Below, piece after piece: positions 1 to 64,000 of a stretch of 64,000 bases of DNA. The DNA comes from Isurus oxyrinchus. Lineage: Eukaryota. Positions within the stretch are counted from its first letter, which is position 1; each line of letters starts with the position of its first letter. The notes below the pieces were generated by a model that was not told the DNA's origin, did no database searches, and saw only the letters and a list, made by a program, of their open reading frames with translations. Both the position numbers and the translations under genes were made by a program. The DNA lies in assembly GCA_026770705.1 (NCBI GenBank), contig JANJGN010000011.1, forward strand, positions 113,336,001-113,400,000. The letters are read 5' to 3'.

Positions 1-1770
1 GAGGGTTTAAACAGATTGGCAAGGGGATGGGAATCTGAAGGAAAATTCAGAATGCAGAGGAGAAAAACTGGTAGTGGGAAGTAGTGAAGTATCAACTGTT
101 AATGAGGATATATCAAAGAGCAGTATCAAGGTACATAGAATACTTGAAGACTTTGATAGAATTAGAGTAGGGAATAGTAAGTCATTAGATGGGGTCAGAA
201 TAAGGGGGAAAGTAAAACAGCCTAAAACGCCTAAGAGCTAATGTGCATCTATGTGAATACAGAGAGTATGATTAATAAGATTGGTGCTCTGCAGGCACAG
301 GTTGAAAAATAGAATTATGATATTATTGCTATAACAGAGACATGGTTCAAAGAAGGGCATGTCTGGGTATTATATATTCCTGGATACAAGGTGTTTAGGA
401 GAGACAGGAAAGGAAGAAAAGATGGGGGGCAGGGGGGTAGTGGGATGTAGCAATATTGGTTAAAGATGGTATTACAGTACTAGGGAGAGGATATTCCAAA
501 GGCGTCAAGGATGGAATGTCTCTGGCTAGAGGTAAGGAATGAAAAAGGTGTAATCACATTGATTGGTGTATTATATAGACCATCAACTAGTGGAATAGAT
601 GTGGAGAAACAAATTTTCAAAAAAATTAGAGATGGGGGACTTCAATTTTCCAAATATAGACTGGGATAGGAATATTACAAAGGGATAAGAGGGGTGAGAG
701 TTCCTGGAACAGTATGTCTCCAGTCCAACAAGAAGGCATACACTTTTGGAACTGGTTCTGGGGAATGAGTTGGCCTAAATCGATCTAGGGGACAATGACC
801 ATTGTATCATTAGGTTTAGGTTAATCATAGAAAAGGACAGGGAACAATCCAGAGCAGGGATACTTAATTGGGGGAAAGCCAACCTCGATGGGATGAGAAT
901 GCACCTAAGTCGAGTGAGTTGGAATCAAATGTTGGCAGAAAAGACGGTAGCTGAACAATGGGTCACCTTTAAAAAAAAAAGTATTGCAGGCAATGTCAAG
1001 GTATATTCCCTTGAAGGGGCAAGGTAGGACAAATAAATCCAAAGCATCCTGGATGGTGAGAGAGATAGACATCAGGATGAAAAGGAAAAAGTGCGTATAC
1101 GACAGATGTCAGGTGGAAGATACAATGGAGAATCAGGCTGAATATAGAAGGACCAGAGGGAAAGTGAAGAATCTAATAAGAAAAGCAAGGAGAGAGCATG
1201 AAAAGAGGCTGGCAATGAACATAAAAGGGAATCCCAAGGTCTTCTATAAGCATATAAATAATAAAAGGTTGGGAAAAGAAAGAGTAGGGTCGATTAGGGT
1301 CAAAAAAGGGGACTTGCATATGGAGGCTGGAGAAATGGCAGAGGTGTTGAACAAGTAAGTTGCATCTGTCTCTACAAAGGAAGAAGACGCTACCCAGGCC
1401 AAGGTGAGAGAGGAGTTTCTTGGTACACTAGAAAAACTTACAATTAAGAGGAAGGAGGTGCTGGTATGGCTATCTTTACTTAAAATAGATAAGATACCAG
1501 CTCTGAATGAGATGCATCCAATGGTACTAAGGGAAGTGAGAGTGGAAGTTGCAGAAGCACTAGTGATAATCTTCCAGTCTTCCTTAGACACAGGGGAGGT
1601 GCTAGAGGACTGAAGAACTGTGAATGTTACACCCTTATTCAAAAAGAGGTGCAAGGATAAAGCTGGTAACTACAGGCCAGTCAGTTTGACCACAGTGGTA
1701 GGAAAACCTCTGGAAACTATGGTATGAGATAAAATCAATAGTCATTTAGACAACTGCAGGATAATTAAGG
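1..1770 (+). mobile_element. Decayed CR1-clade LINE (family A, HER1-like): ORF2 APE endonuclease, tether and start of RT
   Basis: Broken frames give YDIIAITETW, GVLYRP and GDFNFP (endonuclease); ORF 984-1358 NIKGNPKVFYKHIN; GNYRPVSLT near 1664. Many stops and frameshifts. Confidence 0.85.
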
Positions 1771-2543
1771 ATGCATAGACTATTTTCTAAATGGGGAGAG
1801 AATTCTGAAATCTGGAGTGCAAAGGGACTTGGGAGTCCTAGTCCAGGATTCTCTTAAGGTTAACTTGTAGGCTGAGTCAGTAGTTAGGAAGGCAAATGCA
1901 ATGTTGGCATTTATTTCGAGAGGACTAGAATATAAAAGCAGGGATGTGCTGCTGAGGCTTTATAAGGCTCTGATCAGACCACTTTTAGAATATTGTGAGC
2001 AATTTTAGGCCCAGTATCTCAGGAAGGAAGTGCTGGCCCTGGAGAGGGTCCAGAGGAGGTTCACGAGAACAATCCCAGGAATGAAAGGCTTAATATATGA
2101 GGAACATTTGAGGACTCTGGGTCTATACTCGATGGAGATTAGAAGGATGAGGAGGGATCTGATTGAAACTTACAGAATACTGAAAGGCGTGGATAGAGTG
2201 GACGTGGGGAAGATATTTCCATTAGTAGGAGAGACTAGGACCCAAGAGCACAGCCTCAGAGTAAAGGGAAGACCTCTTAGAACAGAGATGAGGAGAAACT
2301 TCTTTAGCCAGAGAGTGGTGAATCCAAGGAATTCATTGCCATAGAAGGCTGTTGAAGGCAGGTCATTAAGTGTATTTAAGACCGAGATAGATAGGTTCTT
2401 GATTGGTAGGGGGATCAAAGGTTACGGGGAGGAGGCAGGAAAATGGGGTTGAGAAACTTATCAGCCACGATTGAATGGTGGAGCAGACTTGATGGGCCGA
2501 ATGGCCTAATTTCTGCTCCTATATCTTATGGTCTTATGGTCTC
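1771..2543 (+). mobile_element. CR1 family A LINE 3' end with UTR and short tandem tail
   Basis: ORF 2030-2344 ALERVQRRFTRTIPGMKGL...RRNFFSQRVVN; 3' UTR GGGCCGAATGGCCT...GCTCCT then (TCTTATGG)2 tail. Confidence 0.9.
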
Positions 2544-3510
2544 CAACGAAAACAACCCAAGTCTATCCAACCTCTCTTCATAACTTAAATGTTTCATCCC
2601 AGGCAACATCCTGGTGAATCTCCTCTGCATCCCCTCCAGTGCAATCAAATCCTTCCTATAATGTGGCAACTACAATTGCACACAGTACTCCAGCTGTGGC
2701 CTCACCAAGGTTCTGTACAACTCCAACATTAGCTCCCTACTTTTGTAATCTATGCCTCAACTGATAATGGCAAGTGTCCCATATGCCTTTTTCACCACCC
2801 CACTAACATGCCCCTCTGCCTTCAGAGATCTATGGACACACACGCCAAGGGCACTTTGTTCCTCAGAACTTCCTAGTGTCATTCATTGAATACTTCCTTG
2901 TCAAATTACTCCTTCCAAAGTGTATCACCTCACACTTTCCAAGGTTAAATTCCATCTGCCACTTATCTACCCATTTGACCATCCCGTCTATATCTTCCTG
3001 TAGCCCAAGAAACTCAACCTCACTGTTAACCACCCAGCCAATCTTTGTGTCATCCGCAAACTTACTAATCCTACCCCTCACATAATCATCTATGTCATTT
3101 ATATAAATTACAAATAATAGGGGACCCAGCACAGATCCCTGTGGTATGCCACTGGACACTGGCTTCCAGTTACCAAAGCATCCTTCTGTCATCATCCCCT
3201 GTCTCCTACAACTAAACCAATTTTGAATCTGCCTTATCAAATTACACTGTATCCCATGTGCATTTGCCTTCTTTATAAGTCTCCCATGTGGGACCTTGTC
3301 AAAGGCTTTGCTGAAATCCATATAAACTACATCAACTGCACTCCCCTCATCTACACACCTGATCACCTCGTCAAAAAATTCAATCAAATTTGTTAGGCAT
3401 GACCTTCCTCTGACAAAGTTGACTATCCCTGATCAAACCTTGCCTCTCCAACTGAAAGTAAATTCTCTCCTTCAGAATTTTCTCCAATAGTTTCCCTACC
3501 ACTGACGTGA
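2544..3510 (-). mobile_element. CR1 family A LINE RT fragment
   Basis: ORF 2863-3387 has MDFSKAFDKVPH, SGIPQGSVLGPLLF and SKFADDTK. Confidence 0.9.
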
Positions 3511-5884
3511 GTCTTGTCTTGTCAATTTTTGGAATTAACAGGCAGATTCATTGCATTCTGTAAAGAGATGGCCAAGCCTTTTGCATCAGTATGTGTAAAA
3601 TAATAACCCCCTCATCTATGGAGCTTGTCTAAACTTTCAGTGACTCCAGCTACCCCATGAACCTTGGTGACAACAAGATTACTGACTAGTAAAGCATACA
3701 TAATGGACATTCTATGGACTAAATGATACACCCATAAAGTGCTGCGGGGCAGTCCAATGAGGGCTGAGTGGGACTTGCTTCCTTTATTGGGAGAAAGCAG
3801 GTAGGAAGGGAGGGTGGGGTTCGATCTGCAAAGGGCAGACCAAAGAGCGCCCCCTCCCCCCTTCCTTCCCACCCTTTAAACAGGTAAGTTAAAAAATAGG
3901 GCTTCCTGCCCCTTCCCAGCTGCCCATGCCAACCGTTTTATGGCATGAGCAGTGTATTAGTATTATCATTTGGCTTGATCACCACCTCCCATATAATGGG
4001 GGTGAATGGAAATGTGGTGTGGTGGGGTGTTCCCCTTGCCCTGCAGGAAACATGCCCACTGGGAGCATGTAAAATTCAGCCCTATATGTCACCCAATTTC
4101 CCAGTGGCAAATAACTGAGTTTATATCTTAGATTTCTTGCAAAATGAGAATGTTTGACCGCATTGGTGTTTATAATGCTCTTTTGCAAAAGAATCATTAG
4201 AGACTCATAAGGGCAAATAAAGCAAGGTCAGCATTCATACTCTATTCATCTGAATTGATACATAGCCCAGAGTCCATGTCAATACTGGTCGACAAAAAGC
4301 ATGTCTGAGTGACTTATCACGTTGCTGATCATGGCACGATTTACTTCTTGAAAGATTACATTATGAACTGCCTTTGAGTTCAGTTCAGTTTATCTGCTTA
4401 TCCTATCTTAACCATTTGTCTTTGTTAAGCGTGTATAAAAACAAAGTATAAACCTATTGCTAACATACAAAGAATCTGAACAGGTGTTAACTGCTAACAG
4501 TTCCACTGTGGCAGTGTCAGATGTAGGCATGTTATTTGTTTGTTTGATTTTCCCTTTATTGTTTGCATTTTTCTTTCATTTATCTGATTTATATGACACT
4601 CCTCAAAGATGCTCTGTTTCAATGAGAACAACTGAGAGATTAAGATCAAATAGATTTCAAAAAGCAAGGGGCTTTTGTTTTGCATCATTTTATGCAGGAA
4701 CTGCTGCAAACAACAGTTAATGTTGAAAAGCAGAATTTAAACTGGTGATTGCTTCATTTACTAGTATAAAAATCTTTTTGGCAAATGCAGAGCTCTGATG
4801 ACATGAAGTGCGACTTTTTCTATTCACAGGTAATGATCAACCTTGTCAACAAATAAGGGATAGTGCCACTTCTTCAATAAAGACTGCCAAGCTCATTACC
4901 TCAGGGGTGCACTGAAGAGTGCAGGTTACTTCCAGCAAAATAACACTCAGTGAGCAGGATTTTGCCTCCAGAGTCGGGTAACGTTTTCAGGTCCTAATCC
5001 CTCCCCAGGCCAAGTACAGAACCTGAGATTTTTGCAGCTGTGGGCTGCTAGTAGACTGGAGGGCAGGTTGGGTGACCATTAGTGGTGGCAGGTGCAGGAT
5101 GGAGGCAGGACCTCTAAAGTGCAGGCCTGATTTAAAGGCATCACAGTAGTCATTATTGACGCAGATGTTTGAAGGAGAAATGCAAGTACACAGGACAGGG
5201 CTGCCCCCCTCTTCTCAGCTGTTGAACTCAAGGTCTTCCTGTCAGATGTGGGGGAGAGGAAGGATGTCGTCTTTTGGAGGGTGGAAGGAGAAGGTCACCT
5301 TCTCAAAGCAGTGGTGGTTACAGGTGGCTCTCTTATTCATTAACTAATCTTTCATAGAAATTTCCTTGTCTTCATCACCACTGCTTCAATACAGCTTGCA
5401 ATAAACTAGGGAAGTGAGTCATTGTATCAATACATAGTTGCTTGAATGTAATTGGCACTCTTGTTATTTATTACTGTACATGAAGTCAGTTTCTGCTTGA
5501 GATATTTCCAATTGTCTTTGCTGTACAGACAAACTAAGTACTGGTCAGATTGGTACTTTGCTGAGTGCTTTTGGTGGACCATGGGAGATGATCAAGGCAG
5601 GATTCAATCTGTCATTTGAAAAGGAATTAGTTTGGTGCAACCACAGTTGACTGCAAAAGAAACTACAGCACAATTGTGATGTTTTACCCTTTCTAATTGC
5701 CATGGTTTTATACATAACACTGCTTAGTATGGAAGCAAAAAATTGCAGCACACACTGGGCACCATTTTCTGCTGGCAAAGAGACAGATGGACACAAAACT
5801 TAACACCACCAGATGGCATGCATGTTTTACACTGCTGTTCCTGATTCTGGCAGGGATTTCTTTATTTTTGTTGTCAGTGACTCG

Positions 5885-6385
5885 GTGGGCGAGGCGGGTG
5901 GGGGTGTGGAATGGATAGTCAGTGGGGTAGTTGGGGGATTAGTCAGGGCTGGTAGTTGGGGTGGGTGGTCTGGGTTTTTTAAAAATTCATTCACAGGATG
6001 TGGGCTTCGCTGGCTGGGTCAGCATTTATTTCCCACCCCTAACTGACTTTGAGAAGGTGGTGGTGAGCTGCCTTCTGGAACCACGGCAATCCATATGAAG
6101 TAGGTACACCCACAGTGCTGTTAGGAAGCGAGTTCCAGGATTTTGAGGAATTCGAGGGAGGCTGGGTAGTTTGGGGATTGGTAGTTGGGGAGCTGGATAG
6201 TCGGGCTGGGTAGCTCCGGTGAGATGGGTAGTTGGGGGTGGTTGGGTAGTCAGATTGGCGGTAGTCAGAGTGGTGGGGAGTTGGGTCAAGGTTAATTGGG
6301 GTGGTGGGTAGTGAAGCAAGTAGAGGTGGTTGGGGATGATGGGGAAGTGTGGGGGCAGGGGCAGCACGGCAGTGGGGATGGGCTC
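5885..6385 (+). repeat. G-rich low-complexity tract (GGGTAGTTGGGG-like units) split by a CR1 3' fragment
   Basis: Repeated ggtagtt/ggtagtc+gggg units on both sides of 5975-6145. Confidence 0.6.
5975..6145 (-). mobile_element. CR1 family B LINE 3' terminal fragment
   Basis: Reverse complement of the family B end (CACCACCACCTTCTCAAG...CCCACATCC.GTGAATGAA) seen at 11940-12030, 33960-34060 and 56270-56350. Confidence 0.8.
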
Positions 6386-7156
6386 CCCCATTTAATCACA
6401 GACCTCCACCAGAAATTAACAGTGGCACAGTACAAGCTAAGTATTAAGGTAAGCATCACACAACAGCCCATTGGAAGTTTATATGCCCAAGCAACTACAG
6501 TGCATGTACACAGATCTGGACTACTATAGGGCCTGAACAGCGGCGAATAGCTCGACATATGCATTGTTGGCATTGGAAGATCTGGGCCATTAAGGTAGTT
6601 GTTCAGAAAGGAAAAAGGGTGTGCTTGTAGCAGCAGCAACATGATACAAAAGCTGAGTTAGGCTGGAATTGAGATGAACATTTTTCAAAGCCTGTAATGT
6701 TTTAAAGCATTGCAATGTAAAAAAAGAAAATGCTTCAAAACTTTGGAATTACCGTAAATTACATCAATTATTAGCATCTATAAATTAAATGAGAACCTTA
6801 TTGTACTAATGTACACCGTTTCATTTACAGTGATAATGGTTTCAAGAAAATGTACATTTTTTGTCAAATTCATTGTTGTGATTCAAATTCGAAACATGAC
6901 TGGTGATTCGGGGTCATCAAAAACCAAGTTTTAAAATCAAACAACAGAAGTAGTTTTCAGTGTTATAAATTGTGCTTAGTTTTTAAAATTTGCATGTGTA
7001 CACATGCCTCTGTTTATATAAAACCTGTGATCATAACTAATGAAGACAGGCACTAAATTGTGAGACTCCAGACTGAGAATTGGTAGAGATCCACTTCACT
7101 TGAAATTGTGGGTTGCCTAATCAAGCTCTGAATAATTTATGTTGCAAGTATTTTGT

Positions 7157-7495
7157 CATAGAAACATAGAAAATAGGAGCAAGACTAGGTCATTCAGCCC
7201 GTCGAGCCTGCTCTGCCATTCAGTTCATTATGGCTGATCCTCCGTCTCAATACCATACTACCGCTCTCTGCCCATACCCCTTGATGCCTTTCAAGTCTAG
7301 AAATCTATCTATTTCCTTCTTAAATATATTCAGTAATTTGGCCTCTACGACCATCGGTGGTGGAGAATTCCACAGGTTCACCACCCTCTGAGTGAAGAAG
7401 TTTCTCTTCATCTCAATTTTAAATGGCCTACCCCACTTCCTGAGACCATGGCCCCTTGTTTTAGATCCCCTGGCCAAAGGAAATGTCATCCCTGT
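7157..7495 (-). mobile_element. CR1 family A LINE 3' end
   Basis: ORF 7247-7573 RNFFTQRVVNLWNS...IKGYG; CATAGAAACATAGAAA tail on + strand. Confidence 0.85.
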
Positions 7496-7850
7496 GATGT
7501 TACGAAGTGATACAACCTGATTCGTCAGAGGACGGAGTAAAATAGTGAAAAGCTCAGTAGTTGCCAGGGACACGGTTGCTTACAAAACTGCAGCCCTATA
7601 ATTAAGGGGAGAACTGAGGTAGCAACTGTCTGAGGGAGGGATGGATATTAATCTTGGGCTGTGTAAACTTCCTTAGATTAGAAAAAAAGTTTGATAACCC
7701 ATGCAGAATCCTGTGCATCTTGACCTTACTAAACCAAGTTCATAGTCATAACAAACAAGGCAATGATTAAGCAGTGTGCATGTCTAACTTCCAACAAGAT
7801 CCCAGATTTTGGGAGTAACAAATGGAATTTTCTTAGTAAATGAATACAGA

Positions 7851-8671
7851 GGCCAGGATTTTACAGCCCCTCCCATCCGACAGGATATTGTGGCAGAATT
7901 TTGCCCTTGGATAGCGTGCGGGCCCCACTGGCTGGGCGGCAGGCGGACAGCCGACCCCTCCACCGAATCGAGGCCCGTTGCCATTTTGAGTGGGCGGGCC
8001 AATTAAGGCCTGCCCAGCAACCTGCCCAACAGGAAGTACTTCCTGTTCTGTGGGAGGAGGGAATCCCCATCTGACAAAGTGTACTCTTTCATGCATGCGC
8101 ACCTGCTCCCTGAGGCAAAGTCCTGTCTCAGGGAGATTAGTACAGGTAAGTGAAGTCTAAAAATAGAAAAATATTAAAATTATTAACATGTCCCCCTCAT
8201 GTGGCAATGTCACACGAGATGGGACATGTTAATAATAAACACAAAATTTATTACATTTTTTTAAAACGGACATGAAACTTCATCCCGCCAGTGGATGAAG
8301 TTTCATAAATAATCTGGAGCCCATTGGGGTTCCTGGCCTGCCCGCCAGCCTTAAGGTTGGACGGGCAGGTCTTTAATTATCTTAACTAGCCTGTCAATGG
8401 CCTCAATTGGCCATTGACAGGTCGGCGGGCGCACAGCTGATTTCACTGTCCGCCCGCCTTCCTAAAAAGTTAAATGGCCCGGGATGACATCGGGAATTCC
8501 TCCCGACATCATCCCGCGTCATTTTCCCCTCGGCAAATGGGCCCCGCCCCCAAATCGCAACGGGGCAAATCCTGGCCCAAGGTTCCACTGAACTGAATGG
8601 AGATTTAAATGGCTCGCCACATCCATTGGAGAAGGGGAGACACGCCATGACGGAGCCATAAAATCCTGGCC
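7851..8671. mobile_element. GC-rich non-autonomous TIR element (MITE-like) with a related element nested at about 7891-8578
   Basis: Perfect 13-bp TIR GGCCAGGATTTTA (7851-7863) / TAAAATCCTGGCC (8659-8671); inner imperfect TIR TGGCAGAATTTTGCCC / GGGCAAATCCTGGCCC; no credible coding frame. Confidence 0.6.
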
Positions 8672-9269
8672 AGGGCATTATTTTAAAAATCTTTTTTTTT
8701 GTAAGAAGGAATGCTTTCCTATTTAATGCAAACTATAACTGGAGATCTGCAATGTCAAGGAGCAATAGTGTCTGTTCAATTGAGCTCTAAATAAAATAAT
8801 CATTAATAGTTAAAAAAAATTCAATTGGCGTTTCAAACCTATGATATTAACACCTTGTTTTGTACATTTATAACACATGTTCCAATGAAAACGTAGGGCC
8901 AGATTTTGTTCTCAGCAGTTAACAACGAGTGTTAGCCATTGTTTCTAAACTTATTTCTATATGGGATTTGCCACTGCAGCACACTGTAAATTAGAGAGTC
9001 AAAATGCTACACTACCCTCTACAGGAGATCTGGAACCTGTGTGTACAGGACTAGCACCTGTACATCTCATTAACCAATTAATTATTCTATTAATCATTCA
9101 CACTGTAGTCTGGATCTATGGATAGTGATGGTAGAGGCATCAACATTGTTTCCATGACATGACTGACCAGGAATCGCTCCCACTCTTACCACCTGCTTTT
9201 GGCATGTGCTGGAAGGATTTGCGGAATGATGTTCAACCTGTTTGCATTATGAACGCATCTTCCTTGGTC

Positions 9270-9340
9270 TACCCGAGAGTAGGACTTGAGCCTGGAATTT
9301 CTGGCTCAGAGGCAGGAATGCTACCCACAGGACCACAAGA
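9270..9340 (-). mobile_element. tRNA-derived SINE head (DeuSINE/SacSINE1-like)
   Basis: Reverse complement GTGGGTAGCATTCCTGCCTCTGAGCCAG...GGCTCAAGTCC matches the head at 52857-52910 and has pol III A/B-box-like motifs. Family name is from recall. Confidence 0.55.
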
Positions 9341-9624
9341 TCCCTGTTGATCAGCTACAGAAATCAAAATAAAGAAAGGGCAAAAAGGATGGAATAAAGA
9401 AAGAGAAAAAGAGACATAAAGAGTTAAAAACAAGCTCTGTTCTCTCAAGCAGAGGGGGTAATTTTAGCCACTAATAATGGATGCATTTGGCATGGATGAG
9501 AAGTAAAGATATTTTAAAATTTCAAATCCTGCTCCAACCTGCCCATCTCTGGTTCTAACAGCAGCTGGTTAGGGGGTGCATGCAATCAATGTGCACTCAT
9601 GGGTTAGTCACTGAAATATTTTAG

Positions 9625-9842
9625 AGGTTTTTTAAAAATTTCTTTACAGGATGTGTGTTTCACTGGCTAGACCAGCACTTGTTGCCCATCTCTAATTGCC
9701 CTTAAGGAGGTGGTGGTAAGCTGCTTTCTTGAACAGCTGCAGTCCATATCATGTCGGTACGCCCACAGTGCTGATAGGGAGGTAGTTCCAGGATTTTGAC
9801 CCAGTGACAGTGAAGGAACGACGATATATTTCCAAGTCAGGA
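9625..9842 (-). mobile_element. CR1 family B LINE 3' fragment
   Basis: Same 3' terminal sequence as the other family B copies. Confidence 0.8.
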
Positions 9843-10672
9843 TCGTTTAGGCTAGGAGAGACCAAACACAGACTGGGTGACCGCATTGCGGAACACCTTA
9901 GGTCTGTCCTCAAGCATGACCCAGACCTTCCTGTTGCTTGCCAATTCAACACTCCACCCTGCTCACATGTCCATCTTTGGCCTTCTGAAATGTTCCAGTG
10001 AAGCTCAACACAAACTGGAGAAACAGCACCTCATCTTCCAATTAGGCACTCTACAGTGTTCCACTCTTCCAGACTTAACATTGAGTTTAACAACTTCAGA
10101 CCTTGATCTCTCTCTCCCCTCCATCCTCACCCCTTTTTTATTCCCTTTTTCCTCATTCATTTTTATTTTTTATTTTATATACTTTTTCCACTTATTTTTA
10201 TTTTTTTAAACTTATTTTCATTATTATTCATTGTTTTATCCCCACCTTATAGCCTACTTTTGATCTTTTTCCCCACCACCATCCCTTCCCCCCCACCCCA
10301 CCCCCACCAGGGCCATCTGTCACTTGCTCATGCTGCTCTTTCAAGAGGGCTTACCTTTGTCTGGCTTTTATCACGTTCTGCTTTCTATCCTTAATGTCAC
10401 CATTAGCACATCCTTTAGCCAGTACCACCGCCATCAACACCCCTTTGACCTTTTGTCTATGACATCATTTGCAATCTCTCCTTTGCCTCCACCTATCACT
10501 GGCCTTCTATCCATCTTCACCTGTTCCACCCCCCTTAAACAGTATAAATTTCACCACATTTTTACTCTCTTAGCTCTGAAGAAGTCATATGGACTAGAAA
10601 CATTAACTCTGTCTTTCTCTCCACAGATACTGCCAGACCTGCTGAGCTTTTCCAGCATTTTTTGTTTTTGTT
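9843..10672 (+). mobile_element. 5'-truncated Penelope-like element: GIY-YIG endonuclease C-terminus, 3' UTR and hammerhead-bearing terminal repeat
   Basis: ORF 9804-10001 GETKHRLGDRIAEHLRSV...PVACQFN; terminal CTGAAGA-AGTC-ATATG-GACT-AGAAACATTAAC at 10576-10607; co-linear with 39860-40600. Confidence 0.8.
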
Positions 10673-11604
10673 AAGGCTGAAATTACGCTGTTTGCTACTT
10701 CATAATATTGCTGTTATCCACCATCACAAGGGTGCTATGAGCTAACTTTAAGTAGTGGTCATTATGTCAAATATCCCCACTCCTAATCAGTGAACTGATT
10801 CAACTTAAATTAGGCCCATCCATGAAGATTCCATTTGCCCCATGCCAAATTGTTCAGGTAAGCAGACCTTGTTTCCCCAAACCTCTGGTCAATTTATGTT
10901 ATGTATGAAAGCTGCCTCTGGCATATTTGTGGATTGAATTTGTCTATTGAAGGAGCATGGGACAAACAGAGTATGAGAATTTGGGCTTGGGAATTAAGGA
11001 TAAGCAGGGGTGGAAAAATTTGAAGGCTTGCATTTTGTAGAAGGACTTGGGCGTGAGTGTTACTTGCAGGTAATATAATGGATCAGTGAACAACAGAAAG
11101 GGAAGATGTTTGAGGCATATGTATAACAGGTGATGGATTAAATGACTGCAAATATATATAGTGACAGCATTTGAAAATGTGGAATGGAGGCACCTCAAGA
11201 GGGAGGCCTGTGAACAGCAGAGGTTAGAGTTTAGAGTTCAGAACAGGCCATTGCACAATAGAAATGGGGAGAGTTGGCAGTCAAAATTTAGGGAAGGACT
11301 TTTTATTTGTAAGATAAAAAGCTCTGCTAAGCTTCCTTCCAAAGTAGGCCCCACCCAACTCTCAATACAAATTGGCAGGATGACCTCATCTATGAGAAAA
11401 CCTGCTAATTACAATTTCATGTGCAGTTTAAATATTATGCAGGAAAACCTGTGTACCTGGCAGAATTGGAGTTCATAAATGCTTCCAAGTGCTGCTTCCC
11501 TAAATGCAATCATTTCCCGTTGAGTAAGCAGCACATTTGAGCTTCAGAAGTTTTCTGCATTTTGCAAATAGTCTTGTTATGTTGTGGTAACTCCCTTTGC
11601 AACA

Positions 11605-12030
11605 TGTCAAGAAGCTTGACACCATCCAGGACAAAGCAGCCCGCTTGATTGGCACCATATCCACAAACATTCACTCCCTCTACCACGGCGCACAGTAGCA
11701 GCAGTGCATCTACATGATGCACTGCAGGAATTTACTAACGTACCTTTGACAGCACCTTCCAAACCCACTACCACTACCATCAGGTCAGCAAATAGATAGG
11801 AACACCACCACCTGGAAATTCCCCTCCCTATTAACTCACCATCCTGACTTGAAAATATATTGCCGTTCCTAAATCCTGGAAACCTCTCCCTAACAGCACT
11901 GTGAGTGTACCTACACGACATGGACTGCAGCAGTTCAAGAAGGCAGCTCACCACCACCTTCTCAAGGGCAACTAGGGATGGGCAATAAATAAAAGCGAAG
12001 CCCACATCCCGTGAATGAATTTTAAAAAAC
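11605..12030 (+). mobile_element. CR1 family B LINE 3' end
   Basis: KKLDTIQDKAARLIG coding remnant; end CCCACATCCCGTGAATGAAT. Confidence 0.8.
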
Positions 12031-12316
12031 GCCAGGTTGAAAACTGAAGTAGATCCCAGAACATCCCCGCATGGACAGCTTCATCTTATGCAAATTAATC
12101 CTTCCATGGGACAAGATCAAGGGTATAGAAACACCCCTCTGTATCTCTGGAAGAGTAGATGCCTCCATAATTTTGGGTGTAGTTCAGGGCACATTTTAAA
12201 AAATCTTCTGCATTGTTACTTACATTACTTTCCCTCTAGTCAATCTTTGGTTAACCCGCTATTAGAGTTCTTTAACAAATTAAACCTCTAGCAAATGGCA
12301 AAATAAGATTTCTAAC

Positions 12317-15300
12317 TCTAATAGTTATAGTTTTGGAAAATGTAGGACCAGAGCTTTAAGAATAATCCTGTTGTAAGGTCACATGATCTGTGTAAACCAA
12401 TGAGTTAGCAGCTCGGGGAAGCAGTACTGGAGAGTTCTGGAGTTTGACACACATGTGTAGTTGCTGCTGCTGTCTTTTTAATAAAGTTAAATGTTTCCAC
12501 TAAGAAAAGTTGTCTGAAGCTCAACTCTGTAACAACCTGATGAATAATTCAGATTTGGTGCTGTATCTCAGCCAGCAATTGTGAGTATCTAAGTTAAAAA
12601 TAAGATAACTCATCCGAAATGGCACAGTTTGGCAGAAACAATCTCTTTGAACTAGCCACAGATGATTGGTCTCAATATATTGGTCTTGCATTCTTCTTTC
12701 AAGCAAACAAAATCATGGGGGAGGAAAAGAAGAGAGGGATTCTCCCGAGTAATTGTGGGAGCAAGACCTACAGTTAAATCAAAGCTTGACGGCCTCCAAT
12801 GCCAGAGATTTGAAGACTTTCAGTGAATTAGTAGACATCATTAAGGGGCATTTTCAACCCAAATCCTCAATCACAATGCAGAGGTTCAGGTTCAATTCAC
12901 GGAATAGAGCCTGAGGGGAGACAATTGTTACCTACATGGTGAAATTAAACCAACTAATGGAATATTGTGATTTTGGTGAAACCCTGAATGACACCTCAGA
13001 AATTGTTTGGTATGTGGCGTGCAGGAGGATGCTATTCAGTGAAGATTGCTGGCTGAAGTGAATCTTGATTTTAAGGAAGAATTAGAAATAGCACTGGTGA
13101 TGGAAAGCACTGTAAGGGATTCACAAGCAATTCAAGGGATGCAAAATGGCGCCATTCTCCTAGTTGGGCAGGAAGTGGTGCGAAAAGCCGGGACTCCGCT
13201 GCGAAGCAGGAAACAGCCACCGCTAACCAAAAAATGAGAGGAAACAGCTTGGCAACTAAGTCAAAAAATAACTTTCGTCGATGTGGAAAGTCAGCCTTCT
13301 CGTGATTGGCAATTTTAAAAAGTAGAATGTTATTTTTGTCACAGAAGTGGACACATAGCACATAGAGACATTGTAAAGCAAGATTTAAACAGGCCTCCAA
13401 ACAACAAACAAAGTCCAATGAAGTCTATAGTGTAGAAGAGCCAGAAACAACCAATTCTGACATTTATTCATTATTCAACACAAAAGTTGGGGTGACAGAG
13501 CCAATGTTTGTTACAGTGCAAGTGAATGGTAAACATTAAAAATGGAAGTAGGCACGGATGCTTCGACCACTGTAATAGGGGAACACACTTTCAGATATTT
13601 AAATAAAGGTGATCAACAATTAAATTTGGAACAAACATCTGTCTAGTTGAAAATGTATGCAGGCGAAGAAATCCAAAGTATCGCCAGAGCAACTGCTCAT
13701 TATAGACACCAATCGGCACAGCTACCAGTGATGGTAATAGAAGGTGAAGGACCAAGCCTTCTAGGGCATAATTGTTTGAAGGAGATTAAATTAAACTGGT
13801 CCAAAATCTTCCAGTTGCGAGCAGGTGGACTACCAAAGTTGCTAAAAAAAAAATGACACTGTCGTCAAGGATGACCTAGGAAAATTCCAAGGCCAAGATT
13901 TACATGGAGCCAGAAACAATCCCCTCGCTTCTTGAAAGCAAGACTGGTGCCATACACCCCGAGAGAAGGTTGCGCTGAGCTGAACTGGCTAGAGAGGCTG
14001 GGTATCATAAAGACGGTTCACTTCTCAGAGTGGGCAGCACCCATAGTCCTTAAACCACACCAGACCTTCTGGATCTGTGGGGACTATAAACTAACGGTAA
14101 ACAGAGCAGCCAAACTAGACAGGTACCATATTCCCAAGATTGAAGACCTATATGCCAAACTAGCAGGAGGGACAACATATTCAAAGCTTGACATGAGTCA
14201 AGTATATCAGCAACTGGAGCTTGATGATGCCTCCCGGGAATTCGTAACCATAAATACCCACAAAGGGCTATACCAATATACACCCTGCCCTTCGATGTTT
14301 CCTCAGCCTGTGCCATTTTTCAGAGGACAATGGAGAGCTTACTACTGGAACTGCCTCAGATTGTGGTCTGACTGGACGATGTACTGATAACTGGTTTCAC
14401 AGAAAAGAAACACTTGACTAAACTAGAGGAAGTCTTGAAATGATTTTTAGAAGCAGGAGCACATCTGAAGAAGGAAAAATGCATTTTTCAAGCAAATGAA
14501 GTCATTTATTTGGGCCACCGGGTAGATGCCCAAGGGTTACACTTGGTTGAACAGAAGGTTAAAATTGTAAGAGAGGCACCTGCACCCAAGAACACCTCTG
14601 AACTTAAATCATTTTTAGGGATGATAAATTAGTAAGGATGATTTCTATCAAATCTATCCACAGCTATTTTTCAACCAAAGACACGGGATGACCAGTCAGG
14701 ATGGTATTCTATTATGGGATGCACAGGTAGTTGTTCCAGCATAAGGGAACCACTTTTAGTAGAGCTACACAGTGTCCATCCAGGGATCTCCAGAACGAAG
14801 ACGAAAGCACGGAGTTACCTTTGGTGGCCAGGGATGGATGGCGATATTGAAAATGTGGTAAAACACTGTGTGCAGTGTCAACAGCTGCAAATGTTGCCAT
14901 GGCAGCCCCTTTACAGCCATGGGAGTGGCCTGGTAGACCCTGGGTGCGATTGCACATTGGTCCTTTCGTTGGAACCATGTTTCTGCTGATTATAGATGCT
15001 CATTCTAAGTGGTTAGATGTTTATGAGGTAAAGTCACCAACATAAGGTGCTACTATAGAAAAACTATGCCAGAGCTTCGCCATCCACGGATTGCCAGGGG
15101 TAATCATCTCAGATAATGGCACTGGATTTATGTGTGCCAAGTTCCAATGATTTATCAGCCTCAACGGTATCAACCACATGAAGACTGCACTGTACCGTCC
15201 GTCATCAAACAGACTAGCGGAAAGGGCAGTAGAAAATTTTAAGGTGGAAATGAAGAAGTTAATAGGTGATTCATTGGAGACCAAACTTGCTCATTTTCTA

Positions 15301-16026
15301 TTTCACTACCGAACAACCCCCAACACTATGTCGGGAGCACCTGCAGAATTACTGATGAAACGCTGTCTTCGGACAAGACTAAGCCTAATACTTCCCAATT
15401 TGGAGGGGAAAATAGAGAAAAGTCAAGGGAACCAAAAAGTAACTCATGATTTGCATAGTCATGAACAATTTGCTGTTGGGGAAGCAGTATATGTAAAGAA
15501 TTTTGGTGGAGGACTGAAGTGGTTACTTGGCAAAATGAGTTGTGACCGGACCATTGTCCTACCACATGGGCATGGAGGGCCAGATCACCCGTAAGCATGT
15601 GGATCATTTATGAAAAAGAGAGAGACCCCAACAAAATGGTGTTCTGCCTGTAACCATTACTAAACCAGTGATTCCTGTTGAAGTTGCTCAACCAAGGACA
15701 TACATGCCTGATGTCTCTGTTGGAGCGGAAGACACTGAACTACCTGTGCCTAATGAGGTGCCTGATATTATTGCAGTTCCAGAGAATGCATTTTCTACAA
15801 AAGAATCTGAAGTTGTGGAGCTATGTCGTTCCACACGGATCAGGAAATCACCTGAAAGACTGGAATAATTTCACGACCTGTGTAAATATTGTAATGTCAT
15901 GAGATAAATATTCTTGTAAATACAAAATGTGCAGAAAAGTTTGATACACGTGTAGTTGTCACTACTGTCTTGTAAATAAAGTTGAACGTTTTCACTAAAA
16001 GTTGTCTGAAGATCAATTCTATAACA
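12317..16026 (+). mobile_element. Decayed Ty3/Gypsy LTR retrotransposon (Mag/SURL-like, K02A2.6-like pol) with internal deletions
   Basis: Direct repeats about 12445-12534 and 15940-16026, both ending TRTAACA and containing AATAAA; CTAAC flanks at 12312-12316 and 16027-16031; gag start MAQFGRNN...DDWSQY at 12619; Cys/His knuckle about 13280-13370; RT SEWAAPIV, ICGDYKLTVN, YSKLD; integrase ELHSVHPG...WWPGMD...CVQCQ and IISDNG. Confidence 0.85.
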
Positions 16027-18229
16027 CTAACAGAAGACAAAAAAATGACATAATTCCAAACAAAAATCACTAAAATTACAAACAGTAGCCTTATGTTTAA
16101 AATAATTTTCCGTCAGACTCCTACCCCTTTTTGTGAAGATATGAGGCAACCAGACAATGAACACTCTGTAGCAACGGATAAAGCCACAGGCTTAAGTTCA
16201 TAAAGAACTTGGTCTGCATATGGAAACAGTAATGCAGTTGCAAATACAACAGTCTTTTTTAGAGAAGTTTGGACTGAAATACTGCATTCTGTATAAACCC
16301 AGGCAGTTAAAAAACAGGGACCGGTGCATACAAGGGAGAGTTTCAAATTTCTTTGCATAAGTGACTTGGAATTTTGGGTATGGGAGCTTGCATTTCTGTG
16401 TAACCATCTGTGGCTTCCTCACTGGTTATAAGGTCTATCTGATTCCCATCTCTAGAACTTTGTTCCTCCCTGCTGTAAGAAAGGAGACCTCCACGTGTTT
16501 GAGATCTGGCTGTCTTGTTTCTTAGAAAAGGGAATGTTTGGTATTGTGTTATTGGTGTATATTAATGCATCAAATAACTGTCAAAGCTTGTAGAAGTTAA
16601 TGTTCCACACTTAATCAGTTTCTTTATTAAATTATTTTTCAAAATACAAGTTATTAATGCTATTAACGTGGATAAGAATATCTGCTGACAATCAGCACAT
16701 GAATATATAGACACCAGCTGTGTACAAATCTAAAATTCTTCCAAGATAATTTAATTTTACCATTGCCATAAATGCTGAAAATATACATCTTAATGTTTAA
16801 TTACAGTTTAGCTTTGAAGCAAAAACAGGGATCCTCCATTACTTTTCTTAAAAAAATTCTATTTTCCCATTGACTTATTTGTATGATCACTGATGGAAAT
16901 GAGTTAACTCATTGTTAGGAGAAATTAATCTTCTAAGCCATAGAATAAAATAATTTTAACATCTAAAATTTTAATAACATGCAAACAGTATGTGAAAATC
17001 AGACAAATTTTACTCAAAACATGTGGTACATTTCCTTACTTCAACCATTAACTGGCTCTGACTTGTCATAATTTGAACTGTGTGATCTGCTCCATCATGG
17101 ATCACTTTCAATTTATTTTTCTGTACAACACAGTAAGGAACATGGTGTACTTAAAAAATGAAGGTCAATGTATGAATAAAAATAAAGTATTTGGCACAAA
17201 AAACACATACATATTACAATAAAATTTAGCTTTGAAGCAAAATCAAGGAAGCTTTGCTCGAAGTGCTACTATTTATTAGGTTTAGCAATTCCCCTGCAGT
17301 ATTTAATAATTCAAAGGCTCCGATGGTACATAACTGTGTAAATAAATAAATTCATGGTCTACGAAGAACTGGCTCATTTAGACAGTTCTAGACATGTTGA
17401 AAGCAGTCTGAAACCAGCACCCACACTATAATAGTTAATATCTCAGCAGCTCACTTTCAGAGATCATAAAAAGTGATTCTCTTAAAATGCTTGAGAACTC
17501 CCTCTAAACAGTTAGGAAGGATTCTTCTTTATGGATTCTATGCTAAAATGACTTTGCAAAAGAATAAGGCAGTTTTATGTAAAACCACATTTCCCCCTCC
17601 ACTGTCTCACTGTTTGGTCTCTGGTGTAATTTATTTTTCTTCCCTCAGTCTGATCAGTCATGGAATGCCATACCTTTTTGTTTGGCCCTATTCTCTTTAG
17701 GTAACAAGTAAATTCATCTCTTTTGTAGTCTCAGTCCAGAATGTTGTTTAAAGCCTGTGGTTTGATTTGCTTGATAACAGAGTATAGTGCATAGTTGTTA
17801 TAAGTTTGAGGTATACATCACCAGCTTAAACCAATCTTCTTGCTTCATTAAGTGTCACTTCCAATACACAAGACAGTTATGATTTGTAATTCGACACAAA
17901 ATACCAGTCGAAACAGTCACATGAAATATAGCCAAACAGTGAATATTTCCTTTTGCTACTGACAAGCTAAACAATAATGACAGGTTTAGATTATTTAATG
18001 CAGGTTATGGTGGCAAGATGGTTTCTTTATCTGATTTGTGACCTAAGTCTTATTACATGTTATCTGTAAAGGATGTCAATTTAAAAAGGAGAACATTAGT
18101 TCCACAATTATTAAATACAATGTTTTGATATTACAATCACTTCTAGTGCTGATCCTTCCTGTTTCAATATTATTTTTAAAGCCTTGGTTTAAAGTTAGAA
18201 AATTAAGCATTGTTGATGATAACTACAAA

Positions 18230-18445
18230 GTATAAAAAATGCTGGAAAAACTCAGGTCAGCCAGCATCTATGGAGAAAAACAGTTAATGTTTCAGATCAA
18301 GTGACCTTTCATCTGAACTCCTGATGAAAGGTCACTTGACCTGAAACATTTACTGTGTTTCTCTCCACAGATGCTGCATGATCTGCTGAGTTTTTCCAGC
18401 AATTTGTTCTATTTTATTTCAGATTTCCAGCATTCGCAATATTGT
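18230..18445. mobile_element. Fold-back pair of PLE terminal repeats with hammerhead motifs
   Basis: Inverted arms about 18239-18315 and 18320-18403; CTGATGA at 18321-18327, stem AGGTC/GACCT, then GAAACATT. Confidence 0.8.
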
Positions 18446-18783
18446 GCACTGATGTTAAAATTATTGTTCTATTTTGCCCACATCAAGAAACTCATCCTTT
18501 TTAGAGGGTAAACTGAAAAGTTAAACTCAAAAAGGAAACTGTATAATCAATCACCATCTGGAATACTGCTTCTGGATCATGTATTGCTTTGTGTCCAGGC
18601 AGAAAAATAAATAAAAACAAAACAAGATTGTAATTTCTTTGTGAAGGATTGCACAGCTTCAGACACATTTTGATCTTCAATTGAAGTGTTTTGCAGGGTG
18701 TGGAATCGAACAAGTTTACTTATAAACTCTACATTGCCCACGTTAAGAATTGCCCAAGTCTTACTCATATTTCATTGATTCTT

Positions 18784-21522
18784 CTACAGCAGATAATGTT
18801 TTTCATCTTGCAGACTGCCTGCTTTTACTGAATCAGTTATCCATGATTCCAACACAATTTTAAATTTCCTTTTAAATGTCGTCCTTTGCAATTTTAGTTC
18901 TGAGAGACGTTGTACATCATTACCAATGACAACATGTGAGACACCTTCTTTCAAGTTTGTGACACATTTTGCCCCATGAAACCGCAACTCTAAAATCCTC
19001 AAATCTAAACTTGTGCCATGTATCTGCGTACTAGAGTCACCAATTCTAGTGTAGAAATCTATATAAACGATGCAGTGTCTGAACATACTTAGAGAGGATA
19101 TGTCCCATAAGTATCGCTGTTCTAGGTCAGCAATAGTTTTAAAGGGTAAATTTTGTTCTGGTTTACTCATTCTTTTGAATACCTCCTGGAGATGACTTTT
19201 ATCAGTATCAGCATAATAGTTGTCTCCATAGCAATCATATTCCTGGGCAAAATGTTTTTCTGTAGAAGGTGACATATGAATCATATACTGAGGTTGCCAT
19301 GGTATAAAATGTTTCTTTTGTAAACACTCCAGCAACCAGTCAGCTTTCACCACATCATGTTCATTAGCAGCAACAAGATTTTTGACACGGACATTAACTG
19401 TGCCAACAATAACACAATATGTGTCCGGCCCTGGGTTCTGTACAACCAACCCTCCACATTTAGCTATTCCCTTCTCCAACTCAGCTTTGGGGTGATCGTG
19501 AAGACCATTCAAGACACAAAATTCAACATCTTCAAAAATATTAGAAACTTTGTCAACACTCGATAGATCTTGGGCCTTAAATTGTTCTGCAATGCCAATT
19601 AGCTTTTTGGCCTTTGTAGGAATCTTACGTTTTTTCTTATCTGGTTCCTCATCACTTAGGTCAACATGTTTGGATGCAAGTTTCCCAGATGCTTTATTGT
19701 ACAGTTGATCCAAATCGTGCAATGTCATACAGTCGTACCAATCCTTATCATCTCTGATCTTTTCAATTCGTGGAAAACGCAAAGTGCAACCTGTTTTATA
19801 CATATCACTGCTCACAATTTCAGCTGCCTTGACTTGAAGAATAACAGAATTACACGGTTCGATATAGACCTCTGGTTTTTCAGTGCCACATAGAATGTTT
19901 GGTGGAGGATCTCTTTTGCAGTAAGGTTTCCAGTGATTAGCCAGTTTCAGTCCAAGTTCATACAGCTCCTTCATTGTGTATCCAGAACCTACACGGCAAA
20001 GTGAGTGGAAGACTGATGGTTTCTCAGCAGGTGAAGCAGGCTCTGCAACAGCACATAAGAAATGAGATACCATTCCACCACGATGGCCTTTACCAAAGTA
20101 ACCACCAACAATTAAGATGTCAAGCTCATCCATCAAACCGTCAACATATTCTGGCTTAATTTTCAACCAGCCTTCGCCACGTTTGTCTGGTTTATAAACA
20201 GACAAAGGATCCTTCACCATAATTCCTTCTTCCCTTTGATCTATAGCTACATTTAGGGCATCGGCCACATCCTTTTTTGTTTTTATTTCCATTTTTTCCA
20301 CAATCTGGATGCGTCCTGGCACTGATGTGAAGAGAGTTTGAAGGGTTTCATGTCTTTTCCTGAGGGTTTCATTTGCCAGCTTCTGGTTGTTAACCATTAG
20401 CACATCAAAGACACAGAAACAGGTTTGCAATTCTGAATCATCCACCATTCTTTTGATGTCAAACTTGTTTCCCTTCTGCATAAAGGCTTGGGTGATTGGG
20501 TTATAGGCCATCATCTCTCCATCCAGAATGCAGTTCTGCAAAGTGCTCTTGAAGGCATTGTGAATGAATGGTGTGAGAGACCCTTGCAATGAAGCACCGC
20601 CAAACTGCTGGCTATAATCATATCCATTACGAGAAAAATACTTGTAAACATCTCCATCCTTGTGAAGCTGGATACGCTCTCCATCCAGTTTAGTTTCTAA
20701 GTAGAAACTCTGGTTGTGCATTAACTTTTCAATGTGTTTTATATTGGCAATTGCAGCAAGCATAGGCTTAAAAGGAGAAAACATCGTGATGGAGACATCA
20801 CTGAGGGACACAGTGGGATCATGAAGTTGTCTGCAAACTTTCTCTAGGTCTGTCGTTACGCTGTGAAGTTCTGATGCATCTGCATGGAATAACTGAAATA
20901 TAGTTTGTTGACTAATGCCTAATTTCATGTCTTTCAAGATCATACGAATAAGCCACTTTTGTTCCAATGCTGAAGTCTGACATATTAATTGCAATAGGCT
21001 CTTCTTGATCAAATCTTTCCTCTTGGCAGCATTATTAAGTGCAATAGAGTCCAAGTGTTCATTTACGCCTTGAACAGTTAGTGTGCCTTTATTTGGACAC
21101 CTCTGTTTCAGAACAAAATATGCAATCACAGCAAAGTCACCTGCCTCTCTCTGTGAGTTGGTTGGAGCTCTGTAGTTCAGGAGTTTAAGAGCATCTTTTC
21201 CATCTTTCGGCAAACCAAGAACTTCAATGTAAAGCTTTGCAAGCATTGTCTCTTTTATTCCATATGCCATTCTCTCCCTCTCAAGCTGAGGAAGGATCAG
21301 ACGCAATGCTGGGTAGAAGGAGTCAGTGGTGTTTAAATCATTCTTGTGAAGGGTGTTATGGAAATTTCTCCATGAATCCAGGAAGTCTTTGAAATATTTA
21401 TTTTTATCAGGCCTGGACTTAGTCTTCTGTATTTTTTCCAATGTTAAACACAGGTCACAAAAAGGGACTTTAGTGGCCACAGTCTTTATCAATGAACTAT
21501 CTGATACAGATGTTGCAGACAT
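18784..21522 (-). CDS. LIG4: DNA ligase 4 (NHEJ / V(D)J ligase), 912 aa, single coding exon
   Basis: Intact ORF from first ATG (MSATSV...); ligase motifs [34 protein letters not shown]; two BRCT domains with XRCC4-binding linker [12 protein letters not shown]; splice acceptor TTTTCAATTGGCAG puts the exon start at 21552. Confidence 0.98.
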
Positions 21523-22829
21523 GATGAATCCGTAATAGTGCAAAGATGCAATCTGCCAATTGAAAAGACAAGGGATTGAAAATGCTAGTCTTTGAAGTCA
21601 GAGTGAATACGGACAAAAAAAATCTAATTTACCCAGTCAGGTTTTAAATGTAAATGTATTTTATACATATAACATTTCTTATATGTGTCATGGACTCTAT
21701 TTGGGCATCATGGTTTTCTTGGCTCTCAGTGACATTGGAATAGGATTTTCCCTATTATAAAATTCCCTGTCACACATTCTTGCCTGCAGCTGTACTAACA
21801 GCTACAGATTCCAATAGCATCACTAAAGCACTTAAGGGAAATTTTCTTTATGCTAATTTGCTTTAAGCAATACTCGAAACGAAATACAAGACAGAAATGT
21901 TTGTATAATATATAGATATTGGCCATTAGAACACAGAGCTGGTGAAGAATCGGTGCCATGGTGTTTTGCTATTTCCAGGATTGGTGAACCAACTGTACGT
22001 TATCATCAATTTTGTTTTTGTTTTATAGTTTTGCTGCATTTTTATAGTTTCTTTCCTTTCTTTTTTCTATTTCTATGTTCTTAACTTTTTGTCCTTTCTT
22101 AATGGCTCGTGGAGCAGGCTCAAGGGGCCGAATGGCCTACTTCTGCCCCATTTCGTATGTTTTTTGTTTTTTCTTCGTCACAGTAAATTTTATATCTACA
22201 ACAATTTTCTTTTAGTTTGCAACATAAAACACATTAACTCCCTCTTCTGCGACCTGACTGTCTGTGTATTGTCTCTCCTCTCAGACATTTTCCCGCCTGC
22301 TTTATTTCTAATTGTTTCATTCAACATACTGTTATATTGCTTTAGCAGGTCACAAAAGAAACACACTGGGCCAGGAAAAGGCCAACTGGTCTGTTCCATG
22401 CTGTTGTAATGACTTGTGTAATACATACACTCTTTATCCACCCAGGGCCATATAATCACCTCGGAGAGGCTAAAAACCAGATAAATGCCCAGGACTATTT
22501 GGACATCAATGAAATCTTAAGTTAAAAAGCTGATATTCTATAGAAAGGCAACAACAAACCACTGTGGTAGTTTTCCAAGTTTCATCGTGGACCAATGCAA
22601 TGGAAGTCCAACGGTCACCAACAGCCTCTTAGAGGAATGGTACCTGAAGGAGGAGAATACCGTATAGGAAAAACAGAAATGAACTATCTGACACAAAACT
22701 GTCAAACATTAGAAGCATGTGATTGCAGTAAACTTTAAAAATCTGCAAAAAATTACATTCTGTCATGCATGCGTATCAGATTTTGGATGAGACAAGTAGA
22801 TGCAATACATGTTTGCTATTGCAAATAAA

Positions 22830-23015
22830 CATACAAATTAGGAGCAGGAGTTGGTCACTCGGTCCCTCAAGCCTGCTGCACCATTCAATAAGATCATGGC
22901 TGATCTGATTGTAACCTCCCGCCTATCCCTGATAACCTTTCACCCTCTAGCTTATCAAGAATCTATCTACCTCTGCCTTAAAAATAGTCAAAGACTCTGC
23001 TTCCACTGCCTTTTT
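22830..23015 (-). mobile_element. CR1 family A 3' UTR fragment in the LIG4 intron
   Basis: TAGGAGCAGGAGTTGGTCACTCGGTCCCTCAAGCCTGCT...GAATCTATCT matches 7170-7330. Confidence 0.75.
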
Positions 23016-23929
23016 AGTTAATCTAATCATATTGACTGTTTTGTAAGACCATAAACTGCAACAGCAGGCTTTATACCACATTGGTGTAAAGTACTTTAAA
23101 AAATATTTGAAATTTGTCGTCTGAAGTCAAATTCGCCTCAGCCGAGCTATTAAAATCAGAAACTATACTTCATTTTAAAGAACCAATACCATGAGTCACA
23201 AAACACATGCTTATTTTTAACTCATAAAAAGCAGCAACAATTATTGCTCTTCAATTCATATTTAGTTAACCACTGCTAGTTTACACCATGTGGAGGGGTC
23301 AACTATATATAATAAAATCTTTGTGCTTTTTAAGTGGCGCACTTGTAGGAATGAATGGGAAAGAGTATCAGTTTTTCTTCCAATTCACTTGTTCCATGAG
23401 CTCCTTGCCTCTGAACACAACCCCAATAATCAATCACTCTCTGTATCTATTCAGAATACACTAGAGATAGAAAAAAACTTGTCCATTCTTTCACCACTTG
23501 TCAGGTCTGTTTCTCAGCTGTTTGGCTCTCATGGTACATTGCCAGCTGTACTGGCTCTCAAGTATAGTATATGGGATTTAGCTTTTAACGTTACCTCAGG
23601 AAAACTTGAAAAGCTAATGCCTTCTGCTGTTGAGGTTTCATATAGAAAAAAAATCTGATCTGTCCTAAAAATTGGCCCCCTTGGGAAGATTTTCCATTGG
23701 AGTGGATGGGACATACAAACATCAAGTTCTGGCATACTATAAATGCCCAGTCTTTCTTGTCAATCATAAAAAAGTTATAAGTACAGCCAAGTACATACTA
23801 GGTATTGCAACCTCGAGGTTGAATCCTTTCCGTCAGAAGTGGTGGATTTGGGGACTGCATGATGCAAGATCACAAGGGTGCATTTACACAACTGACCTGC
23901 TGAACATTTCCAGAAATGTTTTTATTTCA

Positions 23930-24320
23930 GGATGGTGTGTGACTTGGAGGAGAATTTGCAAGTGGTGATGTTCTCATGCATTTGCTGCCCTTATCCTTCT
24001 AGCTGATAGGGTTGGCAGGTTTAGAAGGTGCTATTGGAGGAGGCTTGGCGAGTTGCTGCAGTCCTAGTTATAGCTAGTACACTACTGCACTGTGCACCGA
24101 TGGTGGAGGGAATTGGTGTTTAAGGTGAACATGCTAGCTGTTTTGTCCTGGTTGATGTCAAGCTTCAACCAGGCAAGTGGAGGATATTACATCATATACC
24201 CCTGCCTTGTGCCTTGTAGATAGTGGACATGCTTTGGGGAGACAGGAGGTGAATTACTCACAGCAGAATTCCCAAACTCTGAGCTGCTCTTGTAGCCACA
24301 GTATTTAGCAGTTGGTCCAA
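23930..24320 (-). mobile_element. CR1 family B fragment
   Basis: Co-linear with 50890-51310. Confidence 0.7.
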
Positions 24321-24324
24321 CAGA

Positions 24325-24970
24325 TCAACAGTTGGAGTGATGCAAGGATATAATCTGTTGCCTGATATATTTAATGTATAATTGGAAACAATAATGAATC
24401 TTGCACTAGATGATGATATTGGAGTTTCCATATATGCAAGACTTCTAAAAATCTCAGAATTGTTGATGATTTTGATGTTATAGCAACATCTAAAACCAGC
24501 ATAAAAACAGAAAATGCTAGAAGAACTCAGCAGGTCTGGCAGCATCTGTGGAGAGAGAAGAGTTAACGTTTCACTTTTGTATGATTCTTCTTGGGTGTTT
24601 TTTCCAGTATTTTCTGTTTTTGTTTCAGCTTTCCAGCATCCACAATGTTCTGTTTTTATCTAAAAGCTGCATGCAGTGATTAACGGATGTGTAGAGGGAC
24701 AGTAAAAAGTTTGGATTACCGATTAATACAAAGATGACAAAATTTTTGTCATTTGGGAAGTTGGATGGGTGTGAACACTTGGTCGATTAGTGTCAATAAG
24801 TGGGTCTTGTGAAGGAAATGTCAAAACAAGGATTGGACTTGCTTCTGTTGCCTTTGGGAGATTAAACTGGATTATAGAAGGCTCACAATACCTTAGTGAA
24901 AATGAGGGCAAAAGCTTATAGAGGCATGCTTCTCCCCACATTCTTATATGGATCTAAGCACTGGAATGTG
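24325..24970 (+). mobile_element. Old RTE-like LINE RT fragment, interrupted at 24503-24657
   Basis: Translates VGVMQGYNLLPDIFN (cf. GVRQGCILSPxLFN), NLRIVDD (cf. NLRFADD), VKTRIGLASVAFGRL and ILIW/LLYG-like remnants. Confidence 0.55.
24503..24657. mobile_element. Fold-back PLE terminal-repeat mini-element with 15-bp imperfect TSD
   Basis: ATCTAAAACCAGCAT (24488-24502) vs ATCTAAAAGCTGCAT (24658-24672); inverted arm with GTTAACGTTTC followed by the forward tail. Confidence 0.75.
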
Positions 24971-25105
24971 TGACAAAATGGCAAATACAAGTTACTCACA
25001 GCAATAATAGGATGGGACTATCCAGGAAGCAAAGACAAGAAACCACATGTATACTCAAGATCTAAAAGTGCGTCTGCCGCGCCATGGGCACAGTTCAAAA
25101 ATGGA

Positions 25106-25320
25106 CATCTATCCAGCTCTACCTGTCCATCCCCCCCCCCACCCCAAACCAGCTTATATTTCACCTCTTTTCTATTTTTCCTTAGTTCCAATGAAGAGTC
25201 ATTCAGACTAGAAACGTTAAGTGTGTTCCTCTCCGCAGATGCTGTCAGACCTGCTGAGTTTTTCCAGGTATTTTTGTTTTTGCTCTGGATTTCCAGCAGC
25301 TGCAGTATTTTGCTTTTATC
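25106..25320 (+). mobile_element. PLE terminal repeat with decayed hammerhead core
   Basis: CCAATGA-AGAGTC-ATTCA-GACTA-GAAACGTTAA at about 25188-25220; flanks TCAAAAATGGA / TCAAGAATGGA. A second partial copy lies at about 25550-25623. Confidence 0.75.
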
Positions 25321-25779
25321 AAGAATGGAAGGGACTGACTCTCATCAGCTCTGCATAAATATATATGGAACAAGAAGCTGAGCAAAACCGAGGAAGTGCC
25401 AGGATTGTCAAAAGTGACTTGTCACAGAAAAGGACAGGGATGCCTGAAACGTCCAGGCTTGTTCAGAACTACCAGCAGTCGAGTGGGCTCGCTGGGGCCT
25501 ATTGTGACAAGCAGTAATGGAGCAGTTAATGAAACTACATGGGCAGATCCTCGAAACGTTAACTGTATCCCTCGCCGCAGATGCTGTCAGACCTGCTGAG
25601 TTTTTCCAGGTATTTTTGTTTTTAGGCAGATCCTTCATTAGGAAGGGGACCATTGCCTTCTCGACTAAGTGCCAGTGGCTGCAGGTTATAAACAAATCTT
25701 TGGAAATAACCGACCATCGACATCACCAATAACATCTCTCCTGGTGCTGACACCATTGAACCCGGGGGAGGGGAGCAGT

Positions 25780-26350
25780 AGTGGGACATCCTGAGAGGGA
25801 AAGCTCACCTTTTCAGGAAATAGAACTGCCTCGGCTCAGCTCCGCGCCGCCGCACTCCGACCCACCGGCACCGCGCCGCCGCACTGTCACCCGCCCACCG
25901 GCTCCGCGCCGCCGCACTGTCACCCGCCCACCGGCTCCGCGCCGCCGCACTCTCACCCGCACACCAGCACCGCGCCACCGCTTTCTGAGTCCCTGCTGGC
26001 TCCGCGCCGGATTCTGGGAGAGCGGAAGCTTGTGGCGCCGCTGTAGTTGTCACTTCCGGCCTGTCGCTATCTCCCTGTAAAGATGGAGTCGGTGTGTGAG
26101 TGAATCAGTGCGGATTCTGCCTGATCGTTATGAAGGTTGGTTGGATTTTTTTTTTAAACTGAGGGGGGAGGGGAGGATAGGATAGGAAATCGGGGAGAAG
26201 CCCCAGGATTCGTCGTTTCCCGGTACCTTCCTCCGGTGGAGATGGGTTTGTGTTTCCTCAGTAAGGACTCGGTCAGCAGATCGCAGCGGGACTGAGCCGG
26301 GAAGGTAACCCCCAGGAGTGAAGCTGACATCCTGAGTCAGCGCTGCTTGT
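25780..26350. promoter_or_regulatory. CpG-island bidirectional promoter and non-coding first exons of LIG4 (-) and ABHD13 (+)
   Basis: Most CpG-dense non-TE stretch in the window; ETS site CACTTCCGG 26051-26059; YY1-like AAGATGG 26080-26086; GC boxes; - strand donor AAAG|GTGAGC at 25809/25808; + strand candidate donors at 26096 (GTGAGT), 26136 (AAG|GTTGGT) and 26305 (AAG|GTAACC). Confidence 0.85.
25839..25981. repeat. 33-bp GC-rich minisatellite, about 4 units
   Basis: Unit CCACCGGCTCCGCGCCGCCGCACTGTCACCCGC repeated nearly perfectly. Confidence 0.9.
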
Positions 26351-26794
26351 CTTTAGTTCGGCCAATCCCGCTCCTAGTGAATTTTAATTGGATACATTTC
26401 AAAATGTCAGTTTAGGGCTGCTGCTTGGCGGGGGTGAGTACGTGTCAGAGTCATCATGGAATTGTTGTGAATTAAGTTTATACTCAGTTCACAGAAGCGG
26501 TTTTGGATCACCATGCCGTTCTAGAATTGCTTTGTTGACATGCAAAGCGTATTTTCATTGCCTGGAAGAAATAGTGTAGGCGTTCAATTCCTCGAAGATG
26601 TTTGTGCATCTCCTAAAAAAAACTTGCAGAGGTGGACAGAGATATGGATGCTATCTATTGGCCTAATGTGAACACTGAAGGTTTGTTGACACTCCAGTGG
26701 TGAGAAGGTCGACCACACAGTCTAGTAAAATATATTTTGAAGAAAATAAGATGAAGGCTATAGTGTTAGGATAAGTTTGTGTCTTTTTACAAGA

Positions 26795-27900
26795 CAAGTG
26801 ATCATCTTCCAAAATTCTATAGATTCTGGAGTGGTTCCTGCAGTTTGGAAGGTGGCAAATGTGACTCCACTATTTAAGAAAGGAGGGAAAGAGAAAATGG
26901 GGGACTACAGACCTGTTAGCCTTATATCAGTAGTAGGGAAAGTGCTAGAATCTTATAAAATATGTGAAAAATGGACACTTAGATAACAGTCATCTGGTTG
27001 GGCATATTCAACATGAATTTATGAATGGGAAGTCATGTATGCCGAATCTGTTGGAGTTTTGTGAGGATATTGCTAACAGTTGATAAAAGGGAGTCAGTGG
27101 ACATAGTATACTTGGATTTTCAGAAGGTTTTTGATAAAGTCCCCACAGGAGGTTGGTTAGCAAAATTAAAGCATATGGGTATAGGAGGTAATATACTGGT
27201 AAGGATTAAGGATGGTTTAAAAGGCAGAAAACAGAGTAGGAATAAAGGGGTCATTCTTGCATTGACAGGCTGTAACTAGTAGTGTACTGCAAGGATCAGT
27301 ACTTGGGCCCCAGCTGCTCACAAATATCAATGATTTGGATGTGGGGACCAAATGTAATATTTCCAAGTTCATAGATGACACACAACTAGGTGGGATTGTG
27401 TTGTGAGGAAGATGCAAAGCGGTCACAAAGGAATTTGGACAGACGTTATGAGTGGACAAGACCACGGCAAATGGAATATAATGTGCAAAAATGTGAGGTT
27501 ATCCACTTTGGTAGGAGGAAATTTAAGTATTTTGCAGGTTTCAATGATACTTAAAGGGATACACAGGGTAGATGCAGATAAGATGTTTGCCCTGGTTGGA
27601 GTCTTGCACCAGGGAACACAATTTCAGAATAAGGGGGAAGCCACTTAGGACCGAGAGGAAGGGAATTTGTTTCATTCAGAGGGTTGTGAATCTTTGGAAT
27701 ATTCCAGCCCAAAGGGCTATAGAAAAACAATCATTGAGCATGTTTAAAGGAGTCATTGACAGATTTCTAAATATGAATGACATTAAGGGATATGGGGATA
27801 GTGTGGGAAAAGGGCATTAAAGTGGACAATCAGCTTTGATCATATTGAATGGCAGAGCAGGCTTGACGGGCTGAGTGGGGTACTTCTCTTATGTTGCTAT
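26795..27900 (+). mobile_element. CR1 family A LINE RT and 3' end, internally deleted
   Basis: WKVANVTPLFKKG, DYRPVSL, YLDFQKVFDKVP, QRVVNLWN, IKGYG and 3' UTR. Confidence 0.85.
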
Positions 27901-28799
27901 GCTTCATTTGTACTAATGGGACTGCAAACTAGGTGTATTCTTCAAAATGATCCCAGAAGAATAGCATTCACTTGTAGAAAACTCTACCTGTCTATCCAAT
28001 AAGTATTTAAATGTGTTTTTATACAGAAAGTACGTTTTGACATTTCCTATAGGCTGTGTATGGAGACAGTTGGTATCATGATTGATAAGATATATGTAAG
28101 AGTCTGTGAATGGATAGTGTGCAGGTAACATTGCTGTCTCCATTAAATAATGTTTGGAAGTTTTAAGTTAAATATAATATCCATGTTTGTCTTTTGTAGA
28201 AAATGACATTAAGAAATGCAATGTTAATACTGCTTATATAAGTTGAAATGCAGTCCACAGAAATTATTTCTGCCTCCCTCCAAAATTCAGAATGCTGTTT
28301 GGGTACTTTGTGGTATAGAAAGACCAGCTTGTTGAGTTATATCGGTGAAATTCAGGTGGAATTGACCCAATTGACGCAACAGGTCACGGAATTTTAAATG
28401 CATGTTACACCCAAAACCACTTGTGTTCCTGTTTTCTGTGATCTGTTATGCTGGTTCACCAGAATCAGGCTCCCACATACAAAACTGGCCAGGCTTCTAT
28501 GTCAAAATTGAGAGATTTTGCTGCTTGTGTTTGTTTGGGAAGGCTCTTCAAATTGCCTTTCTGTTCTTTGGCACATGGGCATTATTGTGCACATCTTAAA
28601 CATTTTCCATGTTAAGAAATATTTAATTTGTGAAGAAACTGACAAGTCTACACCAATGAAACTATTAAATGCTTCATTATAATTTTGTCATTTACAGTGA
28701 TCTAAAAGTAAGAAATTCATAGATGGATGACATTTTTAACCCTTGTTAAAAATGCTTATTTTCAGTGATAAAGTCATTTTCAACTGTAGTAATAAAACT

Positions 28800-31700
28800 T
28801 CTCATTGAGGATCCCCTCCATTTTGTTGTGTGGCACTGCCACTGTACTAAATGGGATAGATTTTGAACAGATCTAGCAACTTCAAACTGAACATCTGTGA
28901 AGCGCCGTGGGCCTTCGGTAGCAGCAGAATTGTACTCAAACACAATCTGTAACCTCGTGGCCCAGTATATGCCCCACTCTACCATTATGATCAAACCAGT
29001 GGATCAATGAAGAGTGCAGGAGGGCATACCAGGAGCAGCACTAGGCAAAGCTAAAAATGAGGTGTCAACCTGATGAAGCTACAATACAGGACCACTTACA
29101 TGCCAAACAGCAGAAGGAGCATGCGATAGACAGAGCTAAGTGATCCCATAACCAATGGCTCAGATCTAGCTTTGCAGTCCGGCCACAGTTGTTAATGGTG
29201 GTGGACAATTAAACAACTATAAGGAGGAGGAGGCTTCATAAATATTCCCACCATCAATGATGGGGAGCCCAGCACATCAGTGAAAATACAGGGCTTAAGC
29301 ATTTGGAACAAAAGTGCCCTGTGGATGATCCATCTTGGCCTCCTCCAGAAGTCCCCAGAATTACAAATGCTGGTCTTCAGCCAATTCGATTCACTCCAAG
29401 TGATATCAAGAAACGGCTGAAGGCACTGGATACTGCAAAGACTATAGGCTCTGACAATATTCCGGCAATAGCACAAACAACAAAGAAAAGTACTGCACAG
29501 GAACAGGCCCTTCGGCCCTCCAAGCCTGTGCCGATCATTTTGCCCGTCAACTAAAACATTTTGCACTTCCGGGGTCCGTATCCTTCTGTTCCCATCCTAT
29601 TCATGTATTTATCAAGCTGCCTCTTAAACACCATCTCCTTTGGCAGCGAATTCCAGACACTCACTACCCTCTGTGTAAAAAAACTTGCCCCGCACATCTT
29701 CTCTATAGTTTTCTCCTCTCACTTTAAATCTATGTCCCCTCATAATTGACTCTTCCACCCTGGGAAAAAGCTTCTGACTATCTACTCTGTCCATGCCACT
29801 CATAATTTTGTAAACTTCTATCAAGTCGCCCCTCAATCTCCGTGACTCTAGTGAGAACAGTCCAAGTTCCTTCAACCTCCAGACCAGGCAGCATCCTGGT
29901 AAATCTCCTCTGCACCCTCTCCATTGCCTCCATATCCTTCTGGTAACGTGGCGACCAGAATTGCATGCAATATTCCAAGTGTGGCCTAACCAAGGTTCTA
30001 TACAGCTGCAGCATGACTTCCCAGCTTTTATACTCAATACCCTTGCCAATGAAGGCAAGCATGCCATATGCCTTCCTGACTACAGTATCCACCTGCGTTG
30101 CCACTTTCAGTGACCTGTGGACCTGTACACCCAGATCCCTCTGCCCTTCGATGCACTTAAGGGTTCTGCCATTTACTCTATAATTCTTGCCTGTATTAGA
30201 CCTTCCAAAACGCATTACCTCGCATTTGTCCGGATTAAACTCCATCTGCCATTTTTCCGCCCAAGTCTCCAACCGATCTATATCCCGTTGTATCCTTTGA
30301 CAGTCCTCTTCACTATCTGCAACTCCTCCAACCTTAGTGTCGTCTGCAAACTTACTAATTAGCCCAGTTACTTTTCCTCCAAATCATTTACGTATACTAA
30401 AAACAGCAAAGGCCCCAGCACTGATCCCTGCAGAACTCTACTAGTCACAGCTCTCCATTCAAAAATGCACCGTTCCACTGCTACCCTCTGTCTTCTATGA
30501 CCAAGCCAATTCTGTATTCATCTTGCCAGCTCATCTCTGATCCCATGCGACTTTACCTTCAGTACCAGTCTGCCATGAGGGACCTTGTCAAAGACCTTAC
30601 TGAAATCCATGTATATAACATCCACTGCCCTTCCAATGCTGATCATCTTTGTCACTTCCTCGAAAAACTCGATCAAGTTAGTGAGACACGACCTCCCCTT
30701 CACAAAACCATGCTGCCTGTCACTAATACGCCCATTTGCTTCCAAATGGTAGTAAATCCAGTCACGAAGAATCTTCTCCAGTAATTTCCCTACCACTGAC
30801 GTAAGGCTCACCGGCCTGTAATTTCCTGGATTATCCTTGCTACCCTTCTTAAACAATGGAACAACACTGGCCATTCTCCAGTCCTCTGGGACCTCACCCC
30901 ATAGCCAGTGAGGATTCAAAGATTTCTGTCAAGGCCCCAGCAATCTCCTCCCTTGCCTCCCTCAGTACTCTGGGGTAGATCCCATCTGGCCTTGGGGACT
31001 TATCCACCTTAATATTCTTCAAGACGCCTAACACCTCTTTTTTGATCTTAACATGATCCAGGCTGGTCTACACATTCTTCCCACAAATCAACTGCTAAGT
31101 CCTTCTCTTTGGTGAATACTAATGAGAAGTATTCATTTAATATCTCTCCCATTTCTTCTGGCTCCACACACAGATTCCTGCCTCTGTCCCTGAGTGGGCC
31201 TACCCTTTCCCTGGCTACCCTCTTGCATTTTACATATTGGGATTTTCCTTAATCCTGGTTGCCAGTGACTTTTCCTGACCCCTTTTAGCTCTCCTGACTC
31301 CTTGCTAAAGTTTCTTCCTATTTTCTTTATATTCTCCGTGGGTTTCATCTGTTCCCAGCCTTCTAGCCCTTATGAAAGTTTCCATTTTATTTTTGACTAA
31401 TCTCACAATATCCTTCATTAGCCAAGGTTCCTGAAACTTGCCATGCTTATCCTTCATCCCAGCAGGAACATGCTGGTCCTGAATGCTTATCAACTGACGT
31501 TTAAAAGCCCCCCACATGCCAGTTGTTGATTTGCCCTCAAACATCCGCCTCCAGTCTAGATTCCTCAATTTCTGCCTAATATTGTTCTAATTAGACATCC
31601 CCCAATTAAGCACCTTAGCCCGAGGACTCCTGTTATCCTTATCCACCAGTACCTTGAAACTTACTGAATTATGGTCACTTTTCCCAAAATGCTCCCCTAC

Positions 31701-34065
31701 TGAAACTTCGACCATCTGGCCGGGTTCATTCCCTAATACCAGGTCCAGTATTTCCCCTTCCTGAGTTGGACTATCTACATATTGTCTCAGGAAGCCCTCC
31801 TGAATGCACTGTACAAATTCTGCACCATTCAAACTCCTAGCACCAAGTGATTCCCAGTCAATATAGGGAAAGTTAAAATCACCCACCACAACAACCCTGT
31901 TACTTTTACATCTTTCCAAAATCTGCCTATATAACTGTTCCTCAATCTTCTGCCAGCAATTGGGAGGCCTGTAGTAAACCCCCAACATTGTGACTGCACC
32001 CTTCCTATTCCTGAGCTCTACCCATATTGCCTCGCTGCATGAGCCCACCGATGTATCCTCCTGTCGTACAGCTGTGATATTCCCCTTAACCAGCAGTGCA
32101 ATTCCCCCACCTCTTCTACATCTTTCTCTATCCTGCCTGAAACACCTAAATCCTGGAACATTTTTCTGCCAATCCTGTCCATCCTTCAACCAAGTCTCTG
32201 TAATAGCCATAACATCATAGTCCCAAGTACTAATCCAAGCTCTAAGCTCATCTGCCTTGCCTGTTATACTTCTCACATTGAAACAAATGCATTTCAGACC
32301 CCCAGTTCCACTGTGTTCTGTAATTTCTCCCTGCCTGCTCTTCCTCTTAGTCCTACTGGCCATATTCACTGGTTCCCAGTCATTTATTTCACCTGCTGAC
32401 CTATTGCTCTGGTTCCCACCCCCCCTGCCATACTAGTTTAAACCCTCCCGAGTGACACTAGCAAATCTCGCAGCCAGGATATTGGTGCCCCTCTAGTTTA
32501 AATGCAACCCGTCCTTCTTGCCCGCGAAGAGATCCCAATGATCCAGATATCGGAAACCCTCCCTCCTACACCATCTGTTCAGCTGCACTATCTTCCTATT
32601 TCTAGCCTCACTGGCACATGGCACAGGGAGTAATCCTCAGATTACAACCCTAGAGGTCCTGTTTTTAAGTACTGAAGACTTAGGCTCCAGAACTAGCACG
32701 TACCCCTAGCCAAGCTGTTCCAGTACAGGTATGTCAATGCCCAGCAATGTGGAAAATTGTGCAGGTATGTCCTGTCCACAAAAACCAGGACAACCTGGCT
32801 AATACTGCCGCATTCGTTTTTTTTCGATCTTCAGCAAAGTGATGGAAGGTGTTGTCCACAGTGCCATCAAGCAGCACTTACTAAACAATAACCTCCTTAC
32901 TGATGTTCAGTTTGGGCTCTACAATGGCCACAAAAGAGCTGAACTCCCGAGGTGAGAGTGACTGCCCTTGATATCAGGGCCATCTTTGTCTGAGCGTGAC
33001 ATCAAGGGGCCCTAGCAAAACTGGAATCAAGGGGAAAACTCTCCACTGGTTGGAGTAATACCTAGCACAAAGGACAATGGTTGAAAGTCAATCACTTCAA
33101 CCCCGGGACACCTCTGCAGGAGTTCCTCATGGTAGAGTCCTAGAGGCGCAACCATTTTCAGCTGCTTCATCAATAACCTTCTTTCCCATAATAAGGTCAG
33201 AAATGGGGGTGTGCAATCATCCATGAACAATATTTGGATACTGAAGCAGTCCATGCCCAAATGCAACATGACCTCAACAATATTCAGTCTTGGGCTGACA
33301 AGTGGCAAGTAACATTCGCACTACCCAAGTGCCAAGCAATGACAAGAGGGAATCTAACCATCTCCCCATAATACTCAATGGCATTACCATCACTGAATCC
33401 CTTGCTATCAACATTCTGGGGTTACCATTGACCTGAAACAGAACTGGGCCAGCCATATAAATACTGTGGCTATAAGAGCAGGACAGAGGCTGGAATTCTG
33501 TGGAGAGTAACTCACTTCCCAATTCCTCAAAACCTGTCCACCATCTACAAGGCACAAGTCAAGAATAATCTCCACCTGTCTAGATGAGTGCAGCTCCAAC
33601 AACACTCAAGAAGCACAACACCATCCAGGACAAAGCAGCATGCTTGATTGGCACCCCATCTACCACCTTCAATATTCGCTCCCTCCACCGACGCACAGTG
33701 GCAGCAGTGCATACCATCTACAAGATGCATTGAAGCAACTCACCAAGGCTCCTTTGACAGCACCTTCCAAACCCTTGACATCTACCACCCTGAAGGACAA
33801 GGGCAGTAGAAGCATGGGAACAATACCACCTGCAAGTTCTCCTCCAAATCACACATTATCCTGACTAGGAACTATATCGCCTTTCCTTCACTGTCCCTGG
33901 GTCAAAAGCCCGGAACTCCCTCACTAACAGCGCAGTACCTACACCACAGGGACTGCAGCGGTTCAAGAACGCATCTCACCACCAGCTTCTCAAGGGCAGT
34001 TAGGGATAGGCAATAAATGCTGGCCCAGCCTGCGATGCCCACACCCCGTGAACAATTTAAAAAAA
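28800..34065 (+). mobile_element. CR1 family B LINE (28800-29471 and 32668-34065) split by a nested family A element
   Basis: KKRLKALDTAKTIGSDNIPAI stops at about 29471 and resumes as GTACTGAAGACT at about 32669; the same junction is uninterrupted in the copy at 54840-54880. Confidence 0.8.
29472..32667 (-). mobile_element. Long CR1 family A (HER1-like) LINE: ORF1 C-terminus, ORF2 endonuclease/RT and 3' tail
   Basis: ORF 31587-32369 is APE endonuclease (AITETWL, GVYYRPP, GDFNFP, LDLVL, SDH); ORFs 30518-30919 and 29778-30272 are RT; tail GGGCCGAAGGGCCTGTTCCTGTGC. Confidence 0.92.
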
Positions 34066-34334
34066 ACCTTATGCTTCATAAGTTGGTTTTGTACAGTGGA
34101 ACAGCTTCATGAATTTTGAGTTATTTTCTTAAATTTCTATCGTGGAACAACAGCTTTTTTCAACATCAACTGGTGTAAAATCAAATGGAAGAATATACTA
34201 GACTTTAACAATACCTGTGTGAAACTTGTATATATGTAGAAGCTGAGACGGATGAGAATTCTGTAGGAGTGTCTGGTGGTCTGTATTTAACTGATCAGAC
34301 ATCTGTACACCAAAATGAGCTATGAAAGAAAGTC

Positions 34335-35075
34335 AAAGACAAAATATTGCAGATGCTGGAAATCTGAAATAAAAATGAAATGCTTGACATACTCAGTGGG
34401 CCAGGCAGCATCGCTTTTGAGAGAGAAATACTGTTAATGTTGCAGGCACATGACCTTTCATCAGAACTGGGAAAAGTTGGAGACCTGACAGGTTTTGACC
34501 AAGGACAGCGATATTTGAGGAGAATGAAAGGAAAGGTCTGTGATAGAGTGCAAAGTAGCAGCTATTAAATAACAAAAGGGGTGGTGGTGTAAAGCGAGAG
34601 ATGGGTCAAGTAAAGAAACAAAAGTTGAGTCTAGACAAGGAATAATTGAGAAAAACAGAATTATCAACTGCTACTGTCAGAAGAATTGATGGCAAAGGTT
34701 ATGATCTGAAATTGTTGATCTCAATGTTGAGCCTTGGAGGCTATAAAGTGCATAATCAGAAGAGGAAATACTGTTCCTCAGGTTTACGCTGAGCTTCATT
34801 GGAACAGTGAAACAAAAACAGAATTACCTGGAAAAACTCACGAACAGTTGAAGGGTCACGAGGACTCGAAACGTCAACTCTTTTCTTCTCCGCCGATGCT
34901 GCCAGACCTTCTGAGTTTTTCCAGGTAATTCTGTTTTTGTTTTGGATTTCCAGCATCTGCAGTTTTTTTGTTTTTATATTCATTGGAACAGTGTTAGAGG
35001 TCAGCAAGGGGGAGGGGTGGAGAATTAAGATGACATGTGACAAGGAGCTCAGGAGCATGCCTACAAACAAAACGT
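34335..35075 (-). mobile_element. Older PLE 3' fragment with hammerhead motif, interrupted at 34810-34978
   Basis: Reverse complement GTTCTGATGAAAGGTCATGTGCCTGCAACATTAAC at about 34433-34467; GIY-YIG C-terminal remnant HCSNEAQRKPEEQY. Confidence 0.7.
34810..34978 (+). mobile_element. Fold-back PLE mini-element with perfect 15-bp TSD
   Basis: TTCATTGGAACAGTG at 34795-34809 and 34979-34993; 30-bp inverted arm, then CAGTTGA-AGGGTC-ACGAG-GACTC-GAAACGTCAACTC. Confidence 0.85.
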
Positions 35076-35244
35076 AGGCATCCAATGAATCTACACTTCC
35101 ATGAACAGGGGCCCAACCAGTCTTCAACCCCCACCACCCTCCTTCGCTAGCTGAACCTGTCACGTTGAACAATTTCCCCTTTAACTATGCTCACTTACAC
35201 AGTGAACCCATATTGGTCCAAGCTACGCTTGCCGCCTTGTGGAA

Positions 35245-37850
35245 CATTCTCCAGTGGTCATGGTCCATGTAGGCACCAACGACATAGGTAAGACTAGGAA
35301 AGACATTCTGCATAGGGAGTACAAGGGACTTGGCACTAAATTAAAAAGCAGAACCTCAAAGCTAATAATCTCTTGATTATTACCTGAGCCATGTGCAAAT
35401 TGGCATGGGGAAAATAAGATTAGAGAGAAGAATGAATGGCTCAAAGATTGGTGTGGCAGAAATGGGTTCTGATTCATGGGGTACTGGCACTAGCACTGGG
35501 GAAAGTGTTAACTGAACCACTGGCATGGTCTACACTTGAACCGTGCTGGGACCAGTGTTCTAGCAGCTTGTATAACCAGGGAAGTCGAGAGGGCTTTAAA
35601 CTAACTTGGGTGGGTGGAGGTGGGGGTGGAGCTGGGGAAGAGGTCATGTGGAGGTAAATTAAATAACTTAAAGGGAAATGACAAGGCAATAGGTCAAGAT
35701 AGCAAGAAAGGTAATGATAATCAGAGTACGGCAGGAAAGGGTAATGATTGTAAACTTAAGAGTTTACTGGCAGATAGAGCCAGAGTTTACAAAAACAGTT
35801 TAAAAAAAAACTGAATTAAGGGTTCTATATCTGGATGCCCATAGCATTCACAATAAAACAGATGAATTGTCAGCTCAAATAGAAATTCATACATATGACC
35901 TGATAGCCATTACAGAGACGTGACTACAAGGAAAGCAAACCAGAGACCTGAATATCCCAGGGTATGTGACATTCAGGAAGGACAGGAAGTTGGAAAAAGA
36001 TGGTGGGGTAGCTCTGTGAAATAAAGAGGGCATTGGCACTGTAGTGAGAGATGATCTTAATTCTAAAGATCAGGGCATTGAATTGGTTTGGGTGGAACTA
36101 AGAAACAGCAAGGGACAGAAAACATTGGTGGGAGTTGTTTATAGGCCAATGAGCAGTGGTAATGTAAATCACAATATAAATCAAGAAATTAAAGATGCAT
36201 GTAACAAGGGTAATACAGAAATCATGGGGGATTTTAATCTACATATAGATTTGGTAAACCTAATTAGTATTAATGTTGTGGAGGGCAAATTCTTGGAATG
36301 TATGGAAGATGGTTTTCCAGAGCAATATGTTGAGGAACCAACAAGGGAACAATCTAGAATTCGATCTAGTATTGTGCAATGGAAAAGGGCTAGTTAATAG
36401 TTTTGTTGTGAGAGAGCCTTTTGGAAAGAGTGACCATAATATGATAGAATTTTACATTAAGTTTGAAAGTGATGTAGTTCATTGTGAGACTAGGGTTTTA
36501 AATCTAAAAAAAGGTAACTATGACAAAATGAGGGGCAAATTGGTTGTGGTAGATTGAGAAGGTATGTTGAAAGATATGATGATAAACAGGCAATAGCTAG
36601 CATTTAAAAGAACAATTGCATAGCTTACAACAAAAATATATTTATTTAATGCACAAAAAGCCAGCAAGGAAGATGTTCCAACTGTAGTTAACGAAAGAAG
36701 TCAAGAATTGCATTACATCAAAGGAAGAGGCATATACAGTTGCCAAAAAGTGCTAAGTCTGAGAATTGGAAGCATTTTAGAATTCTGCAAAGGAGGACCA
36801 AGAAAAAGATTATAAAAGGAAAAATAGAATATGGCAGTAAACTAGTGAGAAACATAAAAATGGACTGTAAAAGCTTCTATAGGTATGAAAAACAAACAAA
36901 CACACATGGGTCCATTAGAAGTGAAGTCCTGAGAATTTATAATGGGGAATAAGAAAATGGCAGAGAAACTAAACAAATACTTTGTGCCTGTCTTCACAAG
37001 GAAAATTCTAAAAACCTTGCAGAAACAATGGGGAATCAAGGGTCTAGTGTAAATATGGGACTGCAGGATATTGATATTAGTAAAAAAAATTACTAGAGAA
37101 ATTAATGGGACTTAAAGTAAATATAACCCCTGTTCCTGATGATATATATCCCAGTGTGTTGAAAGAGGTGGCTGCAGAGGTAGTAGATACATTGGTGGTC
37201 ATCTTTCAAAAATTCTGTTGACCCTGGAATGGTTCCTGCAGATTGGAAAATGGCAACTATAATCCTACTATTTAAGAAAGGAGAAAGAAGCAAAAGGGGG
37301 AATTATAGACCTGTTAGCCTGACATTGGTAGTGGGGAAATTGCTGGAATCAATAATAAAGGATGTGATAACAGGACACTTAGAAAATAATGGTAGGATTG
37401 AGCAGAGTCAACATGAATTTATGAAAGGGAAATCATGTTTAACAAATCTGTTGGAGTTTTTTGAGGATGTAACCAGCAGAATAGATAAGGGGAATGTGGT
37501 ATATTTAGATTTGCAGGAAGCCTTTGATAATATCCCACAAGAGGTTAATAAACAAAATTGGAGCATATGGGATTGGGGATAGTTTACTGGCGCGGATTGA
37601 GAACTGGTTAATGTACAGAAAGCAGATAGTAGGAATAAATGGGTAATTTTTAGTGGGGTACCACAAGGATCAGTGCTTGGGCCCCAGCTATTCGCAATTT
37701 ATATCAATGATTTGGATGTGGAAATGAAATGTAATATTTCCAAGTTTGCAGATGAGACAAGACTAGGTGAAAGTATGAGTTGTGAGGAGGATGCAAAGAC
37801 TCTTCAAGGGGATTTAGACAGGCTACACGGGTGAGCTAAAATTTGGCAGA
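35245..37850 (+). mobile_element. Decayed CR1 family A LINE with ORF1 SGNH-esterase remnant and ORF2 EN/RT
   Basis: VVMVHVGTNDIG at about 35254; WVELRNSKG...GVVYRP...GDFN; GKSDHN; GNYRPVSLT; PQGSVLGP; SKFADET. Confidence 0.85.
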
Positions 37851-38515
37851 TGGTGACCATTTTGGAGCTAATGTCAGTATTACAGTTAGATTTACTATAA
37901 TCATGGAAAAGGATAAAGATAGAACAGGAGTAAAAGTTCTGAATTGGGGAAAGACAAAATTGATGAATTTGGGAGGTGATCTGAGAAAGTGGACTGGTTA
38001 CAGTGACTTGAAGGGAAATCAGTGAGAGACCAATTCAGAAGTGAGAGTCTACAGGCACAGTGCACACATGTTCCCACCAAGACAAAGGGCGGTACTGCCA
38101 AATCTAGAGCCCCCTGGCTACCTAAATGTATACAATAAAGCAGAAAAAGAAAGCTCATGACAGTCACAAAAAACGTAATACTGTAGAAAGCCTAGAGGAG
38201 TATAGAAAGTATAGGGATGAAGTAAAAAAGGTAATTAGGAAAGCAAAGAGTGGATATGAAAAAATATTGGCAGGTAAAATCAAAGAAAACCCAAAGATGT
38301 TTTACCAGTACATTAAGAGCAAAGGAGTAACTGAGGAAAGGGTAAGGCTATCAGAAATGTATATGGTAACTTGTGCTCTTGTGCTGAAGGTGTGGCCAGG
38401 GTTCTCAATGAGTACTTTGTCTCTGTCTTTACCAAGGAGAAGGATGAAGCAGATATTCTAGTTAAAGAGGAGGAGTGTGAAATATTAGATACAATAGGCA
38501 TAATGAAAGGATGTA
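37851..38515 (+). mobile_element. Second CR1 family A fragment (EN end and tether)
   Basis: KVLNWGK; KIKENPKMFYQYIKSK; LNEYFVSVFTKE. Confidence 0.75.
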
Positions 38516-38559
38516 ATGGACGGATTGACATCCATGAAGGTGGAAAGAAGCATGAGCAA

Positions 38560-38930
38560 CATGAGCCTCCAAAGGTCCTATTTCTGTTGATGACTGGCGA
38601 GTGACTATGGGTTCGAGGGCTTGGTTCCACCATCGACACCTATTCACCTCCTTTACATGCCCAACTGCTATGAGATTGCTTTGGCCTGGCGCTTGGATGT
38701 GCTGCTTTCAGGCCAGGCACTGGAATCCTCATTCACTGCACTCCGATCCTTCACTGTCGCTGGGTCAAAATCCTGGAACTCTCTCCCTGACAGCACTGTG
38801 GGTGTACCTACCACCACATGGACTGTAGCAGTTCAAGAAGGCAGTTCACCACCACCTTCTCAAGGGCAATTAGGGATGGGCAATAAATGCTGGCCTTGCC
38901 AGCGACACCCACATCCCATGAATGAAAATA
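38560..38930 (+). mobile_element. CR1 family B 3' end (possibly a SINE with this tail)
   Basis: 38740-38930 matches the family B terminus; the upstream part is unassigned. Confidence 0.65.
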
Positions 38931-39056
38931 AAAGTAAGTCTCCTCACCTTACATCCTAAAACTTCAACCATGTTTCCATATTTAACATTTCAAACCTAGC
39001 TTCTTTTGTTGAGTCAAAGCCTCCAGACCAGCTATCTCCAATTCAATTAAATCCCA

Positions 39057-39058
<2 letters not shown>

Positions 39059-39114
<56 letters not shown>
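39059..39114. repeat. (AC)n microsatellite
   Basis: Perfect AC run. Confidence 0.97.
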
Positions 39115-39117
<3 letters not shown>

Positions 39118-39136
39118 CTACTACTAAGAGTGGCTG

Positions 39137-39366
39137 CTTGGCCTAAATAGCCAAGTGGTTATGGTACTGGGTTTGTAACACCAAGATCAAGAGTTCAAAT
39201 CTCACAATGGCAAACTATGAAACAATGTAACTTCATCTGAAACAGATGGAAACGGGTTTGTGCTCGAAAGAGTATCAAGAGTTCAAATCTCACAATGGCA
39301 AACTATGAAACAATGTAACTTCATCTGAATAGGAACAGATGGAAACGTGTTTGTACTCGAAAGAGT
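39137..39366 (+). mobile_element. tRNA-derived (Thr-TGT-like) SINE with internal tandem duplication and 15-bp TSD
   Basis: A box TAGCCAAGTGG, anticodon-like TTGTAA, B box GAGTTCAAATC; unit 39186-39273 repeated at 39274-39366; TACTAAGAGTGGCTG (39122-39136) / TACTAAAAGTGGCTG (39367-39381). Confidence 0.8.
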
Positions 39367-39512
39367 TACTAAAAGTGGCTGTTAACCCAATGTAGTTGTT
39401 AGGAGAGCAGTTGTTTTTTAAATGTCCTTTATTTATATCAGATTTTTTTAATATCATGAAGCCAAAAGAAAGACCAGGCTAAATCAGTGGTTCTATTCAG
39501 TTTCACCACATA

Positions 39513-40602
39513 AAAATGAAGAAGGAGGACATGTCAGAGGAACTGTTTTTGAAGGTAGCATCATCAGAACAGATGCGACGGGGATGAAGGAACTGAGAGA
39601 ATGGAATGGAGTCCTTACAGGAAGTGGGGTGTGAGGAGCTGTAGTCGACGTAGCTGTGGGAGTCGGTAGGCTTGTAATGGATATTGGTGGACAGTCTATC
39701 ACCAGTCTTTCACGCAAAAGATGCAGCACCTGCCCCTTCACTTCCTCTCTCCTCACCGTCCAAGGGCCCAAACACTCCTTTCAAGTGAAGCAGCATTTCA
39801 TTTGCATTTCCCCCAACTTAGTCTACTACATTCGTTGCTCCCAATGCGGTCTCCTCTACATTGGAGAGACCAAATGTAAACTGGGCGACCGCTTTGCAAA
39901 ACACCTGCGGTCTGTCCGCAAGAATGACCCAAACTTCCCTGTCGCTTGCCATTTTAACACTCCACCCTGCTCTCTTGCCCACATGTCTGTCCTTGGCTTG
40001 CTGCATTGTTCCAGTGAAGCCCAACGCAAACTGTAGGAACAGTACCTCATCTAGGCACTTTACAGCCTTCCGGACTGAATATTGAATTCAACAACTTTAG
40101 ATCTTGAACTCCATCCCCACCCCCTTTCTGTTTCTTACCCCTTCCTTTTGTTTTTTCCAATAATTTATATAGATTTTTCTTTTCCCACCTATTTCCATTA
40201 TTTTTAAATCTTTTATGCCCTGCTAGCCTTTTCACCCCACCCCCACTAGAGCTGTACCTTGAGTGCCCTACCATCCATTCTTAATTAGCACATTCATTTC
40301 GATAATATCAACACCTCTGTGTTCTTTTGTTCTTTTGTCTGTGACATCTTTTGATTATCTGCTCCTATCACTGCTTGCTTGTCCCTACAACCACCCCAGC
40401 CCCCCACAACTCCTCTCCTCCCACCCCTGCCACCTTAAACCAGCTTATATTTCACCCCTTTGCTAAGATTCACTCAGTTCTGCTAAGGACTCGAAACGTC
40501 AACTCTTTTCTTCTCCACCAATGATGCCAGACCTGCTGAGTTTTTCCAGGTAATTCTGTTTTTGTTTTGGATTTCCAGCATCCGCAGGTTTTTGTTTTTA
40601 TC
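39513..40602 (+). mobile_element. Neptune-type Penelope-like element, 5' truncated, with inverted RT segment (39513-39704 on - strand)
   Basis: ORF 39656-40036 RKRCSTC...NLVYYIRCSQCGLLYIGETK...RFAKHL...PVACHFN (GIY-YIG with Cys linker); inverted piece encodes KPTDSHSYVDYSSSHP...SIPFSQFL; terminal repeat with GAAACGTCAACTC at about 40493. Confidence 0.88.
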
Positions 40603-41439
40603 TCTTTGTAATAACCTTCCCTTGGTTACTTACGAAACCTTTGTAAGTTGTATACTCTTGTCACTTCTAAATTCCCCTTTGAACTTTAACAGCTGAAAAA
40701 GTCCCTACTTATGTCGTAAGGAAAATTTTTAAAACACATCCTATTTACTTCAAAATCCCACTTCACCATAGCCTCTAATTACAAACGCGTGCATCTAGCA
40801 TCTCTATCTTTCACCTCTTAGTTCCCGCAAAGAAGCTGTCTTTACTAACCTTCCCCCAGCTTGTTTAATCATGGACACATACATACATACACACAACCTC
40901 TTTACAGAATACCACCATATTCCCAAAACATTAAAAAAAAATCCATATTCATTTGAAATTATTTTTATCATGAGAATTAGCAAGAAAAATGTCTGTTTTA
41001 TTAGGAAATCAGTAGAATTTGTGATTGTTATACAACTGTATACCTGGTTATTGTTAAATAGTTGGTTATTATTCTTTGCCATAGCCTGATAGTATATACT
41101 GTCTAATCTACTTAGTATATACTGTCCAATCTACTTACCAAAGTGAATAGACCATGCAGTGGCACATGATATATCGTGGTAAGCTGGTCATCGTGCCAGG
41201 ACTATATGAAAACTTCTTGACTTCTAGGTCACGTTTCATTTACTTAGATAATGGGAAGGTAATGCTATACTCTAGTAGCTCTTGGTGCCTGGTTATGGAA
41301 GTTTCCGATGATGCTGAGTCCAAGAAAATATCTTGTGCATAAAAATCAAAGGAAAATTAAGACGATATTATTTGGAAATAATAGTAGAGTCATTGGACAC
41401 CAGTAAACCAGCTGTGTAAACTTACATGCATGATGTGAA

Positions 41440-41530
41440 TAAAGGCAAAATACTGGAAATCTGAAACAAAAACAAAAAATGCTGGTAAAACTCAGCAGAT
41501 CTGACAGCATCTGTGGCGAGAAAGACAGAA
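41440..41530 (-). mobile_element. PLE terminal-repeat fragment without ribozyme core
   Basis: AATGCTGGTAAAACTCAGCAGATCTGACAGCATCTGTGG is the reverse complement of the family tail. Confidence 0.7.
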
Positions 41531-41832
41531 ATGCATTATCTGAACGTGCCTAGAAAGAAAAGTTATTTTTAATATGTTTCAATTTTGCACTCATTTATAG
41601 CACTATAGCATTTATTGCTCTTTATACCACACAAAAAAAAAATGTAATCTTCTAGTTAACCAGCTGGGGATGCTGAATACCCATGCATTCTACTTTAGAC
41701 TAATAATGATACACTTGTACATTCAGAACTTGGTTGTATTATTTCACATTTTACGCTCTCCCTTCAGGGTAACTAATGACCTCACTTATTGTGTCTTGAA
41801 AGCTTTGGCGCAAATTACATTTGCCTAACAAA

Positions 41833-41935
41833 ATGAAAGATTTGCATTTATATCATGCCTTTCATGACCTCAGGACATCCCAAATTGCTTTACAGCCAAT
41901 AAAGTACTTTTGAATTGTAGATACTACTTGAATAG
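41833..41935 (-). mobile_element. SINE 3' tail (DeuSINE / L2-type)
   Basis: Reverse complement ...TGGGATGTCCTGAGGTCATGAAAGGCATGATATAAATGCAA resembles an L2-like tail. Confidence 0.55.
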
Positions 41936-42072
41936 GATTGTTAATCATTTTAACAGAGAACACAAGTTTCATTTTAATAGCCAGGCTGAGGTGTTGCCCA
42001 GCACCAAATGAGATAGTACTTAGGAGCAAAAACTCTAGTATTTGATTTAATAGTTCAAAATTGTAAGTATTA

Positions 42073-42167
42073 AAGCTACCCGTTGAAGGACTCGAAACGT
42101 CAACTCTTTTGTTCTCCGCCGATGCTACCAGACCTGCTGAGTTTTTCCAGGTAATTCTGTTTTTGTA
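42073..42167 (+). mobile_element. Short PLE terminal-repeat insertion with 13-bp imperfect TSD
   Basis: CCGTTGAAGGACTCGAAACGTCAACTC; flanks ATTGTAAGTATTA (42060-42072) / ATTGCAAATATTA (42167-42179). Confidence 0.75.
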
Positions 42168-42204
42168 TTGCAAATATTATTCCTACCAGCTATAGGAGAT
42201 TTGG

Positions 42205-42329
42205 ATTGGTTCAATGTTAGCATTCTGGGCTCTAGTTAGAAGGTTATGATCTCAAGCCACATTCCAGCATTTCAATACCTCTTCTCAGCTGACAATTCAG
42301 TGCAAAACATATGGAGCACTACAGCAACC
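42205..42329 (+). mobile_element. Decayed tRNA-derived DeuSINE-like element cut by the Gypsy insertion
   Basis: GTTAGCATTCTGGGCTCTAGTTAGAAGGTTATGATCTCAAGCC...GCTGACAATTCAGTGCA resembles 52857-52950. Confidence 0.45.
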
Positions 42330-45300
42330 TGTAAAACTCTGGATAAAACACTTGCGACTACATTCCAGATTGCTATTGTAACATCAACATTTATTCCTGT
42401 ACCCTGCACCTGTATATTGCACCTGCTGCAATTATGGCAATTTCAAATGCGTAATGCACTGCATCCCTCCCCTTGTTAAATGAGAGGCATTTCTTCTTTT
42501 CAAATTATCTTAAGAAGTTATAAATCCAGAAGAAAGTTTGATTATTTTTGAATCAATAAAATATTTCAACTTCCAGAACAGGCTGCCTGTTTCACAGTGT
42601 CAATGGTTTGTTTTCTAAAGTGTGAGCAATGTAAACAATAAACTTAAACATAACTTGAACATTCACCTTCACCAGTAATACTTGACCTTACTACGTCAAT
42701 GATCTTTTCCACCTCTTCCTTTTTTGAAAAATACTAATTTGAAGCCAGACACTATTAGGTATGCAAACATTACTTTTTGCATACAGTTATTTTTCTTTGC
42801 TCTGCTTAAATATAGCATGAAATTCACACATGCAAATACAACAAAAGAAAATATTAGCAATATTAAGCTTTTTCATGTGAGCATAATTTGATTTATCAAA
42901 TTGAGTTCATGAATTTTTTTGTGTTCTGTGCTTCATGTCCGGTTTGGTTATATGATTATTTAAGTATTTGAAGTTTAAAGCTAATCTGAGGGTGGTTTAA
43001 ATTTGCTTTGTAAACTTATAGTTTTACAATGCAGCCCTTTTGCATTAATTTAACAAAGCGCAGACTTTGAATTCAGTAATATGTAATGAGATGAAAGATA
43101 TGTTCAACTGAAAACATTTTACTCCATAAAATAATCCCTTAAGCTTGGAGCATATTTCCACTCGTGTAGAATACTGATGTATGACATTAGGTGTTGTCTC
43201 ATTTAACTCCTGTTCCTCATCTGAGATGTTGATATCTGAATCCTACTTAATGCTTGCGAATGGTGTTTTCAGTGCTCTGAAGAATGAAGCATTTTGTATG
43301 ATGATTTGTGACCCGTGCTTAGCAATGATCATTGATCCTTTTGTGTTGGCCGCAGCAAATGGCTGGATGTCATAGGGCGTTGTTTTCTTTCCAACGTGAC
43401 CATTATGTTTCACAAGCACTTTATGTTCTAGCTTTAGTGGCATAGCTCTGAATTTTATGTTGCGCTCTACATTTGCTTTCTTGTAGTCACAAGGATGTGC
43501 AAAGACAACTAACTGTAGACTTTCCAGTGGTTGAGTGAGGAGTCACTTTAATTATGAAGAAAGTGATACATCTGCTTCCACAACTTGTTCTCAGCTTAAA
43601 CTGTACATATCACTTTATCCTTGACTTCTCCATTAGCTCTTGGCCAATGGGATGTGATTATTTAGTGAGTGGAACCTGGGTTGTTCACGATTTTACTGAA
43701 CTCGTCACTGTTGAATGGGGGTCCATTTTTGCTTCTTACCATTTCCAAAGTGAAAATCTGATCAAGCTTTGGGATGAATGCTTTCACTCAGGTAGACGTA
43801 TCCTTCTATTTCTGGAATTCTGCTATGGTCATCAGTGACACCAGACAAGTGCTCGCCAATGGGCATGAAGTTAATGTGAACTTCAATCCATGGGCCTGTA
43901 GGTAGCTCAGGCATGTCAAGCAGATTGCGTAGGATTGATATTGTGGGTGCTTGACATGGCAAACACTGATTTTATGCTCCACTATGCAGTCAATTTTGGG
44001 GAACCGCACTTTTTGCTGAAGGATTTGCTTGGTTTTGACAATCCCTAGTAACTCTTGTGCTATTTCTATAATGACTGCAGAATGACAATGCTGTGTAACA
44101 AACAATCAGAAATGGTTGCAACTGCGAGCTCATTTTGAACATTGTGATAATCTTTTGCGTGAGTGATTTTTGTTTGTAGACACTCTCCCAGTCATATGTT
44201 TCCAGATTTATGATTCCATAGCTGTCATAATTATTTGCCATGCTTCATCTTGTTTTGTTGCCACTTCGATGTCAGTTAATTTTAGCAACTTTGACACAGG
44301 TTTATTTGTACATAGTAAAAATGTTTGGCAACTTTTTCTTCATGACTGGCAATGACTTCAAACTCACTTACATACAAATACAGATGAAAGCCCAAGATGT
44401 CATATGTGATTGAGCCTACTTCTCTCTATGAATAACGTTTATCTACAAGAGTTAGTAATCTGCTTGCCAGCATGACAATTGATCTGTATCATCTTTCTGC
44501 CAACTGGGCTTGCATCCTTGATTAGCTGGACGGTTTTCTCAGAGTTGAAGTAGGCACTTATGCAACTTGCTGACAACTGTTGTTTTATTTGGTGCACAGC
44601 CTGTGATTTAGACCGCTTCCACTCGGTCTCTCTTTTCAGATTGCTTGAGGGGGCAGAGTGCTTCGCAAGATCAGGAATGAAGTAACTGCAGTACATGATG
44701 GGCCCAAGCAGACTCCAGACTTGTACATTTGTAGGATGTGAAACATTTGCAATGGGTTCAACTTTCTGTGGGTCTGGTGGTCCTCCTTCACTGTTGAATA
44801 CATGATTGAAGCATTTGTTTCTGTTTTCATTGGACAGGCACTTGGTTTTGTAAGGCTAGATTCTATAAGACATTGTAGGCATGTCTCAAGTTCACTTTCA
44901 GTGTAGACTGTAGATGAGAATATCATCACTGATGTTCAGCATGCCCTTGAAGTGCAGACTGAATCATGTGCTGAATATGTCAGCTGTTGAGTTGACTCCA
45001 AAGTTGAGTCTCTTGTATCAAAAGAGCCCAATGTGAGTGGAGAATACTGTAAGATACCTCAGTTCTTCTGCAAGCTTAATTTGATGGTAGCCTGCATTGA
45101 GGTCATGTTTAGCACCATTCACTTGCTCTTTGATATTGTCAATTGTTGATGCTAAATGCCTTTCTTATATTGCTTTGTTTGGTGACCGTATACCAACGCA
45201 GATTCTGATCTTTGCCTCCACCTATCACTGGCCCTCTACCCAGCTCTACCTGTCCCACCCCCCTTGACCAGCTTATATGTCACCTCATTTCTTATTCTGA

Positions 45301-46198
45301 GTTCTGATGAAGAGTCATATGGACTTGAAACGTTAACTGTATTCCTCTCTGCAGATGCTGAGTTTTTCCAGATATTTTTGTTTTAGTTTCAGATTCTGAT
45401 CTTGTTCTCCCTCTTGGGTTTTTTGACCACTTGTATGGGTGAGTTCCAAGGGCTGGGCTTAACCTCAGCTTCCTCAAGTTTAAGTAAGCTGAAGTTGCTT
45501 TTCTATTTGTTTTCTGATATGAAACTGTGTTCATCTGAGCAGATGTGTGATTGGAGACACATTAGTGTCTACATTCAACTTGCACGTAATACCTTTCAGT
45601 TTGTTGATACCAGTGAAGCTTCTTGCTTGGTGCTTCAGTTGTTTTATATGCAGTATTGCATTCTTCTTGGATGTGAAATGAGTTGTCAGTGCCTCAGTTG
45701 TCTCAAAAATATTTTTCAATTCTTCACCTCCAAAGTGGAGAAGTACGGTCCTTTTTCTGTTGTATCAGTTGTTTCAAAAACTGTCATTGCGCATTTGGTT
45801 CATCGCAGCCACTTCTGCCAATGCATGCACATCAAAGTGCAATAGTTGGGCATAGCTATCGTCACCTTGATCATCAACGTAACAAAAGTGCATGATTAAG
45901 GATCCAGGATAATGTTCCTCGGGCACAATCACAAAAACGTCATCAAAACTGACAATTGTAAGAAGCAGGACAGCATGTTTGCTATGTATAGAAGAAATGC
46001 TTATTACACCGTCCAAAAGTACATTCTGTGGAATGCGACAATCTTTGCTGTCATTGTAAAACTCTTGGGTAAAACACTTGAGGCTACATTCTGGATTGCT
46101 GTTGTAACATTAACACTTTTTTCCTGTATCTTGCACCAGTACATTACACATGCTCCATCGAATAACTATGATGGTCTCAAATGAGTAAATTCACTACA
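42330..46198 (-). mobile_element. Decayed Ty3/Gypsy LTR retrotransposon with both LTRs, PPT, PBS-like site and 5-bp TSD
   Basis: LTRs 42330-42463 and 46055-46198 (TG...CA); TSD CAACC at 42325-42329 and 46199-46203; PPT (- strand AAGGGGAGGGA) 42464-42474; PBS-like TGACAGCAAAGAT next to the 5' LTR; pol remnants KIRICVG, DLNAGYHQIKL, DASPVG, KTKQILQQKVRFPKID, PTGPWIEVHINF. Confidence 0.88.
45213..45389 (+). mobile_element. PLE terminal repeat with near-intact hammerhead core, nested in the Gypsy RT, 14-bp TSD
   Basis: AGTT-CTGATGA(45304-45310)-AGAGTC-ATATG-GACTT-GAAACGTT-AACT; CAGATTCTGATCTT at 45199-45212 and 45390-45403. Confidence 0.85.
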
Positions 46199-46419
46199 CA
46201 ACCGTGGTGTTGTAGTTGACCCTGAGGTGAACTTCTGGCCACAGATCTGCTGCTTCACCAAGACTGCCTGTTTCAAACTTTGTAACATTGACTGCCCATC
46301 GATTGAAATCCCCATCCATTCCTTTGCTGAAATAGACAAATCTAGAGGTCGCACTCTCCAGGCCTTCCTCTTCCTTTGCGATCCCTGAAAAGTTGAGATT
46401 ATCCAAACCTCTGGTGCCG

Positions 46420-46770
46420 GTATCTTAATCCAGCAATGCCTGTTCATCCATTAACTCTGTGCTTGCTGACCTACATTGGCTCCTGATCCAGCCATGCCTC
46501 AGTATAATAATTCTTACCCTTATTTTCAAATCCCACCATGGCCTATCTCTGCAACCTCCTCTAGTCCTACAACCCTTATATCCCTGCGCTTTCCCAATTC
46601 CGACCTCTTGTGCATCCAGTTTTAATTGCCCCATTATTGGTGGCTCTATTCTCAGCTGCCTTGTCCTTAAGCATTAGAATTGGCTCCCTAAACCTCTCTG
46701 CCTGCCCATCTCTTTCTTCTTTTAAGAGACTCCTTAAAACCTACCTCTTTGACCAAGGTTTTGGTGGTCA
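46420..46770 (+). mobile_element. L2-clade LINE 3' coding remnant
   Basis: VLADLHWLL...ILTLIFKSHHGL; FKRLLKTYLFDQ near the end. Confidence 0.7.
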
Positions 46771-46787
46771 TCTTTAGTTGTCATAAC

Positions 46788-48005
46788 CTGATATCTCAGT
46801 CCTGAATGGCCTACACCTTATTCTGAGACTTTGTCCCCTGGTTCTAGACTCACCAGCCAGGGGAAACATCCATCCTACCTCGACCCTGTTGAGCCCTGGG
46901 AAGAAATTTGTATGCTTCAATGAGATCACCTCTTATTCTTCTGAAGCTTAGAGGCCCAGTCTTCTCAATCTCTCTTCATAGGACTATCCTGCCATTCAAA
47001 GAATCAGACCTTTGTTGCACTGCCTCTATGGCAAGTATATCCTCCTTAGGTAAGGAGGCCAAAACTGTAGATTATACTCCAGGTATGATCTCACCAAGGC
47101 TCTATACAGTTGCAGCAAGATTCTTTAGTTCTGTACTCAAATTCTCCTGTATTGCTTGCTGCATCTGCTCTCAGTGACTTATGAACAAGGAGATACAGGT
47201 CCCTTTGGCCGTCAACACTTCCTAATCTCTCTCTGTTTAAGGAGTACTCTGTATTTCTCGGTTTCCTACCATAGTGGATAACTTCGCATTTTCCAACATT
47301 GTATTCCATCTGCCATATTCTTTACCACTCATTTAGCCTGCCTAAATTCCCTTTAATCCTCTTTGCATCCTCCTCACAACTCACGTTCCTACCTAGTTTT
47401 GTCTCTCAACAAACATGGAAATATTACATTTGGTCCTCACGTCCAAATCATTGATACAGATTGTGAATGGCTGGGGCCCAAGCATTGAACCTTGTGGCAC
47501 CTTACTGCCTGCCAACCTTGGAATGACTCATTTATTGCTACTCTTTGCTTTCTGTCCTTTAATCAATCCTCAATCCATGCAAGCATATTACCCCCAATCC
47601 CATGTGTTCTAATTTTGCTTACTGACCTTTTGTGTGGGACGTTATCGAATGCCTTCTGAAAATCCAAATACACATCCACTGATTCTCCCTTATCTATTCT
47701 GCTAGTAACATCCTCAAGAAACTCCCATAGGTTTGTCAAACCTTATTTCCCTTCATAAACCCTTGTTGACTCTTGACTCGGAGGGTGCTGAATCTTTGGA
47801 ATTCTCTACCCCAGAGGGCTGTGGAGGTTCAGTTATTGAGTATATTCAAGACAGAGCTCAATAGATTTCTAGATGTTAAAGATATCAAGGGGTATGGGGA
47901 TAGTGCGGAAATATGGCTTTGAAGTAAAAGATCAGTCATGATCTAGTTGAATGGCGGAGCAAACTCAAGGGGCCAAATGGCCTACTCAGGCACCTGTTTC
48001 CTATC
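46788..48005. mobile_element. CR1 family A LINE with inverted 5' part (46788-47765 -) and forward 3' end (47772-48005 +)
   Basis: The - segment ends SLRIRCRPFRTEI; the + segment starts TRRVLNLWNSLPQRAVE and ends in the GGGCCAAATGGCCT tail. Confidence 0.8.
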
Positions 48006-48127
48006 TGACATAATGCCTCATATTGTGGCTCAGTTTCAAATGTTATTTTATTTGTGTTCATCCTTTGAGGTGAAAATGACCATGTCCATCGTTTGCAGTG
48101 TTTGGTTGGGTTCTAGTCGGTATGTAA

Positions 48128-48260
48128 AGCTGAAGAAGAGTCAAATGGACTTGAAGCGTTAACTCTGTTTTTCTCTCCACAAATGCAGTCAGACCTGAGT
48201 TTTTCCAATATTTTCTGTTTTTATTTCAGATTTCCAGTATCTGAAATATTTTTCTTTTAA
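48128..48260 (+). mobile_element. PLE terminal repeat with hammerhead motif
   Basis: CTGAAGA-AGAGTC-AAATG-GACTT-GAAGCGTTAACT. Confidence 0.75.
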
Positions 48261-48261
48261 T

Positions 48262-48565
48262 ATAGGGAAGTAGCCCTGCTAATGGAGAATCAGGAGCTAA
48301 CTTAAAAAGCGGGACCTTAAGGATACTAATGTTGAGATTATTATCCAAGCTATGTACTAATTGGCATAGGGACAAATGGATCAGCAATGTGCATATCTGG
48401 CTGAAGAATTGATCTCATAGATGGGTTCCATTTAATGGGATACTTGCAGCAGTCCTGGAACAGGAAAGACCCGTTCTGCTAGGATGGGCTGCATCTAAAT
48501 TGGGCTCAGACAAACGCCCTAGCTGAAATAATAAATAGTGGTGTAGAAAGGACTCTAAGTGAATA
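48262..48565 (+). mobile_element. Old CR1 ORF1 esterase remnant
   Basis: Similar to 35320-35600; DGLHLN motif at about 48483. Confidence 0.55.
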
Positions 48566-48609
48566 AAGGGGGATGGGGTGGGGGCATGCTGAAGCAGAAA
48601 TAATAATCA

Positions 48610-48740
48610 CAAAAGTAGAATAATGCAGATGCTGGAAATTAGTTGTTAAAAACAGAAAATGTTAGAAATACTCAGGCCAGGCAGTATCTGTATAGAGAAA
48701 CAGGGTTAACATTTCAGGCTGATGGCCCTTCATCAGAACT
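48610..48740 (-). mobile_element. PLE terminal repeat with hammerhead motif
   Basis: Reverse complement AGTT-CTGATGA-AGGGCCATCAGCCT-GAAATGTT-AACC. Confidence 0.75.
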
Positions 48741-50506
48741 AAATGTTATAGTACGCAGTTATCATATTACAAATTTGTAGAAAAGCTGGTTTGAAGGTCA
48801 GGTTTTGTAAACCTTGGGTTGAGTTTAAGACTGTTTCCAAAATGGACTCAAAGGGTCATTTGACCTTGGTCTTTGTCTAGAGCCATCTCAGATTGAGCAA
48901 CTTCTGAAGAGGTTGGCACTAGCACACGCCATTGGCAACTGGGAATGGACCAGGGGACTCGCCCTGATCCAAGGCATGCAAATTTGGGTTGGAATCCATT
49001 CAAAGAGGTATACATTTAAAATTCAATGAGTGTTCCAAAAGAGTAAAAGAAACTCTTGAATTGATGGCTTTTCCTCTAAACACACAGACAGTTATGAGCC
49101 ACTGTAAGATGTGAACAACCTTGACTTTTTTGATCACTACAGGCGGTAAGGAGACTTTGGATAACTATAATGAAATTACCACTTGTATTGTATGGTATTC
49201 TTGTACAGGCCACATGATAACGGTGGTGACTTTATCTTACCTGCGAAAAAGCATTGAAAAGGGAAGAAGTGGGCAGATCCACAGAGAATCATCTTGAAGA
49301 TGCTTCAATCCAGGGAGAAGCAGAGGCATCTAACATCAGCTACTGGTCTGCTGTAAAGTAACTAGGCAGCTAACAGTGCCATGTCTGCAGAACAGATGTA
49401 AGCAACCTTCTCTCCCTATAAACCTGATTCCACCTATGAAGCTCGCCTGTTAAAGTAACCTCTGGCAATTCGACAGTGGAAGCCATTGCAGCTGCTGAGG
49501 CAGTCCTACAACTTCAAAACCATTTCAGACAACACATCTTGACTTCAAACATATCAGACCTGCCCAAATATGGACTAAACTGATCCAAATTTTTTGTGTC
49601 CTTTTACCTTCATTTGTAATTAACTTTGTGTGTCTGTGTGTTATAACTTTATCTTTTCTTAAGTAACTTCCAGAGCAATAGAATGAAATAAGTAACCTTT
49701 TCGGTTTTTTTTAAGTAAAAAGGCTTTGCTACTGGGTTATTTTAAAATTTTTACTTCACAGATAAGAAAATACACACATTGTTCACGGCAACTTGGGGGA
49801 ACACCGTTTAAAGCACCCGAGACATCATAATTAACCTGAAAACAGCTTAAAGATAAGAAACAAAGGATATCAGCAAAGTACAGATCGATTAAGGTTCAGG
49901 GGAAAAAACACAGCAGAAATAACTGATCATTCCTGCAGTATTTTTTTAATGGACAAACAAGAAATGTGATATGCTTAAAAGGTGAGAGAAGGAACAGCAT
50001 CAGGATAGAAGGGCAGGATATAGTCTGTTATAGGGTTCTATACACAAATGTATGATGCATCAGGAGCAGAATAAGCAAATTAGGAGTGCAAAATGGATTG
50101 ATGCCAAGGTGAACACTGAGACCTGGCATGTCTGGAAGACATTCCAGTTTAAAAGGTCTTTAGAAAGGGTGGGGAAACTGAAAAAGTTGGAGTAGCAATA
50201 TTAATGATGGAAACAATTATAGCATTAGAAAGAGGGGATATTAATAAAGATGAGCAAGCAGGAGAACCTTTCTGGGTAGAATTGAGGATTAGTAAAAGAT
50301 GTGAGACTTTGGGAGTTGTCTACATGACTCCTGATAGCAAGAAAGTAGCAGACTGCATAAACGTGGAAATCAGAAAAGCCTGCTGTAAAAAATGGTTGTT
50401 GTAGAATTGTACAGCACAACAAAAGGCATTGGGCCTGTGTCAGCTCTTTGAAAGAGTTATCCAACAGTCTCCTTTCCAGTTGCTCTGAAATGTTTTCCTT
50501 TTTAAG

Positions 50507-50508
<2 letters not shown>

Positions 50509-50537
<29 letters not shown>
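50509..50537. repeat. (TA)n microsatellite
   Basis: TA run. Confidence 0.9.
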
Positions 50538-50679
50538 CAATTTCACTTTGGAAAGTTATGAATTAATCTGCTTCCACTATCCTTTCAAGTTATGCATTTC
50601 AGATCATTGTAACTTGTTGAGTTTGCAAAATATTTTTCCAACAAAAATGAGTGTGAATGAAGTTATAGGTAATTTTTAA

Positions 50680-51545
50680 AATATTCTTTTCATGGAATGT
50701 CACTGGCTAGGCCAACAACCAGCATGTGGTGTACATTAATTGCCATTGAGAAGTTGGCAGTGAGCCGCCCACTGCTTTGAACTGCTGCAGTCCTTGTTTG
50801 TAGGTGCACCCACAATGCTGTTAGGAAGGGGGTTCCAGGATTTTGATCCAGTGACAGTGAAAGAATGTTGATATAGTTTCAAGTCAAGATGGTGCATGGC
50901 TTGAAGGAGAGCTTGCAGGTGGTGGTGTTTCCATGCATCTGCTGCCCTTGATCTTCTAGCTGGTAGAGGTCGCCGGTTTAAAAGTTGGTGTCGAAGGAGC
51001 CTTAGTAAATTGCTTCAGTGCATCTTGTAGATGGTGCACACTGCTGCCACTGTGCACTGGTAGTGGAGGGAGTGAATGTTGAAGGTGGTGGATGGGGTGC
51101 CAATCAAGCGGGCTGCTTTGACGATGATGTCAAGCTTCTTGATTGTTGTTGGAACTGCACTCATCCAGACAAGTGGAGAGTATTCCATCACACTCCTGAC
51201 TTGTGCCTTGTAGATGGTGGACAGGCTTTGGGGTGTCAGGAAGTGAGTTATTCTCTGCAGAACTAACAATTTTTGGCCTGGTCTTGTAGCCATAGTATTT
51301 ATATAGCTGGTCCAGTTCACTTTCTTCTCAACGGTAACCCCCAGGATGTTGATGGTGAGAAATTCAGCGCTGGTAATGCCATTGAATGTCATAGGGAGTG
51401 GTCGTTAAATTCTGTCTTATTGGCGATGCTCATTGCCTGGCACTTGTGTTGTACGAATGTAACTTGCCACTTATCAGCCTAAGCTTGAATGTTGTCCAGA
51501 TTTTGCTGCATACTGACACAGACTTCTTTAGTGTCAACAGAATTG
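50680..51545 (-). mobile_element. CR1 family B LINE 3' portion
   Basis: ORF 51015-51392 LSTIYKAQVRSVMEYSPLVW; family B terminus. Confidence 0.85.
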
Positions 51546-51969
51546 CGAAACTGCTGATGTAGGTAAGGAATTGGTTAGCAGGTAGGAGAGAGGAGGGATA
51601 ATGTGCCTGTGCTCAAATTAGCAGAATGTAACAACAATATTGGTAGATGAAGGAGGACTGTGCCTAGATAAGAGATGTAGGGAGTATCTTTTCTTGCTCC
51701 TGTCCTTGAATGCTTTGAATTGTCCTGGTAAAGGATATGCCTGACTGACTTAAGTGTGTGATTTTCTTAAGTTTGCTGCACCCAAAGAATCCTCTATTCG
51801 CCATGAACAAATGATTCAGTAATTCCAAGTGCAGGAAGAAGTAATTTGCTTGGGAATATTAGTTAGCTAATGAAGAAGCTTATTTTAAGAATTGAAAGAA
51901 AGAAGATTTTGCTTTGTCCTATGGGTTAGTAGGAGCAAACTCAAGATCCAGCCACTACGTTTAAGAAAT

Positions 51970-52720
51970 TTGCTGAGTGTCAGGAGACAGAGTGTAGAGA
52001 TAATGAGCACGTATTCTCATTGATGCGATGTGACCAGTGGTGTTTCACAAGGTTCTGTATTGGGGCCTCAGCAATTCACAATAATTACTAGCAACTTGTA
52101 TGAAGTGATAGAGAATCATATATCCCATTCTGCCAATGAAACTGAAGATAAGTGGCAGTGTAAACACTTCATATGAAACATAAAATTGCAAAGAGGTATT
52201 AGTATATTAAATGAATGGGCAAAATCAGCAAATGGATTTCAGTGTAATCACATATGAGGTCATCCACTTTGGACAGAGCACTTTCTAACTGGTGATAAAT
52301 TAGAAATAGTGCTGGTCCAAAGAGACTTGTGGGGGTGGAGTGGGGTGGGAGGGCGGGTAGTGGTTTCTGTGTGTATAGATTGTTGAAAGATCATTAAAAG
52401 ATACAGAACATAATCAAAAAGGCTGGCCTTTATCTCACAGGATCAGAATACAGGAGGGTAGAAGTTATGCTACAGCTATAAAAATACCAATTAGACATCC
52501 CCTTGAATACTGTGAGCAGTTCTGGACATCACACCTTTGGAAAAATAAAATGGCCTTGGAGAGAGTGCCGCATAGATTTACTAGAATGATATCTGGTTCT
52601 CGAAGGTTAAATTACAGAGAGATTACATAAACCAGGGTTGTATTCCCTGGAATTTAGAGAGTTAAGTTAATTTAGAAGATTGAATTTTTCAAGATTTTAC
52701 AAGAACAGATGGGGAGAACT
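51970..52720 (+). mobile_element. Heavily decayed CR1 family A RT fragment
   Basis: VTSGVSQGSVLGP and ALERVPHRFTRMI remnants. Confidence 0.65.
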
Positions 52721-52856
52721 ATTTTTGTTTTAAGCTGAAATTCTGAGAAACAGTTTCTAAGATGATAACTCTAGAATCCCCATGTAAATTCGACTAGAAA
52801 TATCTGCAAAACGTACCAAATCACAGTGCATGGGATGGCCACCACCTATCTAATGA

Positions 52857-53045
52857 TACAGTGGTAGCACTCTGCCTCTGAGTCAGTAAGTCATAGGTTC
52901 AAGCAGCACTATAGAGATTTTAATGTAGTAACAAGGGAATGTTGCACTGTTGAAAGTCCTTGAAAGTCCTATCTTTGGGAGAGGCATTATCATACATTAA
53001 ACTGACCTCCTATCTGCACTTAAAAATACATAGTGAACACATTTG
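52857..53045 (+). mobile_element. Decayed tRNA-derived DeuSINE/SacSINE1-like SINE
   Basis: GTGGTAGCACTCTGCCTCTGAGTCAG...GGTTCAAGC (A/B-box-like), then GGGAATGTTGCACTGT. Family name is from recall. Confidence 0.55.
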
Positions 53046-53202
53046 AACATCAGAGCAAGTTATCTTAGCTTTATTAGAACAGTGTTGAAGGCAGAGGATA
53101 GAGAGGTCAGAGTGGAACATGAGCAGAGAATTAAATTGTCAAGCGACTGGAAACTCAAGAGTATACGTGCAGACTGAATGGAGGTGTTCCACAGGTAATA
53201 TT

Positions 53203-54264
53203 TTATTATTCATTCATGGAATGTGAGCAGCATTGGCTATGCCAACATTTATTGCCCATCCTAATTGCCCTTGAGAAGGTAGAGGTGAGCTGCCTTCTTA
53301 AACCACTGGAGTCCATGTGGTGTAGGTACACCCACAGTGCTATTAGAGAGGGAGTTCCAGCATTTTGACTCAGCAACAATAAAGGAATGGTGATATATAT
53401 CCAAATCTGGATAGTGAATGGCTTGGAGAGGAGGTGGTGCTCTCATGTGTCTGCTGACCTTGTCCTTTGGGATGTTAGCGGCCACGGGTTTGGAAAGTGG
53501 TGTCTAAGGTGGCTTGGTGAGTTCCTTCATGTAGATGGTACACACTGTTGCGACTGTTTGGTGGTGGGGGTAGTGAATGTTTGCCGATGGAGTGCTATTC
53601 AAGGGGGCTGCTTTGCTCTGGATGGTGTCAACCATCTTAAGTGTTGTTGGAGCTGCACTCATCACGGCAAATGGAGAGTATTCTATCATGCTCCTGACTT
53701 GTGCCTTGTAGATGGTACGCAGGCTTTAGGGAGGTAATTATTCGCCACAGGGTTCTTAGCTTCTGACCTGCTCTGTAGTCACAATATTTATATGGCTAGC
53801 CCAGTTCAGTTTCAGGTCAGTAGTAACCCCAGGATGTTGTTAGCGGGGGATTCAACAAAGGTAATGTCATTGAATGTCATGGGGCAATGGTTAGATTCGC
53901 TCTTGTTGGAGATGGTCATTGCCTGACACTTGTGTGGTGCGAATGTTACCAGCCACTTGTCAGCCCAAGCCTGAATATTGTTAGGGTCTTGTTAGGACAT
54001 GGACTGGTTCCGTATCTGAGGAGTCTAGAAGGTGCTGAAGATGGTCAGGCCTAGGACACTACCCTGAGGAACACCTGCAGTGATGTCCTGGAACTGAGAT
54101 GATTGACACCCAGCAACCACAAGCATCTTCCTTTGTGCTAGGTGTGGCTTAACCAGTGGAGAGTTTTTCCCCCTCATTCCTACTGACTCCAGTTTTTTTA
54201 GGGCTCCTTGAAGCCACCCTCAGTCAAATGCGGACTTGATATCAAGTGCAGTCACTCTCACCTC
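53203..54264 (-). mobile_element. CR1 family B LINE 3' 1 kb
   Basis: Diverged reverse complement of about 55195-56355. Confidence 0.85.
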
Positions 54265-54267
54265 CGT

Positions 54268-56355
54268 AAGGCACTGTGGACCATCAGCAACAGCAGAATT
54301 ATACTCAACCACAATCTGTAACCTCATGGCTTGGCATATCCCCCACTCTGTGACTACCACCAAGCCAGGGGATCAACCCTGGCTAAATGAAGGGTTCAGG
54401 AGGGCATGCCAGGAGCAGCACCAGGCATATCTAAAAACAAGATGTCAATCTGATGAAGCTACAACATATGGCTGCTTGCGTGCCAAACAGCATAAGCAGC
54501 AAGTGATGGACAAAGCTAAGCAATTTCACAACCAACGGATCAGACCTAAGCTCTGCAGTCCTGCCACATGCAGTTGTGAATGGTGGTGGACAGTTAAACA
54601 ACTCACTAGCACAGGAGGCTCCACAAATATTCCCATCTTCAATGATGGAGGAGCCTAGCATATCCAGTGCAAAAGAAGAGGCTGAAGCATTCACAACAGT
54701 CTTCAACCGGAAGTGCTGAGTGGAAAATCCATCTTGGCCTCCTCTGGAGGTCCCCAGCAGCACAGATGCCAATCTTCAGCCAATTTGATTTATCCCACAT
54801 GATATAAAGAAGTGGCTGAAGGCATTGGATACTGCCAAAGCTATGGGCCCTGACAATAGTACTGAAGACTTGTGCTCCAGAACATGGTGCACCCCTAGCC
54901 AAGCTGTTCCAGTACAGCTACAATACTGGCATCTGCCTGGCAATGTGGAAAATTGCACAGGTATGTCCTGTACACAAAAAGCAGAACAAATTCAACCCGG
55001 CCAGTTACCGCCTCATCAGTCAGCTCTTGATCATCAGTAATGTGATGGAATGGGTCATCAACAGTGCTGTTAAGCGTCATTTGTTTAGCAATAACCTGCT
55101 CACTGACGTTCAGTTTGGGTTCCTCCAGGGTCACTCAGCTCCAGACCTCATTACAGCCTTGGTTCACTCGTGGACAAAAGAGCTGAACTCCAGAGGTGAG
55201 GTCAGAATGTCTGCCCTTGATATCAAGGTCGCATTTGACTGAATGTGGCATCAAGGAACCCTAGGAAAACTGGAGTCAATGGGAATCAGAGGAAAACTCT
55301 CTGCTGGCTGGGGTCATACCTAGCACAAAGAATATGGTTGTGGTTGTTGGAGGTCAATCATCTCCTTTAAGGACACCACTGCAGGAGTACCTCAAGGTGA
55401 TGTCCTAGGCCCAAGCATCTTCAGCTGCTTCATCAATGACTTTCAATCCATCAGAAGGTCAGAAGTGGGGATGTTCACTGATGATTGCACAATGTTCAGC
55501 ACCATTCACGACTCCTCAGATACTGAAGCAGTCCATGTCTAAATGCAGCAAGACCTGGACAATATTCAGGCATGGGCTGACAAGCAGCAAGTAACATTCG
55601 CACCACACAAGTGCCAGGCAATGGCCATTTCTGACAAGAGAGAATCTAATCATTGCCCCTTGACATTCAATGGCATTACCATCACTGAATCCTCCACTAT
55701 CAACATCCTGGAGGTTATAATTGACCAGAAACCGAACTGAACTAGCCATATAAATACTGTGGCTACAAGAGCAAGTTAGAGGCTAGGAAACCGGCGGCGA
55801 ATAACTCAGCTCCTGACTCCCCAAAGCCTGCCCACCATCCACAAGGCACAAGTCAGGAGCGTGATGGAATATTCCTCACTTGCTTGGATAAGTGCAGCTC
55901 CAACAACACTCGAAGCTTGACACCATCCAGGATAAAGCAGCCCACTTGATTGGCACCCCTTCCACAAACATTCACTCCCTCCATCACAGACAAACAGAAA
56001 GAGTGTGTACCAAGATGCACTGCAGAAACTCACCAAGGCTCCTTAGGCAGCACTTTCCAAACCCATGACCACTACCATCTAGAAAGACAAGGGCAGCAGA
56101 TAGATGGGAATACCACCACCTGGAAGTTCCCCTCCAAGTCACTCACCATCATGACTTGGAAATATATTGCCATTCTTTCACTGTCGCTGGGTCAAAATCC
56201 TGGAACTCCCTTCTTAACAGCACTGTGGGTGTACTGCACCACATGGACTGCCGAGGTTCAAGAGGACAGCTCACCACCACCTTCTCAAGGGCAATGAGGG
56301 ATGGACAATAAATGTTGGCCTCGCCAGCGACGCCCACATCCCGTAACTGAATAAG
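54268..56355 (+). mobile_element. CR1 family B LINE ORF2 3' 2 kb
   Basis: KPGDQPW, WKIAQVCPVHKK, QFGF, ALDIKVAFD, AGVPQG, MFTDD, QQDLDNIQAW; family terminus. Confidence 0.88.
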
Positions 56356-56976
56356 AAATTCATGTATGTACAAGGCATTTATTTTTGATATGTTGGTGTA
56401 CTTAAGTAACATAACGGAGTTGCATGTCTTTTCAAATCTCTTACTAAATTTAGCCCTCAGAAATTTTGACATCCTGGGTTGTGATGGCTTATCATGTTGT
56501 AGCATTCATTTGAAGTGTACTCTTATGATTTTTAAAATGGTCTTTCATCAAATTATGCAGCAAGAAATTTTCAGTTTAAATTATGTATTTTTGTTTTTGC
56601 ACTTATTCTGATTTTTCTCACTTGAAAATACACATTTGCCACTTCATGCTGGTAATATAAGAAAAGGAAGCTGATGCAAAAGCAAAATTCTTTGTGAATA
56701 ACCCACGAAGCATTCAGTATACTCGCTAATAATATTGAGCTAGGTGCTTTGCTGAGTATTGGATATAAATATATCAGCTTCATTTTTTTAACGTCCTGCA
56801 GCTTTTGAGTGCTCTTAACAAAATTTACCAGCTTTCACTTTATCTTATTCTCAATCTTTCAAAGGATAATTGTGTAACAAGCATTGAAGTTGATGAGCTG
56901 TCTGATTCACCCGTGTCTTTCACTTTCTTTTAGAACGGATATACGTGAAAGGTCAGTGCCTCTGAAAGAAACCACA

Positions 56977-57987
56977 ATGGAAAAAACATGGAAGTCATGG
57001 ACATATGCCAGGAGATGGCTGATTGCCTTGGTCTCATGGTCCTGGAGCTTATGTCGAATTTCCTTGCTAGCTTTGATTTTAACCTTTCACCTATATGGAG
57101 GGATCCTTTTGCTTCTCTTGATACTTGCATCAGTAGCAGGTATATTATACAAATTCCAAGATGTGCTCCTCTACTTTCCAGAGCAACCACCCTCCTCACG
57201 TTTGTACATTCCTGTGCCTACTGGGATCCCATATGAAAATCTCTTTGTTAAAACCAAGGATGGAGTCCGACTCAATTTGATTCTGTTGAGGTACACTGGA
57301 GATAATGCGCCATATTCACCAACTATAATTTATTTTCATGGGAATGCAGGTAATATTGGTCACAGGATACAAAATGCTCTGTTGATGATGGTCAATCTGA
57401 AAGCCAATGTATTACTTGTAGATTATAGAGGTTACGGAAGGAGTGAAGGGGAACCGAGTGAAAAAGGCCTTTACTTGGATTCGGAGGCTGTACTAGACTA
57501 TGTGATGACTAGACCAGATCTTGATAAAACAAAAATAATTTTATTTGGCCGCTCCTTGGGTGGAGCGGTGGCTATTCACCTGGCCTCAGAGAATCCACAT
57601 CGGATTTTTGCAATAGTTGTTGAGAACACATTCCTCAGTATCCCACACATGGCCAGCACTTTGTTCTCCTTCTTTCCCATGAGATATCTTCCACTCTGGT
57701 GCTACAAGAACAAATTTCTGTCTTATAACAAAATTGCACAGTGCAGAATGCCTTCTCTTTTTATTTCTGGATTGTCAGACCAGTTAATTCCACCAGTCAT
57801 GATGAAACAACTGTGCGAACTGTCGACATCACGGACTAAAAGACTAGTCATATTTCCAGATGGAACTCACAATGACACTTGGCAGTGCCAGGGCTATTTT
57901 GCTGCTCTTGAACAATTCATCAAAGAGTTATTAAAAAACAGTTCACATGAAGAAATAAAAACCACATCTAATGTAACAATAATATAG
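56977..57987 (+). CDS. ABHD13: Alpha/beta-hydrolase domain-containing protein 13, 336 aa, single coding exon
   Basis: ATG in good Kozak context (ACAATGG), MEKTW...; hydrophobic N-terminal segment; FHGNAGN, nucleophile GRSLG, Asp in [10 protein letters not shown], His in GTHNDTW; acceptor CACTTTCTTTTAG ends at 56933; head-to-head with LIG4 as in mammals. Confidence 0.97.
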
Positions 57988-60290
57988 CTTTTTCTTCTGT
58001 ACCTGATGTAACTTTTAAATCTGTAAGTAAGCAAAAGGTGATTGTTAACTTGGAAAGTCCTTATTTGCTACTTTATCACCAATTGTTGAACATTTTTACC
58101 TGTTTTCATGCATGAGAAAAGTATACTGATATTTCATAAAGAGCTTTGTTGACTTGATCAGCCAAGCTGTTCAATACTGTAAAATAAAATGATTTTCTTT
58201 TGTGTGCACTATATGTAACTAACTGTTAATTTAACAAGTTTCCCTTCTGAATCCACATTTTATTTAAACTCTGTGTATGAGTTAAATTTTGAAACAAAGT
58301 CCCATTACATATGTCAGAATTGTCTGTACAGCACATATGATGTAGCTTTCAGCTTTAGAAAATAATTGCACATGGACCACAAGCTGTTAAGTTTAGTAGG
58401 TCAATTTGTTTTGATTGTTCATAGAAGTATTGCATTTCAGGGCATTACTTTGCTGAAATAAAAATTATGCACCATTAGAAAATCTTGAAAATATTGCAGA
58501 ATGATTATGCATTTTGAAATGTTACCTTTCCTAATTATTTCACTGACTTTTACCTTATGAATGAATGTTTGAGCTCTATTCTGGGTCCAGTGCTCTATTC
58601 CTTATTAAAATCTGTCATCTGGAGCTGTTGTTAAATATGATTACTAGTTTGAAAGTCAATTTCTCTTGAAGTTTTGAAGGGGCTAAATTGTTGCAGATTC
58701 TTGTGACCTACTTGACAGACTTCTGATCCATTTTAAAAAGCAAAAGATGTGAGAAACAATATTATGCATAAATTGTAATTCTATTACTAAAAGCCATTTT
58801 CTATGTATTAGTTATTGTAAGGTTTATCCCACTGTGTTAATACTTAGATGCAGTTTAGTTAATGTGGTTTTAAGCCACGCATTTGTTCCAGCTTTTGAAT
58901 TTAATCTAACATTTACAAAGTGTTGCTTTTTTACTTGTTCCTGATTCCACAAATTTGCTGTCTTTCATCACCTAGTTTATTTGCGTAACTTGCTATTCCA
59001 AAATTTTACAGTGGCCAAAATGGGCTTCATTACATCGAACCAAAGTACTAAGTACTGTACTATTTTTATATGTTAAAGAAAGGCTTCATTGAAACTTTCA
59101 ACCCGCTAAGGTATTAAATACAGAAGCTCTTTTAAAAACTATTATTTCACATAGCAGATTCTAACATAATATTAAATAGCCATTTTGCATATTCTAAATA
59201 TATTACATCTGGAGATTTAAACAAAGAAGTCTTTCTTCTATTTTGTCTGCTATTTCCAGTAAAATGAAGCCCACTCATGCAGAAATACTGTAAGCTATTG
59301 AGTTCCTTGTAAGAGAAAAAGCAGTAGAGTGAGAATATCTGCCACAGCTTTGATAATACATGACAATTGTATTTTAAGGGTTGAGTTTCTTGATAATGCT
59401 TTTATCAAATAAATACTTTGAGCATTACCTGTGTCCTACTCTGGGTAAGATACCTTAAGTCAAGTACATAATACAAAGCATATGTAATGATAAAGGGGAA
59501 GTGATGATTTGGAATATGCTTTTGGTGCCATCTAATGACAGCGACAAAAACAAGGCACAGCTTTATATTCATTTTTGTTGGAATAAATGTGTTAAAATGT
59601 GCATCAGATTTTTTTTTACATCTATATCAGTGCAACTGATAGCCATCAACCTCTGAATGATTGGAAGTAGAATCCTTGAGATGCAGCATTTTTATTGTGA
59701 ATTAGAAGTTTAACCTGCATTGTGCAATAATGTCCTTCAACTTCTGATCAGTTTCACAATAGTATTGTGGTCATTGAAGAAGAGTGATTTAATGCCACTT
59801 CACCTATTTATAATGGCTATTCCCATTGAAAATTAGTTGGTACCTTATATCACACATTTAGTCAGTTACTATACCAGGGGCATTGCTAAACATGAATGTG
59901 ATTTCTTATAAATATATGAAATGCAGGATGCAAAATGCAGATCTCACATTGAAAACTTCAGAATATAGTTTTGCAAAAAAAATTTTTGTCCAAATGGATA
60001 TTTGTCTCAATTGATGCTCAATCCTCTGGATGCCCTGTTGCATTTGTCTCAGTTCTGCCAAAAGATTTGATTGAAAATACATTGCTCCATTCTTAAAAGT
60101 GCACAAAACATTGTTGATCATAACATGTTCAGCATGGTGTGGAACTGAAACAAATTATTTGTGAAGTTTAGCAAAGCTTGGTACTTCTGCTTTTACATGT
60201 CTAATTCTTGATACAGTAAGTCTAAGTGTTCTAAGATTTTCTGATCCTGTTGAATTCATGAAATAAACTTTTTTTGCCTTTGCATTTTAG
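57988..60290 (+). other. Probable long AT-rich ABHD13 3' UTR with several AATAAA signals
   Basis: No recognisable TE; AATAAA near 58183, 58457, 59408, 59582 and 60262; T/GT-rich sequence follows the last. Confidence 0.5.
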
Positions 60291-60404
60291 TGTTACATGA
60301 TTGTATTTTTTTGGAGCCGTTTTATCGCTACTGTGATCTTGATTATTAAACCAGCTTTGGTCATAAAGATGTTAAAAAAATCCAAATCTTGAATTTTATG
60401 CAGA

Positions 60405-60780
60405 GAAGAGCCATAGGGGTGATTCGGAGTGTCAAAGGATTGAGTTATTAGAAGATTGCAAAATGTCGGACTCTTTGATCACGTGTAACTAATGTAGAAA
60501 AGTTTAGTGTGGAGCAGTGCTGAAAAGTGAACTTTGATTGTAGATTAGTAGACAAGGTGTTCGTGGTTAGACAAGTGAAAGGCAACTTTAGGACATAAAG
60601 TCAAAGTCTTAATAATTTTTCTATGAGCGCTTGGGATTAACCTCCAAGTAAAATATTACAGGGAGAAGCCTTGGAATTATTTAAAATCAGCTGGGGATGC
60701 TTCAGTAAGAAAGTTAATTTTTTTTTACTTGATAATTGAGGAAAGATGGTTCTTCCTCACTATATTTATCATATCGTTCT
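60405..60780 (+). mobile_element. Very old CR1 3' remnant
   Basis: Weak similarity to the RA...I..VKGLSY C-terminal region of CR1 ORF2. Confidence 0.35.
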
Positions 60781-60949
60781 TACTTCAAATGAAATGGAAT
60801 GCACTCTTCATGTTGAGTTTTGTCATTGTGTGCTGATCAGAGCTGAAAACTACTTTTGTTTGACAGAAGTGTGCTTGTATATACATAGTAATACAGGATA
60901 TTCTACAAATATCTATTAGGCATTATGAAAAAGGACAAGGACTATTTGA

Positions 60950-60953
60950 TGTG

Positions 60954-60999
<46 letters not shown>
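60950..60999. repeat. (TG)n(AT)n microsatellite
   Basis: Short TG run followed by a long AT run. Confidence 0.95.
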
Positions 61000-61005
<6 letters not shown>

Positions 61006-63237
61006 TGGTTTATTGATAAAGTTGTTCGCCTAGCACACCTGTAATACATGGATGCAAATAATTGAATCGTTATTAGGAAGGTTACAAGTTAAATCTGTGG
61101 CAGAAGGCAATTCCAAGAACCAACAAATCAATCATTTTAATAAGATTTTCTAATGTAAGCAGCTTGTCAGGATTATTGCCAGCCCTGCACCATATCTCAG
61201 TATATTGATGATCTTTTAATGTAACTTTTTTCCTGTGTATTTTACATAGTACCAGAACAAAAGAATGCCCAAGTTCTTTCTCTGAAAAATAGTCCTTTTT
61301 AAAGTCAATTTGTTCCTGGTATCGTAACTAAGCCAACCACTTGCAAAGCAATTACAAAACCTTTTTTCCTACTATAGGTAAATGTAGGACCTATTTCCTG
61401 GGACTTTAAATTTGTGAACAGCAACGGGATGCAGGAATCGAAATAGCTGTCCAGTCAAGGAAAATAGTCCCAAAATTAGGGTGATGAGTCGTTATTCCCA
61501 TCCCAACTTTGTCCTTGAAATTGGAATTATGTGAGCCTGACCATTAGGTTCATAGCTATCGATCTGATGTTCTCGAGCAGGATTTTATCATGCAAAACTA
61601 CAACCAGCCAACAGAATTTGCATATGGCATCACAGTTTATCTGTAATAAAAGTGTTTTCCCTGCCTAAAAGAAAAGAAAAACAAAACAGCATAGTGACAG
61701 TGTCCAACTCATAACAAGTGATTCAAGCACTAAGAATAACATCAATAATGGTGATGGAGCTGAAAAAAAATCTATATCTATCTTAATTGCTAACATTGGA
61801 TTCAGTTCTTTACTCCTGGCAGGAACCAAGGGACGAAGTTTCCGCTTGTCCCTAAGATGGCACAACTCTTGTCCATCCTGCGTCTCCTACTCCAACTGAT
61901 TTCTCTTGGTCATTTTGTCAGGCTACTAGTATTATTTCACTCATTGACAAGTTGCTTGCCTTAATTAGGAACAATGTGTAGCATAGCTAAGGTGAATTTA
62001 AAGATTTTCTATCAAATGTTTTCAAAAATTTCTCTTTGCACTAGTCCTTTAAAGTTTAAATCTTGCCATTATAGCAATGCTGAACACTGGTGCTGGAAAT
62101 GTTGCACAAGTGACAAGAAATGTGTTATATGATGAATTTTCCTATCATTTGGATTTCATTCGGTGCTCATATTTGGGCAGATGCATGGTCGATATCACTG
62201 CCATCAGAAAGTCGTAGAAGTGACAATGGAATAGCATTCACACAATTTTCTTTCCCTGTTCTGTAGTTTAACTGGGAGCTGGTGTAACAGTGGAAAATAT
62301 TATCCCATATTCTTAACCACTTTCTGCAGGCAACTGGTCCAGTTCATCTTCAATAAGAGATCATGTGTTTTTGGCACGACTATATTAAAATGGAAAAATT
62401 GTCAAATTCTCAGCAAGTGGCAGGGAAGGCATAATTTTCTACTTCCAATAAAACCACACAAATTCCAAATGACTTGAGTACAAAGTAGAGGAACCAGAGC
62501 CCTGATCAGACAATACCAAAAGATTTCTGAAATTAGTGAGTGCAGAGTAACCTGTTTTCAGCAAACTTAGTAAAGTACAACAATATACTTACACAAGCTA
62601 AGGTGAGCATGGAAGATAGCTTAGAAACTTCCTCTATACACCTTGCTTCCCAAAAGCAAAATCAACTTTTTTAAAAACACAAATGTGACAGAAAACATAG
62701 TGTCAATCTTTCTGACATCATTACAGCTTGCTAACCAATACATTGCTGCCTTCAACACAAGATGTATGGGCCTTGCACCTAGACACAAACCATTACCTTG
62801 CTGATCTCGCATAATTTCAATTCTCTGAGCAGACGTTTCAAGTGACTGTGCAATTAGAATGACCTTTAAGGACCTGATAAAGCCACAAGCTGTAATAAGT
62901 TGCCCACAAATTTTAAAATACTTCCATGAACCAAACCCTGTACTGACATTTTTTTGATCACCTTGACTGGATGCAAGAGCTCTTCCAGATTTCAAGCCAG
63001 TCACTCACATTTATACACATCAAAAACCCTAACACTTAACAGGTTGTATAATAACTGCTATAATCTCTAAGATGGTACCTTTAATACACAAATGTATCTA
63101 CCAAAACCAAATTGACTTCACATAAGAAAGCTTCTAGGGTGCCCCTGTTGAACAGAGCACATCAATATAACAGCTCATGCCTACATGTCCTGGCACAATT
63201 GCTGGATGTAGGAAACAATTTAAACCAATACTTTGAT

Positions 63238-63335
63238 GCCCTGATGAAAGGCCACAGACCAGAAATGTAAACTCTGTCTTTCCACAGAAGCTGTCACACC
63301 TGCAGGGAATTTCCAGTATGTTCTGTTTTTATTTT
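63238..63335 (+). mobile_element. Old PLE terminal repeat with hammerhead motif
   Basis: CTGATGA(63241-63247)-AAGGCCACAGACCA-GAAATGTAAACTCTGT plus family tail. Confidence 0.65.
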
Positions 63336-64000
63336 AAATCAACATTTGCTTTGCTGGAATAAATGGGCATTGGTGATAAATTCAGAGAACAGATCAAAAT
63401 CCCCTACTCTACCACTCTCAAGAAGTAATAGCTATTTTATCTCTGCCTCATTTCTTCATAGATTATCCAGTCAAGGATATATGCTGAAACAGTTATAAGA
63501 GCAACCCCACTGTATACAGACTGGGAAGTGGAGTTGACGTGATCAATCACCTGACACAGATGATAATTTGTGTCACTAACCTACCTCTAGTATTTTTCTG
63601 TCCAGCTCAAGATCATGAAAAAGAAGGGCATAGGTCTTACCAGGACACACTGAAAGTCAAGAAAGGCAATCACTTTGTAAGGATCGAAGTCAGTTTTTTC
63701 AAAAGAAAGGAGGTGCTTGTGTGAGAAGCAGCCAGAAAATCTTTTCTTTTGGGACTTATGTTGTTTTAAAATTTTGTATATTTAGTTATGTTGTATCTGA
63801 AGGGGAGGAGTCCTTCAAAGGAGGCGGAGTCTGCTCATTAAGTTTAGTAATTGGAACTAGGTTTCTCTACACAGTGACCAATCATGCAAGCACAATGTTT
63901 AGTTTTAGTTTCAGAGCATGATGTGTTATATATCCTAGCATAATGCTATAGTTTGGGGAAAAAATCACAAAGTACAGCTCATGCTAACAGGAAATAAGAT

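Follow-up and report, generated by a model that had tools for sequence, protein, structure and literature searches.

Minimal hammerhead ribozymes of metazoan Penelope-like elements (PLEs) have been described by Cervera and De la Pena (2014; PMC4209133). In that description they are of type I, lack loop 3 and are palindromic at 15.2-16.2; they have an additional nucleotide lying between 9 and 10.1 and a short stem I, covary between subfamilies, and occur mostly as single copies tied to truncated PLEs, and also as opposite-strand pairs. The repeats analysed here, from the shark Isurus oxyrinchus, share these traits, but differ in a stem II of 5 bp, an A10.1-U11.1 pair in subfamily C and U6 in the youngest subfamily. 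The shark genome holds roughly 500,000 termini (a number not taken from the pattern or DNA searches of the genome, which score best candidates only) against 4,000-9,000 motifs, counted differently, in coelacanth and Xenopus (PMC4209133), and the shark copies have a fixed 5' end, which the part of that account used here does not describe for its motifs. Another close system is that of the EN+ PLEs Neptune and Nematis (Craig et al., 2021; PMC8557442), for which the same order of RT, CX2-5CxxC linker and GIY-YIG has been reported, together with partial tandems, inverted 5' copies and an optional tail of 30-40 bp at one end. In the Poseidon element PAc of the anole (Frangieh et al., 2024; PMC11167929), the tail is accounted for by two internal start sites of the RT, as is proposed here, both DNA strands are cut and extended, and the insertion reported in vitro proceeds without need of hammerhead cleavage. 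PAc is of a different clade; its ORF starts inside the hammerhead, whereas the first in-frame ATG of the shark element lies about 130 nt past the predicted cut, and its start site is AC-rich, whereas that of the shark, like the shark tail, is U-rich.

Non-LTR retrozymes, as presented in a recent preprint (Li, Clavereau and Pollet, 2026; bioRxiv 10.64898/2026.07.22.740005), resemble the shark repeats in being noncoding, in their type I hammerhead, in an origin from PLE terminal repeats and in the presence of dispersed monomers. They are defined there by tandem units with complete hammerheads; no copy in the stretch studied here is tandem, and one array elsewhere in the shark genome (L149/L150) fits. 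Finally, the Penelope elements of Adineta and Drosophila (PMC3846280, PMC2377424) have been reported to carry TATA and initiator-like motifs, or a mapped start, in the terminal repeat upstream of the ORF, and share with the shark repeats head-to-head palindromic junctions and TSDs, there of 8-10 bp. The Drosophila Penelope promoter is described as TATA-less and internal, in contrast to the TATA-like box found here, and in the accounts of Arkhipova et al. the head-to-head junctions arise by self-priming on an antisense template rather than by priming on both cut strands. Since both the element type and the minimal hammerhead are already known, the present finding is mostly ordinary.

Insertions in the window and their parent element

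The window, that is, the whole 64-kb stretch of DNA analysed, contains 16 copies of the motif according to a profile built from natural copies, against 0 in the reversed sequence. The total comes to 17 termini in 14 insertions, 3 of which are head-to-head pairs. All 13 places listed by an earlier sequence-only reading carry the repeat, on the strand given and within about 10 nt, and its claim of very high density in the genome holds; it had missed termini at 24599-24657 (plus strand) and 41441-41529 (minus strand) and a short inverted arm at 34810-34840 (minus strand). The terminus is laid out as 3'UTR, minimal type I hammerhead and two fixed 3' ends separated by about 35 nt. Positions of 5' and 3' ends are counted below relative to the predicted hammerhead cut, minus being upstream. 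The insertions, in window coordinates, are as follows.

9831..10672, plus strand: 5'-truncated Penelope copy of subfamily B; GIY-YIG remnant (9831-10100), then 3'UTR, TATAAAT at 10543 (-29), decayed hammerhead from 10572 and short 3' end (+65)
18197..18447, both strands: head-to-head subfamily C stubs, 5' ends at -33 and -30, both motifs damaged; the pair folds as a long hairpin, which lies 337 nt downstream of the LIG4 stop
24478..24657, both strands: head-to-head pair; its minus arm, 24478-24592, starts at -29 and has a degenerate core, and its plus arm, 24599-24657, is tail only
25102..25317, plus strand: subfamily B, 5' end -122, TATA-like box at 25155, degraded core, long 3' end; TSD of 11 bp with one mismatch
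25550..25624, plus strand: subfamily B stub cut off within stem II (-11), short 3' end; TSD of 12 bp with one mismatch
34335..34824, minus strand: subfamily C, old; C-terminal piece of GIY-YIG at 34824-34702, then 3'UTR, hammerhead with damage (core 34464) and long 3' end; split by the nested young pair at 34810..34978
34810..34978, both strands: young head-to-head pair of subfamily A; the inverted arm spans 34810-34840 (+66 to +36) and the direct arm 34847-34978 (-29 to +103); perfect TSD of 15 bp (34795-34809 / 34979-34993)
39515..40601, plus strand: subfamily A; coding remnant 39701-40104, inverted 5' coding piece 39515-39706, hammerhead core internally deleted near 40484
41441..41529, minus strand: subfamily B tail without hammerhead (5' end +3)
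42087..42170, plus strand: subfamily A stub cut off within stem II (-15), short 3' end
45213..45389, plus strand: subfamily B, 5' end about -129; the sole complete minimal hammerhead of the window (45300-45338), predicted cut after 45334; perfect TSD of 14 bp at 45199 and 45390
48130..48258, plus strand: subfamily B stub starting at -31, with GAAG in place of GAAA
48612..48740, minus strand: subfamily C stub, 5' end -33, intact core, stems partly decayed
63241..63355, plus strand: subfamily C stub starting at -29, with decay in stems I and III

The window repeats are mostly decayed; the copies do share the motif in part, as had been proposed, but only 1 of 16 keeps it whole. All are single or head-to-head, with no tandem copies in the window. 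TSDs flank 4 of the 14 insertions, in agreement with the proposal of separate insertion events. The copies had also been described as mostly noncoding, which is right for about 80% of termini; 3 of the 14 window insertions are nevertheless joined to Penelope coding remnants. LIG4 transcript contigs contain a head-to-head pair with an A-to-I-like cluster.

Judged from sequence, the repeats are the 3' termini of a Neptune-type Penelope element with RT and GIY-YIG, the clade being placed solely by motif. The Penelope origin that had been suggested is supported by this RT and GIY-YIG linkage and by the coding remnants upstream of three window copies; at loci retrieved with the motif, GIY-YIG is present some 420-430 nt upstream. 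Long open frames of the element occur elsewhere in the genome. One of them is a natural repeat-ORF-repeat copy (L103) with an open frame of 926 codons, in which Pfam matches RVT_1 (E 1.4e-7, above cutoff) and GIY-YIG (E 9e-4, below cutoff); no useful Pfam match came from three short PLE fragments that were in part frameshifted. In four loci (L102-L105) a C-X4-C-X2-C linker stands between RT and EN, directly before GIY-YIG, and fits the CX2-5CxxC that is the criterion for Neptune and Nematis in the description of these elements (PMC8557442). Partial tandems are present at 7 of 20 long-ORF loci. With its RT and C-terminal GIY-YIG, pseudo-LTR, inverted 5' copies and 30-40 bp tail, the element belongs to the EN+ PLEs.

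The hammerhead motif and its variants

Subfamilies B and C carry, by sequence, the minimal type I core C3-U4-G5-A6-N7-G8-A9 with G12-A13-A14-A15 and U16-H17, and stem III is a palindromic ACGU without loop. The minimal type I hammerhead of the sequence-only reading is supported, for the core in these two subfamilies. A CTGAnGA core in all copies is not: A6 is present in 17/19 copies of subfamily B and 10/10 of subfamily C, but U replaces it in 31/34 copies labelled subfamily A, the youngest, whose core (window copies at 34847, 40484 and 42087) reads CUGUYGA. Variants at hammerhead position 6 may reportedly be listed already in the 2017 work of Lunse et al. The covariation claimed between subfamilies was recovered in stem II and not in stem I. 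Across three subfamilies, pair 1 of stem II is G-C or A-U and pair 2 is A-U, G-U or G-C; 3 of 5 pairs show two-sided change (16 cells; 0/500 shuffles), and 92% of cells are paired against 19-42% in slid controls, a covariation that spans about three related lineages only. Minimum-energy folds and co-folds of the isolated 39-nt motif took alternative forms and not the full hammerhead, a result that says nothing on activity. An Rfam scan of the window at E<=1 returned no hammerhead family; a match to the microRNA MIR6146 (43 bits, gathering 59) was rejected as being the head-to-head hairpin.

5' ends of the copies and the origin of the stubs

In a census of 112 copies, 29 begin at -28 to -42, that is, 28-42 nt upstream of the predicted cut; this bin was chosen from another sample, the census being separate apart from two window copies common to both. 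Per 100 nt at risk the bin holds 3.7 ends, compared with 0.13 further upstream (27-fold, p 2e-24), and its rate is 6.6-fold above the downstream one. Upstream of -43 the rate is flat (0.12-0.15 per 100 nt), and inside the hammerhead (-6 to -27) it is raised (0.9-1.5 per 100 nt); 22 of the 112 termini reach -449 or further. Among copies long enough to reach the hotspot about 40% stop there. Subfamily A accounts for 14 stops in 37 copies at risk, and search-derived young copies for 16 in 52 (a 15-fold peak), while the hotspot is weak in subfamily B (4/19 at risk, p 0.16 against the downstream rate) and the subfamily C references, only about 70% identical, can overcall short ends. Mapping to a single reference can miss ends between -36 and -60, as in L328 (-34 by BLAST, about -47 by eye). 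The same position recurs in contigs of two other runs, which show a loose end at -35 (83 and 23 contigs), and in three composite insertions (L316, L329, L337), where a segment ends at -35 and then jumps to another element part.

A TATA-like box lies about 30 nt upstream of the hotspot base and an initiator-like motif on that base. The former (T and five A/T, within -34 to -23) is found in 50/52 long copies of subfamily A and 38/44 of B, with 0-2 in controls, and in 10/20 of subfamily C, where control windows reach 10; the latter (YYANWYY, at stem I) is found in 36/44 B, 12/20 C and 14/52 A copies. In contigs from four runs, three of them putatively RNA and one large and probably DNA, depth is far higher over the hammerhead-tail than over the ORF, and the excess is greater in two of the putative RNA runs, although contigs cannot show starts or levels. 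No intron-like joint appeared among the contig matches listed for the repeat-leader region, and a possible intron after the tail (GT..AG, by eye) was not supported.

Taken together, the repeats are probably 3' termini that an autonomous Neptune-type Penelope element inserted separately, the short ones being run-off cDNAs from the predicted RNA start. The RT of the element would start at an internal site, some 65 or 100 nt beyond the hammerhead, and would then fall off the predicted 5' end of the still-uncut RNA. This RNA would have the first base of hammerhead stem I as its own first base, and stubs would form without need of hammerhead cleavage. Two templates are possible: the full-length RNA at its 5' end, or an RNA transcribed from the terminal repeat of a truncated copy, any such copy sufficing if it still has its TATA box. 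With either template the stub loses this box and would be a dead end. That about 40% of copies stop at one likely RNA-start spot suggests by-products of copying rather than an independent mobile family.

A single linear RNA from -35 does not explain the copies that contain the 5' leader and run across the upstream hammerhead, since these seldom stop at the hotspot (1-2/26 against 14/37; Fisher p 0.002-0.008), and long copies therefore need another template. Tentatively, and with rather low probability, two template pools can be proposed: uncut linear RNA, primed at the 5' tail, would yield stubs of 100-140 nt that stop at the transcription start, and cut, circularised RNA of unit length, about 3.3 kb, would yield the long copies and partial tandems, which would roll through without a stop. 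If so, the circular intermediate proposed for Penelope in 2014 would here have left its first genomic footprint, and the U6-variant hammerhead would work in vivo. Linear RNAs with long read-through would also account for the partial tandems, with no circle involved. Half a million copies give a statistical footprint of the still poorly understood Penelope replication: 5' ends stop sharply at the predicted start and hardly ever fall at the cut, and leader-bearing copies disregard the stop, so that the role of the hammerhead (circle formation or nothing) becomes testable.

It is unlikely that the hotspot is instead an RT stall or processing site, set on longer RNAs by the hammerhead fold or a bound protein and unrelated to a transcription start. 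Its coincidence with the 5' edge of the ribozyme and the raised rate of ends within the hammerhead would suit such a site, but a polymerase moving 3' to 5' on RNA would be expected to stall where it enters a helix rather than once it is out of it; moreover, the TATA-like box and the initiator bracket the same base, and a stall should affect leader-bearing copies equally, of which 24-25/26 pass.

More improbable is a self-propagating non-autonomous family, retrozyme- or SINE-like, amplifying from short master copies, which is close to what the sequence-only reading had put forward. Such a family would account for the fixed 5' and 3' ends, the TSDs (26/71 units against 11/300 controls) and the large noncoding share of termini, and elsewhere in the genome there are internally deleted two-hammerhead derivatives and one tandem array, with units of about 301 nt (L149/L150, the array; L238, L324, L325, L328). 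In the preprint cited above, animal retrozymes are non-autonomous PLE derivatives, one host being a chondrichthyan (bioRxiv 10.64898/2026.07.22.740005). Against this, short (47) and long (99) subfamily A copies show no fixed difference (permutation p 0.22, over a 90-nt region with few informative sites), and stubs arise from all three subfamilies and lack the TATA-like box, which lies outside them; short copies of this kind are likely run-off cDNAs and not a self-propagating retrozyme. A SINE-like lineage of their own with diagnostic changes was not found, nor, judged by the TATA-like box, a promoter of their own; at least two tandem units with complete hammerheads occur only in the L149/L150 array and never in the window, where most motifs are broken. 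In the census and in young search-derived copies the 5' ends do not as a rule fall at the cut. A family of internally deleted mini-elements, queried with one junction, was rejected: the junction was spanned in only 8/40 scored places, and the variation of junctions and subfamily backgrounds favours recurrent template jumps.

Very improbable, too, is a tie between the 5' ends and the ribozyme cut site. Ends within 5 nt of the cut are found in 7/112 census copies, and the leader-bearing L321 starts exactly there, but the count is 1/48 in census subfamily A and 0/56 in young search-derived copies, and the main peak stands 30-40 nt further upstream. Of the seven, four are old and abut a similar end of an unrelated repeat, and another (L263) has the hammerhead 5' half some 115 nt higher up, an arrangement suggestive of a later insertion. 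The possibility of a second 5' peak at the cut was weighed, and most of these ends were put down to later insertions or inversions. Ordinary random 5' truncation of full-length elements, to which the 2014 description ascribes single minimal hammerheads (PMC4209133) and which the sequence-only reading had named as fatal to its own proposal, agrees with the flat end rate upstream of -43 but is hardly credible, being contradicted for subfamily A by the peak at -28 to -42 (27-fold in the census, 15-fold in search-derived young copies), from which only a mapping artefact could rescue it.

3' ends and head-to-head pairs

The 3' ends in the census fall at +60 to +74 in 42/112 copies and at +90 to +104 in 53/112, and such alternative ends have been described for the PLE tail (PMC8557442, PMC11167929). 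In vitro demonstration of internal priming is confined to the Poseidon element of the anole (PMC11167929). By rule, 19 head-to-head pairs were scored, including one false pairing, and in 7/7 young pairs one arm has the short 3' end and the other the long one. Under the run-off reading favoured here, these pairs would come from priming on both cut strands. Head-to-head pairs seed long hairpins in host transcripts, for example in the LIG4 3' region, and hairpin-forming stub pairs may, again with rather low probability, serve shark mRNAs as substrates of A-to-I editing, in the manner of an Alu-like class.

Setting and abundance of the termini

All 13 motifs listed by the sequence-only reading were found in the window. 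A profile built on 11 natural copies, with the reversed sequence as control, recovered 16 termini in the window versus 0 in the reversed sequence, and BLAST adds one short inverted arm, which gives a total of 17 termini in 14 insertions, 3 of these being head-to-head pairs. The window also contains the following features.

Other features of the window
18784-21597, minus strand: open frame of the DNA ligase IV gene, LIG4 (Pfam DNA_ligase_IV)
56878-57987, plus strand: alpha/beta hydrolase gene, which we take to be ABHD13
25800-26400: CpG-rich stretch bearing tandem repeats, between the divergently oriented LIG4 and hydrolase genes, of which it may be the shared promoter
2863-3432, 29624-30383, 31587-32432 and 13875-14387: decayed frames (RT, endonuclease), presumably of CR1-type LINEs, and one RT fragment, presumably LTR-retrotransposon-like

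A census of 1,004 kb combined the window, the adjoining 200 kb and, from large contigs, 74 scattered 10-kb stretches placed at round positions; its 114 matches, minus one duplicate and one without a reference alignment, left 112 termini for end mapping. For the 4.98-Gb assembly, the 75 distinct matches among the scattered stretches (740 kb) correspond to about 500,000 termini genome-wide (Poisson range 400,000-630,000, the sample not being strictly random), and the density in the window is about 2.5-fold above that of the scattered stretches (p 0.002). Near-identical groups of loci on small contigs (L163-L174 and L313/L314/L317/L318/L320; contigs C52, C71, C121, C39, C56 and others), indicative of large duplicated arrays, were each counted as one event or excluded.

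One head-to-head pair (18197-18447), 337 nt beyond the LIG4 stop, is predicted to form a long hairpin (-114.8 kcal/mol, z -12.6), and a single contig covers the LIG4 frame and the hairpin in each of two putative RNA runs. Among the differences listed for the first run, T>C (A>G on the LIG4 strand) affects 8 of 51 T in the paired part versus 4 of 632 outside; among those listed for the second, 7 lie in the paired part versus 3 outside. This clustering (p below 1e-6), which includes two runs of three adjacent sites, looks like candidate A-to-I editing of a 3'UTR hairpin, in runs whose RNA status is only guessed, which may come from a related species or one study, and which carry at least 28 differences in 2 kb.

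Penelope identity and the hammerhead motif

The feature is real and the element type is already known. Its identification as Penelope termini holds: the C-terminus of GIY-YIG lies upstream of the motif-found loci, at about 420-430 nt in subfamilies A (the youngest) and B and about 260-350 nt in C, and coding remnants precede three window copies (10576; 34460, minus strand; 40480). The 34.8-kb site is nested: an old copy's GIY-YIG remnant is interrupted by a young head-to-head mini-insertion, which is flanked by a perfect 15-bp target site duplication (TSD). Searching the genome with an RT fragment produced 48,583 first-look candidates; 150 of these were scored, and open frames reach 943 codons among the matches listed. 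Locus L103 has the structure repeat-ORF-repeat, with 3,323 nt between its hammerheads; its frame (2306-5083, minus strand) matches RVT_1, matches GIY-YIG below cutoff, and includes a C-X4-C-X2-C linker, of the CX2-5CxxC type by which Neptune and Nematis elements are recognised (PMC8557442). The family has been active recently, judging from long unbroken RT and GIY-YIG frames with 95-98% mutual identity at six loci (L102-L104, L108-L110), several of them in partial tandems. Most termini are non-coding, as had been proposed, since only 22 of 112 in the census reach -449 or beyond (positions count from the first base after the predicted cut, which is 0). TSD-like repeats of 8-17 bp surround 26 of 71 units versus 11 of 300 random controls.

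The motif consists of a 4-bp stem I, the core, one extra base, a 5-bp stem II, GAAA and a palindromic ACGU with no loop 3, the layout that Cervera and De la Pena described for minimal type I hammerheads (PMC4209133); a window scan with Rfam (E<=1) did not detect it. In a chosen set of 36 copies, which is not random and consists mostly of long and fairly intact ones, 92% of the cells in the predicted stems are paired. The covariation claimed from sequence stands for stem II, where three pairs change on both sides (for one pair, this is seen in only one sequence). Stem I does not covary among these 36 copies. With only about three related lineages, the stem II changes are supportive of the predicted hammerhead fold, not proof of it. 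Of 113 census termini, 20 keep the whole motif; of the 16 in the window, one does. Position 6 is U (CUGUYGA) in 31 of 34 A-labelled copies, including the young window copy 34847, and A in 17 of 19 B and 10 of 10 C copies, and the U6 type makes up 18 of the 20 complete census motifs. Since U6 marks the youngest subfamily, and a natural A6C variant cleaves slowly (<0.1 per minute; PMC3088659), the most recently active lineage bears a core change that is expected to weaken cleavage. In one A branch, the 3' arm of stem II and GAAA are partly duplicated immediately upstream of stem I.

Ends of the short copies and a predicted RNA start

There are two 3' end sites in the census, at +60 to +74 (42/112) and +90 to +104 (53/112), which match the optional 30-40 bp tail of Penelope-like elements; in the anole element (PMC11167929), the RT starts at two internal sites whose spacing equals this tail. 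All 7 young head-to-head pairs have one arm at each 3' end. The 5' ends, mapped on 156 ORF-linked natural copies and two long references, proved non-random, as the earlier reading required: the rate is flat upstream of -43 (0.12-0.15 per 100 nt) and rises 27-fold at -28 to -42 (3.7 per 100 nt), where 29 of the 70 copies reaching the zone stop. By subfamily these stops comprise 14/37 in A, 4/19 in B (weak) and 11/14 in C, whose references are only about 70% identical; 16 of 52 among the 56 young tail-picked copies (single reference) and 7 of 16 window termini also end there. The modal end, mapped to a library of A references, is -34/-35, the first bases of stem I, and few ends lie at the predicted cut (7/112 in the census, 0/56 young copies). 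Loose ends at -35 are listed among contigs of other runs. In the literature searched, mainly the main texts of open-access papers, we found no paper that describes shark Penelope hammerheads or a fixed 5' end of short copies.

Among long copies, 50/52 of A and 38/44 of B have a TATA-like run that begins 29-32 nt upstream of the stem I A, versus 0-2 in control windows; the run reads TTATATTT in A and most B and TATAAAT in older B. In C it occurs in 10 of 20 long copies, with up to 10 in control windows. The A of stem I lies within YYANWYY in 36/44 B, 12/20 C and 14/52 A. Rotifer Penelope has TATA and initiator-like motifs in its terminal repeats (PMC3846280), and the start site of Drosophila Penelope lies within the upstream repeat (PMC2377424). 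We infer that the element RNA starts at stem I. On such an RNA, the RT would prime internally at +65 or +100 and run off the 5' end, giving a cDNA of 100-140 nt, that is, the stub, the short terminus without coding sequence. Priming on both cut strands would produce the head-to-head pairs. Both strands are indeed cut and extended by the anole protein (PMC11167929); Arkhipova et al. favour antisense self-priming for head-to-head junctions (PMC3846280). The suggestion that the stubs propagate themselves as retrozymes fares poorly, given that they have no TATA box and that the 47 short and 99 long copies of A, a sample including search-selected loci, have no fixed difference and are equally divergent (1.6 and 1.8 differences; permutation p 0.22); 2 of 19 columns differ at an uncorrected p of about 0.01, one being N7 and the other an alignment edge.

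Some old C tails start at a GTTAAC/ATTAAC palindrome and directly adjoin one end of a different repeat, which has short inverted repeats at its termini. This pattern suggests insertion of a MITE-like element at the palindrome.

Old C tails starting at the palindrome
L050:2637
L255:4097, minus strand
L263:9196
L205
102869 on the window's scale, downstream flank

Templates of the longer copies and derivatives

Among 26 segments that include the 5' leader, with five 95%-identical loci on two contigs entered as one, only 1-2 stop at the -35 hotspot (p 0.002-0.008), and the others continue 86 to >1,400 nt into the preceding unit; a further -35 stop, L337, came from a junction-selected search and was kept out of this count. 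A single linear RNA starting at -35 therefore cannot account for all copies, and the long ones need another template. One option is RNA that reads through from tandem arrays or from host promoters, another is efficient strand transfer between repeated ends, and a third is a hammerhead-made circle, as proposed in 2014. Priming in the anole element requires sequence downstream of the start site, namely the first 172 nt of the ORF (PMC11167929); if this were valid here, priming on a unit-length linear RNA would be confined to its 5' tail and all longer products would come from a circle, a scheme that we consider unlikely.

Non-autonomous derivatives look rare (2 of 56 young copies). In the tandem array, at least 4 direct units and an inverted 5' part are present, each unit having a TATA box, a U6 hammerhead, the tail and the leader; it falls within the non-LTR retrozyme definition of Li et al. 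(2026, bioRxiv 10.64898/2026.07.22.740005), who describe retrozymes from one chondrichthyan and saw only 1 of the 9 Xenopus dimers they tested cleave. In the composite insertions the template jumps between terminal repeat and leader near +177 to +197, with varying junctions, often at a short shared AT-rich word.

Derivatives and composites elsewhere in the genome
L149/L150, G000:C6 ~39,887,150-39,890,800: tandem array of internally deleted Penelope units of ~301 nt
L238, L324, L325, L328: deletion products with two hammerheads
L316, L324, L325, L328, L329, L333-L339: composite insertions
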